A DNA stretch of 64,000 bases from Thermoplasmatales archaeon (lineage in GTDB: Archaea; Thermoplasmatota; E2; DHVEG-1): NCBI GenBank assembly GCA_020350825.1, contig CP070724.1, positions 1,077,584 through 1,141,583 of the forward strand. Reading direction: 5' to 3'. A model generated the notes under the pieces. The model saw only the letters and a list, made by a program, of their open reading frames with translations, searched no databases and was not told the origin of the DNA. This document shows positions 1-64,000 of this stretch, in pieces; positions within the stretch are counted from its first letter, which is position 1; each line of letters begins with the position of its first letter. Both the position numbers and the translations under genes were made by a program.

Positions 1-99
1 ACCACTTCCCTGAAAAGATATTTTATAACAATTAGATTTTGGAGATTTATAAGGCTCAACATCATAGACCAGATTTCTATTAAAAAATAGTTATTGAAC

Positions 100-171
100 T
101 GTTTTTCAATTGTTTTTGACTTGTTTTTAAGTTATGGTTTTATATGTTGGATTAATAAAAAATATTAAAAA
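100..171. repeat. left arm of a 72-bp perfect inverted repeat (partner 2934..3005); contains a TATA-like box upstream of the 192..1121 gene
   Basis: Checked base by base: 100..171 equals the reverse complement of 2934..3005. It contains GGTTTTATATG about 46-56 nt upstream of ATG 192. Confidence 0.9.
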
Positions 172-191
172 ATACATTGGAGGTAAAAAAT

Positions 192-1121
192 ATGAAAAAT
201 AATTTAGTTATAAAGGCTGTTATTTGTGGAATAATAATAATATTTGGTGGAGCAAGTTTTATACCATCAGTCATATCAGGAGAAACAAGGATAACACCGT
301 TTGTATCCTCAATGAATGCTACTTTAATAGTTGATGATGAGGGTGATGGAGACTTTACAACAATTCAAGATGCGATTACAAATGCTTCTTCAGGTGATTC
401 AATCGATGTTTACAGTGGAATCTACATGGAAAATTTGGAGATTGAGAAAGAAATTGTCTTAACAGGTATAGACTCAGAATATATGAATGGCGGTGATAAT
501 GGAAAACCAGTAATTGATGGAGATTATAAAGATGATGTTATTACAATATTTACTGACGGGGAAAACGCCCCTATATCTATCTCTGGATTTGTTATACAAA
601 ATAGCGGATATAGAGACTCCGGGATATTTGTCGATTTTTCAGTAGATATCGAAATTTCAGAAAATGTCATAACTAACAATCACCATGGAATATATGTCTA
701 TCATTCGTGCATTACTATTGAAGAAAATATAATTTCAAACAATGATTGGGGAATATTAGCAGAATTTTCAAATCATTGTATTATCACAGAAAATGAGATG
801 ATTCAAAATAATATTGGATTACAATTAGAGTCCTCTCATGAGCTAACAATAAACAGAAACGTGTTTGAAAACAACAGTGAATTCGGAATCATTTTGATAC
901 GTTCCCCAGTAAATGATATATCTTATAATAATTTCATTGATAACAATCGGAATGCTTGGTTTAAGAACTGTATAAATCAATGGAATGACAATTATTGGGG
1001 TAATCGGATACTCAATTTACCAATCTATATAATAATTGGGACATTTCAATTCTCAATAATACCATCGTTATTCATACCCATGTTTCAATTCGACTTTAGG
1101 GCAAAATCCACACCGAATTAG
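192..1121 (+). CDS. secreted right-handed parallel beta-helix repeat protein (NosD/pectin-lyase-fold like)
   Basis: ORF 177..1121 with GGAGG at 179-183 followed by ATG 192. Hydrophobic N-terminal signal or anchor. Motif DGDFTTIQDAITNASSGDSIDVYSGIY and repeated ~22-aa units (ISENVITNNHHGIYV, IEENIISNNDWGI, ITENEMIQNNIGL, INRNVFENNSEFGI). Confidence 0.7.
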   Translation: MKNNLVIKAVICGIIIIFGGASFIPSVISGETRITPFVSSMNATLIVDDEGDGDFTTIQDAITNASSGDSIDVYSGIYMENLEIEKEIVLTGIDSEYMNGGDNGKPVIDGDYKDDVITIFTDGENAPISISGFVIQNSGYRDSGIFVDFSVDIEISENVITNNHHGIYVYHSCITIEENIISNNDWGILAEFSNHCIITENEMIQNNIGLQLESSHELTINRNVFENNSEFGIILIRSPVNDISYNNFIDNNRNAWFKNCINQWNDNYWGNRILNLPIYIIIGTFQFSIIPSLFIPMFQFDFRAKSTPN

Positions 1122-1187
1122 TTTTTTATTTTTTAAAAGATATGAATTTATAAAGTGAAAAAATAAAAAGATATGTGAGGTAAAAAA

Positions 1188-1718
1188 ATGGTAAAGAAAA
1201 AAGAAAAAAAAGTTAGTGTGAAGACAAAAAAAAGCAAGAAAATCCCTACAAAGAAACCATCAAAACCTATTGTATGGAGACCCTTAGACCTTTTAACAAA
1301 TATGGATCGTTTTTTTATGGATGATCCTTGGGTGACTAGCTTGTGGGGGAGTTGGCCATATATCCCCTGGTCAGAGCGATGGAATGAACCTGACATGAAA
1401 ATATCCCCCCTGGACTTGGTGGATACCGGCAATAAATATAAAATTATAACAGAAGTACCAGGTGTTTCAAAAAAAGATCTCGACGTAAACATAATCCCTA
1501 GTGGAATTCGGATTTGTGGTGAAACCAAAAACGAGGAAGGAGTTGAAGGTGAAGGTTATGTTCGACGTGAACGTAGATATTCTACTATTTGTAGAAATAT
1601 AGCATTTCCGGAAGAGGTGAATCCTGATAAGGCGAATGCGACCTTAGAAGATGGAATACTTGAAGTAACAGTCTCAAAAAAGTCACCAACAAAAAGTCGA
1701 CAAGTATATATAAAATAA
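1188..1718 (+). CDS. hsp20: small heat shock protein, Hsp20/alpha-crystallin family, with a Lys-rich N-terminal extension
   Basis: Alpha-crystallin domain: DLVDTGNKYKIITEVPGVSKKDLDVNI...RRERRYSTICRNIAFPEEVNPDKANATLEDGILEVTVSKK. RBS GAGGT before the ATG. Confidence 0.9.
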   Translation: MVKKKEKKVSVKTKKSKKIPTKKPSKPIVWRPLDLLTNMDRFFMDDPWVTSLWGSWPYIPWSERWNEPDMKISPLDLVDTGNKYKIITEVPGVSKKDLDVNIIPSGIRICGETKNEEGVEGEGYVRRERRYSTICRNIAFPEEVNPDKANATLEDGILEVTVSKKSPTKSRQVYIK

Positions 1719-1733
1719 AGGAGGTGAAATTGT

Positions 1734-2003
1734 TTGTTTTTTATAACTCTGACCAAATGGAAACAAAAACCCTCAAAGAAAATGCAAGCGACTATTGACC
1801 AAGCCACCAAAACGTTTGAAGATCTAAAGAAGCAAGGCATCAAGATGCGTATATACTGGACTATAGGACGTTATGACGCAGTAACAATTATGGAAGCTCC
1901 AACTGAAAAGGACGCTATGAAAATACTTCTTCCTTTTCAAGAAATAGTTGATACGGAAACGATGATAGCTGTTCCACGGGAAGAAGCAATAAAACTGATT
2001 TAA
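1734..2003 (+). CDS. GYD domain protein
   Basis: GRYDAVTIMEAPTEKDAMKILLPFQ matches the GYD-family core. AAGGAGGTG lies 8 nt upstream of a TTG start. Size is about 90 aa. Confidence 0.7.
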   Translation: MFFITLTKWKQKPSKKMQATIDQATKTFEDLKKQGIKMRIYWTIGRYDAVTIMEAPTEKDAMKILLPFQEIVDTETMIAVPREEAIKLI

Positions 2004-2423
2004 ATATCAATTTCTTATCGTTTTGATCGTACTCTGTTCAAGGTGTAAGTATGCCAAAGGATAAGGCATTTAATTTCAACTTTCCAATACTGATTTGATT
2101 TTTTGAACGGTGGCCAAATTCATTACCGATAATACGATACATGCTAGGATTATAAAATAAAACCTTCTTTTCTTTTTTTTAAGAATTTTTAAATGAAATC
2201 AGCTTAAGGGGAATATTAGAAACGAGATTTGAACATGAATTTAACTATATAGCGAATGCCCATATCGGGTATGCTAGCTTAAGGTAACCTGCCCCGTATA
2301 AAATACCAAAGATACTTTCGGTTTTACCTTAAAATACCTACTGAATTGATTTAACTGATTACATTTCCGTACAAAACAATGTTTGGTACTCATTCAGACA
2401 AACTAAATGATTTGTCTTCATTC

Positions 2424-2487
2424 CAAAAAACTAAAAAAATAAAGTAAAAAGAGAGATTATGTTGTCTCCCTGTAGAGAGAGCTACAG
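2424..2487 (-). terminator. hairpin plus T-tract downstream of the SnoaL-like gene
   Basis: On the minus strand, directly after the stop: CTGTAG-CTCTCT-CTACAG (2470..2487), followed by T-rich runs (CTCTCTTTTTACTTTATTTTTTT). Confidence 0.45.
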
Positions 2488-2919
2488 TTACTCTCCCTCT
2501 GGCGTTTGAACCACACCAAGTTCTTGCATTAGTCTAAACATATCTACTTCGCCCCAGCGTTCCACAATCTTGCCGTCAACGATACGGAAAATATCTATTC
2601 CAGTTATCGTGGCCTGTTTCCCTGTCGGAGGAATGCCCATAAACTCACCTTTATGTGTGGCCCGTACTGTTAATCGGCTCACTACCTTATCATCTTTCGC
2701 GATCAGATCTTCAATAGTAAATTGCATATCAGGGAAAGCGGTTCGGAACATTGGGACTATCTGTTTGAAGCCCTCAATACCTGGCGGTAGGTTAGGATCG
2801 ACTAGATTATGATCGACAAAGTTCTCAGCAGCTAACTCATCTGCTACATCTAGGTTACCTTTGCCCCAGACCTCTTCATAAAAACGCCGCATATTAGCCT
2901 TATTTTCTTCTTCTGACAC
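2488..2919 (-). CDS. SnoaL-like ester cyclase family protein
   Basis: N-terminus NKANMRRFYEEVWGKGNLDVADELAAENFVDH and C-terminus GKIVERWGEVD are typical of the SnoaL/ester-cyclase fold. Length 143 aa. Confidence 0.75.
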   Translation of the reverse strand: MSEEENKANMRRFYEEVWGKGNLDVADELAAENFVDHNLVDPNLPPGIEGFKQIVPMFRTAFPDMQFTIEDLIAKDDKVVSRLTVRATHKGEFMGIPPTGKQATITGIDIFRIVDGKIVERWGEVDMFRLMQELGVVQTPEGE

Positions 2920-2933
2920 GGTTTATCATCTCC

Positions 2934-3005
2934 TTTTTAATATTTTTTATTAATCCAACATATAAAACCATAACTTAAAAACAAGTCAAAAACAATTGAA
3001 AAACA
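2934..3005. repeat. right arm of the 72-bp perfect inverted repeat; TATA-like box upstream of the minus-strand gene starting at 2919
   Basis: Reverse complement is identical to 100..171. The CATATAAAAC core lies about 40-50 nt from ATG 2919. Confidence 0.9.
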
Positions 3006-3122
3006 ATTTAAAAAAGGGATGAAGATGTAAAACAGACAGAGGTACTTGTTGGTGAGGAGAGGGAGGAAAGGATGGGATCATAAAAAGTATCCCCTCTGTT
3101 TAACATCTTCATTGTTGCTAAA

Positions 3123-3419
3123 TTATTTGATCTTGACTTTTACTGCTTCCTCAAATGGCTCTTTGTATGGTACAGTCACGTTGAGTAAGCCATCTGCATA
3201 TTTTGCATCAGCTTTATCAGGAATTACCGGGCAACATACTGCATAAGACCCGATATATTCAAAATCTTTCGTTGGTGCTTGTATATAAAAACTGTCCTCA
3301 TTGATTTTAAATGTAATATTATCTTTTTTTACACCTGGCAATTGTATTTCGATTTTTAAATTTTCATTTTTCTCATCAGAATATGCACATACGTCTGGTG
3401 ACATTCTCCATTTTGTCAT
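3123..3419 (-). CDS. short Hsp20/alpha-crystallin-like protein
   Basis: ENLKIEIQLPGVKKDNITFKINEDSFYI...AKYADGLLNVTVPYKE, an alpha-crystallin-like beta-sandwich signature. Length 98 aa. Confidence 0.65.
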   Translation of the reverse strand: MTKWRMSPDVCAYSDEKNENLKIEIQLPGVKKDNITFKINEDSFYIQAPTKDFEYIGSYAVCCPVIPDKADAKYADGLLNVTVPYKEPFEEAVKVKIK

Positions 3420-3455
3420 ATATTATTCCTCCATATAAACTCTAAATTCATTAGC

Positions 3456-3481
3456 CATATAAAACAATAACTTAAAAACAA
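3456..3481 (-). promoter_or_regulatory. third, degenerate copy of the promoter core shared with 100..171 and 2934..3005
   Basis: CATATAAAACAATAACTTAAAAACAA versus CATATAAAACCATAACTTAAAAACAA at 2959..2984 (1 mismatch in 26). It lies about 37-60 nt upstream of ATG 3419. Confidence 0.55.
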
Positions 3482-4142
3482 ATTAAAATTAGTTTAATAA
3501 CAATTAAGAACAAGACAATATTGTTTATTTCTATCCTTAAAAACCAATCCTTGTTTTTTTTGGAAAAGATAAAGAATTGCATTTTATTAGTCTATTTTAT
3601 TTTGAAAAATATAATTGTTATATTAACAGCAGCTTTTACCTATAAGTCATTTCCGACTCAAAAGTTAGTATTTTGACCTAAAAGTCTAAAACAACCAGAA
3701 AAACTCATTACAATAATATTACTACCAATTTGGTTTTAATCAGAAAAAAATACTAATGCTTTGTTTAATAAAATGGAATGGAATGAGGCGCAGATTACAC
3801 CAAATTTTATTATTAAGGAAGAAGGAAGGCAATTCAAAATAATACCTTCAAGTAATCTTACGCCTCATTATCATATAATCTGAATAGTATATAAATATTA
3901 TCCTTAAATAGAACATTTGTAATGTAAGTAACTAAAAATTTAATTATTAATTATAAAGAAATGTTACAAAAGTATTAAATATGGGCTTTACACAAAAATT
4001 ACGTAAAAATACCTATTTTAACCAATAACAGGTAGAAACAACCACTCTAACGCATTTTTTTTGTATTTATTCCTTACAGGTTAATTGTATAAATGAAATT
4101 AGCCAACTAACCTCTCTTCTTTTATTTTTATTTTTAAATTAC

Positions 4143-4835
4143 CTATTTATCCACAATAAATTTTGTCAAATACTTAGGGCGAAAACCAAATTTATTTAAA
4201 AAATATGTAATAGTAAATATTATGGTTATTTTTGTTTTTCCAACTTTCAAATAACGTCTTGAAGATGTGTAAATAATACTATCTATTTGTTTTAACTTAC
4301 CATACTTTTTAGCTTTCCTGCAAAATTCAACATCCTCAAGAAATATTAATTCATCATATCCTCCAATTTTTTTAAAAACATCTCTACTTATGAAAATTCC
4401 TGTATCGCCAAAAAAAATCTGACTCATCTTACTTCGGAGATTTCCAAAGTTACTTACAAGTTTCAAAAATCTATCATTAAATGTGAAAGCTTGAATCATT
4501 CCCCCTCCAATTATTTTATTATTTTTCATTTCTTTTTCTATAATTAAAATTGCATCATTTTGAATTGTACAGTCTACATGAAGAAATAGAATTATTTTGC
4601 CTTTTGCAACAGATGCACCTTTATTCATCTGTTTTCCTCGTCCTTTAAAGGATTTCAATAGGGTTAAATTTTTTATGAATTTTTTCTTATATTTATTAAT
4701 CTCTTTAACTGTGTTATCTGTACTTCCTCCATCCACAAATATTAATTCAAAATCACCTGACAATGTGTTAAGATGTTCAAGAAATGGTCTTATGTTAGGA
4801 CTTTCATTTAGAACTGGAGTAATAATTGATATCAT
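4143..4835 (-). CDS. family 2 glycosyltransferase (rSAM/selenodomain-associated transferase-2-like, TIGR04283-like)
   Basis: ISIITPVLNES...ELIFVDGGSTDNT, GRGKQMNKGA, ILFLHVDC, FGDTGIFISR, FLEDVEF, TSSRRY. Confidence 0.8.
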   Translation of the reverse strand: MISIITPVLNESPNIRPFLEHLNTLSGDFELIFVDGGSTDNTVKEINKYKKKFIKNLTLLKSFKGRGKQMNKGASVAKGKIILFLHVDCTIQNDAILIIEKEMKNNKIIGGGMIQAFTFNDRFLKLVSNFGNLRSKMSQIFFGDTGIFISRDVFKKIGGYDELIFLEDVEFCRKAKKYGKLKQIDSIIYTSSRRYLKVGKTKITIIFTITYFLNKFGFRPKYLTKFIVDK

Positions 4836-4902
4836 GATTCTTCGACTTTTTTAATTTGAGTAACAATCATTTATTTAAAGCGTTTAACTTTCTAAGTTAA
4901 TA

Positions 4903-5559
4903 ATGAAAGAAAATATCGAAAAATTCTTGTCCTCTGGTAACGGTTTTCTATTATTGGGTATATTATGGCTTTTATTCTGGATTGGACCTGCTTTTTTTCT
5001 TTTTGAAGAGGATCCTAGATGGGGTCACAACTATGCAATTCCAATTTTATTTATAACTGTCGGATTAGCCTATAACTTAAACAAAAACTCTGTTCAACTT
5101 ACTGCGTTAATTGCATCGTATATTACTATACCTACATTTCTTGGTTTTTGGCGTTGGGATACAGCAACAATTATTTCAATTGCATTTATGATAGTTATAT
5201 TAATTTTATACTTTGTTGAAAGAATTAGAAAAACCGAGCTTATAAATCCTAATCAACGCCTTAATTTTTGGCTTAAAAAACATTTGATGACTTTTGCTTA
5301 TATCGGAATTGTTCATATGTCTCTTATATTCTTCTTTGTAAGATGGTATAATCCAGATCCTTTCTTGGAATATTTACCAATTGAACACCACGTTTCAACA
5401 AGTATATTTAATGGTATGTTGTTCGTTTTAACAATTTTTGCAATTATGGAGAGAAATGTAAAAAAAATTGGTAGATTCAGTGTAGCCAAGATGGGATTTA
5501 TTTGGTCAGTTCTTATGATAATATTACCCATTGTTGCAATAAACATTCTTGGTGAGTAA
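4903..5559 (+). CDS. polytopic membrane protein, unknown function
   Basis: 218 aa with about 6 hydrophobic segments. It is embedded between the two GT2 genes. Confidence 0.55.
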   Translation: MKENIEKFLSSGNGFLLLGILWLLFWIGPAFFLFEEDPRWGHNYAIPILFITVGLAYNLNKNSVQLTALIASYITIPTFLGFWRWDTATIISIAFMIVILILYFVERIRKTELINPNQRLNFWLKKHLMTFAYIGIVHMSLIFFFVRWYNPDPFLEYLPIEHHVSTSIFNGMLFVLTIFAIMERNVKKIGRFSVAKMGFIWSVLMIILPIVAINILGE

Positions 5560-5560
5560 A

Positions 5561-6262
5561 TTATTTTCCCTTTGAATAATAGAAGTTATAGATATCTTGA
5601 AGATTTCCTCCAATTCTATACCAGATAAATGATATTATAATTCTAATTGCCTGTCTGAAAATACCGTTTTTTTTGAAAGCTTGTGCACTTGTTATTACAT
5701 TTTGATTTAAAATTACAACTTTACCCTGATTTCTCATTAAAAAGGATAATTCCATATCTTCCATAATTGGCATATCAAGAGTTGATAAATTATTCTTTAT
5801 TAAATAAGATCTTACAAAGAGTGCTCTATCACCAGATAGTATTTTAACCCGTTCTGTATTAAAAGTTAATATCTTTACTACTAAATCCAGATATACAGAT
5901 TCAATATTAAATTTTAATCTAAATCCTCCGCCAATTACTGTTTCATCCTTAAGAGAATTTCTAATACTTATATCCCAGCCTTTTGAAAGTATAGTATCAG
6001 AATGCAAAAAAAGAATTATGTCCCCTGATGAATTTAGAACTCCTCCCTTCAGCATGAATCCTCTCCCTTTTTTTTCAATTTTGATAACTTTTTCAAAAGA
6101 CTTTGTGTCTTCAATAATTCCTGATAAATTTTTATCTATAACATAAATTACTTCTATAGGGGTAGTTGCGTAAAAAATACTTTTTCGAACTTCAGGTATT
6201 TCTTCATTTTGAACATGAATTGGTACTATTACTGATATAACAGATCCTTTTTCTTTATTCAA
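5561..6262 (-). CDS. family 2 glycosyltransferase, second TIGR04283-like copy
   Basis: ISVIVPIH, GRGFMLKGG, ILFLHSDT, IGGGFRLKF, SGDRALFVR, IMEDMELS, ITSAQAF. Collinear with the 4143..4835 product. Confidence 0.7.
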   Translation of the reverse strand: MNKEKGSVISVIVPIHVQNEEIPEVRKSIFYATTPIEVIYVIDKNLSGIIEDTKSFEKVIKIEKKGRGFMLKGGVLNSSGDIILFLHSDTILSKGWDISIRNSLKDETVIGGGFRLKFNIESVYLDLVVKILTFNTERVKILSGDRALFVRSYLIKNNLSTLDMPIMEDMELSFLMRNQGKVVILNQNVITSAQAFKKNGIFRQAIRIIISFIWYRIGGNLQDIYNFYYSKGK

Positions 6263-6271
6263 TTTTTCTCA

Positions 6272-6961
6272 CTATAACTTTTTAATATTTTTGTAATATT
6301 TTGATATATAATTCATTGTTTTTGAGTTTTTGAAATCAGTGTTTTGATTTTTCTTATATAGATTAAACAAATCATCAATAGTATCTACATCATTCCATAA
6401 TGGTAAAATAAATACCTTTTGATTTGCCTTTGATAAAGCTTTTATTGATCTTTCAAAAACTTTTTCCGAACTCCAAGGGATTTTATCAAATACTCCTGGA
6501 AAAAAGCTCTGTTTGGAAAATCCTAGTAGATAATATCCTCCATCTTCACAAGGTCCAATAATTGTATCAAATTTATCAAGATTTTCAAACGCATCATCTA
6601 TGATGCTTATGTATAGATCAGGGCTGTCACTTCCAAGAGCAATCAATTTAGTAAAATCTTGTTGAAAACCTTTTTCAAAACCTTTTTTTAATCTCTCTCC
6701 TAAGTTAATTCCTTTTTGAGGCATATAAGAATAATCAGATCCCAACCAATTTTTAAATTTGTTAATTGCTTCATCTGGATAATAGCAAATTATTATATCA
6801 TATGATGTTTCCTTTAATCTATCTAAAGTATCTTCGACAAAAAAGCTGTATATCTTCGCAACTTTCTTTATACTAATTGATGTTGCCATTCTGCTTTTTA
6901 CTTTACCTATTTCTGGACATTTAACAAATAATAAAATTCCGTTATTTTCTTTTTTACTCAT
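6272..6961 (-). CDS. DUF2064 / TIGR04282-like (CofC/MobA-like nucleotidyltransferase fold) protein
   Basis: ILLFVKCPEIGKVKSRMA, ALGSDSPDL, GPCEDGGYYLLG. Start moved to Met-24 of the track ORF (ATG 6961), 5 nt after the upstream stop. Confidence 0.7.
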   Translation of the reverse strand: MSKKENNGILLFVKCPEIGKVKSRMATSISIKKVAKIYSFFVEDTLDRLKETSYDIIICYYPDEAINKFKNWLGSDYSYMPQKGINLGERLKKGFEKGFQQDFTKLIALGSDSPDLYISIIDDAFENLDKFDTIIGPCEDGGYYLLGFSKQSFFPGVFDKIPWSSEKVFERSIKALSKANQKVFILPLWNDVDTIDDLFNLYKKNQNTDFKNSKTMNYISKYYKNIKKL

Positions 6962-6966
6962 AAGTA

Positions 6967-7776
6967 TCAGATTCTTTTTGCAATAATTCTTCCACGACCA
7001 ACCTTTCCAGAATCTGCTGCTTGAACCCATAGATTAAGACCATTGTCTGCAGCATCAAACATTTCAGGACCATAATTCTTAATGACATCATTTTTGAGAT
7101 TATTTCTTAGTATTGTCTGGTACTTATGACAATGCATTGCAAAATCTTGGCTGAGATCTTCAGATTCAATAATTCTAAAACCAGTATTTTTTAGTATTTC
7201 TTCATACCCCTCTAAAGTTTCCATGTAAGGAAATGCCATGAAACTGTTGAGATCGATCCACTCTTTCTCACTCATATTTCCAACTTGAAGCCAATCAGTA
7301 AATGCAATAATTCCATTTGGCTTTAACACTCTGCATGCTTCACTTATGAATTTGTTTTTATCTGTTATATAGCACCATGCATCCTGACCCCACACAACAT
7401 CAAAAGTTTCTGCTTTATAAGGTATATCTAGGGCGTTACCCAGTTTATATGTGATTAGGTTAGAATTGGGCTCATTTTTTGTTCTTTTAATTGCTTCATC
7501 TATCATTTTCTGAGTTGCATCAAGACCGACTATCTTGCAACCATAGTCTTTTGCTAGATGTCTGACGGGACCTCCTAATGCGCTACAAACATCAAGTATT
7601 GTTTTTTCCTTTGTTATATTTGCCTTGTTAGCAAGAATAGTTGTTTCTTTTTCACCTCCAACATGAATTTGTTCTCCCATCAACATTTCCCATAATATTC
7701 CTACAGGACCTGAATATATCTCGATTACGTCACCTATGTTAAAATCCAGCTTCTTCATTTTATATATGTTTTCCAT
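6967..7776 (-). CDS. class I SAM-dependent methyltransferase
   Basis: Motif I ILDVCSALGGPVRHLA, then IVGLDATQKMIDEA and LKPNGIIAFTDW. Confidence 0.8.
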   Translation of the reverse strand: MENIYKMKKLDFNIGDVIEIYSGPVGILWEMLMGEQIHVGGEKETTILANKANITKEKTILDVCSALGGPVRHLAKDYGCKIVGLDATQKMIDEAIKRTKNEPNSNLITYKLGNALDIPYKAETFDVVWGQDAWCYITDKNKFISEACRVLKPNGIIAFTDWLQVGNMSEKEWIDLNSFMAFPYMETLEGYEEILKNTGFRIIESEDLSQDFAMHCHKYQTILRNNLKNDVIKNYGPEMFDAADNGLNLWVQAADSGKVGRGRIIAKRI

Positions 7777-7786
7777 AATCTTTTCC

Positions 7787-8848
7787 TCAAATTCTAGAAT
7801 CCTTGTTAAATTGTTTATAGCATTTTGTATCTATTCCAAAGATATCTTTTAACTCAGAATATGCTATTGCTCTGCATCCCCAACAAATTGAATTGTTTTC
7901 ACAAGAACGGCAATTACCTGGCATTTTTTCATGGGCTCTTAGTTGGAGAAACAATAATTCATTCTTATTTTCTTCAATTATTTTTTCTAATGGAGACTCA
8001 TAAATATTTCCAAATCCCATTCTGATAACAGAACAGGGAGTGACATCGCCTTCATTTGTTACACATATCATCCCTCCACAATAGTATTTATTAACATCCA
8101 TAGTCCCCATTGAAAGTTTAGAATCAGGGTAATTTATAGTATCACGAACTTTACACGCTTTTTGAATTTCGGAAATATTTGGAATAAGATCTTGTTTGTC
8201 TTTTGCCAATCCTTCGGTACACATCTGAGTTAAGCAAGTTCTCATGCCTTTTTGTTCAAAAAAATATCTAATTGTTTTTTCTACATCATTTGTTAAGGGT
8301 TTTGTAAATGTAATACAATTAATCATGTGATTTGGATTTTTTCCTAGTTTTTGTACATTATCAACTCCCTTTAGAATTGCACTTATTTTACTTGTTGGAT
8401 TTCCAGGGTGTAATTTTTTGTATATTTTTTCATCGAGTGTATCTAAATGAACTGAGATGAAACCATCTTTTGTAACTTCAACTGCCTTTTTTGCAATATC
8501 TATTTCTTTTAGAGGTATTCCACTTGTCCAAATGTTGTTTTTTAGACCCTTTTTAATTGCAAGTTTCATTAGTTCATACCAGTCTTTCCTTAGTAAAGGG
8601 TCTCCTCCAAGCCAATCAATAGCTTTAACATTTATCTGTGCTGCTGAATTTAGAATATTTATTATATCCTCTGATGGTAATTCACGTAATGATTTATCCT
8701 CTGAGGATGCATAGCAGTAAATACATTCTTGATCACATGATTGATTTGATTCAATTTGAATTGAGTATATCTTACCTTTTTCAAAATACTTGATTTCTTC
8801 GGAAAAATCAGGATGATAACTTCCATATTTTATGAGATCGTCATCCAA
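7787..8848 (-). CDS. radical SAM / SPASM-domain protein
   Basis: CDQECIYC (CX3CX2C). C-terminal C-X10-G-X4-C then CRSCENNSICWGC (CX2CX5CX2C). TTG start 9 nt after GGAGGT. Confidence 0.85.
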   Translation of the reverse strand: MDDDLIKYGSYHPDFSEEIKYFEKGKIYSIQIESNQSCDQECIYCYASSEDKSLRELPSEDIINILNSAAQINVKAIDWLGGDPLLRKDWYELMKLAIKKGLKNNIWTSGIPLKEIDIAKKAVEVTKDGFISVHLDTLDEKIYKKLHPGNPTSKISAILKGVDNVQKLGKNPNHMINCITFTKPLTNDVEKTIRYFFEQKGMRTCLTQMCTEGLAKDKQDLIPNISEIQKACKVRDTINYPDSKLSMGTMDVNKYYCGGMICVTNEGDVTPCSVIRMGFGNIYESPLEKIIEENKNELLFLQLRAHEKMPGNCRSCENNSICWGCRAIAYSELKDIFGIDTKCYKQFNKDSRI

Positions 8849-8970
8849 AGAATTTTTTACCTCCTGGAGTAGTTGAATGAGGATGTAATTACACTTTTAA
8901 TATTAATAGATAGCTGACTTATAATAAAATTTATATTACATAGATATCAAACTAATGAAACTACAATATC

Positions 8971-8998
8971 TTGGAGCAATACTTAAGATATTTTAAGG
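8971..8998 (+). promoter_or_regulatory. GGAGCAATAC-type upstream motif (degenerate copy)
   Basis: TTGGAGCAATACTTAAGATATTTTAAGG resembles 11978..12010 and 13341..13374. Lies about 110 nt upstream of the 9108 ORF. Confidence 0.35.
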
Positions 8999-9107
8999 CT
9001 TATAACGGAATATCTATCACGTAGTCTAAATTAACTTTAATAAAAAAAACATGTTTTTAAAGAAATAGCTGTTATAAAATGATAGTTTTAGGAAGAGCGA
9101 TAAATCA

Positions 9108-9326
9108 ATGTTGCAGGAAATCACCTATTATCTTATATTTGGTATACCATTTATTGTGTATCTTGGTATTATCACTTTGAGTATGTTTTTTATGACCGCT
9201 ATGTTGGGTTTACTCAAACGGCGAGGAAAGACAAGGCTTTCTCTTCACTGGCATTTTCGTTTGGCATATATCTCAATCTTTCTTGGAATTGTCCATGGAA
9301 TTCTAGGTGTTTTGGCATATTTTTAA
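9108..9326 (+). CDS. small two-TM membrane protein with conserved-looking His residues
   Basis: 72 aa with two hydrophobic helices. HWH and VHG motifs near the helix ends. Same strand as the next gene and just upstream of it. Confidence 0.4.
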   Translation: MLQEITYYLIFGIPFIVYLGIITLSMFFMTAMLGLLKRRGKTRLSLHWHFRLAYISIFLGIVHGILGVLAYF

Positions 9327-9412
9327 CATTTGTTTATCTTTAACGTTTCGTAACTTTAAAATAACTCTATATCATTTGCTAAATATATAGTGTGTTCTCA
9401 GGGGAGATAAAA

Positions 9413-9901
9413 ATGTTGTACACAAGGGTTAATGATAAAATGTGGATGAGAAAAAGTAGAAGAATGCTGGTAGTATTTGGTTGTTCATTTTTCTTGTTAT
9501 TATCCATTGTTTCGTTCATAGTGAGTGCACATCCACCATCAAATATAGAATTGAGCTATGACATAGACACACAGATATTATCGGTAGATATTTCACACTC
9601 GGTAGCAGACCCAAATAATCATTATATCGAAAAAGTAAAAATCGAAAAAAACGGGGAAGAATACATGAATGAACAATATACAAGTCAGCAAAGCAGTTCC
9701 AGTTTTACAGATACATATGTAGTTACTACTGCTGATTTCGATTCATTAAAAGTTACCGGCTACTGTAGTATATCCGGTTCAATATCTGATTCGATAACAG
9801 TCGGCTCTGATGATTCAACCAATAATTCAACTCCTGGATTTGAATTGATTATGATTCTCAGTGCAATCGGTTTGGCATTAGTATGGAAATCACTGCACTA
9901 A
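9413..9901 (+). CDS. secreted SOR/desulfoferrodoxin-fold-like protein with PGF-CTERM anchor
   Basis: AGGGGAG RBS then ATG 9413. Signal/TM segment, AHPP...ISHSV...NNHYIEKVKIE...GYCSISGS. C-terminus is Ser/Thr/Asn-rich, then PGFELIMILSAIGLALVWKSLH. Confidence 0.6.
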   Translation: MLYTRVNDKMWMRKSRRMLVVFGCSFFLLLSIVSFIVSAHPPSNIELSYDIDTQILSVDISHSVADPNNHYIEKVKIEKNGEEYMNEQYTSQQSSSSFTDTYVVTTADFDSLKVTGYCSISGSISDSITVGSDDSTNNSTPGFELIMILSAIGLALVWKSLH

Positions 9902-9904
9902 ATC

Positions 9905-10255
9905 TTACACTGTAATTGTTTTTGATTTTTGACCAAAGAGGCTGTCGTAGGCCGTCACTGTGAGTTCATCTCCCGTTTCAGCTTCTACTGTATAGGTGTA
10001 TGAAAAAAAGAGAAATCTAGGTTGGTTTGTATAGTTTTCTACGAGATAACTTTGATCATTCTTTTCAATTTCTATTTGATAGATATAATGCGATCCTTTT
10101 GGGGTAATGGAAAAATGTATAATAAATACCTTAAGAGAATCCTCCCCATATCTTGGTATCACAAACCCTGGCGGGTGTGCTGTTGCTAATGAGCCTAAGA
10201 TAGTTAAAACCAAGATCGCCATAACACAAATTGTGCTTATTTTCACCAATTTCAT
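9905..10255 (-). CDS. secreted paralogue of the 9413..9901 product (lacks the Cys and PGF-CTERM)
   Basis: AHPPGF..IIHFS..SHYIYQIEIEKN..LTVTAYDSLFGQKSKTITV is collinear with the neighbour. The ATG overlaps the upstream stop as ATGA (10252-10255). Confidence 0.6.
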   Translation of the reverse strand: MKLVKISTICVMAILVLTILGSLATAHPPGFVIPRYGEDSLKVFIIHFSITPKGSHYIYQIEIEKNDQSYLVENYTNQPRFLFFSYTYTVEAETGDELTVTAYDSLFGQKSKTITV

Positions 10256-11850
10256 TTTATATCACCTCCTGCACTTATGTGCCATATTTCACCTGATCTT
10301 AAGAGTGAGCCAGGTGTTCTTGTAGTTAAGATGTATAGCTCTCCATGTTCATCTTCACCAAAGCCGAGGATAAAACGTCGAAGTGGCTTATCGTTAATGA
10401 GTTTAAATTCAAAACGTTGCCACCTATCTGGTTCAATTTCATCCAGATAGTAGATTTTTCCTCGAGGAAGCATAAAATTCGTGCTCCAATCGGCAAACAC
10501 GTATTTTCCATCAAGATCAGGTGAGATGTTGCCTCGATAAACGTAACCACCGATAATAGATCGTCCAACATTATGGCTATACTCATGAATAGGTTTCTTA
10601 AGTGTTTCAATATCTATTCCTAAGAGATTAGCTAAGGCTAAATCATAGGCGTGGGTGCCTTCTAAAATTCTCCATCCGTAATTACTGCCATTTTCTACTA
10701 TGTCGATTTCCTCCCATTCATCTTGACCTACGTCTGCAAGGAATAATCGACTGGTTTGCATATCGAAAGAAAATCGATATGGATTCCGAAAGCCATAGGC
10801 ATATATTTCATCAAGGCCATCAGTTCCTACAAATGGATTATCAGGTGGAATGCTGTAAGGGGTTCCGTTATCAACATCAATTCGTAAAACCGATCCAAGA
10901 GAGGTGTTGATATCTTGTCCATTGCCTATTTCACCATGCTGGTCCCCTGCGCCTCCGCCATCTCCCAAACCAATATATAGATAGCCATTAGGTCCAAATG
11001 CAAGTTGACCTCCATTGTGATTTGATTCTGGTTGATCGATTCTCAAAATAATCTGCTCAGAATCAGGATTAGCTAAGTTAGGATCTGCAGAGACTTGATA
11101 TTCTGCGATAATACTTTCGTGATCAATTCCTTCACCAGATTTTGGAACACTATAGTAAACAAAGAACCTTCCATTGTTTTCATATTCTGGGTGGAAGGCA
11201 AGTCCTAATAATCCACGTTCATCATAAATGGGATTTAACTTAACCATTTTATCGGAGAGATCTAAAAATGGAGTTGATAGCAAGTTTTCGTCCTCAAGAA
11301 TATATATTTGACCAGTGAGGTCGGCAATAAATAGGCGATCTGTACCATCACCAGAATGTGTTAACACCGTTGGAGATTTAAAGCCTCGAACAACTCTTTC
11401 CAGCTGAGCAGTTAATGCATCATTATCGCCTGGTAAAATGCTGACATAGAATGTTACTATCCGACCTTTTGCTATTCGTACTGTCGAATTTGTGGTGTCG
11501 GCTTCTACATCGACTGTGATTGTAGTTTTTCCGAATCCAAAGACAAGAGGAATTTCAACAGTTGTTGTTTGATTAGGTTGAAGGAGCGGTATTTCACCAG
11601 AGCCTGTTTTGCCAAGAAGAATAAGCCCTCCCTCTAGCTGAATGCTCCATGTAAGATTGGTAGCATTTGTGTCACCGTTATTCCGTATTATAGCGTTAAT
11701 ACCAATTCCTCCGTTAATCACTTCGATTTCAAGTCCGTTTGTTTTCCTCATATTATTGTCATTCTGTTTATAATTACTATCTACTGCACTTCCATATCCT
11801 GCTAATAAGATAAAGATACAAATCAGGAGGCTTAAACTTTTATGTTTCAT
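10252..11850 (-). CDS. secreted PQQ-dependent sugar (glucose/sorbosone) dehydrogenase beta-propeller with an N-terminal CARDB-like domain
   Basis: ERGLLGLAFHPEYENNGRFFVYYS, NHNGGQLAFGPNGYLYIGLGDGGGAGD, YAYGFRNPYRFSFD, DVGQDEWEEID, GSNYGWR. Signal peptide present. Confidence 0.85.
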   Translation of the reverse strand: MKHKSLSLLICIFILLAGYGSAVDSNYKQNDNNMRKTNGLEIEVINGGIGINAIIRNNGDTNATNLTWSIQLEGGLILLGKTGSGEIPLLQPNQTTTVEIPLVFGFGKTTITVDVEADTTNSTVRIAKGRIVTFYVSILPGDNDALTAQLERVVRGFKSPTVLTHSGDGTDRLFIADLTGQIYILEDENLLSTPFLDLSDKMVKLNPIYDERGLLGLAFHPEYENNGRFFVYYSVPKSGEGIDHESIIAEYQVSADPNLANPDSEQIILRIDQPESNHNGGQLAFGPNGYLYIGLGDGGGAGDQHGEIGNGQDINTSLGSVLRIDVDNGTPYSIPPDNPFVGTDGLDEIYAYGFRNPYRFSFDMQTSRLFLADVGQDEWEEIDIVENGSNYGWRILEGTHAYDLALANLLGIDIETLKKPIHEYSHNVGRSIIGGYVYRGNISPDLDGKYVFADWSTNFMLPRGKIYYLDEIEPDRWQRFEFKLINDKPLRRFILGFGEDEHGELYILTTRTPGSLLRSGEIWHISAGGDIK

Positions 11851-11965
11851 TCTCTTTACTCCCCAAAATTATGAATATAAATATAAAAAGACATCAATTA
11901 TTTAAACATTTCTCTAATATATTTATTTTTAGTTTGTTAAAAATAGTGGTTTGAAGTGTCTGTTA

Positions 11966-11980
11966 TCTGATATTATCAGA
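11966..11980. promoter_or_regulatory. 7-1-7 perfect palindrome abutting the promoter motif
   Basis: TCTGATA-T-TATCAGA read directly. It lies immediately 5' of the GAGCAATACC motif. Confidence 0.4.
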
Positions 11981-12010
11981 GCAATACCTAGCAAGTAGCT
12001 TTATTAATTG
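11978..12010 (+). promoter_or_regulatory. shared promoter motif with TATA-like CTTTATTAAT
   Basis: CAGAGCAATACCTAGCAAGTAGCTTTATTAATTG. Near-identical to 13341..13374. Lies 45-75 nt upstream of the TTG start at 12056. Confidence 0.55.
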
Positions 12011-12055
12011 TAAAATGTTTTAATATATGAGGAGATCGGGATTAACGACAATACT

Positions 12056-13330
12056 TTGAAGATAGTGATCTTTCTTATTGTAACTTCAGTTTTATTGCTT
12101 TCCGGATGTTCTACTGATCAAGATACATCAAATGAAAACAATGAGATCAATAATGGAACATCTGAACAATATGATGAGGAAGAATTAGATCCGTGTGGTA
12201 ACGATATTGGTAATGGAGATGAAATCGTCTTTGGGCAGGTTACACCAACAGAGTGGAATCCTGATAATCCTTTTCGTTCATTGACAATCCATCCTAATGA
12301 TCCAAATATTATACTTATTGGTACTGAAGCAAATGGTTTTGTTAAGAGCATTGATGGAGGAGAAACATGGACCCGTTTAAGGCATGGGTTAAGACATAGT
12401 GAAGCGAGTGGTGAACAACTCTATCCAGAAGTGTATGATATCGCTTTCTCAGAGAGCAATCCAGACATAATCTATGCTGTAACAACCAGCGGACCAGGAC
12501 CGTTAGCTGGCCCTTATGGGGGTAGTGGTGGCATATATAAAAGTATTGATGGTGGTGAGACATGGGCGCGAAAGAACTGTGGCCTTGATAATGAATGGAT
12601 TCTTTGTGTTCATGTAAGTTCTGATAATCCAGATGTAGCGGTAATAGGTATAGCTGGAGGAGAAGCTTCTGGTTCGTGGGGTGATATCAAGGCGGGTGAT
12701 TATTTTGATGGCGGTATCTTTCGGACAACAGATGGTGGTGAGAATTGGTACAGAGTTAATCTTACAGATAATGATAATAAAAATGAATACAAATATATAA
12801 AATCTCTAAAAGATGATCCTTCAGTTCTTTATTTATTTGGTCTGAATTGGGAAGGCTCAAGCCCTAATATTGGATTTTACAAAAGTACGGATGCTGGAGA
12901 AACTTGGACGTCATTTTCTTCAGAGCTCAGAGATCATGTCATAACATATTTTGATATTTCTAGTGATGGAGAGGTGATTTATGCGGTAGATGAAATGAAA
13001 ATCTTAAAGTCTACTGACAGCGGAGAAACCTGGAGTAAGTATGATCTCCACACTTCAGGATACGTCATAGAGATGTTCTCAGAAAATCCTGATAGAGTTT
13101 TGTTCTCTAAAATAGATGGTGTTTATCTTTCAGAAGATGGTTTACAAACAGAAACTAAAGTCATAGATGTTAAAGGAAGGCATCCCTCAGATATTGCCAT
13201 TGCACCTTCAGACAGCAATATCGTTTACGCGATAGATATTGGCTATGATTTATACAAGAGTGTTGATGGTGGGAAAACTTTTACTAAAATAGTAAATCTG
13301 AGGGAGGATGTATTAGAGGTTATACCTTAA
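12056..13330 (+). CDS. lipoprotein with BNR/Asp-box beta-propeller repeats
   Basis: Lipobox LLSGC. Six SxDxGxTW-type boxes: SIDGGETWTR, SIDGGETWAR, TTDGGENWYR, STDAGETWTS, STDSGETWSK, SVDGGKTFTK. Confidence 0.8.
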   Translation: MKIVIFLIVTSVLLLSGCSTDQDTSNENNEINNGTSEQYDEEELDPCGNDIGNGDEIVFGQVTPTEWNPDNPFRSLTIHPNDPNIILIGTEANGFVKSIDGGETWTRLRHGLRHSEASGEQLYPEVYDIAFSESNPDIIYAVTTSGPGPLAGPYGGSGGIYKSIDGGETWARKNCGLDNEWILCVHVSSDNPDVAVIGIAGGEASGSWGDIKAGDYFDGGIFRTTDGGENWYRVNLTDNDNKNEYKYIKSLKDDPSVLYLFGLNWEGSSPNIGFYKSTDAGETWTSFSSELRDHVITYFDISSDGEVIYAVDEMKILKSTDSGETWSKYDLHTSGYVIEMFSENPDRVLFSKIDGVYLSEDGLQTETKVIDVKGRHPSDIAIAPSDSNIVYAIDIGYDLYKSVDGGKTFTKIVNLREDVLEVIP

Positions 13331-13340
13331 TATTCGATAT

Positions 13341-13374
13341 TGGAGCAATACCTAGCAAGTATCTTTATTAATGG
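13341..13374 (+). promoter_or_regulatory. shared promoter motif with TATA-like CTTTATTAAT
   Basis: TGGAGCAATACCTAGCAAGTATCTTTATTAATGG. Lies 30-60 nt upstream of the 13400 start. Confidence 0.55.
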
Positions 13375-13399
13375 TTAGAAGTTAATTTTTTGTGAGGAG

Positions 13400-13822
13400 A
13401 TGTGGATGAAAAAACAAATTTTAATAATTGTAATAATGCTGGTTTTATTGGCTGTCTGTTTATGTGGTTGTACTGAAGATAAAACTACGACTGATGATGA
13501 ATCAAATGGTGGAACAAATGGAGGAAATGGGGCAGAAACCTCTGACAATTCTTCTAAATTTTATGGTATATGGATAGAAGAAACTGATATGGAGGGTACA
13601 CCTATGACAATGAGACATATATATTCTAGTAATGGTACATATACTTTTGAAATATTAGAACGGAATCATTCAGATACTGGAACATGGGCATTGGATGATG
13701 GAAATCTTACAACAAGCACATCGCATATTACTATCTACACTTATTTGTTTTCTGATGGTGATACAATTCTTACTTTAACACACGTTACAACTGAAGAAGT
13801 GTCAATATTAACAAAGCAATAG
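13400..13822 (+). CDS. small lipoprotein, unknown function
   Basis: Signal plus lipobox (LCGCTEDK), then a Gly/Asn/Thr-rich linker. 140 aa. GAGGAG RBS. Confidence 0.55.
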   Translation: MWMKKQILIIVIMLVLLAVCLCGCTEDKTTTDDESNGGTNGGNGAETSDNSSKFYGIWIEETDMEGTPMTMRHIYSSNGTYTFEILERNHSDTGTWALDDGNLTTSTSHITIYTYLFSDGDTILTLTHVTTEEVSILTKQ

Positions 13823-13892
13823 AAGGATATTATGAATAAGAAATTACTGGGAAAAATTTCATTAGATTTGAATCACGAAATTTAATAATCTA

Positions 13893-14438
13893 TCATTTTG
13901 CAAACTTTGATACTCCTTCCCTAGATCTAGATTTTAATTCTGAATTTTTAATTTTTATATATTCATCTACGATTTTTTCTAACTTAGATAGGAAATCTTC
14001 AGAACAACCTTCTAGCGTATTTAAAAACTTTTTTTTCAATAACACCTTTCTAACTTTTAGATCTAATTTGTTATATTGTTCTTTATTTATCCTATATATT
14101 GGGGGATTTCTTTTATTCTTATCTGGTTTTATTTCAAGTATATCCATTTCTATGAGATTGTTTAGTTTCTTTACAAGATTCTGCCTGGTTGTTATACATC
14201 TTTTAATTTCTCCCATATAATAAAAATGTTTTAGCTTTCTCCCAAAAAATTTTCTCATATACTTTATTCCATCTGGTTTTATATCCCTTTTTTTTACAAG
14301 CGCGTATCTGTAGTGAAGGAGTCGCAAACCACCGTCCTTATTGTCTTGAAAATGTATAGTTAGAAAAATTATACTCATATATGTTTCCGAACTTTTATTG
14401 ATTATATCCTCTATTGTTAGTCGATATCCTTTCTTCAT
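13893..14438 (-). CDS. hypothetical protein, possible winged-helix DNA-binding protein
   Basis: 181 aa, very Lys-rich. The segment ITTRQNLVKKLNNLIEMDILEIKPDKNKRNPPIYRINKEQ looks like a wHTH recognition helix plus wing. No family recognised. Confidence 0.4.
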   Translation of the reverse strand: MKKGYRLTIEDIINKSSETYMSIIFLTIHFQDNKDGGLRLLHYRYALVKKRDIKPDGIKYMRKFFGRKLKHFYYMGEIKRCITTRQNLVKKLNNLIEMDILEIKPDKNKRNPPIYRINKEQYNKLDLKVRKVLLKKKFLNTLEGCSEDFLSKLEKIVDEYIKIKNSELKSRSREGVSKFAK

Positions 14439-15112
14439 ATTGTCACCTTTTGTAACTTAATTAATTACTAATTTACAATATCTTTAATATATTAAAAGAT
14501 TACTATTTACATGATTAAAAATCATAGAAAACAAAAATACTTACATGAAGACAGCGGAACAGACCCTCTTTTTTTGAAAATACAGGAGAAGATACATCAA
14601 TGGAACTAACGGAACACATGGAAATAATTGGTAAACTCACCTTTGTTGAAACAAACAAAGAAAAAACAAACTTAATTTCATCATGATGAAAAAAATTGAG
14701 ATTCCTATTAATGCAATACCTGCAAAAAAACTAAAGAAGCTACTAGGGCAGAAGGTAGGCGTTCTAAATATTGATGGAGAGTACAGAGTTAGAATAATAT
14801 CAAAATAATTTTTATGAATTTGTATAGGGTGAAATGAGAATGATTTAATCGATGAAAACAAGGAATAATAAATTGTTAGGTTCAGAAAATTCACGTGCAA
14901 TGTACGTAAGAGCTGTAGGTGAACGCATACCCTGCATACATCTATACCCCCCTGACGACAAATTCAACAACGCTGTCACGTGTGAAATTCCTATACTAAT
15001 TTAGGATATAATTAAGAAAAAACTAGATTGAAATAAGGAAGAAATTATAAAAAATTTAGATGTGAAATGTGAAGAAAAAATGAAAATTTAGATAGAAATT
15101 AGGAGGTATAAA

Positions 15113-16135
15113 ATGCTAAATCAAGAAGATAAAGATAAAATAATTGAAATGCGGAAGCAGGGTTACAGTTTACAAGCTATTCATGATAAAACAGGTTTTG
15201 CAATAGAGACTATTCGGAAAGTTCTAAGAGAATATGAAGAAAAAAAAAGTAAAAAATTTGAAGAAGATCAGATTCAGACAAGGGTGGTACCTTTTGACAG
15301 TACAATTGAGGGAGTTAGAGAATTATCAGTTACAATTGACAATCTTATTAAAACTGGACAGTTGAAAGAAGCTGATCGTAGGGAATGGGAGAGGCGATTA
15401 GAAGAATTACGATTCTTAATGAAAGTGGAAGCGGATGGTCGTATTCCTGCTGAAAGAGCAGATGCAGTCGTAAAAAGAGATGAGGAATGGAGGGAGGTAA
15501 TTGCACAGGATTATGTGGAAAAGGGGGTAGCTATAAATCTTGAAAATACAATTAATTCAAAGGATGTTACCATCGATCAACTCAGAAATGAAATTGCCCA
15601 GAAAGTTGCTACTATTATAAATAAACAGGATGAAATCATACAGCTAAAGAATTCTCATCAGTTAGAAGTTGAGGATTTGAAAGGTCAGAATGCAGATCTC
15701 TCTTGGCAAATGAAGGGATTAAATGGGGAGAATTGGAAAATGTATAACATCATCCAAGATTACCAAAATTATTACAATCAAAGAGATCAAGAATACCAAA
15801 AACGCGAAAGGGAATTAAGTAATGAAAAAACAACATTTAACAGGGAAGTAAAGGAACAGGAAATAATCGCCGAAAAATCTTTTTTTGAAGCAGATAAAAG
15901 GTATAAAGAGATTGAAATGCAAGAGAAGCAACTAGATGAACAGGCTGTAAAATTAAAAAAGCGTGAAGATGAATTTAATAAGAAGAAAAAGCAGTTATTT
16001 GATGCACTTAATGAAAGGATAAAATCAGTAGAAAATCGGGAGAAAAATGTCATAATATTAGAAAAAAGACTACTCAGGCAGAATGATGAGTTGGATAAAG
16101 AAAGAAAAAAATTGAAGAGATATTATGATTTGTAA
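15113..16135 (+). CDS. HTH domain plus long coiled-coil protein
   Basis: N-terminus IIEMRKQGYSLQAIHDKTGFAIETIRKVL (resolvase/terminase-small-like HTH), then about 280 aa of E/K/Q-rich heptad-like sequence. AGGAGG RBS. Confidence 0.6.
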   Translation: MLNQEDKDKIIEMRKQGYSLQAIHDKTGFAIETIRKVLREYEEKKSKKFEEDQIQTRVVPFDSTIEGVRELSVTIDNLIKTGQLKEADRREWERRLEELRFLMKVEADGRIPAERADAVVKRDEEWREVIAQDYVEKGVAINLENTINSKDVTIDQLRNEIAQKVATIINKQDEIIQLKNSHQLEVEDLKGQNADLSWQMKGLNGENWKMYNIIQDYQNYYNQRDQEYQKRERELSNEKTTFNREVKEQEIIAEKSFFEADKRYKEIEMQEKQLDEQAVKLKKREDEFNKKKKQLFDALNERIKSVENREKNVIILEKRLLRQNDELDKERKKLKRYYDL

Positions 16136-16206
16136 AATCTGTGTTATAATCTAAATCTTTTAACTATAAATTAATATTATATTACATATTATAAAGGGGA
16201 GTTATT

Positions 16207-16443
16207 ATGATAAAGAAAGGAAAAAGATCTATTACTAAATACTGGGGTGGATTTGAAGTAAAAAAAATGATTAAATTAAATAAAACCGTGCAATGTAATA
16301 GCGATCAAGTTGATGAAGTCGAATTCAACCCAACCATTGTTCAAATCAAATGGGATAAACCACCATCCAATGATAAACATGAGTTATGGTTTCCTTATTG
16401 GATCAAAATTCATGGAGAAGAAAAATATGGACAATTTGCTTAG
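16207..16443 (+). CDS. hypothetical protein
   Basis: 78-aa ORF with GGGGAG RBS. No recognisable motif. Confidence 0.35.
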   Translation: MIKKGKRSITKYWGGFEVKKMIKLNKTVQCNSDQVDEVEFNPTIVQIKWDKPPSNDKHELWFPYWIKIHGEEKYGQFA

Positions 16444-16472
16444 GTATAAAATCTAATCATAAAACATAATTG

Positions 16473-16496
16473 CACTCAAAGTCTATAATCACTGTA
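16473..16496 (+). repeat. copy of the dispersed intergenic motif (ACTCTTAGTCTCTAATCACTGTA family)
   Basis: CACTCAAAGTCTATAATCACTGTA, preceded by CTAATCATAAAAC at 16453..16465. Confidence 0.6.
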
Positions 16497-16502
16497 CATG
16501 GA

Positions 16503-17729
16503 TTACACTCCAAAGATATATCGTAAAACTGGAAACGCATATGGGAATCGTTCAAACAACCAACACAGCAAGTTAAAGTTGAAATTGAAGAGTTTGTTTT
16601 TAGGCATGCTAACATGAAGTGGATCTGACCATTCGCTTTCATCATGATATATATCACGTGCTTTTACTTTTACTTCATAATCACCGGATTTAGTCCAAGT
16701 ATGAGATGCTTGTCCTTGTCCAAGAGTTGGTTGTATCCATCCACTATCCGTTCCATCATCCCAGTCAAATAAATATAGTATTTTATCTCCATCTGGGTCA
16801 GTAGTTTGACTTGTATAGGTACATTCTACTCCTACTTTTCCAAATGTTGGTCCATTGGGCATACTAGGTTTTCCAGGTGGTTGGTTATTTGATGAATTAA
16901 AAAGATCTACTAAAAAATATACATGTTCTCCTAGTAAAAGTTCTTCTTCTAAGTTGATTTCAACAACATTGTCATAATTATAGAAATAATAAAGGTAAAG
17001 AATTTTATCATTTAGGTCATAAACATTTGAATAAACACTTGGATACTGACCAGTCTGATGTGTTGCATTACATATTGATGTAAAATATTCAACTGATAAC
17101 TCGGTCATCACGTCAAGCATATTTACTGCAGTGTCATACCTCCAGCAGGGATATCCTCCAAGCTCTGGATGGGTTTGTATGAAATTTGTTACAACTTGGT
17201 AATCCCCCTCCTTAAAAACTATATCATCGCCTTCAATGATTACTGAAGCACCGGTCGTATCAACCCATAAAACTTGATATCTTTCCATGTGTTCAAGGTT
17301 ATAATCATCATAGACATCTAATACTTCATCTACAGTTGAACAAACTGATAAAGCATACGACTCAAGAGAATATCTGTAATAGTCGTTGCTGTTGTAATAA
17401 TATGGCTTATAACTAGAATTTACTGGTAGTAGTGGTGGAGTTGCAAAGCAATCATAGAATAACCCCTGATCATTCATACCATTTTGTGGACAATGCCAGT
17501 CGGGGTCAGGTGATATTGGCCAAAGATTTTCAAAAATTAGTCGACCATATTTGTCATTTTCTGCAGGAAAAAACCTAATCCAAAAATCATAATCATTCCA
17601 ATCTTCATTACTACCTACTAAAACCTGGTTTTCTTCTGAATATGTAAATCCTGTACATGCTGAGACGAAATTATTTGATAAAAAAAGAAATATGAATAAC
17701 GATCCTATTAATATTGATAATTTCTTCAT
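16503..17729 (-). CDS. secreted Ntn-hydrolase (choloylglycine hydrolase / linear amide C-N hydrolase-like) with a C-terminal PKD domain
   Basis: The signal peptide ends ...NFVSA, then CTGFTYSEENQVLVGSNEDW (putative nucleophile Cys). C-terminal PKD-like TDPDGDKILYLFDWDDGTDSGW...HTWTKSGDYEVKVKARD. Confidence 0.7.
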   Translation of the reverse strand: MKKLSILIGSLFIFLFLSNNFVSACTGFTYSEENQVLVGSNEDWNDYDFWIRFFPAENDKYGRLIFENLWPISPDPDWHCPQNGMNDQGLFYDCFATPPLLPVNSSYKPYYYNSNDYYRYSLESYALSVCSTVDEVLDVYDDYNLEHMERYQVLWVDTTGASVIIEGDDIVFKEGDYQVVTNFIQTHPELGGYPCWRYDTAVNMLDVMTELSVEYFTSICNATHQTGQYPSVYSNVYDLNDKILYLYYFYNYDNVVEINLEEELLLGEHVYFLVDLFNSSNNQPPGKPSMPNGPTFGKVGVECTYTSQTTDPDGDKILYLFDWDDGTDSGWIQPTLGQGQASHTWTKSGDYEVKVKARDIYHDESEWSDPLHVSMPKNKLFNFNFNLLCWLFERFPYAFPVLRYIFGV

Positions 17730-17862
17730 ATTCTTCCCTAATTTTGATATTTAAAAGCTAATATAACAGTTTTCATTAAAAAGTTGTACGAATGTATGTT
17801 TTTACTGTTAAAATTACAAAAATCATAAAATTTGGATATATTTTCAAATCAAATCATAGAAT
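17729..17862 (-). promoter_or_regulatory. ~135-bp upstream region shared with 37904..38040
   Basis: By-eye alignment of roughly three quarters identical positions: ATTCTTCCC..TTTTCATTAAAAAGTTGTACGAATGTATGTTT..AATCATAAAATTT..AATCATAGAA versus the 37.9-kb copy. Confidence 0.6.
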
Positions 17863-17931
17863 AATAGAGCAAAAGTAATACTTATATAGAATAACAAACT
17901 ATCTATTTACAATAGAGGTAGGAATTAATAC

Positions 17932-18369
17932 ATGGAAGATATAAAAGAAGAAATTGTTAATTATTTATCAAAAAAGAAGTTTATAACCTTAGCAACCTCG
18001 ACATTAAATGGTAAACCTTTAGCCCATACAATTGCGTATATAAACAAAGGACCAACCTTATATTTTTCAACCGGTAATCAATCACGCAAAGTAAAAAATA
18101 TTCAAGAAAATCCAAATGTTGCCTACTCTGTATATGATGAAACTGAGTATCTAGATGATATAAGATTTATCCAGATGGAGGGAATAGCAACACTTGTATC
18201 TGATAAAGAAGAATCTAAAGAAGCCCTAAAAATGCTGAATCAGAAATTCCCCTCAACGTCTAATTTGAGCTCAGACCCAGATAGCGTAATCATAAAAATC
18301 ACTCCAAAAATCTGTTATTTCAGCGATTATATCAGAAGATTTGGACAAAGAGACAAGGTTGAATTTTAA
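17932..18369 (+). CDS. pyridoxamine 5'-phosphate oxidase-like FMN-binding split-barrel protein
   Basis: ITLATSTLNGKPLAHTIAYINKGPTLYFSTGNQSRKVKNIQENPNVAYSVYDE. Length 145 aa. Confidence 0.75.
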   Translation: MEDIKEEIVNYLSKKKFITLATSTLNGKPLAHTIAYINKGPTLYFSTGNQSRKVKNIQENPNVAYSVYDETEYLDDIRFIQMEGIATLVSDKEESKEALKMLNQKFPSTSNLSSDPDSVIIKITPKICYFSDYIRRFGQRDKVEF

Positions 18370-18416
18370 TAATAATTACCAGGCATTGCTTCCAATATCT
18401 TATCATAGAATAATTA

Positions 18417-18440
18417 AACTCTTAGTCTCTAATCACTGTA
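18417..18440 (+). repeat. copy of the dispersed intergenic motif
   Basis: AAACTCTTAGTCTCTAATCACTGTA followed by CTTTGATTAAAACCTGCTAG. Confidence 0.65.
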
Positions 18441-18519
18441 CTTTGATTAAAACCTGCTAGGAATGAAAGTAATATAAACAAAAACATTATTCATAGTAAA
18501 AAGGTGGAGGTAAATTATT

Positions 18520-19089
18520 ATGGCAGAAACTGGTGAGAAGATCTGGAAAAAATTCTTGAGAAATCATTGGAAATTGTGTGTTTTATTTATAGTGGTAGCT
18601 GCTTTGGCAATAATCGGAGCAATTTATGTATTTTTATGGTTTGTTGGAGACGCTCAATTAACTGGTCTTGTGCCAGTGAGCCTAGGATCATGGTCAATGG
18701 GTTATCTAGTAACCTTTTTGTTACATTTACTTTTCTGGGGAGTGCTCTTCGTCGGAATCCCTGTACTTATTGCTATAGTGTTAATTTATTCTCTAGGATG
18801 GAAAAAAATACCTGATGAGGAAAAGAAAGAATATAAGCGTGGAAATCTTTTCGGCAAACGTAATCGAAGATCAGAAGGAGGAGAAGGATTATCGTTTTTG
18901 ATCTTTATTGTGTTCTGTATCAAGGTTTACCTTGATGGAAACTGGGGTGCTCCTTTTGCAACTTGGAAATTTGACTATCTCGTGTATTCTTGGCTTTGGG
19001 CATTAATCTGGGTTTTAGTCATATTCGGAATTCCGATACTTATAGGTGGCACCTGGTGGTTACGTCATGAGATGAAAAAGGAACCATAG
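18520..19089 (+). CDS. polytopic membrane protein, unknown function
   Basis: 189 aa with four hydrophobic segments and a charged central loop (KKEYKRGNLFGKRNRRSEGGEG). GGTGGAGG RBS. Confidence 0.55.
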   Translation: MAETGEKIWKKFLRNHWKLCVLFIVVAALAIIGAIYVFLWFVGDAQLTGLVPVSLGSWSMGYLVTFLLHLLFWGVLFVGIPVLIAIVLIYSLGWKKIPDEEKKEYKRGNLFGKRNRRSEGGEGLSFLIFIVFCIKVYLDGNWGAPFATWKFDYLVYSWLWALIWVLVIFGIPILIGGTWWLRHEMKKEP

Positions 19090-19183
19090 AAATAAAGCCT
19101 GATAGGTATGGTAATTTTGTACAAATTTCTGCTAATAATTTTTATATACTCTACTTTTCTTTGTTTGTGATAGGTGTAAATGA

Positions 19184-19387
19184 ATGAGTGATTTCGTTGT
19201 TGGTATACCAATTGGTATAGCAATTGGCATTGCAATTGGAATTTCCATCGGAATTGAAATAGGGAAACAAAAACCTTGGTCTGAGCTAACAGAGGAAGAA
19301 AAAAAGATTCGTAAAAGTGGCATTGGAGCAGGGATTGTTATCCTTTTATTAGGAGTCATTGTATTTTTATGGCTATTTTTTACTTGA
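19184..19387 (+). CDS. small glycine-zipper membrane protein
   Basis: GIPIGIAIGIAIGISIGIEIG plus a second TM segment. The DNA shows 12-nt periodicity at 19200-19260. Confidence 0.5.
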   Translation: MSDFVVGIPIGIAIGIAIGISIGIEIGKQKPWSELTEEEKKIRKSGIGAGIVILLLGVIVFLWLFFT

Positions 19388-19446
19388 GAACTGATATTTT
19401 ATTCCATACTCTTGTAAATACTTGTTGGTTAAAACAATTACCGTTC

Positions 19447-19476
19447 CCTCTCACCACTGCACATTGATTACAAAAA
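19447..19476 (+). repeat. divergent copy of the dispersed intergenic motif
   Basis: CCTCTCACCACTGCACATTGATTACAAAAA versus TCTCTAATCACTGTACTTTGATTAAAAC at 18.4 kb. Confidence 0.45.
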
Positions 19477-19560
19477 ACTTACAATTACTATGGTATAATG
19501 TTCATCGCACATAAAACAATAAATAAAGTTTAACTAAGAAACCTTACATAATGAAATAAA

Positions 19561-20193
19561 ATGATACTTGAAATATTCCTAATTATTATTGTTGGATTAT
19601 TTGTTTCATACTTTATTTTTTTAAGGATAATTCGGAAACTTATTCCCTCCCCTGCGCCAGCATTCATCGGCAAAATTCTAGATAGTAATCTTAGAAGAAA
19701 AATACAATCACCTGAGAAGGTGATTCAACGCAGTGGTATAAAAAAAGGAATGCAAGTATTGGAGATCGGCTGCGGAAGCGGGGCATTTACCACTTTTGTT
19801 GCACAGGCTGTCGGGCCCAAAGGAAATGTCTATGCCCTTGATATTCAACAGGAAATGCTACAGCAGTTAGAAAATAAGCTCTCTTCGCCAGAAAATAAGG
19901 ATATCACTAATATTAAACTGATAGAAAGTAGTGCTTATGATTTGCCATTTGATGACAAATCCATCGATCTTGTCTTTATGGTAACAGTAATTGGGGAAAT
20001 TCCTGACAATGATAAGGCATTAAAAGAAATAAAGAGAGTTTTAAAACCTGGAGGAATTCTTGCAATAACAGAGACGTTTCTTGACCCTGACTATCTGTTA
20101 AAATCCACCCTTAAGAAAAAAGGAGAAAAGGCAGGTTTTAACCTTGATAAGATATCAGGAAGTTTCTGGCATTATACCATTAGATTTAACTGA
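19561..20193 (+). CDS. class I SAM-dependent methyltransferase with an N-terminal TM helix
   Basis: VLEIGCGSGAFT, VYALDIQQEML, LKPGGILAI. Confidence 0.85.
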   Translation: MILEIFLIIIVGLFVSYFIFLRIIRKLIPSPAPAFIGKILDSNLRRKIQSPEKVIQRSGIKKGMQVLEIGCGSGAFTTFVAQAVGPKGNVYALDIQQEMLQQLENKLSSPENKDITNIKLIESSAYDLPFDDKSIDLVFMVTVIGEIPDNDKALKEIKRVLKPGGILAITETFLDPDYLLKSTLKKKGEKAGFNLDKISGSFWHYTIRFN

Positions 20194-20863
20194 TACTATC
20201 ATCTTTAACTTTTCTAAATGTAAATGTTCCTACGGGAACTAATTCATCATCATAAAAGAAAGGATATCCCTCAATTTTAAAAACTGGAACAGGCGGGTCA
20301 GTTGGATCATCAGGTGAAGTATAGTTAGTACCACTATCAGTTCCAGCATCATAAGCATATAAAACCACAGTTTTTTCGTTAACAAAAGACCCATTCTCAT
20401 AAAGACTTAAACTATCAACACCAACAAACCAATCAGGACTTGGCGCTACCATAGAAACCAAGGTAACAAGAGGAAAATTTTTACTAACCTTAAACTCCAA
20501 ACTTACTGATCCAGGAGATGGATTAATTACACCTCCAGATATAATCCTAAAAGCCGTCCTATGCAAAATAGCCCTCAAAACTTCTATATTAAGAGGTCTT
20601 TTACTACCCGTTTCAGCCATACTTTTAATTCCAGATGATGAGAGTTCTCCTTCTCTCCAAAAAAATACTTCAGAATTATGAGTTGCACCTATTAAACCAG
20701 AAAAATGTGGATTTGATGGAAAATCATCAGGATGCGTTTCCTCACTCCATGTAGCATTAAAAACAACTTCATATGTTACCGCATTACGATCAATACAACC
20801 AGAAAAAGATAATGTACTTACTAAAATTAAAGCAATTATGATAATTTTATATATCATTTTCAT
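20186..20863 (-). CDS. spondin_N domain lipoprotein
   Basis: Lipobox FSGC. YEVVFNATWSEETHPDDFPSNPHFSGLIGATHN, SMVAPSPDWFVG, YAYDAGTDSG. Confidence 0.75.
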   Translation of the reverse strand: MKMIYKIIIIALILVSTLSFSGCIDRNAVTYEVVFNATWSEETHPDDFPSNPHFSGLIGATHNSEVFFWREGELSSSGIKSMAETGSKRPLNIEVLRAILHRTAFRIISGGVINPSPGSVSLEFKVSKNFPLVTLVSMVAPSPDWFVGVDSLSLYENGSFVNEKTVVLYAYDAGTDSGTNYTSPDDPTDPPVPVFKIEGYPFFYDDELVPVGTFTFRKVKDDSIS

Positions 20864-20987
20864 TATTTAACCTCCCTTATATAATATCTTATTAAATTAA
20901 TTGTATTAAAATGTTTTCTAAGAATTAACAAAAACCCAATAATTCTAAAAAAAAAATTGCAAACAGGATAAACCTATTAGATATGAC

Positions 20988-21533
20988 TTATTTTTTCGGT
21001 AATCCAATCCATCTTGGGGTTCTATTCATATACTCACGATATTCTTCTCCATATTTTTTAAGCAATTGAGATTCCTCTTTAGAAATGCTTATAATCATTA
21101 AAATTAACCATATCAAAACAATTATCGCATAAAACCATGATAAGCTCACTATAGCTATCCCAAGAAATATTCTGATACCGCCCATATACATAGGATTTCT
21201 TGAAATACGAAAAATCCCTGTTGTAACAGGTTTATCCTTTGGAGTGGTAGCAAAACCAATTATTGCCAATATTACAAAAACCATACCAACTAAATAAACA
21301 ATTAATCCGACATAAAACCAGTATGTGTCAAAATTAAGTGGCATAATGAAAGGAAGAAAATGTAATAAAAGAAAGATAATCATCATAAATTTACTAGGTT
21401 GCCCCTCTGCATCTCTTGATTCTAATACCCGTCCAGTAACAACATGTACGGCTAAAAGCGGAATTATAAAAATCCATGCATTCCACCACCCTAATTCAAA
21501 AGCAGGTATTATTGACATTTCCCCAGCAACCAA
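20988..21533 (-). CDS. membrane methyltransferase of the isoprenylcysteine carboxyl / phospholipid methyltransferase family
   Basis: TTGIFRISRNPMYMGG plus a C-terminal EE...Y..Y...TPRW-like tail. Multi-TM. Confidence 0.7.
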   Translation of the reverse strand: MVAGEMSIIPAFELGWWNAWIFIIPLLAVHVVTGRVLESRDAEGQPSKFMMIIFLLLHFLPFIMPLNFDTYWFYVGLIVYLVGMVFVILAIIGFATTPKDKPVTTGIFRISRNPMYMGGIRIFLGIAIVSLSWFYAIIVLIWLILMIISISKEESQLLKKYGEEYREYMNRTPRWIGLPKK

Positions 21534-21708
21534 ATATACATATTAAAAACAAGTATCAGTTTAAAAATATTGCAACAAAAAACTTACTAGTTATTATATT
21601 ATAATCCAGTATACTCTAATCATAGGTTATCTTGCTTTTATCATGGGAAACAATTATATTTGTTCCCAAAACATTTTTTACTTCAAACACTGTTAATCTA
21701 AGAAAATT

Positions 21709-22608
21709 ATGAAAGACATACTACCTGAAAACATCCGTAAATCGATAGAACAAATACGACTGGATAACACCAGCGGATCAGTAGAACTAGCTAAAAAATC
21801 TGCAGAACTATTGATCTTTCTAGTAAAAAAAACTAGTTCTCCGACTCAAAACAAAAACACTGCTTACTCTTTAATAAAAGCCCAGCCAACCATGGCTTCC
21901 ATCTTCAATCTTGTCAACAACTTGATGATAAATATAGAAAAAAACAAAAATCAACAACTAAAAAACATAGTTCATAACTATTGTAAAAAATTCATACAAG
22001 ATCTAGAAACCTCAGATAAAGCAATCAGTAAACAAGCAATAGAACTTATTAAAAACAATACAACAATAATCACCCATTCATATAGTTCTACAGTCCTTAA
22101 CACACTTCTTTATGCAAAAAAATCCAGAAAAAAATTCTCTGTTATATGCACTGAATCACGCCCAAAAAACGAAGGAATACAACTAGCAAAAAATCTAGGA
22201 AAAAATGGAATAAAAGTAAAACTCATAGTTGATTCAGCGGTATATTCATTTTTACCTGATGTCGATTTAATACTTGTTGGAGGAGATGCGATAACAAACA
22301 CTGGTCTTATAAACAAAATTGGAACAAAAGGAATAGCAGTGACCGCACAACACTACAAAATACCAACATACGCTCTCTGTTCAACTATAAAATTCCTCCC
22401 AAATAATTACCAGGTGAATCTAGATCATCAGAAAAATCCAAATGAAATAATAAGTAGTAAAATATCAAACGTTACCCCTATAAACTACTATTTTGATCTC
22501 ACACCATTAGAATTTCTCACAGGGATTATCACAGAAAAAGAAATCCTAAAACCTTTAGAGATTAAAGAAAAAATAAAACATCTCAAAATACACAATGGTT
22601 TTACCTAG
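21709..22608 (+). CDS. eIF-2B alpha/beta/delta family protein (aIF-2B or ribose-1,5-bisphosphate isomerase-like)
   Basis: ITHSYSSTV, FSVICTESRPKNEG, LILVGGDAITNTGLINKIGT, IPTYALCSTIKF. Confidence 0.8.
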   Translation: MKDILPENIRKSIEQIRLDNTSGSVELAKKSAELLIFLVKKTSSPTQNKNTAYSLIKAQPTMASIFNLVNNLMINIEKNKNQQLKNIVHNYCKKFIQDLETSDKAISKQAIELIKNNTTIITHSYSSTVLNTLLYAKKSRKKFSVICTESRPKNEGIQLAKNLGKNGIKVKLIVDSAVYSFLPDVDLILVGGDAITNTGLINKIGTKGIAVTAQHYKIPTYALCSTIKFLPNNYQVNLDHQKNPNEIISSKISNVTPINYYFDLTPLEFLTGIITEKEILKPLEIKEKIKHLKIHNGFT

Positions 22609-22710
22609 AAATCTAGCCGTTAGTCAAAAAGATATTGCAATTCTTAACCTTTAATCGCTGTATCCATTTTATTAATTTAAAAAAAGTATCAAAATTTAAG
22701 TGTTATTTTA

Positions 22711-23781
22711 ATGATACATATAACGTATATGGGGAATATGCTTCTTGAAATAAAGGGAAGAAAAGGTAAATGCCGGATATGTAATAAAGAAAGCGAATTT
22801 ATTTCAGACACTCTAAAAGTATGCCTATCCTGCATAAGAAAAAAACCTGAAGAAACTAAAAAGATTACAAAAAATGTACATAAAAAAATCAGAGAAGAAT
22901 TTAATCTCCCAGGAAAACCACCCAAAGATAAAAAAGGTTTACAGTGCAAAATCTGTGTCAATGAGTGTAAAATCGGAAAAGGAAAACAAGGATACTGTGG
23001 TCTAAGGAGAAATATCAACGGAAAGCTTGAAACAAAAGAAGGAATTTTACACACATATTATGATCCACTACCTACCAATTGTTGTGCATCTTGGTTTTGC
23101 CCAGGAAGTAAAGAAAGAGGGTTAAGTTTAGCTGTTTTCCCATTCGGCTGTACTTTTAACTGCATCTTTTGCCAAAACTGGAGTCATAAATATATCGAAA
23201 GAGGCGATCATATCCCAATAGAACAATTACTAAGAGAAGCCAAAGATGCACGTTGCATCTGCTATTTTGGAGGAACCCCTGAACCTCAGCTTCCTTTTCT
23301 ACTTAAAGCAACTAAGAAAATACTTGAAAATGTGAAACTAAAAATTTGTTGGGAATGGAATGGAACAGGAAATCCAAATCTTGTTCGAAAAGCTGTAGAG
23401 TATTCTTATACAACAAATGGGACAATTAAATTTGATTTAAAATCATTTGATTGCAATCTACATATGGCTCTAACGGGTAGAGCTAATAAAAGGACGCTGG
23501 ATAATTTTCAAACAATAGCAGAGGAATACAAAAAAAGAGATTTACTAACAGCAACAACACTTTTGATACCAGGTTATATTGATAAAGAAGAAGTAGAAAA
23601 AATCGCAAAGTTTATCTCAAATCTAAATACAGATATTCCCTATTCACTTCTTGGGTTTCATCCTGACTTTAAAATGATTGACATGCCAATAACTACAAGA
23701 AATCAAGCTGAAGAATGCTATCAGGCTGCAAAGAAATATCTAAACCGAGTTAACATCGGAAATAGGCACCTCTTAATATAA
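22711..23781 (+). CDS. radical SAM protein, AmmeMemoRadiSam / PFL-activase-like
   Basis: CKICVNECKIGKGKQGYCGLR then FGCTFNCIFCQNW (CX3CX2C). There is an extra N-terminal CxxC...CxxC. The true start may be Met at 22729 or 22738. Confidence 0.75.
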   Translation: MIHITYMGNMLLEIKGRKGKCRICNKESEFISDTLKVCLSCIRKKPEETKKITKNVHKKIREEFNLPGKPPKDKKGLQCKICVNECKIGKGKQGYCGLRRNINGKLETKEGILHTYYDPLPTNCCASWFCPGSKERGLSLAVFPFGCTFNCIFCQNWSHKYIERGDHIPIEQLLREAKDARCICYFGGTPEPQLPFLLKATKKILENVKLKICWEWNGTGNPNLVRKAVEYSYTTNGTIKFDLKSFDCNLHMALTGRANKRTLDNFQTIAEEYKKRDLLTATTLLIPGYIDKEEVEKIAKFISNLNTDIPYSLLGFHPDFKMIDMPITTRNQAEECYQAAKKYLNRVNIGNRHLLI

Positions 23782-23977
23782 AATATGTGGCTCCCAAGTT
23801 TAATTTGGATTAAATAAGTTTTTAATCACCTCCTTCATTGACAAAGCACGATTTTATGGAATTTGTACCACTTAAAGAAGTAGAAGATACATTAAACGCA
23901 TGGAAAAAGAAAAAACAAAAAAAGAAAAAAGAAAAGAAAAAAGAAACTAAAAAGGAAAAAATGGAAGATGATAAATA

Positions 23978-24646
23978 ATGTCAAAAGTAAAAGGTTTGTC
24001 ATCTGAAAGGATTGCAAAAAGACTACTTGAAAGTAGAGGTTTCCATATTTTATCTACAAGGCATGAAATAAAAGAGGGGGACGAGAAGGTTGCGGAAGTA
24101 GATATCATTGCTGAAGATTCAAATGGTGAGAGATATGCTGTTGAAGTAAAAGCTGGTAAGGGAGATGTAAATTCAATAAGGCAGGCTTACGCAAATGCAA
24201 AGTTATGCGAGTATAAACCTATGCTTATTTGCAAAGGATATACAGATGATGCAGCAAGAAAAGCCGCTTTAAAACTAGATGTTAAAGTTGTTGAGCTAAG
24301 CGAGTATTACTTACTTCTTGAACCAGAGGAATTGGAAAGCATTATTAAGAAATGTGTTGAAGAAGTATTCGAAACACATGGTTTTCTGCCATACTCGGCA
24401 GAGATTGATGATAAAGATAGAAAACTCTTAAAAGCAATCTCCACTGCTAAGAATTTCGACGAAGCTGCTGAACAAATTAAAATTAATAGAAAAGAGCTTG
24501 GTAAAAAAATAGAGGATTTAACAACTCGTGGTATTCTTCCTAAGAGATCTTTAAGTTTTAGAGATCTTAAAAGATGTTCTTCCTCAATTCTAGCAAGATC
24601 TGAAATAATGTCAAAACTTAATGAAATAGAAAGAAAATTAAAATGA
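23978..24646 (+). CDS. PD-(D/E)xK (restriction-endonuclease-fold) nuclease-like protein with a C-terminal helical/wHTH-like region
   Basis: SERIAKRLLESRGFHIL...EVDIIAEDSNGERYAVEVKAGK (D...E-x-K arrangement). Confidence 0.55.
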   Translation: MSKVKGLSSERIAKRLLESRGFHILSTRHEIKEGDEKVAEVDIIAEDSNGERYAVEVKAGKGDVNSIRQAYANAKLCEYKPMLICKGYTDDAARKAALKLDVKVVELSEYYLLLEPEELESIIKKCVEEVFETHGFLPYSAEIDDKDRKLLKAISTAKNFDEAAEQIKINRKELGKKIEDLTTRGILPKRSLSFRDLKRCSSSILARSEIMSKLNEIERKLK

Positions 24647-25164
24647 AGAACAATCCTCATAATTTAGCGCCTAACTCAAAGCATATTGGCTTAGAAATTT
24701 TCAACTCACAAATTAATAACAAATATATTCAAAAAATAAAAGATGCATTGACAACTACGTACGAAGATATACTAGACGTTATCATAGGAGGAGAATTAGA
24801 ACCACCCGAAGAAGCATATAACTATCAGAGAGAGCAATACAATGCAGATACTCTAATAACACATCTTCTAAAAACAAAAAAGACAGATACTGCTTTATGG
24901 GTTGTACAAAAAGATCTCTACTGCAAAGGCATGAACTTCATATTTGGATACGCTATGTTCCAAAGGGGTGCTGTTCTCTCAATTTATAGATTATCCAACA
25001 CTAAACTGATAGAAAAAGAAGCTACCCATGAAGTAGGACATATAACAGGTTTACAACATTGCAGCAATCGATGCGTCATGCAATTTTCAAATTCCCTATG
25101 GGAAGCAAAAATGAAACCATCAAATCTATGTGAAAGATGTCAAAGAAAAATAACCTTACTCTAA
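24643..25164 (+). CDS. amzA: archaemetzincin (zinc metallopeptidase)
   Basis: HEVGHITGLQHCSNRCVM signature plus a C-terminal CERCQRK. ATGA overlap with the upstream gene. Confidence 0.85.
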   Translation: MKNNPHNLAPNSKHIGLEIFNSQINNKYIQKIKDALTTTYEDILDVIIGGELEPPEEAYNYQREQYNADTLITHLLKTKKTDTALWVVQKDLYCKGMNFIFGYAMFQRGAVLSIYRLSNTKLIEKEATHEVGHITGLQHCSNRCVMQFSNSLWEAKMKPSNLCERCQRKITLL

Positions 25165-25186
25165 CAAATAAAAAACCTGGCTTTTT

Positions 25187-26140
25187 TCATCTCCTTGCCG
25201 CCTCATAGATAATCCATTTTCCAATTGAAAAATCCTTAATGACCAAATCACTAGCACTAGATACTTCTTTATCAGCAATAGCAACCAAAATCCCTCGATT
25301 ACCCATTTCTTTATATCTAGAAGAGGAAAATATCGTGATGCACCTATCACCATATATAGAAATACCCAAATTATCATAATCATGCCCTCTGATGAAAACC
25401 CTAGCATTTATCCCATCTAAAAATTTGACTAAATCCTCTTCATTAAAGGAATTACCAGCCCCTCTATATGTTAGTGAAACAACCGGATCACTCCATACAA
25501 GTGATTCAATAGCTCCCAAATCATTTTTCCCTGTTGTTCTCAACTGTTTTAAATTAGCTTCTTTCAAAATCCCTCCATGTGCTGCAAAAACATTATTTGT
25601 AAGAACCATCAATGGCATCGATGAAAACACTCCAACATATTTTCCATGTAAATCAGAAGAACCATATCTTTGGATAATCTCTACTTCGAATTCATATGGA
25701 AAACATGGAATAGCATAGTTGCATTCATGATTTCCTTTTAAGAGAACTATTTTTTCTGGATAGCTGCATTTTAGAAGAAGTAGATATGTAATGTTGTATA
25801 TCGATCCCCATTTCATCGGTTCCCGATCTATATAATCTCCTAGAAAAACTAAATGATTTACATTAAAAAATCTCTCAACAATAGCTTTCGTTGTATTAAA
25901 ATCTCCATGAGTATCACCAATAAACACAACATTTCCATTTAATTCTATCAATGATTCTTCTTTTTCTAAAATAGGCTTTATTTCCTCCAAACAGTCTTCT
26001 ATTTCATTTTCATCTAAACAAGCAACATAGTCTGGGTCGTTAACAACCCTGTTTATTATATTTTCAACATCGGTCATTTTAACTTCTAAGGGGAAAAGTC
26101 TTATACAAAAATCAATTATTTCATGTAAATATTTTTCCAT
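25187..26140 (-). CDS. PPP-family serine/threonine protein phosphatase (metallophosphoesterase)
   Basis: GDTHGD, GDYIDRE, GNHE, AAHGG, IRGHD in canonical order. Confidence 0.8.
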   Translation of the reverse strand: MEKYLHEIIDFCIRLFPLEVKMTDVENIINRVVNDPDYVACLDENEIEDCLEEIKPILEKEESLIELNGNVVFIGDTHGDFNTTKAIVERFFNVNHLVFLGDYIDREPMKWGSIYNITYLLLLKCSYPEKIVLLKGNHECNYAIPCFPYEFEVEIIQRYGSSDLHGKYVGVFSSMPLMVLTNNVFAAHGGILKEANLKQLRTTGKNDLGAIESLVWSDPVVSLTYRGAGNSFNEEDLVKFLDGINARVFIRGHDYDNLGISIYGDRCITIFSSSRYKEMGNRGILVAIADKEVSSASDLVIKDFSIGKWIIYEAARR

Positions 26141-26143
26141 AAA

Positions 26144-26665
26144 GTGATAAATTTGAAAATACTAGGAATTGATCTTGCAGGAAAATCAAAAAATCCAACT
26201 GGAATATGTATTTTAAAAGACAACGAATTCATATTAAAGACCGTAAATGAAGACAAGGAAATACTGGAAATCGCAAGTGCATTAAGAACAGATATTATTG
26301 CAATCGATACACCAATAATGCGTGGAAAACCAAAGATTAGAAAAGCCGATATAATACTTAAAAAATACAAGGCTTTTCCACCAACACTACCTGGTATGAT
26401 ACCATTAACAATACGAGGATCAAAACTTGCAACGGAGCTTTCAAAGTATAGTCGCGTCATTGAAGTATTTCCTACTGCAACTGCAAAGATACTAGGTATC
26501 TATCATAAAAATTACAAGGAAATCGCAGCAATTTTAAATGTAAAAGTTAAAACCAAACATGAACTTGATGCATATATTTGTTGTCTAACTGGAAAATTGT
26601 TTAATGAAGGAAAAACAGAAAATGTAGGCGATGAAAATGGAATAGTCATTATTCCAAAGTTATGA
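26144..26665 (+). CDS. predicted RNase H-fold nuclease (DUF429-like)
   Basis: ILGIDLAGKSKNPTGICIL...IIAIDTP. GTG start. 173 aa. Confidence 0.45.
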   Translation: MINLKILGIDLAGKSKNPTGICILKDNEFILKTVNEDKEILEIASALRTDIIAIDTPIMRGKPKIRKADIILKKYKAFPPTLPGMIPLTIRGSKLATELSKYSRVIEVFPTATAKILGIYHKNYKEIAAILNVKVKTKHELDAYICCLTGKLFNEGKTENVGDENGIVIIPKL

Positions 26666-26724
26666 CTATATTCAAAGGATTTATATAATTTCATTTCGTT
26701 ATTTATTTTATATGATGGGGGAAA

Positions 26725-28293
26725 ATGAAAGAAATGAATAAAATTATTTTTAGAAAACATGTCACATGCATCATTGCATTAACCTTTTTGATTTTGATAT
26801 TTACCCCAACATCAATCTCTAAAGAAGAAACAAATCCAATTTTTAAAAAACCTCTTGAATTACCTGATCCTATAGAACTTGATATATCATTAGAGGAAGC
26901 AATCTGTCGTAGAATGTCAGTAAGAGAATTCACAGGAGAGGGCATCACTGATGAAGAACTATCAACGATTTTATGGCATGCCTACGGATTAACCCAAGAG
27001 GGAACTAGGAGTATCCCTGGTATAACGGATGTATATCCCATTACAATATATGTTCTTGCTGAATACGGCGTATGGCGTTACAACCCTGAGGATCATAACC
27101 TTATAAGACATCGTCGCTTAGATATGACATGGATAGGACAATACGATACAGCTACAGTTAAAATAGCATTGGTATGGGATAAATCTAAATGTGTCAATGA
27201 AAATTATGCAGGGGCAGAAATAGGGGAGATATGTCAAAACATATATTTTTCATGTAACGCACTAAATCTTGGAACAGTGACAACCGCTACTGGAGTAAAT
27301 CAAATTTATTTTATTGGTTTACCAATAAATGAAAAACCAAGAATCATTATGCCAATAGGACATCCAAAAACACCATACCAGTTCACTTACGACCCAATAA
27401 TATCGGATCAACCAAGTATTGAAAACTCAACTACCACTCTTACCGATGCAATACTCAACAGAAGTGAAACTATAGCTTGGGAAGAAACCAATATAACTCT
27501 TCAGCAGCAAACTCAGGTTATATGGTCATCCTATGGATACTCATATTTTATTGACGAAATCAACAACAAAAGACACAGAACATTACCCAGCTCATATGGC
27601 AGATATCCTTTGACAATTTATAGTGTTAACAAAACAGGAATTTATAGATATCAAACAGAATCACATCAACTAATAGAAATAAAAAAGGGGGATTATAGAG
27701 AAGAAATAGCAAATGCCTCAGAAGGTTTCATCTCCTCTGCACCTTTAATTATTATACCTGTTTTAAACATGACAGGTCAAAATGAGCAATATCTATGGGC
27801 TTGGTATTACGAGGCAGCAGCCTCAGCTTATAACGTTTTACTTGAAAGCACGGCATGGAATCTATCGTCAAATATAATACTTAACACAAACACTATGGGT
27901 TTGACATCTGTTCTTGAAATAAATCCTGAGAAATGGTTACCGATGTTTATCGTACCAGTTGGAAAACAAAAAAACATTGAAAACCAGCCGCCAAATGTAA
28001 TAATAAATCAACCTCAAAAAGGTCTATACATACTTGGAAACAAGATAGCGAACCTAAGTAGAACTTGGATAATAGGACAGTTTCAAGCAGAAGCCGTAGC
28101 AGATGATGATCAATGCTTTAAAGCTGTACATTTTTATATAGATGGAAAAGCAGTAGAATACAGCAATAATCAAACATCCAACGTTCGCCTACCAACACAG
28201 TTTCTATTAAGGAGAAAAGAATTGACAGCTATAGCTTATGATTACGAAGGAAAATCAGCAGTTGCATCTATTAAATACTTTAAAATAATCTAA
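26725..28293 (+). CDS. secreted protein with tandem nitroreductase-like (SagB/ThcOx-like) domains and a C-terminal Ig-like domain
   Basis: Signal peptide. LEEAICRRMSVREFTGEGITDEELSTILWHAYG and a second pseudo-repeat, QQTQVIWSSYGYS...RTLPSSYGRYPLTIY. Paralogue of 36531..37889. Confidence 0.7.
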   Translation: MKEMNKIIFRKHVTCIIALTFLILIFTPTSISKEETNPIFKKPLELPDPIELDISLEEAICRRMSVREFTGEGITDEELSTILWHAYGLTQEGTRSIPGITDVYPITIYVLAEYGVWRYNPEDHNLIRHRRLDMTWIGQYDTATVKIALVWDKSKCVNENYAGAEIGEICQNIYFSCNALNLGTVTTATGVNQIYFIGLPINEKPRIIMPIGHPKTPYQFTYDPIISDQPSIENSTTTLTDAILNRSETIAWEETNITLQQQTQVIWSSYGYSYFIDEINNKRHRTLPSSYGRYPLTIYSVNKTGIYRYQTESHQLIEIKKGDYREEIANASEGFISSAPLIIIPVLNMTGQNEQYLWAWYYEAAASAYNVLLESTAWNLSSNIILNTNTMGLTSVLEINPEKWLPMFIVPVGKQKNIENQPPNVIINQPQKGLYILGNKIANLSRTWIIGQFQAEAVADDDQCFKAVHFYIDGKAVEYSNNQTSNVRLPTQFLLRRKELTAIAYDYEGKSAVASIKYFKII

Positions 28294-28430
28294 AATTCTA
28301 TTATTAAAATACCTGCTAGTTAAGACATTGTTATCCAAAAAACAAACTAGAAACTTCTAATACTGTTGTTTATATTCTGAATCATTAATTAATCCAAAAC
28401 AGGTCTAATTCTTTTATGAGGGCTTAGGTA

Positions 28431-29162
28431 ATGGATAAGAAAATTTCTGAACTTAAAAAAATTATAGCAAAATCAAACAAAATTGTTGCATTCACAGGAG
28501 CAGGGTTCTCAGCTGAATCTGGTATATCTACCTTTCGTGGTACTGGTGGCCTTTGGTCAAAGTATGACCCTAACATTTATGCGAATATCAATATCTTCAT
28601 GCAGAATTCAACATATTACTGGAATTTTTTTAGAGATGAAAGGTATCCAGTAATTAAGAAAGCTAAACCCAATAATGGTCATTATGCTTTGGTTGAACTG
28701 GAGAAACGTGGGAAGATATACCGTGTAATAACCCAAAATATCGACGGATTGCACCAAGAAGCAGGACAATCTGATGTAATTGAACTTCATGGTAATACCA
28801 GAAAGATTAATTGTTTGAGTTGTAGTAAAACTTACAATATGGATGACACCTGCAAATTATTGAAAAAAGAACTGCCTCCAAAATGTTCATGTGGAGGAAA
28901 TCTAAAACCAGGTACTGTACTTTTTGGAGAACCTTTACCTCAAGGTGCACTTGATACGGCATTACTTGCCTCGAAAAACTGTGATTTATTTCTTGTATTA
29001 GGTAGCTCCCTTGTTGTGTATCCTGCAGCTTCTATGCCGATGATTGCTAAGAAAAGTGGAGCTGCTTTGGTTATTGTAAATATTGATCCAACTCCAATGG
29101 ATGACATAGCTGATTTAATCTTTCGAGAGAGTGCCTCAAAGGTTTTGTCTAAGTTGATATGA
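28431..29162 (+). CDS. cobB: NAD-dependent protein deacylase, Sir2 family
   Basis: FTGAGFSAESGISTFRG, ITQNIDGLH, ELHGN, CxxC...CSCGG zinc site, VLFGE. Confidence 0.9.
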   Translation: MDKKISELKKIIAKSNKIVAFTGAGFSAESGISTFRGTGGLWSKYDPNIYANINIFMQNSTYYWNFFRDERYPVIKKAKPNNGHYALVELEKRGKIYRVITQNIDGLHQEAGQSDVIELHGNTRKINCLSCSKTYNMDDTCKLLKKELPPKCSCGGNLKPGTVLFGEPLPQGALDTALLASKNCDLFLVLGSSLVVYPAASMPMIAKKSGAALVIVNIDPTPMDDIADLIFRESASKVLSKLI

Positions 29163-29210
29163 TGACATTGATATTTAGTAGGATATAATCATTGTATCTA
29201 TAACGATATA

Positions 29211-29876
29211 TTATATCTCTTTAATGAGTTCATTAAGAGATAAAATCCTAGCAAATCCTTTTCGCAAAACCTTCAATTCAGCATCATGCAAATCCGGGAA
29301 ATGTGCTGATGTCACATCACTTCCAAATACAACCTTAAAGCTTCTTTCAAAAGCCTGCCTTGCAGTAGTAGAACAACAATAATTGGTCAATGTTCCACAA
29401 ATAATCACCGTGTCTTTATCCATATTTTTAAGAATAGTCTCTAAAGGAGTATCATAAAACGCTCCATATGACGATTTATGAATAATAATCTCACCTTCAA
29501 TTGGAGCTAATTCATGCCAAACATGTCCTTTTACGAAAAACGAAGACTGATCAACATCAAGATCAGGAAAACGAGTAGGCATAAAAGGTAGAATTTTAGG
29601 GCGATCAAGAAAGTTATGAGTCTTAGAATAAACGGTGAAAATAACAGGTATGTTCCTCTCCCGACAATGGTCAATTAGGCTTTTGATAAGTGGAACTTGT
29701 CTTGTTGCTTCAGGTACCCAGTAAGGTGACCAGCGTGGTTTAACAAATTCATCCTGCATATCAATAACTAGTAGAGCACATTTATCTGAAATGATATCAA
29801 ACTTACCTTCTCCTGATTCATAACCTTTTTTAGCTAAATCAAGTACCAGTTTTTCAGTAAATTTTCCAACATCCAT
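29211..29876 (-). CDS. isochorismatase-family cysteine hydrolase (nicotinamidase-like)
   Basis: ALLVIDMQDEF, catalytic-region VIICGTLTNYCCSTTARQAFE. Confidence 0.75.
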   Translation of the reverse strand: MDVGKFTEKLVLDLAKKGYESGEGKFDIISDKCALLVIDMQDEFVKPRWSPYWVPEATRQVPLIKSLIDHCRERNIPVIFTVYSKTHNFLDRPKILPFMPTRFPDLDVDQSSFFVKGHVWHELAPIEGEIIIHKSSYGAFYDTPLETILKNMDKDTVIICGTLTNYCCSTTARQAFERSFKVVFGSDVTSAHFPDLHDAELKVLRKGFARILSLNELIKEI

Positions 29877-29958
29877 ATTTAACTTACAACAAATGATTTC
29901 TTAATAAAATTACTAATAAAAACTCAAATCAGGAATGGCTGATTAGATCAAAAACTTG

Positions 29959-31866
29959 TTAAGTATTACTAGATAATTTTTGTTTCAACCTGTTTATTTT
30001 ATCCCTAAGAAAGATCGCCTTCTCAAAATCAAGATTATCTGCTGCCTCTCTCATTTCAAACTCAAGCAAAACAATCATCTTTGGAATGTCTTCTCTTGGG
30101 ATATGTTTTATATCCTTTACCTCAACAATTTTTTCTTTAATCGGCTTGACAACAGTCTTTGGAACAATGTTATGTAATTTATTATACTCAAGTTGAATGT
30201 TTCTTCGCCGGTTTGTCTCATCAAGTGCTTGCCTAATTGATTTAGTAATACCATCTGCATACAACACAACTTTCGAATTCACATTCCGTGCTGCTCTCCC
30301 AATAATCTGAATAAGGCTCCTTGCATCACGTAGGAACCCCTCCTTATCAGCATCAAGGATACCAATAAAACCTACCTCAGGAATATCAATTCCCTCACGA
30401 AGCAGATTGATACCAACTAAAACATCAAACTCGCCTAGTCGAAGCTGCCGGATAATCTCCGATCGCTCAAGCGTTTCGATCTCTGCGTGAAGATACCGAG
30501 TTTTAATATTTTTTCCAGCAAAATAGTTAGAAAGTTCCTCAGCAAGTTTTTTTGTAAGTGTTGTAACAATTACCCTTTCCCCACGTTTCACAGTTTTATC
30601 AATTTCTTTAATCAAATCAGCTATTTGACCTTGGATACCCCGAACTTCAATTAGTGGATCAACAAGACCTGTTGGTCGAATAATCTGCTCGACAACCTGA
30701 TCAGATATCCCTAGCTCATAATCACCTGGTGTTGCTGAAACAAAAATCACATTTTTCATATACTGTGTAAATTCATCAAAGGTTAGTGGTCTATTATCAA
30801 AAGCACTAGGAAGTCGAAAACCATAATCAACCAATGCTTTCTTCCGTGAATAATCTCCGTGATTCATCCCATGAATCTGAGGAATAGTCCGATGACTCTC
30901 ATCTATAAACAATAGGAAATCCTCAGGGAAATAATCAAGCAAGCAAAATGGTTTTTCCCCAGGCTTCCTCCCGTCAAAATGTCGGGAATAGTTCTCAATA
31001 CCTTTACAATAACCCATCTCATCAATCATCTCAAGATCATAAAGCGTCCGCTGTTTCAACCGATGGGTTTCAATCATACCAAGTTTTGGTAACTGTTCTT
31101 CAAGCTCAAGCTTAATAGACTCAACAGCCCGCTTTATTTTATCCCCTGCAATGACAAAATGCTTAGCAGGATATACAAAAAATTGGTCAAATACATCAGA
31201 TGTTTCACCAGTAATCTTGTTGATCTCCCGTATTTTTTCAATCTCATCACCAAACATCTCAACTCGGATAATATTGTCATAATACCCGGGGATAAGATCA
31301 ATTGTATCACCTTTCACCCGAAACCGACCAGGTGCAAGATTAAAATCATTCCTCTCATATTGCATTTCAACAAGATGTTCAAGAATCTTTTTCCGTTCCA
31401 CATTCTGCCCTTTGCCTATTTCAAAACCAATCGTAGCAAAATCATTTGGATCACCAACACTATAAATACATGAAACAGACGCCACAACAATAACATCCTC
31501 TCTAGAGAGAAGAGATGCTGTCGCGGCAAGACGCATCTGCTCAATCTTAGGGTTGATATCGGCATCTTTTTCGATATATTGATCCTTAGAAGGAATATAC
31601 GACTCCGGCTGATAATAATCATAATATGAAACAAAATACTCCACACGGTTCTCTGGGAAAAACTCCCGGAACTCACTATACAACTGCGCGGCAAGTGTTT
31701 TATTATGAGCAAAAACAAGCGTTGGCTTCTGCACCTTTTCAATCACATTAGCCATAGTAAACGTCTTACCAGAGCCAGTAACACCAAGTAGAGTCTGACA
31801 CTGCTCACCTCGATTAAGACCTTCAACAAGTTTTTGTATCGCCTCAGGCTGCGATCCCTTAGGCAC
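29959..31866 (-). CDS. uvrB: excinuclease ABC subunit B (probably initiates upstream, at 31896)
   Basis: GSQPEAI, GVTGSGKT, DESH, C-terminal UVR motif (FEKAIFLRDKI). The in-frame upstream peptide [10 protein letters not shown] completes the conserved N-terminus. Confidence 0.95.
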   Translation of the reverse strand: MPKGSQPEAIQKLVEGLNRGEQCQTLLGVTGSGKTFTMANVIEKVQKPTLVFAHNKTLAAQLYSEFREFFPENRVEYFVSYYDYYQPESYIPSKDQYIEKDADINPKIEQMRLAATASLLSREDVIVVASVSCIYSVGDPNDFATIGFEIGKGQNVERKKILEHLVEMQYERNDFNLAPGRFRVKGDTIDLIPGYYDNIIRVEMFGDEIEKIREINKITGETSDVFDQFFVYPAKHFVIAGDKIKRAVESIKLELEEQLPKLGMIETHRLKQRTLYDLEMIDEMGYCKGIENYSRHFDGRKPGEKPFCLLDYFPEDFLLFIDESHRTIPQIHGMNHGDYSRKKALVDYGFRLPSAFDNRPLTFDEFTQYMKNVIFVSATPGDYELGISDQVVEQIIRPTGLVDPLIEVRGIQGQIADLIKEIDKTVKRGERVIVTTLTKKLAEELSNYFAGKNIKTRYLHAEIETLERSEIIRQLRLGEFDVLVGINLLREGIDIPEVGFIGILDADKEGFLRDARSLIQIIGRAARNVNSKVVLYADGITKSIRQALDETNRRRNIQLEYNKLHNIVPKTVVKPIKEKIVEVKDIKHIPREDIPKMIVLLEFEMREAADNLDFEKAIFLRDKINRLKQKLSSNT

Positions 31867-31892
31867 TAGGTCAGTGACAAGCTTGAACTTTC

Positions 31893-33443
31893 TTATGCTA
31901 TCAACTCCTTTTCACGAAGAAGCCTATTATACTTCAATGCAAAACGATGCGCCTCATCACGAATCTCCTGAATAAACCGAAGTGCTTTATCAGTTTTTAT
32001 TAGTCGCAAAGGATGAATCAATCCTGGAACAAAGATCTCTTCAAACTGTTTGGCAATAGAAACAATTGGGATTTTCACATCAAGCTTTTCAAGCTGCCTT
32101 AATGCGAAATTAAGCTGCCCTCTACCTCCATCGATTATAATAAGATTTGGAAACTCAGAATCCTCTGCTAATAAACGGGTATATCTTCGCTTAACAACCT
32201 CACTTATTGCAGCAACATCATCAATACCTTCAACTGTTCGAATGCGAAAACGACGATAGTTACTTTTATCTGGCTTCCCATTGCGAAACTGCACCATAGA
32301 ACCAACTGTTGACGTCCCAGATAAATGGGAAATATCAAAACATTCAATAACCGAAGGAGTGTCCTTAAGATTTAATCGTTTTTGAAGTGCTTCAACCTTC
32401 TCAACATCCGCAAAAAAAGATATATCAATATTTTTTGCCACTAAATCCAACAGTTGCCTTTTTGACCCTTTCAAAGGAGTGGTAAGCACTACCTTAGATC
32501 CTTTCTTAATTTTCAGAAAAGAAGAAAAAGATTCATCCATTTTATCAGGAAGAATAATTTCTTTAGGTACGGGGTATTCCGAATAATATTGAATAAGAAA
32601 CTCCTCAAGGAAATCCTCATTAAAATCAAAGACAAATTCATTCTTATTTGATAACGTACCCTTATAGATGTTAAAGAGCAATAAATAGACTTTTCCATCT
32701 TTCACCTGATAATTAATGATATCCTCATCATATTTTCTCTGTCGATCAATGTTCTGCCGTTCACTAAGATGTTCAAGTGCAGTGATTTGATTTCGCAGTT
32801 CAAGAGCTTGTTCAAACTGAGCGTTCTCTGAATGCATTTTCATCTCACGCTGCATCTGTTTTAACAGTTTTTTTCCGCTTCCTGATAAAATCAATTTTAC
32901 CTTCTCTATCCTTTCATTATATCCCTGCAAAGAAATAAGGGCAGCACACGGTGCACTACAAAGATGAATATGATACCTCAAACACGGTTTTTTTGACATA
33001 CGTTTACAGGTCCTAATCATAAACGTCTTACGTAAAAACTGTAAAATATAATCCCTTTCATGATAGGAAACAAACGGACCGTAAAAACTTCCTTTCCCCA
33101 TCTTATTTCTAGCAATAAGAAGCCTGGGATAGTCCTCAACTGTCAACTGAATATAGGCAAAATTCTTGGCATCTTTTAATCTGATATTATACCTTGGCTG
33201 GTACCGTTTAATAAGTGTGTTTTCTAGGATAAATGCCTCAACTTCAGTATCTGTTACGATACACTCTACTGAGTCAATATTCTTAACCAGACTTAGGCTT
33301 TTTATATCTAAATCATTTTTCTTTAGATAACTTGTCACCCGTTTTCGAAGATTCTTTGCCTTCCCCACATAGATTACTTTACCAAATTCATCTTTGAATT
33401 GATAGCATCCAGGGTTCTTTGGAAGATTATTCACCTCAAACAT
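31893..33443 (-). CDS. uvrC: excinuclease ABC subunit C, lacking the C-terminal (HhH)2 domain
   Basis: GIY-YIG ([26 protein letters not shown]), UVR domain, and the endonuclease domain ending at [15 protein letters not shown]. Start taken at MFEVNN (33443), overlapping the uvrA end. Confidence 0.9.
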
Positions 33444-36249
33444 GTATCCTTTCACACACAATATTTTTTAAGATTTCACCTGTAAAACTCTCCCTATTTT
33501 GAGTAACCTCTTCAGGAGATCCAAACGCAACAACATAACCACCCATATCTCCACCTTCAGGCCCAAGATCTAAAATGTAATCCGCTGACTTAATCACTTC
33601 AAGATTATGCTCGATTACGACAACCGTGTTTCCCATCTCAACTAGGCTATTCAAAACATCAATAAGTTTCTTCACATCATGAAAATGAAGACCAGTTGTT
33701 GGCTCATCTAGCAAATACAAAGTCCTTCCAGTACTCTTCTTTGACAACTCCCGCGTAAGCTTAATCCGTTGCGCTTCACCACCCGAAAGCGTAGTCGAAC
33801 TCTGACCAAGTTTAATATAATCAAGACCCACACGTGACAACGTCTCAAATTTCCTCCTAACAAAGGGGATATGTTCAAAAAGCTCAAGTGCCTCTTCAAC
33901 ACTCATTTCTAAAACATCAGCAATCGTTTTCCCTTTATACGTAACCTCAAGAGTCTCCTTATTATAGCGTTTTCCTTTACATTCTTCACATTCGATATAG
34001 ATATCAGGTAAAAAATTCATTTCAATTTTTATCAGTCCATCCCCACTGCATGCTTCACACCGTCCACCTCTAACATTAAATGAAAACCTACCAGGTTTAT
34101 ACCCTCGAACCCGTGCCTCTGGTGTCTTAGCGAAAATCTTACGAATCTCATCAAAAACTTTTGTATAAGTAGCAGGGTTACTCCGAGGAGTCTTACCTAT
34201 GGGACTCTGATCAATCACAATGACCTTATCAATCTGTTCATCAAACTTTATAGTATCATGATCACCGGGATTAACCCGCGAATTATGCAGTTTCTTCATA
34301 AGCCCCTTATACAAAATATCATACACAAGGGTCGATTTCCCACTTCCAGAAACACCTGTAATAAGGGTAAGAACGCCAATGGGAATATCAACATCTATAT
34401 CTTTCAAGTTATGCTCACGACACCCGTGGACATGGATATACCTCTCCGATTTTCTTCTCTTATTTGGAAGAGTAATTTGCAATTCCTTTGAAAGATATTT
34501 CCCTGTAAGCGATGTCGGATGATTCTCAATTTCCTCAGGTGTCCCCTCGGCTACTATCTTCCCTCCATGAATACCTGCACCAGGTCCCATATCAATAACA
34601 TAATCAGCATGTCTTATGGTTTCCTCATCATGCTCAACAACAATCAAGGTATTTCCAAGATCCCTCAACCGATATAGCGTATTGATTAATTTCTTATTAT
34701 CACGCTGATGAAGCCCAATCGACGGTTCATCAAGAATATATATGACCCCCATCAAATTAGAACCAATCTGCGTTGCAAGTCGAATCCGTTGCGCCTCCCC
34801 TCCAGAGAGCGTCCCAGCACTCCGCGAAAGCGTTAAATAATTTAGACCAACTTTGTCAAGAAAATCCAACCTAGATCTGATTTCTTTTAGTATCTGAAAT
34901 GCAATTTCCTCTTCTTTTTTAGAAAGTGTTAACGTCTTGAAAAAAACGATACAATCTTTAATTGACATATCAGTAACATCAACAATCGATTTCTCAGCAA
35001 TCTTCACTGACAGTATCTTTTGTTTTAGTCGTTTCCCATGACACACAGGGCAGTTGGATATATTCATGAATTTTTCCATATCATATCTTCTATAATCGGA
35101 CTCTGTCTGCCTATACAATCGTTCAGATTGAGGAATGAGCCCCTCCCATGCTCCTCTCCCAGACCATTGAGAATCACCATTTTTCATAACCATGTTAAAC
35201 CTGATCATCTCAGAAGAACCATACATCAACACATTATATTGATGTTCTTTCAAATCCTTGATAGGAGTAAAAATGTCAAATCCAAAGTGTTTGGCAACCG
35301 CTCCAAGATAGTGTATCCGCCAACCATCCCTTACATTTTTATAAAGTGAAACAGCGCCATCCGCGATGGATTTTTCCATATCTGGAATAATCAGATCAGG
35401 GTCAAACTCCATCTTAATGCCTAATCCGTGGCATTCCTCACAAGCGCCAAACGGACTGTTAAAAGAAAACATCCTGGGCTGTAATTCTTCAAATACCACC
35501 CCGCATTTCGGACATGCCATCTTCGAAGAATACACAACTTCATTTCCCTCTTTATCAAGAACAATCAAAAGACCATCAGATTTCTTCAAAGCATTCTCAC
35601 ACGCTTCAACAAGCCGCGACTTATCACTAATTTTTAAACGATCAATTATAATTTCTATGTCGTGTTTTTTATACCGCTCCAACTTGATCTCTTCATCGGT
35701 TCTAAAAATCGTTTTATTCACTCGAACCCGAGTGTAGCCTTCTTTATGCAAACTTCTAAACAGTTGCTCATAAGTCCCTTTTTTCTGCCGAACAATCGGA
35801 GAAAGAATTGTAATCATCCCATCAAAGTCTTTCGAAATACTCCTTGCGATACGTTCAGGAGATTGCGGTTCAATTCTTATATCATGCGCTGGGCAATAGG
35901 GCACTCCAATTCGCGCAAAAAGCAATCGCAAATAATCATAAATCTCAGTGGTTGTAGCAACGGTACTCCGGGGGTTTCTACTTGTCGATTTCTGCTCAAT
36001 TGATATAGCTGGTGACAAACCCTCAATGCTGTCTACATCAGGTTTCTGCGTAAGCCCAAGAAACTGACGTGCATATGCAGAGAGTGACTCAACATATCTT
36101 CGTTGTCCTTCTGCATAAATCGTGTCAAAAGCTAGGGTTGACTTTCCAGATCCAGAAAGCCCAGTAATAACTATGAATTTATCTCTTGGTAGCTCAACTG
36201 TAATGTTCTTAAGATTATGTTCGCGAGCACCCTTAACGATGATCTTCAT
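33436..36249 (-). CDS. uvrA: excinuclease ABC subunit A
   Basis: [34 protein letters not shown], two ABC signatures LSGGEAQR, zinc modules. 937 aa. Confidence 0.97.
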
Positions 36250-36490
36250 ATTAAATCCCCTAAAATGTAGATACCTGATTGAAGCAGCTTTATACTCATA
36301 AGGTTTTTTTATTGATTAGATATCTACCACTCTTAGTAATTTTAATTATTTCAGAGAAGTCTTTCTATTATTTAAGCATATATGTAGGATCATTGAATAT
36401 ATTACTCCCGATGACGGTACTCACTTAAAAAGGTTTTAATCATAAAACGTGGTCTAAAAGAGGAGAAACTCTAATCACAGGATGTAAAGC

Positions 36491-36514
36491 GACTCTTAGT
36501 CTCTAATTATTGTA
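36491..36514 (+). repeat. copy of the dispersed intergenic motif
   Basis: GACTCTTAGTCTCTAATTATTGTA, preceded by TAATCATAAAAC (36437..36448) and AAACTCTAATCACAG (36467..36480). Confidence 0.65.
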
Positions 36515-36530
36515 TCCGAACTAGAGCATT

Positions 36531-37889
36531 TTACCTTCCGATTGGTACTGCAAGTATAGGTATTGTTATATCTTCATTTAATTTTAATAGATCAATGATT
36601 GCTTGTTGATCTTCGATTTCATAGATGTTTGCTTTTAGACCCCATGCAGCTGCATCTAACATAACATTATGTGCCCCAGCTCCTGCATCGTGGTACCATA
36701 TGTGTAATAAACTATCAGCTGATAAATCAGGAGATCCAGGAGGTCTAGTTTTTTCTCTATCTAAGATAAAAAGTATTATCATTGGAGCATCAGCTATACT
36801 TGGTTCTGAGCATGCATCAGCAATTGTTAGTTTGTGGTTCCCTATTTTTACAGGTTTTAAATATGTCACTATTGGAAACCCTACAAAATCCACAGGTACT
36901 GGAAAAATTTTAGTGAGGATATTTGGTTCATAGTAATAGATCGCCTTATTTTTCACTGCATAGATATCTAATGGATAGTATCCTTTTGCACTTGGTATGG
37001 TTCTATGTCTACCTTTTTGGTACTTTTCATCGCTTTTATCACGATAGAGTGAAAAACCACTAGTTGCCCATATCATCTGACTCATTTCAAATCTTGAGAT
37101 GGTGTCTCCAAATGATATCGATTCTTCTCTTTCTTCTAGGGCTGTTGATAATGTCATATTAGAATTTTTGATTCTTGGTAATAGTGAAATCCAAAATGGT
37201 CTGTATACAAAATCGTATGAATCGTAATCAGGATGTCCTATAGGCATCACTGTGAATCCCTCCTGGTTTTCGGGTATTCCAAGAGGATCTATTGCGGATG
37301 GAGTTTGCGCTGTTACAACAGATCCTAGACCTAAGGCGTTTGTCATAAATTGAATGTTCTGATCTATCATACCAATCTCTGCACCAGCTAAGTTACGATC
37401 TATCTTATTCGTGTCGTAACACATTCCTAGTTGGACAGGAGCATAATATTGCCATCCTACTATGTCTCGCCAGTCTCCTGCTTTATAAAATACTAGTGAA
37501 TGATTATCAGGGTCGTATGTATATGCTGCGTCTTCTTTTAGTACATAAATAACTGCGCCATTTATGCCTCCTACCCCAGGGACTGTACTTGTATTGTCTT
37601 CTCGTAAACCATATGCCGCCCATAATATTGTTGAGAGTTCTTCATCTGTCACTGGATCTTCTGTAAAGTTTCGTACTGATTTTCTCCTGAAAATTGATTC
37701 TTCAAGTACCATATCAGTTGTTATTGGTGGCGGTAAAGGGTAATCTAGATTTGTTGTTTTAGGATCTTTTGTTATTTTTGAGGTATGGCTTATTTTAATT
37801 GATGGTGAAATTGTAGTTCCAAGAGCCGGTGAAATGGCAACGCTACAAAAGATGATAACTATGGTTAGAGCTACTGCTTTTTTATACAT
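36531..37889 (-). CDS. secreted protein with tandem nitroreductase-like (SagB/ThcOx-like) domains
   Basis: Signal peptide. LEESIFRRKSVRNFTEDPVTDEELSTILWAAYG. Second half EMSQMIWATSGFS...RTIPSAKGYYPLDIY. Confidence 0.7.
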   Translation of the reverse strand: MYKKAVALTIVIIFCSVAISPALGTTISPSIKISHTSKITKDPKTTNLDYPLPPPITTDMVLEESIFRRKSVRNFTEDPVTDEELSTILWAAYGLREDNTSTVPGVGGINGAVIYVLKEDAAYTYDPDNHSLVFYKAGDWRDIVGWQYYAPVQLGMCYDTNKIDRNLAGAEIGMIDQNIQFMTNALGLGSVVTAQTPSAIDPLGIPENQEGFTVMPIGHPDYDSYDFVYRPFWISLLPRIKNSNMTLSTALEEREESISFGDTISRFEMSQMIWATSGFSLYRDKSDEKYQKGRHRTIPSAKGYYPLDIYAVKNKAIYYYEPNILTKIFPVPVDFVGFPIVTYLKPVKIGNHKLTIADACSEPSIADAPMIILFILDREKTRPPGSPDLSADSLLHIWYHDAGAGAHNVMLDAAAWGLKANIYEIEDQQAIIDLLKLNEDITIPILAVPIGR

Positions 37890-37903
37890 TAAATTTCTTT
37901 TCG

Positions 37904-38040
37904 TATTCTTCCCCCATTTAATATATTCTAACTGTAAATATAAAATTTTCCATTAAAAGGTTGTACAATTGTGTGTTTGCATTGTAAATTTTAGACAAAT
38001 CACAAAATTTTAAATTGCATTTTAGAATCTAATCATAAAA
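37904..38040 (-). promoter_or_regulatory. ~135-bp upstream region shared with 17729..17862
   Basis: ATTCTTCCCCC..TTTTCCATTAAAAGGTTGTACAATTGTGTGTTT..AATCACAAAATTT..AATCATAAAA. Minus-strand TATA-like TTTATATTTA lies about 40 nt from ATG 37889. Confidence 0.6.
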
Positions 38041-38094
38041 CCTACTTGGTATGACAGTTGATATCCAACAAACTCTAATCTCAGAATATGATTA

Positions 38095-38118
38095 AACTCT
38101 TAGTCTATAATTTTTATC
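38095..38118 (+). repeat. copy of the dispersed intergenic motif
   Basis: AAACTCTTAGTCTATAATTTTTAT, preceded by TAATCATAAAAC (38030..38041) and AAACTCTAATCTCAG (38070..38084). Confidence 0.6.
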
Positions 38119-38198
38119 CTTATTCTATACTTAAACTCTGTTATAAACCTAAAGTACATTTGGTTTTTTCCCGGGTAGAAACCTAAAAATATCTTAAA

Positions 38199-38492
38199 TC
38201 ACTCAATTTTCTTCCCACATTTCCTACAGAACTTTGCATCGCTATCAAGCTCTGTCCCGCAATCTGAACAATGCATAGTCGTTGAGCGTGAACTTTGATC
38301 TACTGATTTCGCAAATGCTTTTGCCTTTTTTTCTATACGTTTGCCAAATTGCTCAGCCTTTCTACCAAATTCTTCAGCAAATTTATCAATATCCTTCTCA
38401 ATGGAACTATTCTTGGCTAAATAATTACCACATTTAGTACAGTATTGCGCATCATCATCATTTTTCTTCCCACATTCATTACAATATGACAT
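38199..38492 (-). CDS. double zinc-ribbon protein
   Basis: N-terminal YCNECGKKNDDDAQYCTKCG and C-terminal HCSDCGTELDSDAKFCRKCG, separated by a charged helix. Confidence 0.65.
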   Translation of the reverse strand: MSYCNECGKKNDDDAQYCTKCGNYLAKNSSIEKDIDKFAEEFGRKAEQFGKRIEKKAKAFAKSVDQSSRSTTMHCSDCGTELDSDAKFCRKCGKKIE

Positions 38493-38551
38493 TATTTAAC
38501 TCCCCTTTATCTAATATCATATAACTTGATGTTATTTAAAATATAAACGGT

Positions 38552-39220
38552 TTATTTTTTACCAAGAGGTGTAGTTACTAATTTTAATCCATAACTAATA
38601 AGAATAACAACAAAAAATATGACAATGAGATATGTTTCTATTACATGTGCTAAGGATGCCAGAATTGAAATATCCAATTCTGTGTCTATAACAACAAATA
38701 TTTTTGCAACTACCCAAAGTCCAATTATAAAGGTAACTGTTGATATACATGGTGAAATCCATTGATAATTTGTCTTATATTTTCTCAGTAAATACGTATT
38801 ATATGAGCTAATTAATATTGAAATATAAATTAAGAGCAAATAGTCATACAAAACACTACCTATTTTTCCAATAACAGCATAATCTTCCCCAACAGCAATC
38901 ATTCCCCATATGGCTATTCTTAAAATAATTATTACTAAGAATGAACCTATTAATGGACCAATTATCCCAAATGTTTTATCACTCCATTGTTCAAAAGATT
39001 TCCCTGGTCTTTCAAATCTATGTTCTATTCGTTTTCCAATTCTCTCTGCTGTTTCCTCAAACTTACTTGCAATTTTCTCAATTTTTTCTTCAACTGATTC
39101 ATCAACTTTCTTAGATTTTATTGAATCGGTAGTTTTTATATCAATTAATTCAGTTCCACATTTTTTACAATATTTAGCATCATCATCATTTTTCTTTCCG
39201 CATTCTGTACAATATGCCAT
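38552..39220 (-). CDS. zinc-ribbon membrane protein (paralogous N-terminus to the 38199..38492 product)
   Basis: YCTECGKKNDDDAKYCKKCG, a charged helix, then about 4 TM segments. Confidence 0.65.
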   Translation of the reverse strand: MAYCTECGKKNDDDAKYCKKCGTELIDIKTTDSIKSKKVDESVEEKIEKIASKFEETAERIGKRIEHRFERPGKSFEQWSDKTFGIIGPLIGSFLVIIILRIAIWGMIAVGEDYAVIGKIGSVLYDYLLLIYISILISSYNTYLLRKYKTNYQWISPCISTVTFIIGLWVVAKIFVVIDTELDISILASLAHVIETYLIVIFFVVILISYGLKLVTTPLGKK

Positions 39221-39346
39221 TTTTTAACTCCTCAATTACAATAATTAAAACTAGTATTGATTTATAAAGTTCTTTTTAAAATTTATTTAATCAAAATTCA
39301 TTAAAATAACTTGATATGACCGTAAAAAAAAATAAAAAAAGGTGTT

Positions 39347-40624
39347 TTACGCTAATGGATCACTGATACTACCCATGAAGAGTATCGATTCTGTTTGTTT
39401 ATGTTGAATGAGATACATAAAAGGATGATTACAATCAAAAACAATCCTTGGTGAACCACCATTCACAGTAGTGAGTTCCATAATTACTGCAGTTGCAGCT
39501 GCCGCCTCTGTTCCCTCTTCATTAACATCTATAAACGCCTTATGCAGAACTTTACTGATAAATAAATCCCTTCCGCCAGTGATGCCTGAGAAATCGGCGT
39601 CAGAGGTAAATGGGATATTCATTCCTAGATCAATAAGATAATCCCCTAACGAATAGGAGGTTTCAACCTTAAATTTTGGGAGATAGATATCCATCTTTGT
39701 TTCAACCATAGATCCAGTCCATTCTGAGAACATTTCGATATCAATTGTATCGATAGCAGTTGATAAATCATTGTTTTTCGGAAGTAGAATTATCATGGAT
39801 ATATCATCTCCTGTATAGGGTAATTCTAAAATCTGTAGATCATCAGTTTCAGTATAGTAAAAGACATCCTCGGTATCTATGAGGCTCATTGTCGGAGCTT
39901 CAACAGATGTTTCTGCATTAGTTTCAAACGTTCGATTGGTTGTATTCACGGGGTCAAACTGGGTTTTCCAGATGCCTTTGAAATAGATAGCGTTGGTGAG
40001 TATCAACGCGGTAAGAGGACTTATCGCATCCGCTGTTATGAGATCCTTTATTAATCCATTCGTGTGGTTTTCAACCCATTGATTGATAATCGCTGCGGCT
40101 TCTGTAGGATTTGAATAATCTACCTCGGTGGCATCTCCACCATAATACTCTCGTATAACATTTAGATATGCTTCAAGAAGCTGAAGGTTTTCTTTTACCC
40201 ACAAGGCATTCGCAGTGCTAATGTTATACTCCTCGTTTTTCGTATTGAGCACTTCATAGAGGTTTTTCATATAAATGTGAAAGGATTCATTATCCTGCTT
40301 AACATTGAGTACGCTCGCCATTTCCTTAGCTGTTTCACCTCTAGCACCCTCATAGGTCATAGCAAGAGCAGTAAAAATACTGTAGGGTGAGATAAATAGA
40401 TTACCTTCATTTACCTCATGTACTTCTCTAAAAATATCAAATGCAAAGGAATTAACAGCATCATGAAAAGAAAGATTACCAAGTGGAGTTGGCTCTTCAT
40501 CATCCGGTATTATATCTTCATCGATAATATCTGAACCTGGTTGGTTCTGAAGTACTGCTACAAAAACAGCTGCAGATATAATGATGAATACCGCTAGGAT
40601 TGAGACAATATATTTTAATTTCAT
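39347..40624 (-). CDS. serpin (serine protease inhibitor) with an N-terminal membrane anchor
   Basis: NLFISPYSIFTALAMTYEGARGETAKEM, hinge EEGTEAAAATAV, FDCNHPFMYLI. N-terminal TM helix. Confidence 0.9.
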   Translation of the reverse strand: MKLKYIVSILAVFIIISAAVFVAVLQNQPGSDIIDEDIIPDDEEPTPLGNLSFHDAVNSFAFDIFREVHEVNEGNLFISPYSIFTALAMTYEGARGETAKEMASVLNVKQDNESFHIYMKNLYEVLNTKNEEYNISTANALWVKENLQLLEAYLNVIREYYGGDATEVDYSNPTEAAAIINQWVENHTNGLIKDLITADAISPLTALILTNAIYFKGIWKTQFDPVNTTNRTFETNAETSVEAPTMSLIDTEDVFYYTETDDLQILELPYTGDDISMIILLPKNNDLSTAIDTIDIEMFSEWTGSMVETKMDIYLPKFKVETSYSLGDYLIDLGMNIPFTSDADFSGITGGRDLFISKVLHKAFIDVNEEGTEAAAATAVIMELTTVNGGSPRIVFDCNHPFMYLIQHKQTESILFMGSISDPLA

Positions 40625-40855
40625 TTTTCGTTCACTAATTTTCTGTATAATCTGTTATACTATTTAAAAGTCTTGAAGATGTTCGGAAAAAACCAAAAGA
40701 AAAACACTACTAGACTACTAGTCATGATTTATTATATATTGAAGACACTAATCATTATAACCTTATTACTATAGTAAATGACCTTTAAAGCCCAGATAAA
40801 TCAAAACAAAGGCAAAAAACTTCTGTTTCACATGAAACTCTCCGAGAATATAGTA

Positions 40856-40928
40856 TGGGCCCGCCGAGATTTGAACTCGGGTTACCAGCACCCCAAGCTG
40901 GAAGGATGCCAAGCTACCCCACGGGCCC
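40856..40928 (-). tRNA. tRNA-Pro (anticodon GGG), CCA not encoded
   Basis: The reverse complement GGGCCCGTGGGGTAGCTTGGCATCCTTCCAGCTTGGGGTGCTGGTAACCCGAGTTCAAATCTCGGCGGGCCCA folds as a cloverleaf. 7-bp acceptor stem; anticodon stem CCAGC/GCTGG with loop TTGGGGT; T-arm CCGAG-TTCAAAT-CTCGG. Confidence 0.9.
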
Positions 40929-40947
40929 AGAGATGAGCCTATGAATC

Positions 40948-40960
40948 TAATTTTTATTGA
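40948..40960 (-). promoter_or_regulatory. TATA-like box for tRNA-Pro
   Basis: Minus strand TCAATAAAAATTA, centred about 26 nt upstream of the tRNA 5' end. Confidence 0.5.
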
Positions 40961-41019
40961 AAAACTTATTTGTAGATTTCGGAAAGATTTAATATTGTAT
41001 TTTGGATGAGTTCTCATTC

Positions 41020-41331
41020 ATGGATGCGACCGATATATTAGGTTTAACAGCGGGGGCCATAACATCTTTAGGCTTCATACCCCAATTGATTCGAGGTTAT
41101 AGAACCAAGAAACTTGATGATGTATCATATTATATGCCAATGACATTAGCATTTGGTATGACGTTGTGGTTGATCTACGGCATTGTTGTAGAAAAGTTAC
41201 CTATAATTGTAGCAAATGGTTTCGGAATCAGCTGCTGTTTCATTCTCATTATTATGAAAAGGATATACTCCCCTGCATATACTATGGTACCAGATACAAA
41301 TGGAGAAGAACCGCCTAGGGAGGAAAAATGA
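41020..41331 (+). CDS. SemiSWEET / PQ-loop small transporter
   Basis: Three TM helices. LGLTAGAITSLGFIPQLIRGYRTKK (PQ motif). Start taken at Met-7 of the track ORF. Confidence 0.65.
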   Translation: MDATDILGLTAGAITSLGFIPQLIRGYRTKKLDDVSYYMPMTLAFGMTLWLIYGIVVEKLPIIVANGFGISCCFILIIMKRIYSPAYTMVPDTNGEEPPREEK

Positions 41332-42323
41332 AAGATAACCTTCCAAAGGGACCATTTAGTTTCCTTTTATCTTGGCGACCTTTTCCAATTTATGAACTTG
41401 TAAGTTATGTACTAATGTTTGCTAGTGTACCAATGTTGGCATATGGATTGCATACATATGATTGGGAGATTATAAAAACAATTATTTTAACGATATTAGC
41501 CCTCTATTCTGGTTTCCTTGCAGCACTTATATGGAATGATATTACAGATATTGATATTGATGCTGTTGTACACCCAGATCGGCCGCTGCCCAGAGGTAGG
41601 ATAAGTTCAAAAAAATTCTTTATGGTAGCACTAATATTTTCGGCTATGACGTTTACGTTTTCAATTCTCGTTAGCATATGGTGCTTCATATTAGTTGGAG
41701 CAGCAGCCTTATTTGTAACATTTCATAATAAATACCTGAAAAAAATTGTAAAGATCCCTGCATACTCTGAAATCTTTACTCCCTTACAGTGGGTTGTCGT
41801 TGCGATATTTGGATTTCTTGCGATATGGACCGTACTTCCACAAACTGCAGATTTTATTTTCACATTGCCGTTATTTGGAACCATTTCAACAAGTGGTTCA
41901 GAGATTCAAAATATGATCCTTCTTGTTCTTTTTACATACTTAGCAGATAACGCTCATGATTTACCAGAAGGAATACATGATGTGGAAGGAGACCGTAAAC
42001 TAGGAGTAAAAACATACGCAACATCTTTTGGAGAAAAAACTGCAGCAAAAATATCCTTCTCCATGTTTGTACTTTCAGGTGTATTAGGTGTATTACTTTA
42101 CATAAGAACACTACTTTCTCCAATATTCTTGGTATTGTTTCTAATAGTATGGATACTAACACTACGTTGGTATTATAAACTCTTAAAATTTGAGGAGAAA
42201 GATAGGGCGGAGTTGGGAAAAATTGTTGGGAGAAAAGGCTACGACTATCTTCTTATGGTATATAATTTAGTATTTTTAGATGTAATATTACAAGTTATTA
42301 ACTTTCACTATAACATAGTTTGA
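41328..42323 (+). CDS. UbiA-family prenyltransferase
   Basis: NDITDIDIDAVVHPDRPLPRGRIS and a second Asp-rich motif DNAHDLPEGIHDVEGDRKLGVKTYA. 8-9 TM. ATGA overlap with the SemiSWEET gene. Confidence 0.85.
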   Translation: MKDNLPKGPFSFLLSWRPFPIYELVSYVLMFASVPMLAYGLHTYDWEIIKTIILTILALYSGFLAALIWNDITDIDIDAVVHPDRPLPRGRISSKKFFMVALIFSAMTFTFSILVSIWCFILVGAAALFVTFHNKYLKKIVKIPAYSEIFTPLQWVVVAIFGFLAIWTVLPQTADFIFTLPLFGTISTSGSEIQNMILLVLFTYLADNAHDLPEGIHDVEGDRKLGVKTYATSFGEKTAAKISFSMFVLSGVLGVLLYIRTLLSPIFLVLFLIVWILTLRWYYKLLKFEEKDRAELGKIVGRKGYDYLLMVYNLVFLDVILQVINFHYNIV

Positions 42324-42344
42324 GTTTTTTAAAATGAACCTGCA

Positions 42345-43262
42345 CTAACTCAATAATTTCGTCATTAATGCCATTTGTGTCCACATGCGATTTTCAGCCT
42401 CATCAATAATCACAGATTGGTTTCCATGAGCCAATTCTTTTGTAACTTCCTCTCCATAATATATAGGCATACAATGCATGAAAATAGCATCTTTCTTGGC
42501 TTTATTCATAATATCTTGTGTTATTGTATATTCTTTTAAATCATCCATTATTTGTTGTCTTTCTTTTTCATACCAGAGCGATACCCATGTGTCCGTAGCT
42601 ATTATGTCAGCGTTTTTAACGGCATCAATATCATCTGTTATAGTTACTTGTAGGTTTTTCTTTTCAGCTATCTTATTTGCCTGGTCAACGAAGTAATTTG
42701 ATGGCCAATGTTTCTTGTGCGAAATAACAGTTACATTCATTCCAACAGATGTACATCCTAGGAGGTAGGAATGCGTTAGGTTGTCGTCTCCATCTCCAAT
42801 GAAAACAAAATTCAGCCCATATAACCGTCCTTTGTTTTCTTTAATAGTCATCAGATCAGCTAGTATCTGGCAGGGATGTTCATCTATATCTAGCCCGTTT
42901 ATTACAGGAACAGTAGCATGTTTGGCAAGTTCATGTAAATCTTCTTTATTTAACGGTCTATACATTATGATGTCGGCGTATCTTGATAAAACCAAAGCAA
43001 TATCTTCAACGGATTCTCTCTGACCTATTTTGATATCATCTTTGTTTAGAAATACTGCATGACCACCCAATAGGATCGTACCTACTTCAAAAGAAGCTCT
43101 GGTTCGTGTCGACGCTCTTTCGAATATCATAGCAAGTATTTTACCCTTCAAATATTGAAACGTTTGACCATTTGTAGCATCTTGTTTTAATTTGATTCCT
43201 AGATCAATGATGTCTTCTATGTCATCTTTGACATCTAATATGGAGAGCACGTTTTTTTTCAT
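42345..43262 (-). CDS. ornithine-carbamoyltransferase-family protein with an atypical substrate loop
   Basis: STRTR, HPCQILADL, HCMP. The usual DxWxSMG is DTWVSLW here. Confidence 0.75.
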   Translation of the reverse strand: MKKNVLSILDVKDDIEDIIDLGIKLKQDATNGQTFQYLKGKILAMIFERASTRTRASFEVGTILLGGHAVFLNKDDIKIGQRESVEDIALVLSRYADIIMYRPLNKEDLHELAKHATVPVINGLDIDEHPCQILADLMTIKENKGRLYGLNFVFIGDGDDNLTHSYLLGCTSVGMNVTVISHKKHWPSNYFVDQANKIAEKKNLQVTITDDIDAVKNADIIATDTWVSLWYEKERQQIMDDLKEYTITQDIMNKAKKDAIFMHCMPIYYGEEVTKELAHGNQSVIIDEAENRMWTQMALMTKLLS

Positions 43263-43412
43263 AGATCCTGACAGGTGAAAAGCCCCTACTGTATTAAAAT
43301 CTTTAGTATTCCCTTCTGTTCATCTATATGATGCAATCCTAAAAAGTTATCTTCTCATATGGGAGTTTGAGCCTTGTAAACTGATTTAGATGCACATAAG
43401 TATTTCTGGCTT

Positions 43413-44741
43413 TTAGAATTTATTTGAGTGTATTCTTAAACCATCAATCCTCTCAAAGTGAAGTTTTATTTTCGGTGAAGGGGCTAATTGTAATTTTTTA
43501 GTTATTTTTTTTCTAAAGAAATGAGACTCGAAATCCATTGAAATTCCAACGCCTTTAGGTGGCAGGAAAAAATTTATTTTCAATTTATTATGTCCGATAA
43601 CTGAGATCTGCCGCTGTGGTTCAATTTTACAAATCCCTGAGAGCTTTATCGTTTCTACACCATTAGAGTAATAGCCTTCTACTATACCTGGCCCTTCACA
43701 AACAGCAAGTCCGATCCAATGTGCTTTTGAATGGGGAAATTGTCTCACATATTCTCTTGGCTCGTTGGTCATCTTGAAGGTCAGATGTAGTTTTTCTTTT
43801 CCCTTCTTAGCAGTAATTTCAAGTTCTAAAGGATAATAAAAATCATACTCATTGGCATATTTTGTTTTTTTATATTGAAAAGTGATATCACAGAATTCGG
43901 TATATGTTTTTCCATCCTTAGAGAAGATCAAAGATCCCATTGCTGGGCCGCCCATTATCCAAAACATCAAATTTCCATAGAATAAAGTCCATCCATTATC
44001 AAATAATGCCCATACCCAGTCATAACCAAATGGGTTATTTTCTGTACTAAATGTTATAGAAGAGGGGATACGTATTGTATGATTACGAATCCACCATCCA
44101 AAAAGCTTTGCATAGGTTACTATGGTTTTTGCCAAACCGGACGCATTTGTTAGTGGATTTTCATACAAAAAATCTCCCCATACATGTTCAAAATATCCTG
44201 TCCCTTCAATGGTAAACGTTTTATCTTTTATCTTCATGGTTCCAGTGAGTTGATTTTTGGGAATGAATCCGTATCTAAAGAAACCCAGACCCATAGGGAG
44301 CCAACCATTAGTGATGTCTTGAGCAATCCAACGAGGATATGATTCAGCTAGGTACTTGAGATCTATTTCAATATCATTTTCCGGGTCACTAAAATGCATT
44401 TCATAGTTAGGGAACCCTCCTTTCATAAATGAATTGTCATAGCTTACATTAAAGCTATCTTTGGCTGATTTTAATTTAACTGAATCGCTACGTGAATAGT
44501 GAATAAAATGTTTATTATTTACTTGATCAAAAAGAGTCATATTGGAAATATAACCAATTTTTGGTTTGTTAAACCATTCGTTAAATGTTACTTTTAAATT
44601 CCATTTCTTATTGTCCTCGACTGATTTGAAGAACGCTTCGGCACACCACCACTCTATTAGGGTTGGAAAATGTTCTCTTTCATCATCATCTGTCCAAGGA
44701 TTTAAAATGCTATTTCTATCTATCATTGTTCGACCTATCAT
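43413..44741 (-). CDS. CrtC/AttH-like (hydroxyneurosporene-synthase-type hydratase fold) protein, copy 1
   Basis: DDDEREHFPTLIEWWCAEAFF resembles the HP..EWWY core of CrtC/AttH. Close paralogue of 54072..55388. Confidence 0.6.
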   Translation of the reverse strand: MIGRTMIDRNSILNPWTDDDEREHFPTLIEWWCAEAFFKSVEDNKKWNLKVTFNEWFNKPKIGYISNMTLFDQVNNKHFIHYSRSDSVKLKSAKDSFNVSYDNSFMKGGFPNYEMHFSDPENDIEIDLKYLAESYPRWIAQDITNGWLPMGLGFFRYGFIPKNQLTGTMKIKDKTFTIEGTGYFEHVWGDFLYENPLTNASGLAKTIVTYAKLFGWWIRNHTIRIPSSITFSTENNPFGYDWVWALFDNGWTLFYGNLMFWIMGGPAMGSLIFSKDGKTYTEFCDITFQYKKTKYANEYDFYYPLELEITAKKGKEKLHLTFKMTNEPREYVRQFPHSKAHWIGLAVCEGPGIVEGYYSNGVETIKLSGICKIEPQRQISVIGHNKLKINFFLPPKGVGISMDFESHFFRKKITKKLQLAPSPKIKLHFERIDGLRIHSNKF

Positions 44742-44949
44742 TTCATTGGACTATTAAATATTTTTTAGAGATTTATAAACGGCAAATCCATTGTGATATA
44801 GATACCAATAAGAAAAAGATATGAAAACACAGAAAATATCAAATATCTAAAAATTAGAATTTCGCATAAGTCGCCTAAAGAGCAGGTTTGTACCGACGAT
44901 AATAAAAACTTTAAATCACATAAACTTACTCATCATTGTCCTAATAAAG

Positions 44950-45954
44950 GTGTCAATATTGAAAGCAATTTCAAAATCAAATTTTACTATTAAAGATAAA
45001 CTTTTTGCTCATTTGGAGACATGGAGACCATATACTGTATTATGGTGTGGACTTGTCAGTTTAGCAGGATCATGCATTGCCTTTGGTAATTTTCCTCCTT
45101 TAAAAATTGCAATTCTAGCTTTATTTGTACCTATGATGGGTTGGACGGCAGGACTATATCTTGCAGATTTTATAGATAGAAAACTAGATGCTATACAGAA
45201 ACCACATAGACCTATTCCCTCAGGTAGAATTAAACCAATGGAAGCACTTGCAATAGGTGGTATATTTGCAATAACCGGATTTATCCTATCGTTTCTACTT
45301 AGTCTAAACAATATCATACTGGTATTTATAGTGGCACTCCTCGTACTTTTTTATTCAAAAATTTCAAAATCCCGAGGGATAATAGGAAACTTTAATAGAG
45401 GAATAGTTACGGTTACTGCATATCTTTTTGGAGTGTTTTCTATAAACCAACCTTTACAATCAATTCCCATCTACATCTGGTTACTAGCAATTGTATTCCT
45501 GTTTCATGATACCAACAGCAATCTTGTTGGTGCGATAAGAGATCAGGAGGGGGATAAAAAAGGAGGTTACATAACTATACCTGTAAAATATGGAATTAAA
45601 AAATCTATATTCATTTCACTAGCTTTAACTATTTTTTGGTTTTTCCTTGCACTGTTCTTACCTTATTATTTTGAATTTTTAAAAATCGAATTTTATCTGG
45701 TAATGATAATTGACGCTCTAATTTTAATCTACCTCTATATTTACTTATTTAAGTCAATAAAAAAATATTCAAGAGAAAAAGCCTTAAAATTTCATGAATT
45801 CTTTGTAATAGAACGCATAACTCTAGCATCAGCTTTCATATTTGGTATTGTAAATATCTACATTGGAGTGATTATTTACCTCGACGCGCTTCTGGTTACT
45901 ATCGCTTCCCAATATTTACTTAGAAAAAGATATGAATTCAAGGAGAAATCATAA
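44950..45954 (+). CDS. UbiA-family prenyltransferase
   Basis: ADFIDRKLDAIQKPHRPIPSGRI and HDTNSNLVGAIRDQEGDKKGGYITIPVKYG. Multi-TM. Confidence 0.85.
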   Translation: MSILKAISKSNFTIKDKLFAHLETWRPYTVLWCGLVSLAGSCIAFGNFPPLKIAILALFVPMMGWTAGLYLADFIDRKLDAIQKPHRPIPSGRIKPMEALAIGGIFAITGFILSFLLSLNNIILVFIVALLVLFYSKISKSRGIIGNFNRGIVTVTAYLFGVFSINQPLQSIPIYIWLLAIVFLFHDTNSNLVGAIRDQEGDKKGGYITIPVKYGIKKSIFISLALTIFWFFLALFLPYYFEFLKIEFYLVMIIDALILIYLYIYLFKSIKKYSREKALKFHEFFVIERITLASAFIFGIVNIYIGVIIYLDALLVTIASQYLLRKRYEFKEKS

Positions 45955-46895
45955 TGAAATGTCTTGTTACTGGTGCAGTGGGTTTTATTGGAGATGCATT
46001 GGTAAAAAGACTGGTTAAAGAGGGATATGAGGTAATAGGACTAATTCATAAAGCGAAACCGAAAAATTACGAAAATTCAGAATATGTAGAAGGTGATATA
46101 ACAGAAATTGATTCCATTAAGCCTTTTGTTAAGAATGCTGATTTTATTTTTCACTGTGCTGCGACAGTAAAAGACTACGGTCCTAAGGAGATTTTTTATA
46201 AAGTAAATCTTGAAGGCACAAAAAATCTTGTTAAAGCGTCTGAAGAATTTGGAATTAAAAAATTCATTTTTCTGAGTCATATCAGACATAAATCTGAAAA
46301 AAGTGTTGGATATTATAGCGAAACAAAGGCACTAGCTGAACAATACCTCCTAGAAAAATTTAAACAAAATGGTTTTCCAGTGATCATTATTCGCCCAGGA
46401 AATGTATATGGTCCTGGAGCAACGACGTGGGTTCTAAGACCTCTTAAATCTATTCAAAAAAATCGGATCTCCTTAGTAGATCATGGAAATGGTATTTTCC
46501 TGCATACCTATATTGACAATCTATTAGATGCGATAATCACTGCATTGAAAGAGCCAAAGGCTCTTGGTGAAACAATAGATATTACTGATGGAGATAATAA
46601 TACCACCTGGTGTGAATATCTTAACACCATTGCGAAAATGGCTGGTAAGTCCGATATTAAAAAGAACATGTCGAAGAAAAATGCGTTGTTTATTGGTAAA
46701 CTGATGATATTGTTGAATAGAGTATTTAGAATTGATCCATGGATTACTCCAATGGCTGCCCTAGTTCTAGCTAATCAGAATAAAGTTTCGATAGAAAAAG
46801 CAAGATCTTTGTTAGGATACGAGCCCAAAGTAGATTTTCATGAAGGAATAAAACAAGTTGAAAATTGGCTTAGAAAAGAAAATTATATATCTTAA
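45954..46895 (+). CDS. NAD-dependent epimerase/dehydratase (extended SDR)
   Basis: VTGAVGFIGDALVKRL, YSETKALAE (YxxxK). TAATG overlap with the upstream UbiA gene, and AAGGAG RBS. Confidence 0.85.
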   Translation: MKCLVTGAVGFIGDALVKRLVKEGYEVIGLIHKAKPKNYENSEYVEGDITEIDSIKPFVKNADFIFHCAATVKDYGPKEIFYKVNLEGTKNLVKASEEFGIKKFIFLSHIRHKSEKSVGYYSETKALAEQYLLEKFKQNGFPVIIIRPGNVYGPGATTWVLRPLKSIQKNRISLVDHGNGIFLHTYIDNLLDAIITALKEPKALGETIDITDGDNNTTWCEYLNTIAKMAGKSDIKKNMSKKNALFIGKLMILLNRVFRIDPWITPMAALVLANQNKVSIEKARSLLGYEPKVDFHEGIKQVENWLRKENYIS

Positions 46896-46970
46896 TAAAG
46901 CTACAATATGATTTCACTAATCATATATGAGAACAATTAAATCATTTTACAAATAACTCTAATCGTAATT

Positions 46971-48284
46971 TTATTTCTCAACCTTCTCATTAAAAATCTC
47001 AATAAGTCTCTGAGCTGCTTTTTCTTCCCCTGGTACTCTTGTAAGTTTCGTTGATAATTCTTTGGCATTCTTCAAAAATGTATCATAATTATTAAAAATT
47101 GTATTAATTGCTTGTAATAGATTATCTGGTTTGAAGTACTTTCCTGATATTCTTAAACCAGCACCACTCCTTACTAGGTTATCAATATTGTATTGTGGTT
47201 CAATGAAGATTGGAATACCTATCGATGGTTTTCCAGAATAAGCTGCATTGTACACGGTCCCACGACCGCCCTGTATGATAGCTAGATCAACCATGTTATT
47301 TACTATTTGTGGATATTTTATGAACTGTTTTAATAAAATATTCTCTTTTGTTTCAAATAATTTTTCGTCAGGAATTATTGTGTAGACAACAATTATATTG
47401 TAATCTGTCTGATTAAGTGTATGTAAAATCTTAGGAAATAATTTTTTAGCAGGTGAACTACCCATTATAAGAAGAATAGATTTCCCAGGTCTCTTTAAAT
47501 GTTTTTTAATATCTTCATCTAATTTGCCTTCTTTTTTTTCTAATAATCCTGCTGATATAGGTCCAATGAAATTCTCAATTGGAAATTTATTTGTAGGTTT
47601 TATTCCCAATAAATTAATATCATCGCCGATAAGAGTATGATCTCCTTCAAGTATATCATTCAAAGTTCTAAATTGCTTGACATTATACTTTTCCGCAACC
47701 TTATTAAAATCTCTTACAAGATATTTATTATTTAATAGGATCCATCTTATAATCATATTTTTTAACGACAACGGCAACATTTTAGTGAAAACATTTTCAT
47801 AATTCTCAGGGAATGTTGCTAAACCTTGTTGAAAATAGGGAGAAATGAATGTCCCAGATATAAGAACTACAAGTGGAATGTTCAAAACTCTAGCAGATAT
47901 ACTGCTTGTAGGATTAAAAGAGCTGAATACAAGATCAACCCCAGTTTTTTTAAATGCCTCTATTTCACTTTCTACGAGTGGTCCGATGGTTTTTTTATTA
48001 TAAGCTAAAAACTGCCGTTTTTCAACTGGAATCTTGAATATGTCAACTTCGGCCATTGCTTTTCTCCATTCAAGCCCCTTCAATTTAATAACTTCACAAC
48101 CAATCTCTTTTACCAGATGCTCATATTTCCCACCATGGCTGAAGAAAATTCCTTCCCCACCTTTTTCAATATATTTTTTAGCAATTTTCACCTGAGGTAG
48201 AGTTTCACCCCTTGTATAAAAACAAGGAAAGAATCCTACAAGTGGTTTGTCTTTGATCTTTTTCCCTCCTTTATGATGATGCAA
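46971..48284 (-). CDS. GT-B fold glycosyltransferase, GT1 (UDP-glycosyltransferase/MGT-like) family
   Basis: C-terminal donor-binding region IQGGRGTVYNAAYSGKPSIGIPIFIEPQYNIDNL. Paralogue of 49203..50498. TTG start. Confidence 0.7.
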   Translation of the reverse strand: MHHHKGGKKIKDKPLVGFFPCFYTRGETLPQVKIAKKYIEKGGEGIFFSHGGKYEHLVKEIGCEVIKLKGLEWRKAMAEVDIFKIPVEKRQFLAYNKKTIGPLVESEIEAFKKTGVDLVFSSFNPTSSISARVLNIPLVVLISGTFISPYFQQGLATFPENYENVFTKMLPLSLKNMIIRWILLNNKYLVRDFNKVAEKYNVKQFRTLNDILEGDHTLIGDDINLLGIKPTNKFPIENFIGPISAGLLEKKEGKLDEDIKKHLKRPGKSILLIMGSSPAKKLFPKILHTLNQTDYNIIVVYTIIPDEKLFETKENILLKQFIKYPQIVNNMVDLAIIQGGRGTVYNAAYSGKPSIGIPIFIEPQYNIDNLVRSGAGLRISGKYFKPDNLLQAINTIFNNYDTFLKNAKELSTKLTRVPGEEKAAQRLIEIFNEKVEK

Positions 48285-48568
48285 TATTTCAAAGGTATTT
48301 TTTTAATTTCATTTTTCAGTGATATTATCTCTTTAGAAATTTTTATTATATACACTATCGTTTAATAGCCTTTAGGATATATAATTATTGATAAAGATAG
48401 TAGAATTATATTGGTCATTGCGATGAAAGAAGGAATATATGGTTCAGAGCAATCAGAAATTTCTTTCAAAACCCTTCCTGACATTAATATGAAAAAAATT
48501 ATTAGAAGGTTAAGTTTATCTAACTCTACTTTACTAAAGATTCGTAGTCGAATAATGGGATTAAAAGC

Positions 48569-49192
48569 ATGTCAAAAATCGTTCAATTCCTATTGCAAAA
48601 AATTGGTATAAAACTTGATGCTCATAAATTAAAAAAATTTATTGATTTAGGATTTATAGTCATTGAAAAAATCCTAGTTAAATTCCAGAGGTTATATCCT
48701 TTATATTTTGACTTTTATGGTGAAATGACTGAAAATGAAATCAACCTAGCAAACATTTCAGAAGACGATATAATCTTGCATATTGGTGGTGGACCTATTC
48801 CGGCGACATCAATCCTTCTTGCAAAAAAATCTGGAGCCCGAGTTACAAGCATAGATAACAACCTTCGTTCAGTAAAACAAGCGATTTCATGTGTTTTGGA
48901 ATCTGGTATTGCTGATAAAGTTCAAATTCAATACGCAGAAGCAAATAGTTATCCAGTTGATAATTTTGATGTAATTATTGTCTCTCAAGGTATAAGACCA
49001 TACAAAGAGCTTTTACAGTATATTTCTAAGTCGATGAGAGATGATGCACGTGTAATTTTTAGAACAAGCACTTCTCCTAGTGGTGAAATAGTTCAAAATG
49101 ATCTGTTTCTCAAGGATATGTTTAAAATTTGTAAAATTGTAGCACAAAAAAAGAATGCCTTACTTATTTCTATCCTACTGTTAAAAAAATAA
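48569..49192 (+). CDS. nicotianamine-synthase-like / class I SAM-dependent transferase
   Basis: ILHIGGGPIPATSILLAKK...VTSIDNN...FDVIIVS resembles the NAS core (GSGPLPLTS..D...DVV). Weak, by-eye only. Confidence 0.45.
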   Translation: MSKIVQFLLQKIGIKLDAHKLKKFIDLGFIVIEKILVKFQRLYPLYFDFYGEMTENEINLANISEDDIILHIGGGPIPATSILLAKKSGARVTSIDNNLRSVKQAISCVLESGIADKVQIQYAEANSYPVDNFDVIIVSQGIRPYKELLQYISKSMRDDARVIFRTSTSPSGEIVQNDLFLKDMFKICKIVAQKKNALLISILLLKK

Positions 49193-49202
49193 TTAGTTAC
49201 CC

Positions 49203-50498
49203 TTATTTTATTTGAGTAATTTCCATTAGTCTTTTAACTGCTTTTTTTGCTCCATCCTCTTTTTGCAGTTTTTCTGATAATTTTTTAGAATTTTTTAGAT
49301 AAGTGTCATAGTTATCGAAAATTTTATTGATTGATTGCACTAGTTCACGAGGTTTAAAATATTTCCATGATAACCTTATAGCACATCCATTTCTAACGAG
49401 ATTATCTATATTATACTGATGTTCCATCAGCATAGGTATGCATATCGCTGGTTTCCCCGAATACGCTATTGTATATATCGTGCCACGACCTCCATGTGTA
49501 ATAGCCAGGTCTACCTTCTTTAAGATTTCATCTAATGGTACAAACTCTTTGAATAAGATATTTTCATTTGTTTCAGGTAGTTTTTCCTTATTCTGGGGAT
49601 TTGAATAAACAGCTATTACATTATAGTCAGTTTCATTTAGAATTTCTACAATTTTTAAAAGTAATTTATCGAACTTGGAAGCACTTCCCATAACAAGTAC
49701 AATAGATTTCCCAGGCCTTTTCAGATGGTTTATAACATCAAAATCTATTTTGTTTTTCCGTTCTTTAAATAACTCTCCTGCAACAATAGGACCTATGTAA
49801 TTTTCCAAGGGAAAATCTTCAGATGGTTGTATCCCTAAAAAATTTATATCATCACAAACAAGAGTATGATCACCAAAAAATATGTCATTACAGTATTTGA
49901 ACGGTCGAACATGATATTTTTTATTAACCTTATTAAATTCTTTGACAAGCGTTTTATTATGTAAAAAATACCATTTTGCAATTCGATTTTTTAGCGATTT
50001 AGGTACCATTCTCGTAAAGAAATTTTCGTAATTCTCAGGAAATGTAGCAAAACCTGATTTGTGGTAAGGTGGGATAGCAGTTCCAGACGAAAGTACAACA
50101 AGTGGTATTTTTAAAGCTCTAGCAGAGATACTACTGGTTGGATTAAACGCACTCATAATTAAATCTATCCTGCTTTTTGTGAAAGCCTCAATTTCCTCCT
50201 TAACTGCTCTTTCAATGGTTCTTTCCTTGAATTGGCGAACCGTTATTTTTTCAAAAGGTACCCCATCTCTATATAGTTGTATAAGTTCATCTGAGTCCTC
50301 ACCCATAAGATTACCTAATCTAACTACTTTACATCCAATATTCTCTGCTAAATATTCATATTTCCCTTCGTGACTAAAGAAAATTGCTTTTCCACCTATC
50401 TCCATATATGATTTTGCAATTTTAACTAAGGGAATGGTTTCTCCCATACTAGAAAAGCATGGGAAAAACCCTATCAGTGGTTTTTCTGCATGTATCAT
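49203..50498 (-). CDS. GT-B fold glycosyltransferase, GT1 family (paralogue)
   Basis: THGGRGTIYTIAYSGKPAICIPMLMEHQYNIDNL. Collinear with the 46971..48284 product from the N-terminus (PLIGFFPCF). Confidence 0.7.
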   Translation of the reverse strand: MIHAEKPLIGFFPCFSSMGETIPLVKIAKSYMEIGGKAIFFSHEGKYEYLAENIGCKVVRLGNLMGEDSDELIQLYRDGVPFEKITVRQFKERTIERAVKEEIEAFTKSRIDLIMSAFNPTSSISARALKIPLVVLSSGTAIPPYHKSGFATFPENYENFFTRMVPKSLKNRIAKWYFLHNKTLVKEFNKVNKKYHVRPFKYCNDIFFGDHTLVCDDINFLGIQPSEDFPLENYIGPIVAGELFKERKNKIDFDVINHLKRPGKSIVLVMGSASKFDKLLLKIVEILNETDYNVIAVYSNPQNKEKLPETNENILFKEFVPLDEILKKVDLAITHGGRGTIYTIAYSGKPAICIPMLMEHQYNIDNLVRNGCAIRLSWKYFKPRELVQSINKIFDNYDTYLKNSKKLSEKLQKEDGAKKAVKRLMEITQIK

Positions 50499-50550
50499 AC
50501 CTTTACTTCACCATTGAAATTCCATAATATTTGACATATCAAAGCTATGA

Positions 50551-51333
50551 TTATTTAGATATGAAATCATTTCTTATTAATCCAATACCTGCCCATTTTT
50601 GATCATAATTCTTTACAATTTTTATATTATCATATTTTAATTCTATTTCATTCCAGAATTTATTTACTTCAACGCCCTCAACTTTGCATTCAATTATATC
50701 ATGAAGTGCGATTGTACCATTTCTTTTAACAAGTAAACTATATGTTTCAAAGTCCTTTTTTACTCCTTTATATGTGTGATCACCATCGATAAACAAAAAA
50801 TCGATTTCTCTTCCATCTAAAATAGCTTTAACTGCTTCTAAAGTTTCCTTTTTGTGAGAGTCCCCTCTAATTAAATGAATTTGTTGGTTTTTCGATGCAA
50901 ATGACTTATATAAAGGCGTCCTTGCTATAGAATAACCCCCACCAAATCCCCCCCCAGGCAAATCAATACTTATGATAACGGCATCGTTAGAAGCAATGTG
51001 AGATAACAAAAACAAAGAACCACCACTCTCTGGTCCAATTACAATTATATATTTTGGTTTTTCTTATTCAATTTTTTTTAAAAGTTCAATAAGTTCATAA
51101 CGAACTTGTAGAGGTTTAATCAGCCCAAGGCAAAATGTATAAGTTAAGTTAACTAATTTATCTAAATCATTTTGTGTATTAATTTTCTTAATTTTATTCA
51201 TTGCATACGGGAGAATAGGAATAAATAAGAAATGTTTCCACATAAAACTCATAATTATCCTAACAGCTGTCGAAAACTCTTCATCCCTAAGAAATCCAAC
51301 TGCGAATTTTAATAGTTGAAACATAATATTCAT
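50551..51333 (-). pseudogene. class I SAM-dependent methyltransferase (Methyltransf_24-like) interrupted by one in-frame TAA
   Basis: Track ORFs 51064..51333 and 50551..51015 are in the same frame. Reading across TAA (51064-51066) gives ...ELIELLKKIE*EKPKYIIVIGPESGGSLFLL..., which restores the SAM-binding motif. IDGDHTYKGV lies downstream. Confidence 0.6.
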
Positions 51334-51381
51334 ACTCTTAAATCATTTACAATTAAACTTCGCCATCAAATAACAATTATA

Positions 51382-52485
51382 TCATTTGAAACAGGATGGA
51401 TCTTCACTACACAATGCTTCAAAAGAATCCTCACCATTATTTCTACTAAATGTAAATGCTAACCCTCTACAGCCAATACATTCGGAAAGATATTCGCAAT
51501 TCCCACATTTACCTAGTAGATATTTGTCAACATTCCTAGCTCTTTTAAAGAACGGAAGTTCGATTATTTCCTTCAATGAATAGTTCTTGATATTTGCAAT
51601 ATTTACCTGAATATCAGAACAAGGCCGAACAAAACCTTCAACCGTTATATATAGATTATACATGACCTGAAAACAACCGGAAGCCAAAAGAGGGGTATAA
51701 GGAAGCCAATCATATCCATATTCACTCCTGTCAAGTTCCAGTATTTGTAATTTTAGTTTTTTCCACTCCTCTCGACTAAGGAGAAGATTATTAATCTCAT
51801 CACCTCTTTCATTTGGAATCATCATCTCCAAATTAGGGAAAATCTTTCTATCTCTACAAAACTTCCATATTGCTGGAACACTGGAAGCATTTTGCTTATT
51901 TACAAGAAATGAAGCACCAAGTTTAAGTCTTTGTTCATCTTTAAAATTTAAATAACCAACATCTATAAGATTTTGTAAACCTCGCATAATGTTTTTATAT
52001 GCACCTTTTACACAAGACATCTCATCTTGAATTTTTTCATCAAGAGAATCAAGTTTAATAATTACAGATACATTATGATCGAGTAGAAATTGTGCTAAAT
52101 CTTTTGTCATTGTTTGATTATTTGTAAATATAACAGGTATCAGGTTTATTGAATGTACATATTTAACAAGATCTCGGAATCTTGGATAAATTGTCGGTTC
52201 TCCACCACCGATAATTACAATCGATTCAGCTTTAAGATCTTTGGCTTGATTAATAACATCGATTATTTCTTCGTATTTAATTTCGTTTGGAAGGGCCTTA
52301 CCACCTGCACTATAACAATAACTACATCGTAAATTACACTTTAAACTAGTTTCAACCCTAATAGATAAAATTTGGCCATTATCTCTAACCTCTCTAGCTC
52401 TTTCTGGAGAAAAATAATAGCCTTCTAGTTTTGGGGCATCTCTTAACTTCTTTTTTATACCCTTTTGGTAGTCTTTCGATTTCAC
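51382..52485 (-). CDS. radical SAM / SPASM-domain protein
   Basis: CNLRCSYC. C-terminal C-X12-G-X4-C then CGNCEYLSECIGC. Confidence 0.85.
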   Translation of the reverse strand: MKSKDYQKGIKKKLRDAPKLEGYYFSPERAREVRDNGQILSIRVETSLKCNLRCSYCYSAGGKALPNEIKYEEIIDVINQAKDLKAESIVIIGGGEPTIYPRFRDLVKYVHSINLIPVIFTNNQTMTKDLAQFLLDHNVSVIIKLDSLDEKIQDEMSCVKGAYKNIMRGLQNLIDVGYLNFKDEQRLKLGASFLVNKQNASSVPAIWKFCRDRKIFPNLEMMIPNERGDEINNLLLSREEWKKLKLQILELDRSEYGYDWLPYTPLLASGCFQVMYNLYITVEGFVRPCSDIQVNIANIKNYSLKEIIELPFFKRARNVDKYLLGKCGNCEYLSECIGCRGLAFTFSRNNGEDSFEALCSEDPSCFK

Positions 52486-52773
52486 CTGATTTCTCCTTTT
52501 AAATTCTATTTTTTAATTGTATTTTTATTGGCTATTTTAATAATTATGAAATATACGGTATATAAACGTTTGTAAAAAAGCTTATCTATTTCTGTATTAC
52601 CAAAAAAATAATTTCATAAGGAATAGATGATAATTATATAAACGATAAAAGCAATAGCTTAAATAAGAAAAAATTGTCTGAGCGAGGGATAAAACATTAT
52701 AGAAAAATTTGGCCCCTTTGTAAAATCAAAGTTAGAAGAAAAACCAACTACTCAAAAAACCATTTTTAAATCA

Positions 52774-54075
52774 GTGTTTAGTAAGTTTGTTAGAAAATAT
52801 ATAGAGGAATATAAATGGCTAAAACTAAAAAAATCAATTAAATATGCCTATAATACATCCCCATTTTACCATGATCTTTTCAAAAAAAATAATCTGAAGC
52901 CTAGTGATATTAAATCATTTAAAAATATGAATAAAATTCCTTTTACAACACCTAATGATCTACAAGAAAAAACAAAATCTTTTTTTTCAGTTCCAGAAGA
53001 TAAATTTGTAACTGTTTTCACTACAGCAGGTTCCACTGGTAAACCAAAAAAAGCATATTTTACAAAAAAGGATATTGATAAGATAATAACTTCAACTATC
53101 ACTGGATTGCAGCTCATGTATAGTGTTACATCTAGGGATGTTGTTCGTTTATCATTCGCAATAGGATATGGTGCAGAAATCTCAGGGAGCAGGTATTGTT
53201 TGAGTAAAGCATATGAAGGAATTGGTGCATTAACAGTTGCTCCTAGTAGATTAAGAGTTGAGGAAGAACTAGAAATTTTTAAAGATTATAAACCAACAAT
53301 TTTCATGGATGTTTCTTCACGTATCAATTATCTTACAAATGAAATGAAGAAAATTTATGATTTAAAAAAATTGGGTGTGAAAAAAATACTTCTTGGGGCT
53401 GAGCCGACACCAAATGCGATGAGGAAATTTATTGAAGAAAGTTGGAATGCAGATGTTTTCGTAGGATATGGTACATCAGAAACTGGTGTACTTCAAGCTG
53501 GCGAGTGCGAGGAAAAGAATGGTATGCATCTCAATGAATTTAATTTCTTCACCGAAGTTGTTGATCCAAAGACAGGTGAAATTTTAGAAGATGGGGACCT
53601 TGGTGAATTTATTTTTACAAATTATGATCGAGAGGGAATGCCATTAATTCGCTATAGAACACGTGATCTTGGGAGAATTATACCCGAGGTGTGTCCGTGC
53701 GGTTTACCGTTTAAAAGAATGATAATTAAAGGTCGAGTTGATGATATGATTTCAATTGGTGCAGGTGATAACCTGTATACACGGCGTTTTGATGATATTC
53801 TCTTTGAAATACCCGAGGTCATCGAATACCAGGTTATTCTTGATAGAAAAAATATCAAAGATGAAATCACCATAGTTGTGGAAACTGAAATAATAAAAGA
53901 TTCATTGAGTAAAAGAATTTTGGACGCTGTCATGGAAATGCCTGAAATAAATTCAGGTGTTCTTAGTTCAAAAACTATTGAAAAACCTGTGATCAAACTT
54001 GTTAAGCCAAATACTTTTGATAGAAACTCCATTAAACAAAAAAGACTTATAGATAACAGAAATCTATACAATTAA
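52774..54075 (+). CDS. adenylate-forming enzyme, phenylacetate-CoA ligase / coenzyme F390 synthetase family
   Basis: TTAGSTGKPKKAYF, GYGTSETG, IRYRTRDLG. GTG start. Confidence 0.8.
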   Translation: MFSKFVRKYIEEYKWLKLKKSIKYAYNTSPFYHDLFKKNNLKPSDIKSFKNMNKIPFTTPNDLQEKTKSFFSVPEDKFVTVFTTAGSTGKPKKAYFTKKDIDKIITSTITGLQLMYSVTSRDVVRLSFAIGYGAEISGSRYCLSKAYEGIGALTVAPSRLRVEEELEIFKDYKPTIFMDVSSRINYLTNEMKKIYDLKKLGVKKILLGAEPTPNAMRKFIEESWNADVFVGYGTSETGVLQAGECEEKNGMHLNEFNFFTEVVDPKTGEILEDGDLGEFIFTNYDREGMPLIRYRTRDLGRIIPEVCPCGLPFKRMIIKGRVDDMISIGAGDNLYTRRFDDILFEIPEVIEYQVILDRKNIKDEITIVVETEIIKDSLSKRILDAVMEMPEINSGVLSSKTIEKPVIKLVKPNTFDRNSIKQKRLIDNRNLYN

Positions 54076-55388
54076 TTATTTGTCTTTGTTTTATTATTTA
54101 TTTTGGAGCTATTGATTCTCCTAAAACCACATTTTATCTTTGGATATGGCATTAGTTGAAATTTAGTAAACAATTTTTTCCCAAGGTAGCTAGAGTGTAA
54201 ATCAACTGATATACCAACACCCTTAGGTGGGAGTAAAAAATCAAATTTTAAAGAATTATGACCTAGGATTGATGGCTGCCGTTGTTGTACAATTTTACAG
54301 TCACCTTGAAGCTTCACAGTTCTTTCATTATCAGTGTAAACACCCTTCATTTGACTAGGCATTTCACACATTACAAAAGCTTTATAGAAATTACCTTTTT
54401 TAAAAGGATCAATGTATTCGTATCCCTCCATTGTCATCCAGGCTCGAAGATGTATCTTTTTATCATCTAGCTGTCCAGTAACTTCCATATCACAGGGATA
54501 GTACATATCATATTCTTTGATGTAGATAAGTTTGTTATAATGAAATTGTACGTTGTAGAAATCCCAGAATTCTTTTCCGTCAGGGGTTATAGATAATATA
54601 CCAATTGAAGGACCCTCAGTTAACCAGAACATGGTGTTTCCATAGAACACACTCCAGTCATTATCTGAAACACCCCAGAACCAGTCGTAACCCATGAGAT
54701 TATTTTCAGTTGCAAATCCAATACCCTGTGGAAATCTTGGTCTACGTTGTGACAGCCACCTTGTACCAAGCCGCGCATATGTAGAAATCGTTTTCTTAAT
54801 CCCTGAGAGTTTTTGAAACGGGTTTTCATACGACCAGTTGCCATACGCATGTTCAAGATATCCTTTGCCTTCAATAGTATATAGTTTATTGCTTAAGCAA
54901 AGCTTGCCGGAGAGATTGCAATTAAGTAACCAACCATATCGATAATAATCCAGTCCTATTGGCAAGTAACCATTGGTGGCATCCTGTGCACTCCAACGAG
55001 GCAACGATTGAGCTTTATAGTCCATATCTGCTGTAAAACCTTGTTTGCTGTCCTCAAGATGAATATGATAATCTGGATATAATCCCTTGTATGAAAATCC
55101 CTTATAGGATACATCAACCTTGTTCTTTTTAAAAGACAGTTTTTTAACATCATCATTTAGATACTTATGAGCAACACATTTTTTATTCGTCATGTCAAAA
55201 AGAATATATGTTATAAAACATGAGGGCGTCTCCATCTCATACGCCATCGATGTTTTAAGATTCCACTTCCTATTGTCTTCTAAGGTTTTGAATAGGGTCT
55301 CAATACACCACCACTCTTTCATAGACGGATAGTGATCGCCCTCGTCTTGAGGAGTCCATGGATTTTTTAACTTGACTTTTTCTATCAT
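54072..55388 (-). CDS. CrtC/AttH-like hydratase-fold protein, copy 2
   Basis: QDEGDHYPSMKEWWCIETLF. The C-terminus (LLPPKGVGISVD...) is collinear with copy 1. Confidence 0.6.
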   Translation of the reverse strand: MIEKVKLKNPWTPQDEGDHYPSMKEWWCIETLFKTLEDNRKWNLKTSMAYEMETPSCFITYILFDMTNKKCVAHKYLNDDVKKLSFKKNKVDVSYKGFSYKGLYPDYHIHLEDSKQGFTADMDYKAQSLPRWSAQDATNGYLPIGLDYYRYGWLLNCNLSGKLCLSNKLYTIEGKGYLEHAYGNWSYENPFQKLSGIKKTISTYARLGTRWLSQRRPRFPQGIGFATENNLMGYDWFWGVSDNDWSVFYGNTMFWLTEGPSIGILSITPDGKEFWDFYNVQFHYNKLIYIKEYDMYYPCDMEVTGQLDDKKIHLRAWMTMEGYEYIDPFKKGNFYKAFVMCEMPSQMKGVYTDNERTVKLQGDCKIVQQRQPSILGHNSLKFDFLLPPKGVGISVDLHSSYLGKKLFTKFQLMPYPKIKCGFRRINSSKINNKTKTNN

Positions 55389-55437
55389 AATTTTTCAATG
55401 TATATAGTCCAACGTTTAAATACAATTAAGAAACTTA

Positions 55438-56757
55438 TCAGAAATTAAAATCTCGTTTGTAATATCGTCTATAGGAAACACTTGTAGCAGCTGGAATAAT
55501 ACCAGAGAATTTTTTAGTAGTCACCATAATTTTTGAAACCTTTTTAAACAAATTATATGATGAATAAAACTCCTTTGCTACTTTTCTTGCACCTTCCAAT
55601 AACTCTTTTTCAGTCATGTTTTTAGGCTTAAAAACAACATTAACCTGATTATAAAGAGACCAATCCCTTGTAAGTATTCTTCCATCCCGTTCAAGCCTAT
55701 CAAACAATGGTGTACCAGGATAAGGGGTAAGAATATTTACCTCAAGGACATCCAAATCCCAGTCGTTAATGGTCTCAAGCGTTGTATCAAAAATATCCGG
55801 TGTATCCTCATCAAACCCAAAAATAATTCCACCCTGAATCGTCATATCATGGTCATGGACTCTTTTTATCATTTTTTTAAAATCTTCTACCTTGTTATGG
55901 GTTTTTTTAATATTGTTAAGTGCCTCTTGATTCACCGATTCAAAACCAACAAACCATTCAACACAACCTGATTTTCTTGCTAGTTCTAAAAATTCTTTAT
56001 CAACTTTACCAAGAATATTAGATGTACCATTTGCCGCCCACCCTTTATGTATCTTCTGTCGAATCATCTCCTTAAAAATCTCCATAGCATACTTTCGATG
56101 CAACGTAAGATGAGGATCATGAAATATAAACAACTTATTCGGCATATTTTTTATTTCTTCAACAACAGCTTTAACGGGACGTTGCATCACGACATTTCCA
56201 CAAAAACTACTAATAGCACAAAACTCACATTGATTAGTACAACCCCTTGTGGTCTGTAAGGCACCTAAAAACGGATTATGCTTAATGAGATCTCTTCTTA
56301 GTGGGGGCACTATAGATATATCAAAATCATGATTCCTCTCATAAATTGGTTTTAATTTTCCCTCCCCAAAATCTTTAATTACCTGAGGCCAACTAGCGTC
56401 AGCCATCCCCATAACAACACTATCAGCATGTTGTCTGGCTTCCTCAGGTAATGCCGTTGGATGATATCCACCAAGTACAACAGTTTTCCCACGTTTTCTA
56501 AATTCATCAGCAATTTGATAAACACGTGGAGCTGTCATCGTATAACAAGTTATACCAACTAAATCCACATCTTCATCAAAATCAATCGGATCATAATTCT
56601 CATTAATAATTTTCACTGAATGCTCCCTAGGAGTTAATGCAGCAATATGCGGAAGGGTGATAATAGGATAGCCGGAAACTATCGTTCTCCATGACCCTCT
56701 ATCCTTAAAAGTGATAACACCATGTTCAATCCTTGGAAATACAAGTAAGATCTTCAT
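55438..56757 (-). CDS. B12-binding-domain radical SAM protein (class B, COG1032-like)
   Basis: N-terminal Rossmann-like VDLVGITCYT...VVLGGYHPT. TTRGCTNQCEFC. C-terminal RDWSLYN region. Confidence 0.85.
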   Translation of the reverse strand: MKILLVFPRIEHGVITFKDRGSWRTIVSGYPIITLPHIAALTPREHSVKIINENYDPIDFDEDVDLVGITCYTMTAPRVYQIADEFRKRGKTVVLGGYHPTALPEEARQHADSVVMGMADASWPQVIKDFGEGKLKPIYERNHDFDISIVPPLRRDLIKHNPFLGALQTTRGCTNQCEFCAISSFCGNVVMQRPVKAVVEEIKNMPNKLFIFHDPHLTLHRKYAMEIFKEMIRQKIHKGWAANGTSNILGKVDKEFLELARKSGCVEWFVGFESVNQEALNNIKKTHNKVEDFKKMIKRVHDHDMTIQGGIIFGFDEDTPDIFDTTLETINDWDLDVLEVNILTPYPGTPLFDRLERDGRILTRDWSLYNQVNVVFKPKNMTEKELLEGARKVAKEFYSSYNLFKKVSKIMVTTKKFSGIIPAATSVSYRRYYKRDFNF

Positions 56758-56782
56758 ACTTTCTTCACAATTACTCTATTTT

Positions 56783-58075
56783 TTAAATATGCAATTTTTC
56801 TCTTTTATAGAACGTGCGTAAGGCCAAGTTACTTCCTAATGTCATTATTGTGTCTATCGGATTAGTATTACGTAAACCAAAACTTCGTTTAAATGAATTT
56901 TTAATTGAATAAAACTCTGCAGAGATACCTCGTATACCCTCCATAAGTTCGTCCTCAGTCATCTTTATTGGTTTGAAATTAACATTATCTTCAGCATATC
57001 GTGACCAATCATACGATGTTATCCTTCCCTCTTTTTCCAGTCGTTCAAATAACCGTGTACCGGGATAGGGTGTTACAATACTAAATGATGCCTCGTCTAA
57101 ATCCCATTCATACATCGCATTAAGTGTCTCACGAAAGATATCTGGAGTGTCATTATCAAAACCAAACATAAAGAATCCAACTACTTTCATACCATGATCC
57201 TGGATTTTTTTAATAGCTTTCACGTAATTCTCCACTTTATTTGTTTGTTTACCAACTTGATTTATGGTTTCTTGAGAAATAGACTCAATACCCATATACC
57301 ATTTATCCACACCAGCCTCACTAGAAATTCTTAGAAACTCATCATCTCTTGATAAAACATTAATGTTGCCGAAACAATGAAATTTTTTATTTAACGATGC
57401 CATTTCTCTAAACAACGATTTCATATAAGGAGGACTAATAGTTAACGAGGCATCAGCGAAAAATATGATTTTTGATTTGATAAGTTTCATCTCATTGATA
57501 ATGTGATCAACTGGTCTTCCCCTAAACCTTGGACCTTCAACCTTTTGCATAGCACAAAATTCGCACCCAGTTGGACAACCACGTGATGCCTGAAGGGCCT
57601 CCATAAATGTATATACACCAATATCATGCCGTGCAGGAGGAATTAGTTCAGGTTCCACTAGTTTATCTGCTTTATAGAATGGCTTGAGTTTTCCATTTTC
57701 AAGCTCTTTCAACAGTTGAGGCCACGAAAGCTCTGCCTCGCCAATAACTACACTGTCCGCATGTTGTTTTGCTTCTTCTGGAAGTAATGAAGCATGATAT
57801 CCACCGAAAACAACAGGAATTCCCCGTTTCCTGTATATATCTGCGATTTCGTAACCTCTTAAAGAGTTATAAGTAAGACAGGAAATTCCTATGAGATCAT
57901 AGGCCTTATCAAAATTGATGTTTTCATACCGTTCGTCTACAATGTCTATAGTATGTTCTCTAGGGGTTATTGCTGCTATCTGCTGGAGAGTTAGAGAGGG
58001 ATATGAAAATTTTGTGAAAAAATTTCTTATCACATTAGTATGAGGCGATATCAATAGTATTTTCATAGGGTTCAT
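56783..58075 (-). CDS. B12-binding-domain radical SAM protein (class B), tandem paralogue
   Basis: YDLIGISCLT...VVFGGYHAS. ASRGCPTGCEFC. YDWSRY. Confidence 0.85.
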   Translation of the reverse strand: MNPMKILLISPHTNVIRNFFTKFSYPSLTLQQIAAITPREHTIDIVDERYENINFDKAYDLIGISCLTYNSLRGYEIADIYRKRGIPVVFGGYHASLLPEEAKQHADSVVIGEAELSWPQLLKELENGKLKPFYKADKLVEPELIPPARHDIGVYTFMEALQASRGCPTGCEFCAMQKVEGPRFRGRPVDHIINEMKLIKSKIIFFADASLTISPPYMKSLFREMASLNKKFHCFGNINVLSRDDEFLRISSEAGVDKWYMGIESISQETINQVGKQTNKVENYVKAIKKIQDHGMKVVGFFMFGFDNDTPDIFRETLNAMYEWDLDEASFSIVTPYPGTRLFERLEKEGRITSYDWSRYAEDNVNFKPIKMTEDELMEGIRGISAEFYSIKNSFKRSFGLRNTNPIDTIMTLGSNLALRTFYKREKLHI

Positions 58076-58250
58076 CCTTCGGGATGTTTATACTATATAT
58101 TAACATTTTCCTGTTTAGATTTTTTCCCTAGGGCCATTGTAATCACTTTCTTAAACCCTGTTCTTTAGGAATTTTGGTAATAACTGTAAAGAAAACTATT
58201 AATAATAAATATAGTGAAATAATATATAAAAATAAATAGTTTGGTGGAGA

Positions 58251-59540
58251 ATGAAATTAAAGCTAAAAAAAATTGATGCCATAATAGTGGTAGCATTGAT
58301 AGTAGTTGCAGGACTTTTTTTGTATAGAGCAGGTTATATTTCTTTACCACTATTTGATGGGGAAGTTACTCCACCAGATGACGAAAATGTAACGATTCCG
58401 CCACCAGAAATATCAACTCCGCCAAATTCTTTTATACCCTCTTTCAGGAGAGATGTTTCACCTGAGGATGAGGGAGTGCATTATGATAAAATTCGTATAT
58501 CTAGAGAATGGTGGTACTTTGGGGCAGTATTTAACGATGAGGATAGTGAATTAAAGGGTTGGTCTGTGTCAATAAGTTTTAATCATATGGCTCTAGGTGA
58601 TTTACTTGGGACATTAAAACCAGATCTTCTAGTAGTCACGTTACATGGCGAGAATGGAGAATCGTTTGGAGGTATGGTCAATAAAAAGAGGTATCTTGGA
58701 ATTTTAAACTCTGGTACCCTTATGGCAAGTTCTCCAGGAGTAAACGTAGAGTTTGAGGATTCGTGGGCTGAAGGCGAATATCCAAACTGGCATGTACATG
58801 CCGAAGATAAAGATATAGATAATTCTCATGAAATTGTCATAGATTTAGATTATAAAACAAGTTCGCTTCCTATTTGGACAATCGGTACAAGAGCTTTTGA
58901 TAAATCAAAAAGCAGTATTGCAAATTATCTATTTACAGGATGTGAAGTTACCGGTACAGTAGAAATCGATGGTGAGGAATTTATAGTAAAAGGAACTGGA
59001 CATCATGAACATTCATGGTCTCCAAAAACTGTAACAACTGGATTAATCAATGGATGGGACTGGTTTCATGTGACATTGGACAATGGTTGGAACATCTATG
59101 AAAGTAATTATTATCCAGTACCTCAGTTTGTATCTTCTAAAACATCCAGAATAAATCCGTTTGGTACCTTACTTATAACCACGGATAATGGGGAGACTAT
59201 GACAGAGCTGAAAAATGTTGATCTAAAAATAACAAGAGAGGATAATAAGATATTTCCGCTTGTAAGAATGCCAGCGGATTTCAGTATAACTGCAAAACCT
59301 AGTTTAAATCCCATTTATGTTGTAAGTCAATCATTATTATATGGAACAAACACAAAATTAGATGTAAATATTGAAATAGAAAATTCATACAATAAAATAT
59401 GGAAATTTCCTACCTATGTGGGTATGAAAGTTGGAGCATGTATGGTTGAAGGCACGTTGTCGTGGTCTGATGATGAAGGCGAACATCAAATATCCATAAA
59501 TGGGATAGGTGTTTCTTGGAGTATGCGTGCGTTGTTATAG
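58251..59540 (+). CDS. membrane-anchored CrtC/AttH-like hydratase-fold protein, copy 3 (divergent)
   Basis: N-terminal TM. PEDEGVHYDKIRISREWWYFGAVF (closest to the canonical HP..EWWY..G). GTGHHEHSW. Confidence 0.7.
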   Translation: MKLKLKKIDAIIVVALIVVAGLFLYRAGYISLPLFDGEVTPPDDENVTIPPPEISTPPNSFIPSFRRDVSPEDEGVHYDKIRISREWWYFGAVFNDEDSELKGWSVSISFNHMALGDLLGTLKPDLLVVTLHGENGESFGGMVNKKRYLGILNSGTLMASSPGVNVEFEDSWAEGEYPNWHVHAEDKDIDNSHEIVIDLDYKTSSLPIWTIGTRAFDKSKSSIANYLFTGCEVTGTVEIDGEEFIVKGTGHHEHSWSPKTVTTGLINGWDWFHVTLDNGWNIYESNYYPVPQFVSSKTSRINPFGTLLITTDNGETMTELKNVDLKITREDNKIFPLVRMPADFSITAKPSLNPIYVVSQSLLYGTNTKLDVNIEIENSYNKIWKFPTYVGMKVGACMVEGTLSWSDDEGEHQISINGIGVSWSMRALL

Positions 59541-59817
59541 TCTTTTACTTAATTTAAACAATTCCATTTTAGCATTTATATAACCAGTATCTAAATAGAT
59601 TTAATTTCTGTGATAAGAAGGGAAGTGTTAGTAGTAGTTCCAACAATAGAAGCCTTTCCAACCACCGTAGGAACCACACTTGCTGATTCATTGACATAAT
59701 AACTTCAAGGCTTGCCCATTTGCTCCCGCTAGGTTTTCCAAGTATTGTTGATCATGGTTTTCATGGGATATTGCTCCTATTAAAAAGGTCACATTAAGTT
59801 AATAACCAACGAGCTTA

Positions 59818-60717
59818 TTAACCAAGTAAAATATTGATATGGTAGACTATGCAACTTAAATACACTGCCACACCAAACACAGCTGAAAAGTAATATAATG
59901 AGGAAACTGGAGAATCTTTTTTTGATTTTGCTAAAAATATTCCTATTACTGCACCTCCACTTATAATTAAAATCGTAGAAATGTAACTTAAAGAATATAG
60001 TAAAATAAGTGGAATAAGAAAGATCGTATGTAATATAATAATCATTTTTAAAGTCGTTTTTGCAGTATCAAGTCCTACCCAAACTGCATATGTCGTTGTT
60101 CCAGTATTTTTATCAAAAGAATAATCACTAATATGATTATCGACTTGATCAATACAACTAAATATTCCTAGAGAAATTGCAACTAACCAGTTGATTATTC
60201 CTACGGAACCTGCAATAAAAGAACCCCATATTATAAGAAGGACAAACGCAAAGAAATGCCATATAATATCTACAACAGGTCGCCCTTTTAATCTCAGTGG
60301 AGGAGCGGAATACGCCCACATCCAAAATAAAAATACTACACATAATAAAAAAACCTCGAGTTTAAATAAAATTGAAATAACCAATGGAATAATGAAAAAG
60401 ATTAAATTTATTGCAAGTCCAGTTTGTTTTGAAATTTTTCCTGATGCCATTGCATTAATATGTTTCCTCCTTGGGTTTTTTCTATCTGAATCGATATCAT
60501 AATAGTTGTTTATCCCAAATGTAAACGATAGAATACAAAATATAGTAACAACAAAGACAGAAAAGGGTAACACATAGCTAGATAAATCTAAAGAAGACAT
60601 TCCTAAAATAAAACCCATAAAAGAGAGTGCAGACCAATTAACTACACCACGCAATCTAATAAATCCCGTTAGAAAAACTTTTACTATGTTTTTATTTTCA
60701 TCGGTTTCATTATTCAT
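59818..60717 (-). CDS. UbiA-family prenyltransferase
   Basis: NNYYDIDSDRKNPRRKHINAMASGKIS and DNHISDYSFDKNTGTTTYAVWVG. Multi-TM. Confidence 0.8.
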   Translation of the reverse strand: MNNETDENKNIVKVFLTGFIRLRGVVNWSALSFMGFILGMSSLDLSSYVLPFSVFVVTIFCILSFTFGINNYYDIDSDRKNPRRKHINAMASGKISKQTGLAINLIFFIIPLVISILFKLEVFLLCVVFLFWMWAYSAPPLRLKGRPVVDIIWHFFAFVLLIIWGSFIAGSVGIINWLVAISLGIFSCIDQVDNHISDYSFDKNTGTTTYAVWVGLDTAKTTLKMIIILHTIFLIPLILLYSLSYISTILIISGGAVIGIFLAKSKKDSPVSSLYYFSAVFGVAVYLSCIVYHINILLG

Positions 60718-60890
60718 GAGAGGTACCTAATTTCAAAGAGTGAAAGGACAAAAATACATAATTAATCATCTTATAATCTTTCCTGATAACGCTCTGTAAG
60801 ATAAGGTAATATCTTTTAGACACGAATCCCAATATATTAAACAAGGTATAAGTAGAGAACAAGACAACAATCTCTTTTTTCTGGTTAAGT

Positions 60891-61280
60891 TCAATTTTTT
60901 TGTATTTTTACCAACGCATTGTCAGCATCTAATAATACAATGTCCCCATCTTTTATTTTTTCAATTTCTATTTGGTCAACACAGGGAATCCCTGCCAAAA
61001 TAACACCTGTTGCTACTATTGTTTCTGTTTCCTTATTAATGATCCCACCTGGTGCAACCCCATTTTTCTGTAACCCGTAGATAACATATGATCCAACTGT
61101 CGAACCCTTACCACATGGAAAAACAAGTATCTTGTCTTTAACAGACCTTCCTTCCAGTGGGTGGCCTTTTTCGATAACAATGCCAGTTTTTATATCTATT
61201 CCACCATAGAAACCAATAGGCTCCTTTGAAACAATAGCTACGCTCTCGATTTTTCCAGGGGATATCATTCTTCCCTTCAT
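60891..61280 (-). CDS. aconitase X swivel-domain protein (DUF126); small subunit of archaeal phosphomevalonate dehydratase
   Basis: LEGRSVKDKILVFPCGKGSTVGSYVIYGL..GVAPGGII. ATGA-type overlap with the large subunit. Confidence 0.8.
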   Translation of the reverse strand: MKGRMISPGKIESVAIVSKEPIGFYGGIDIKTGIVIEKGHPLEGRSVKDKILVFPCGKGSTVGSYVIYGLQKNGVAPGGIINKETETIVATGVILAGIPCVDQIEIEKIKDGDIVLLDADNALVKIQKN

Positions 61281-62461
61281 AATTGTGCCTCTATCAGTTT
61301 ATTTATATTTGCAAAAACAACTTCTTGTTTACAAAAGCCTGGTAAATAGTTTGCTGCTTTACCGGAATTTACACCTGTAGTTTTATATCCCATTTTCTCA
61401 ATAGGTGAAACTACCATACAAGTGTCAGCAACAACGTAACCTCCAGCCTTCTCGATTATTTCGGTGAAACCCATTCTATCTGCCGCCTCTTTCATTATTC
61501 TTGAAGTACAAATCCAGATCGGTTTCTTTAAATGTTTATTTTTAAGTTTGTCTGAAAGCGTTGAAATCTCCCTCAGAGATGCATGCGGGCATCCTAGGAT
61601 TACAACATCTGGGTCTTTACCAGAATTCAATTTCTCATAGGTTTCATCAAGTTCTCTTTTTCCAACGTTCATTGTTTCTAAATCATTTTTTTCAACTAAA
61701 TCTGCCTCTGGTGTTAATCCCTCGACGTGATACAATGCAACTGCTCCTGAGGCAGCCATCGCAGCACCAAGGGCCTTTAACTGGTCGGTATTCGCATTTT
61801 CTATTCTTGTAAAGTATGGAATCTTATTTTTAACCTGCTTACCAACAAAATATCCAAGAGCACCAAAATCAGCATTAAACTCTAATTCAGCATCTACTTT
61901 AATTTTAATGTTAGGTTGACGTTTTTCCCAAAGATGCAATCCATAGTTGGGCGTTCCCCCGCAAATAGCAGCAGCAAGAGCAGAAGGCCCACCTTCTCTA
62001 TTGGTTCTTGCGCCAATTACGGAATTGGAAAATGAAACTGCAGAAGATTCTGACCAAGCTATATGTTCTCTAAAACGTGGTAAATTACCAGCAAGATACG
62101 GTGTACAAGTAGAAGTAACTACAATTCCCATGTTTTTGAATGCATTCATTATCCTCAGTTGATTCTTTGCAAAATCCTTTGGAAAACCTATTTTCTCCCA
62201 ATCCTCAAGATCCATACCTGCAGGATTGAGATAGGCAAGTACCTTTACCTTTGCACCTTTTGATGCCATGTCTTCTAAGAATTCTATACCTGGATCACTA
62301 ATGGATTTGTAAGAGACACCTGCAACCTGAACAGATCCTACGGGTATCATCTTATCAGCGCCATATATATCTCCTAATCGAACAAGTAACCTAAACAATC
62401 TCTCTTTTACTTCCCCTTCATCGCCATCAAGAATTTTCTCTTCTTCCTTAGTTAAATACAT
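61277..62461 (-). CDS. aconitase X catalytic-domain protein (DUF521); large subunit of archaeal phosphomevalonate dehydratase
   Basis: MYLTKEEEKILDGDEGE..., SVQVAGVSY, TSTCTPY, WSESSAVSFSNSV, GCPHAS. Confidence 0.85.
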   Translation of the reverse strand: MYLTKEEEKILDGDEGEVKERLFRLLVRLGDIYGADKMIPVGSVQVAGVSYKSISDPGIEFLEDMASKGAKVKVLAYLNPAGMDLEDWEKIGFPKDFAKNQLRIMNAFKNMGIVVTSTCTPYLAGNLPRFREHIAWSESSAVSFSNSVIGARTNREGGPSALAAAICGGTPNYGLHLWEKRQPNIKIKVDAELEFNADFGALGYFVGKQVKNKIPYFTRIENANTDQLKALGAAMAASGAVALYHVEGLTPEADLVEKNDLETMNVGKRELDETYEKLNSGKDPDVVILGCPHASLREISTLSDKLKNKHLKKPIWICTSRIMKEAADRMGFTEIIEKAGGYVVADTCMVVSPIEKMGYKTTGVNSGKAANYLPGFCKQEVVFANINKLIEAQL

Positions 62462-62769
62462 TTTTCTAACTCCCTACAATTCTCAACTAATCTCTCGATA
62501 TCATCTTTTGTAGCATCATTTACATGAATACCCCCGATTGCAACTACCTTAGTGCCATATTTTTTACATGCTGTTTTGGCAATTGGTTTTAAAACAATAT
62601 CGTCATAATGCCCTTCTAAACGGATGATCTGAGGCTCTTTATTTGGTTCGCAGAAAACAATTCCTCCAATATGAGTTTGTTCACCTCCACCTAAAACGTA
62701 GAGGAGATCATCACCAATCTTTTTCTCCTCAAGCCACACTTTGAATTTACCATCACCGGAGGTAATCAT
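62452..62769 (-). CDS. LpdD-like small protein (putative prenylated-flavin chaperone / UbiD accessory)
   Basis: DDLLYVLGGGEQTHIGGIV...GHYDDIV...AIGGIHVNDATKDDI resembles the GG..PHIG...H..D...AGIHV pattern of LpdD (from memory). Overlaps both neighbours. Confidence 0.5.
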   Translation of the reverse strand: MITSGDGKFKVWLEEKKIGDDLLYVLGGGEQTHIGGIVFCEPNKEPQIIRLEGHYDDIVLKPIAKTACKKYGTKVVAIGGIHVNDATKDDIERLVENCRELEKCI

Positions 62770-64000
62770 CTATATCAACTTTTTCGTATCTAACAACCTC
62801 ATATTTACTTTTATCAACATGAGTTGGAATCGTCGCATCAACACCCACCTTTGTCGTGAGAGTTTTCTTTCCTGTTTCATGTTTACCTGAGGGATCAAGA
62901 GAGCTACCCGGTTGATTTGGTTTAATAATTAAGTCCTTATCACCCTGAAATCTTGTTGCAATAGCCCATTCAATGGCATTTGGATTGTAAATATCAACAT
63001 TCTCATCAACGATAACCACATGTTTCATACTTTTATGACCGTTAAATGCAGCTTCAATAGCTTTTTTCCCATCATCAGGATGTTTCTTCTCTATTTGAAC
63101 AACACCATGAAGCCATGAACCACCACCCATTGTTACAAGTACATTTTTACAGTTTACTACTTTACTTACTTCGTTATAAATTGTTGGTTCCTTTGGCATT
63201 CCCATAAGAATTTTATGTTCCATTTTACCAGGCAAAAGAGTCTGATATATTGCATCTTTTTTATGTGTTATACAATCGATGACAAATACAGGTTCCTGTC
63301 GCTCAAAATCTCGCGTCTCAGTAAGGTCAACAAAGGGTCCTTCACGGTCAATTTCCTTGGTAAGTCGCCCTTCAAGTACAAATTCAGAATATGCGGGCAC
63401 CTCTAGATCTTTTGTAATACATTTCACCATAGGTGTAGTATCAAGTGCATTTGCAATGGGGAACTCGTCAACACCTGGCGGAGGACCCAGAGAGGCTGCA
63501 ACCATAACCGCTACAGAGTTACCTATACAGACCGCCATTTCGAGATCTTCCTCAATTTTGTCATAGGTTGTCCGCGTTTGTCTTTTCTTGATAAGTCGCG
63601 CCGTGCATCGATTCTTGCCAATCTGCATGAGCCGATGATATGATACATTTCTCCCGGTATCAGGATCTTTTATTGTGGCAACTGTCGCCGTAGCATATCT
63701 CCCACCATCACCTGGGAGATGAATAAGCAGCGGGAGTTTGTCCAGATCAGGATTTTTTATAATAACTTCTTGACAAGGTGCCTCATCAACCATCTTTGGT
63801 GGATTTGGATTTCGAAGTGCATTAACAAGTTTAAACAGAAGTTTATCCTTAGTTGTCCCAAGACCTTTGGCAATAACATCTCTATTTGAGGTAATACCAC
63901 TAAAAATCTGGAAATCAAATCCTTTAACATTCTCAAAAATTACTGGTTTTTCATTAAGAGAATACATGATACTTGCAATTTCATAATTTGTAGAAACTTC
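62753..64000 (-). CDS. UbiD-family decarboxylase (candidate trans-anhydromevalonate-5-phosphate decarboxylase), 5'-partial at the window edge
   Basis: GDGGRYATATVATIKDPDTGRNVSYHRLM, GPPPGVDE. The reading frame stays open upstream of Met 63967 to the window end (EVSTNYEIASIMYSL...). Confidence 0.85.
   Translation of the reverse strand, partial: EVSTNYEIASIMYSLNEKPVIFENVKGFDFQIFSGITSNRDVIAKGLGTTKDKLLFKLVNALRNPNPPKMVDEAPCQEVIIKNPDLDKLPLLIHLPGDGGRYATATVATIKDPDTGRNVSYHRLMQIGKNRCTARLIKKRQTRTTYDKIEEDLEMAVCIGNSVAVMVAASLGPPPGVDEFPIANALDTTPMVKCITKDLEVPAYSEFVLEGRLTKEIDREGPFVDLTETRDFERQEPVFVIDCITHKKDAIYQTLLPGKMEHKILMGMPKEPTIYNEVSKVVNCKNVLVTMGGGSWLHGVVQIEKKHPDDGKKAIEAAFNGHKSMKHVVIVDENVDIYNPNAIEWAIATRFQGDKDLIIKPNQPGSSLDPSGKHETGKKTLTTKVGVDATIPTHVDKSKYEVVRYEKVDIDDYLR

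Follow-up and report, generated by a model that had tools for sequence, protein, structure and literature searches.

A candidate membrane-lipid biosynthesis and tailoring locus beside the mevalonate genes of a Thermoprofundales-like archaeon

What does a ~20-kb stretch crowded with lipid-modifying gene families make in the genome of an uncultured sediment archaeon? The host is a Thermoprofundales-like (MBG-D) member of the Thermoplasmatota, and the stretch occupies positions 41002-60717 of the window, the 64,000 nucleotides of contig CP070724.1 that were analysed. It holds three UbiA prenyltransferases, three proteins of the AttH/CrtC fold, two tandem B12-radical-SAM enzymes and a radical-SAM/SPASM enzyme, together with a PaaK-like ligase, two GT1 glycosyltransferases, an SDR, a nicotianamine-synthase-like (NAS-like) transferase, a TAA-interrupted methyltransferase, a SemiSWEET and an ornithine carbamoyltransferase (OTCase). 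Archaeal mevalonate-pathway genes adjoin it from 60891 on. Our best reading, to which we assign a probability of roughly one half, is a lineage-specific locus for membrane-lipid biosynthesis and tailoring beside isoprenoid-supply genes; from gene families and their co-conservation we infer that its products are isoprenoid ether lipids bearing tertiary hydroxyls and, in some genomes, sugars. A preliminary description had proposed hydroxylated, C-methylated and glycosylated prenyl or ether lipids, and that interpretation is partly supported. Conservation was assessed in 59 GTDB-representative loci with an AttH-like gene of at least 40% identity.

Gene content of the cluster

On the left the cluster is bounded by a tRNA-Pro(GGG) gene (40855..40929, minus strand; ARAGORN, Rfam tRNA 53 bits). 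The mevalonate flank on the right comprises, all on the minus strand, the AcnX small subunit (60891-61280; AcnX_swivel, 112 bits) and large subunit (61277-62461; AcnX, 530 bits), an LpdD-like small protein (62452-62769) and a UbiD-family decarboxylase (62753-63967; UbiD TIGR00148, 334 against a cut-off of 244.85). The AcnX and UbiD genes lie in the same order, with a GHMP kinase before them, in L084, a MAG locus whose B12a is 96% identical. The cluster shows no GC shift and contains no mobility gene, so the term 'island' used in the preliminary description applies to a cluster and not to a mobile island. Its gene inventory stood: one methyltransferase (MT24) apart, the listed genes are intact open reading frames, placed exactly or to within a few bases.

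Of the three UbiA proteins, UbiA2 (44950..45954, plus strand; PF01040, 127.9 bits) most resembles DGGGP synthase, scoring 141 on NCBIfam PRK12884 and 118 on the DGGGP synthase (DGGGPS) model PRK12882, both under cut-off, and matching DGGGPS structure 6M31 over its full length (E 1.5e-25). UbiA1 (41328..42323, plus; PF01040, 99.5 bits), also DGGGP-synthase-like, carries a canonical NDxxDxxxD motif; its best NCBIfam matches are PRK12884 (112) and DGGGPS (73), both under cut-off, its best PDB match is the same Methanocaldococcus enzyme (M. jannaschii DGGGPS 6M31, E 5e-13), and its orthologues in relatives are 50-92% identical. The earlier statement that no DGGGP synthase signature is visible therefore fell, as UbiA2 and UbiA1 are closest to that enzyme, and part of the cluster may serve core ether-lipid synthesis rather than tailoring. 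The divergent UbiA3 (59818..60717, minus; PF01040, 90.5 bits) has PRK12875 as its best NCBIfam match (59, under cut-off) and AfUbiA 4TQ3 in the PDB (E 1e-9). It lies 173 nt downstream of the mevalonate genes, in the same direction, and has no counterpart in L084 or in the sampled flanks of any fetched locus.

CrtC1 (43413..44741, minus), divergently transcribed from UbiA2, is a soluble putative isoprenoid hydratase (Pfam CrtC, 26.3 against a cut-off of 22.5) from a family so small that 1.84 billion proteins contain just 120 clusters of it. In Foldseek searches its AF2 model (pLDDT 86.5) matched AttH (2ICH; E 9e-14, TM 0.70), kievitone hydratase (7A0T; TM 0.66) and 25-phosphosteroid lyase, and the profile of the AttH-like family matched 2ICH at E 8e-11 with the EWW, E-H-x-W-G and G-x-D-W motifs aligned. 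CrtC2 (54072..55388, minus) is 44% identical to CrtC1 over 437 aa and gave no match in a Pfam search. CrtC3 (58251..59540, plus) is a distant paralogue (Pfam CrtC 20.8, under the cut-off of 22.5; BLAST E 1e-13 against CrtC1 and 1e-10 against CrtC2). Its N-terminal membrane anchor (a hydrophobic segment at residues 1-19), followed by a Pro/Thr-rich linker, suggests that it probably faces outward; it is syntenic beside the AcnX genes, with orthologues 56-91% identical in 13 loci.

B12a (55438..56757, minus) and B12b (56783..58075, minus) are paralogues (44% identical) with B12-binding, Radical_SAM and DUF4070 domains (Pfam) and intact CxxxCxxC motifs at C173 and C167, respectively. B12a scores 119.8 on NCBIfam BchE and 110.6 on HpnJ, under cut-off, and B12b 93.8 bits on HpnJ, the second-best NCBIfam match of both. 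B12a is very strongly conserved, the best 120 homologues all being at least 70% identical. B12b, B12a and, as third gene, CrtC2 form an operon with gaps of 26 and 50 nt, an order repeated in L084.

The PaaK-like adenylate-forming ligase (52774..54075, plus; AMP-binding and AMP-binding_C_2) is convergent with CrtC2, with a 4-nt overlap, and scores 233 on NCBIfam PaaK and 231.5 on the DVU_1553 family, both under cut-off. The extended SDR (45954..46895, plus; Epimerase 116, 3Beta_HSD 92 bits) is a 3-beta-HSD/OleD/HpnA-like reductase or epimerase (NCBIfam OleD 134, HpnA 111, both under cut-off). It forms an operon with UbiA2, which it adjoins in 20 of the 59 loci; the one-base overlap between the end of UbiA2 and the SDR start suggests translational coupling. 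The NAS-like protein (48569..49192, plus; Pfam NAS, 29.9 against 27.1), a class I SAM-dependent transferase, has thermonicotianamine synthase as its best PDB match (3FPE/3O31, E 2e-8), followed by CntL, and the group that it transfers could be a methyl or a 3-amino-3-carboxypropyl. Neither an NAS-like transferase nor a PaaK-like ligase of aryl or alkyl acids has an obvious place in known ether-lipid chemistry.

An accessory operon on the minus strand encodes the radical-SAM/SPASM enzyme, MT24 and GT1b. The SPASM enzyme (51382..52485; Radical_SAM 74, SPASM 34 bits) retains an intact CxxxCxxC at C50, scores far under cut-off on NirJ2 (108.7) and AhbD (100.6) of NCBIfam, and has orthologues 45-49% identical in 9 loci. 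MT24 (50551..51333), a Methyltransf_24/CmcI-like O-methyltransferase (PF13578, 48.8 bits, C-terminal part), is indeed stop-interrupted, as first described: an in-frame TAA at 51064-51066 stands where the L084 orthologue (intact, 257 aa, 90% identical) has AAA, and the gene is either a recent pseudogene or the product of a sequence error. GT1b (49203..50498; Glyco_tran_28_C 68.6 bits; MGT subfamily 70.7 against a cut-off of 260), last in this operon and an accessory gene, is kept in L084 and has a 41%-identical counterpart in L006/L024. Its 57%-identical paralogue GT1a (46971..48284, minus; UDPGT, Glyco_tran_28_C, EryCIII-like_C) is a genome-specific accessory gene.

The preliminary description saw almost no unrelated genes; the cluster is lipid-gene-rich, but one member, and probably a second, is a bystander. 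Its 'carbamoyltransferase-family protein' (42345..43262, minus) was assigned to the right family and is a housekeeping ornithine carbamoyltransferase, ArgF (NCBIfam PRK00779, 350.6 against 306; TIGR00658, 339.6 against 280.85), syntenic in 26 of the 59 loci. The SemiSWEET (41002..41331, plus, likely start ATG 41020; PQ-loop 31, MtN3_slv 29.7 bits; NCBIfam SemiSWEET_2 79.2 against 80) overlaps the UbiA1 start by 4 nt. With orthologues in 19 of the 59 loci, at the edge of the syntenic block, it is probably a bystander too.

Conservation in Thermoplasmatota

Within 10 kb of the AttH-like gene we found an NAS-like gene in 41 of the 59 loci, a UbiA1/2 orthologue in 39 and a B12a/b orthologue in 36; 16 loci with more distant AttH-like genes had none of these partners. 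The syntenic block was seen only in Thermoplasmatota MAGs, the MBG-D genomes SG8-52-3 and SM1-50 included, and the cluster described here is an expanded version of it. Since the cluster recurs in relatives, its clustering exceeds chance, and for the core genes the co-conservation that the preliminary description called for is observed. Kept across contexts are the AttH-like, B12-radical-SAM, DGGGP-synthase-like UbiA, NAS-like, SDR and PaaK/CapK-like adenylase genes; PaaK-like orthologues or CapK-like paralogues lie beside the AttH-like gene and are core in many relatives. A module of AttH-like, B12-radical-SAM, adenylase, NAS-like and UbiA genes also occurs in unrelated flanks, by GAPDH and PGK in L002 and L006, while the L004 version adjoins AcnX and OTC.

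Of the 49 loci whose sequence extends far enough upstream, 34 have a B12a/b orthologue, and in at least 11 it is the immediate upstream neighbour on the same strand. In L009, L010 and L036-L037 an AttH-like gene immediately follows an orthologue of B12b, and in L041-L042 the B12b orthologue lies ~2 kb upstream. In the commonest arrangement a divergent UbiA2 operon separates B12a from the AttH-like gene, so that these two do not share one operon there.

The full 20 kb does not behave as a single conserved unit: the sampled L084 stretch is missing GT1a, UbiA3 and CrtC1, GT1 genes are rare in relatives (1/59 loci) and MT24 is broken. Simple descent within a single order could account for much of the synteny, since the block also retains the unrelated OTCase.

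Proposed chemistry and rival explanations

The coherent isoprenoid-lipid tailoring theme beside mevalonate genes, recognised in the preliminary description, is supported, and we think it rather probable that the substrates of the locus are isoprenoid ether lipids of the membrane. UbiA2 and UbiA1 would build or vary a prenyl ether lipid. The soluble AttH-fold proteins CrtC1 and CrtC2 would then add water across an isoprene double bond, giving tertiary-hydroxylated chains. Such CrtC-type hydration, already suggested, is plausible. Both kievitone hydratase and 25-phosphosteroid lyase convert between an alkene and a tertiary C-O group in the side chain of an isoprenoid. Pericyclases and a phosphate lyase, which are not hydratases, have the AttH fold too, and our assignment of the AttH-like proteins as hydratases yielding hydroxylated lipids is tentative, at slightly less than an even chance.

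Hydroxy-GDGTs have been shown to arise from the joint action of a B12-radical-SAM desaturase, Ted, and an AttH-like hydratase, Hgs (bioRxiv 10.1101/2025.10.20.683597, October 2025). The adjacent B12-radical-SAM enzymes might likewise reintroduce double bonds into saturated chains without oxygen, the part that Ted plays for Hgs; alternatively, the geranylgeranyl intermediate might still be unreduced, in which case they would be C-methylases. A strict desaturate-then-hydrate pair of the Ted/Hgs kind seems doubtful. C-methylation, the role first put forward for B12a and B12b, has no stronger indication than desaturation, as Ted shares their top NCBIfam matches, HpnJ and BchE. The SDR, NAS-like and PaaK-like proteins, encoded in a conserved operon with UbiA2, would probably modify the polar end or backbone, and, in this genome, cross-links or sugars might then be added to the product by the accessory operon (SPASM enzyme, O-methyltransferase, GT1) and the second GT1.

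A prenylated small molecule, such as a quinone-like cofactor or secondary metabolite, is an unlikely alternative. The PaaK-like ligase would activate an aryl or alkyl carboxylic acid for prenylation by UbiA, the SDR and NAS-like enzymes would tailor the head, the AttH-like protein would hydrate the prenyl chain (compare kievitone hydratase and its prenylated isoflavonoid) and the B12-radical-SAM enzymes would methylate. UbiA enzymes often prenylate aromatic acids, the PaaK-like ligase matches phenylacetate-CoA ligase (PDB 4R1L) at E 8e-58, many relatives carry the UbiA2, SDR, NAS-like and PaaK-like genes in a single operon running in one direction, and CrtC1 has kievitone hydratase among its best structural matches. 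However, the highest scores of UbiA2 and UbiA1 are to DGGGP synthase rather than to the UbiA, MenA or homogentisate families, family searches found no ring-forming or ring-modifying gene in the cluster, and the closest characterised B12-radical-SAM relative found, Ted, is a lipid desaturase. The hosts are anaerobic sediment heterotrophs from which no quinone has been described (none is discussed in PMC6461988).

It is improbable that core ether-lipid genes, those for the mevalonate enzymes and DGGGP-synthase-like UbiA proteins, merely lie by chance beside unrelated radical-SAM, AttH-like, ligase and glycosyltransferase genes, with co-conservation reflecting shallow common ancestry only. OTCase and SemiSWEET, which lack a lipid role, are retained in the block, all loci belong to one phylum, the partners vanish below 40% AttH-like identity, and gene content differs even from L084. 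Yet the core module recurs without OTC or AcnX in at least two other contexts (L002/L003 and L006/L007/L024), the immediate upstream neighbour of the AttH-like gene is B12a or B12b depending on the genome, and AttH-like genes are tandemly duplicated inside the module (L012, L014, L035). The enzyme classes, moreover, correspond to the three that are known to tailor GDGT chains.

Head-group remodelling instead of tail chemistry we consider quite improbable. Here GT1 would add a hexose to the lipid, the B12-radical-SAM enzymes would contract or rearrange the sugar ring into a cyclitol-type ether head group, and the SDR and methyltransferases would tailor the sugar. Ring contraction has been proposed for HpnJ (hopanoids) and Cds (calditol), as reviewed in PMC13459092. 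The HpnJ matches of B12a and B12b fit such a route, as does the presence in one cluster of GT1, the SDR (HpnA being the 'hopanoid-associated sugar epimerase') and a CmcI-like sugar O-methyltransferase. The HpnJ label is uninformative, however, since the tail desaturase Ted scores higher on it (166 bits); GT1 is absent from nearly all relatives with B12-radical-SAM and AttH-like genes, and the conserved partner is an AttH-fold protein, a binder of hydrophobic substrates.

A RiPP or peptide-modification cluster, in which a small precursor peptide is the substrate of B12-radical-SAM C-methyltransferases and a SPASM maturase, is very improbable: such enzymes are typical RiPP maturases and several NCBIfam matches of the SPASM protein are peptide maturases, but comparison of the 52486-52773 spacer with L084 found no conserved small ORF (its 23-36 aa ORFs are unrelated to the 33-aa ORF called there), the cluster has no protease or transporter, and a RiPP pathway would have no use for three UbiA and three AttH-fold genes.

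Comparison with known GDGT-tailoring systems

For the favoured reading, a membrane-lipid locus, the precedent is Ted/Hgs, whose ted-hgs locus was itself recovered (L083). Ted is 27% identical to B12b over 439 aa (E 2e-37) and 24% to B12a (E 7e-30); the best match to a solved structure is far weaker (45.8 bits). B12a and B12b are ~175 aa shorter, with a DUF4070 tail, and judged by sequence they are not Ted orthologues. BLAST gave no match between the AttH-like family and Hgs, and hhalign no significant similarity (E 0.017 over 51 columns); searching with a modelled Hgs homologue retrieves the same PDB set as the CrtC1 model. Hgs is reported absent from Thermoplasmatota (bioRxiv 10.1101/2025.10.20.683597). 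One relative (L057) additionally encodes a homologue 48% identical to the putative Grs of the ted locus. The GMGT synthase Gms is a SPASM/twitch radical-SAM enzyme with AhbD as outgroup (PMC11214058), and the AhbD/NirJ-like SPASM enzyme here lies in the same region of sequence space.

The earlier view that the cluster matches no described pathway thus holds for the gene families, but not for the mechanism, because Ted and Hgs make hydroxy-GDGTs. The two systems share the pairing of a B12-radical-SAM enzyme with an AttH-fold protein, although the families differ, and this logic now has a precedent.

Gene content and borders of the cluster

An ORF listing and Pfam/NCBIfam scans confirmed every gene that the preliminary description had named in the cluster (41002-60717). 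Pfam and NCBIfam identify three UbiA proteins (UbiA1, 41328, +; UbiA2, 44950, +; UbiA3, 59818, -) and, together with mutual similarity, three AttH/CrtC-related proteins (CrtC1, 43413, -; CrtC2, 54072, -; CrtC3, 58251, +). The two B12-binding radical SAM enzymes (B12a, 55438, -; B12b, 56783, -), encoded in tandem, both have a DUF4070 tail and are 44% identical to each other. The remaining genes encode one radical SAM/SPASM enzyme (51382, -), a PaaK-like ligase (52774, +), two GT1 glycosyltransferases sharing 57% identity (GT1a, 46971, -; GT1b, 49203, -), an extended SDR (45954, +), a nicotianamine synthase (NAS)-like SAM-dependent transferase (48569, +) and a SemiSWEET. The gene at 42345 (-), earlier called a carbamoyltransferase, is present, and NCBIfam identifies its product more precisely as a bona fide ornithine carbamoyltransferase (OTCase). 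The Methyltransf_24 gene (MT24, 50551-51333, -) is interrupted by an in-frame TAA at 51064-51066, within an A-rich run; its 90% identical orthologue in L084, a MAG contig whose B12a is 96% identical, reads AAA (Lys). The TAA either marks a gene that became a pseudogene very recently or is an error of sequencing.

Beyond the cluster lie enzymes of the archaeal mevalonate route: both AcnX subunits (large and small), an LpdD-like protein and a decarboxylase of the UbiD family. On the other side, the genes upstream of a tRNA-Pro gene are unrelated (a serpin, nitroreductase-like proteins and UvrABC). GC content is uniform (0.31-0.37) across the whole window, which contains no mobility genes (integrase, transposase). 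A mobile genomic island is ruled out by the lack of a GC shift, the lack of an integrase and the synteny of the block in relatives. The tRNA-Pro(GGG) gene (40855-40929, -) sits exactly at the left edge of the lipid cluster; as integrase, repeat and GC change are all absent there, nothing points to an integration site.

Several neighbouring genes deserve mention in their own right. Directly upstream of the cluster, 39347-40624 (-) encodes a full-length serpin (Pfam, 405 bits), a family uncommon in archaea. Two unusually long nitroreductase-domain proteins (522 aa, 26725-28293, +; 452 aa, 36531-37889, -) flank the UvrA-UvrC-UvrB block at 29959-36249. Between the UbiD-family decarboxylase and AcnX large lies a 105-aa gene (62452-62769, -), whose L084 orthologue has a Pfam LpdD_chaperone domain, suggesting a dedicated helper of the mevalonate-route decarboxylase. 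A second cassette (4143-8848, -) includes a TIGR04283 'arsenosugar biosynthesis glycosyltransferase' (193.6, cut-off 182) with a weaker paralogue (126.9), a TIGR04282-family protein (179.5, cut-off 134), an ArsM/DVU_1556-like methyltransferase and a radical SAM/SPASM enzyme, and is possibly an arsenosugar- or arsenolipid-type pathway. The radical SAM protein at 22711-23781 (+) resembles the AmmeMemoRadiSam-system enzyme (72.8 bits, under the cut-off of 220) and glycyl-radical activases, and appears unrelated to the lipid cluster.

Taxonomic range and conserved core

Homologues of the AttH-like protein carry no functional names and, where a source is stated, derive from Thermoplasmatota. Searched exhaustively with an HMM, 1.84 billion representative proteins yielded just 120 clusters (50% identity) at E<=1e-3, so the family is small; look-up of the exact CrtC1 sequence returned one 4.3-kb Logan contig and nothing else. 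When one genome for each GTDB species was scanned with the A3 alignment of the family as query, 75 loci were returned. All are labelled Thermoplasmatota or by an older or broader name (Thermoplasmata, Thermoplasmatales, Euryarchaeota, Methanobacteriota archaeon, uncultured archaeon) except L072, labelled 'archaeon' only (74/75). Among the carriers are SG8-52-3, SM1-50 and M9B1D, all MAGs of Thermoprofundales/MBG-D (PMC6461988), and the window therefore most likely belongs to Thermoprofundales.

All cluster proteins were compared with the ORFs of the fetched loci, in 59 of which the AttH-like protein is at least 40% identical and in 16 more distant. The order recurring in the closer loci is AcnX large, AcnX small, CrtC3(-), B12a(+), a NAS/PCMT-like transferase(-), SDR(-), UbiA2(-), CrtC1/2(+), OTC(+) and UbiA1(-), sometimes with SPASM, methyltransferase and SemiSWEET(-). 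Within 10 kb, a NAS-like gene is found in 41/59 loci, a UbiA1/2 orthologue in 39 and a B12a/b orthologue in 36; SDR genes (20/59), PaaK orthologues (13/59) and SPASM genes (9/59) follow, and GT1 occurs in a single locus (1/59). Around the more distant AttH-like genes, none of these seven was found (0/16).

L084 (GCA_030619765.1) has B12b-B12a-CrtC2, PaaK, SPASM, an intact MT24, GT1b, NAS, SDR and UbiA2; GT1a, CrtC1 and UbiA3 are absent from the sampled stretch. This differing content indicates that the 20 kb of the window are an enlarged form of a conserved core and no fixed unit. The expectation that the cluster would be co-conserved in relatives thus holds for its core genes and fails for the whole 20 kb as a single unit. 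In L004 (3326-6744 and 14531-15388), and likewise in L005, ATP-citrate-lyase-like genes and a CMAS-family methyltransferase lie inside the syntenic block; the CMAS family (cyclopropane/mycolic-acid-synthase-type) is a class that methylates lipid double bonds.

Proposed function and rival explanations

We give a probability of about 0.5 to a lineage-specific membrane-lipid locus beside the mevalonate genes, all of whose substrates and reactions we infer. In this scheme, the UbiA enzymes resembling digeranylgeranylglyceryl phosphate synthase (DGGGPS) would make or vary an ether lipid. The B12-radical SAM enzymes would then either methylate the chains or, a more specific and somewhat doubtful suggestion, create a double bond in finished lipids as does Ted, the bathyarchaeal desaturase discussed below. 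By family membership CrtC1-3 are candidate hydratases of an isoprene double bond. Genome-specific decorations would come from the SPASM-MT24-GT1b operon and GT1a, which may attach a sugar to the new hydroxyl. At the polar end, the product would be modified by the UbiA2-SDR-NAS-like-PaaK-like operon. The closest solved relatives of the NAS-like protein, thermonicotianamine synthase and CntL, are aminocarboxypropyl transferases, not methyltransferases. A literature search on the DVU_1553 and TIGR04072 cassettes found nothing.

The cluster could instead serve a prenylated aromatic or small-molecule pathway, as the PaaK-like ligase, whose nearest relative is phenylacetate-CoA ligase, and the action of kievitone hydratase on a prenylated aromatic suggest. 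Ring-forming or ring-modifying genes are absent, however, and the UbiA proteins are DGGGPS-like, making this pathway rather unlikely. M. jannaschii DGGGPS (6M31) is the best PDB match for both UbiA2 (E 1.5e-25, aligned over its full length) and, more weakly, UbiA1 (E 5e-13), and the Asp-rich motifs are present; UbiA3 is nearest to an Archaeoglobus UbiA homologue (4TQ3). UbiA2 falls far under the NCBIfam DGGGPS cut-offs (PRK12882, 118 against 296; PRK12883, 102 against 353), as does UbiA1 (73.5 against 296), but these models are clade-specific, so missing them does not exclude DGGGPS function. Unlike a standard DGGGPS setting, the locus holds two paralogues and no nearby GGGP synthase, and UbiA2 has A for the N of NDxxDxxxD.

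The genes may also belong to no single pathway and stay together through inherited synteny alone. Synteny by itself is weak evidence of function, since an unrelated OTCase is kept in the same block. The module is nevertheless retained in other genomic contexts: in L002 and L006 its core (AttH-like, B12-radical SAM, adenylase, NAS-like and UbiA genes) adjoins GAPDH and PGK, with neither OTC nor AcnX. The gene directly upstream of an AttH-like gene is B12a in some genomes and B12b in others, and AttH-like genes are tandemly duplicated inside the module in L012, L014 and L035. Recurrence in other contexts, exchange of B12a for B12b and tandem duplication are stronger evidence of function than synteny, and we consider inherited synteny alone quite unlikely. 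Contraction of a head-group ring of the HpnJ/Cds type, with the GT1 enzymes involved, is very unlikely given the rarity of GT1 in relatives and an HpnJ label that is uninformative. A RiPP cluster is scarcely credible and was rejected, as the PaaK-SPASM spacer yielded no precursor peptide gene and its comparison with a 33-aa ORF called in L084 revealed nothing conserved.

Within the membrane-lipid reading, it is conceivable, though on balance unlikely, that the conserved core, counted here as the AttH-like, B12-radical SAM, DGGGPS-like UbiA, SDR, NAS-like and PaaK-like genes, makes a lipid class undescribed from any archaeon. Such a lipid could have an ether-lipid chain hydroxylated by a hydratase family independent of Hgs (the hydratase partner of Ted) and Has, with in addition an aminocarboxypropyl- or acyl-type modification from the NAS-like and PaaK-like pair and, in the window genome, sugars linked to the chain. 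Hydroxylated and otherwise modified archaeal tetraethers serve as environmental and palaeoclimate markers, yet as far as we know the sediment organisms that make them are poorly documented. Thermoprofundales (MBG-D) are uncultured and among the commonest and most abundant sediment archaea; we know of no lipid profile for them, and a literature search on their lipids, or on a BDGT methylase tied to such a cluster, found nothing specific. If the core does make an undescribed class, Thermoprofundales would be an unrecognised sediment source of hydroxylated or otherwise unusual tetraethers. Ted and Hgs form, as far as we are aware, the only genetically defined route from finished GDGTs to hydroxy-GDGTs. 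The locus supplies specific genes as candidates for an independent system of hydratase and radical SAM enzymes in Thermoplasmatota, directly testable in the expression hosts already used for Ted/Hgs.

Comparison with known lipid-modifying systems

The AttH-like proteins relate to the AttH/CrtC superfamily with different clarity. CrtC1 scores above the Pfam PF07143 cut-off (26.3 against 22.5) and CrtC3 just under it (20.8); CrtC2 has no direct Pfam match and is 44% identical to CrtC1, and CrtC3, a distant paralogue, has a membrane anchor at its N-terminus. CrtC1, the only AttH-like window protein modelled with AF2 (pLDDT 86.5), is predicted to adopt a two-domain lipocalin-like beta-barrel fold, which the AttH/CrtC/kievitone hydratase superfamily shares. 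Foldseek matched the model to AttH 2ICH (E 9e-14, TM 0.70) and kievitone hydratase 7A0T (TM 0.66), and more weakly to fungal pericyclases and 25-phosphosteroid lyase. A profile of the A2 alignment, a highly diverse set of the family and its remote relatives, matches 2ICH at E 8e-11, with the H...EWW, E-H-x-W-G and G-x-D-W motifs in register. H186, D241, W242 and E30-W31-W32 are invariant or near-invariant in the family. The window family nonetheless shares just 11-15% identity with solved members of the superfamily and has a helical insertion of ~40 residues of its own, and its genes, unlike those of carotenoid CrtC, lie in a setting devoid of phytoene synthase and desaturase genes.

The nearest precedent is Ted, a B12-radical SAM enzyme of a Bathyarchaeon that anaerobically desaturates saturated GDGT chains, with Hgs, an AttH-like protein whose gene overlaps ted and which hydrates the Ted-made double bonds to give hydroxy-GDGTs (Garcia, Chadwick, Nayak and Welander, bioRxiv 10.1101/2025.10.20.683597). 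Using homologue thresholds of BLASTP 1e-80 for Hgs, and 1e-100 and at least 500 aa for Ted, the same study found Hgs homologues almost confined to Methanobacteriota and Bathyarchaeota, and Ted homologues present but Hgs absent in Thermoplasmatota (bioRxiv 10.1101/2025.10.20.683597). With the 5' ted primer of its supplement (bioRxiv 10.1101/2025.10.20.683597), we recovered from a metagenome collection a locus (L083; JGI contig Ga0180300_10001364, 6080-8951, +) holding the published ted and hgs or near-identical copies. On this contig, a 614-aa B12-radical SAM ORF has an exact match to one of the two published ted primers at each end. It follows a putative Grs gene and shares an 8-nt overlap with a 344-aa ORF.

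B12a and B12b have the B12-binding domain (PF02310) and radical SAM core (PF04055), with the CxxxCxxC motif intact (CTNQCEFC at residue 173 and CPTGCEFC at residue 167, respectively), as it is in all three radical SAM enzymes of the cluster. BLAST aligns them to Ted across ~400-440 residues (B12b, 27% identity over 439 aa, E 2e-37; B12a, 24%, E 7e-30). No solved structure comes nearly as close to the window enzymes as Ted does, the best reaching 45.8 bits against B12a. Orthology is ruled out by the 24-27% identity and by length, B12b and B12a having 430 and 439 aa and a DUF4070 tail against 614 aa in Ted, whose long C-terminal extension (~175 aa) they lack. HpnJ and BchE are the top NCBIfam matches of B12a, B12b and Ted alike; because the characterised Ted shares them, we dropped these labels as a guide to function. 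We know of no sequence signature that separates desaturases from methylases. B12a and B12b are candidate anaerobic desaturases or methylases of isoprenoid chains.

Gene arrangement is partly similar: in an archaeal lipid setting, a B12-radical SAM gene directly precedes an AttH-fold gene on the same strand. B12a is followed after 50 nt by CrtC2 in a single operon, and a like order occurs in at least 11/49 related loci; in many others the UbiA2 operon splits the pair. The 8-nt overlap of ted and hgs contrasts with gaps of 26-50 nt in the window, which also has two radical SAM and three AttH-like paralogues alongside UbiA, SDR, NAS-like and PaaK-like genes.

Hgs itself has no match to the window AttH-like proteins by BLASTP (E<=0.01), and phmmer/hmmsearch gave E>=0.006 in a tiny database, which is not significant; hhalign of the two families gave E 0.017 and a probability of 2.7% over 51 columns. 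BLAST, HMM and profile-profile comparisons thus rule out orthology and leave the fold alone in common. When an Hgs homologue was modelled (pLDDT 90.8), its structural neighbours were those of CrtC1 (AttH 2ICH, kievitone hydratase, 25-phosphosteroid lyase) at lower TM scores, indicating that both families are predicted to share the AttH-like fold, the window family being, on these models, the more canonical. Both have an E-[WY]-W-W motif close to the N-terminus. Hgs has 344 aa, whereas CrtC1/2 have ~440 aa, including the ~40-aa helical insertion; Hgs is reported without Thermoplasmatota, and the window family is found only there. Hgs has no Pfam or NCBIfam match, so current annotation pipelines miss it.

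For Gmm, Cgm, Pgm, GrsA/B and Gms, the comparison used published descriptions. The methylases Gmm, Cgm and Pgm and the ring synthases GrsA/B likewise combine B12-binding and radical SAM domains and act on inert isoprenoid carbons, but published members exceed ~495 aa against 430-439 aa here, and NCBIfam has no model for any of them. Ted is a 31%-identical homologue of Gmm (bioRxiv 10.1101/2025.10.20.683597). In a Thermoplasmatales MAG (L057), the syntenic block has its UbiA1 orthologue only ~0.5 kb from a full-length homologue (14792-16438, +) that is 48% identical to the putative Grs (GDGT ring synthase) preceding ted. Gms, which cross-links GMGTs, is a SPASM/twitch radical SAM enzyme whose tree is rooted with AhbD (PMC11214058). 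The cluster SPASM protein (51382) has NirJ and AhbD, the latter the Gms outgroup (PMC11214058), as best NCBIfam families, but its 367 aa fall short of the >=400 aa demanded in published Gms searches, and such a gene occurs in just 9/59 related loci. Tes (NF045702, cut-off 450) was not among its best 25 families, the lowest scoring ~46 bits; a second SPASM protein (7787-8848) scored 38.9 on that model, under the cut-off. With B12-radical SAM, SPASM-type radical SAM and AttH-like proteins, the cluster has one representative of each of three GDGT-chain-tailoring classes.

In green sulfur bacterial carotenoids, CrtC hydration is followed by CruC glycosylation of the tertiary alcohol. The logic proposed here, an isoprene double bond hydrated to a tertiary alcohol that is then glycosylated, is alike, but CruC is a GT2 enzyme rather than GT1, the substrate class differs and the GT1 genes are accessory in the window lineage. 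The suggestion that the system is undescribed survives in part: its mechanism class, a B12-radical SAM enzyme with an AttH-like hydratase acting on archaeal lipids, is already known, whereas its gene families are unlike characterised ones. What is new is that these families occur in a phylum reported to lack the hydratase, and that the conserved UbiA, SDR, NAS-like and PaaK-like partners fit no described pathway or ether-lipid step.
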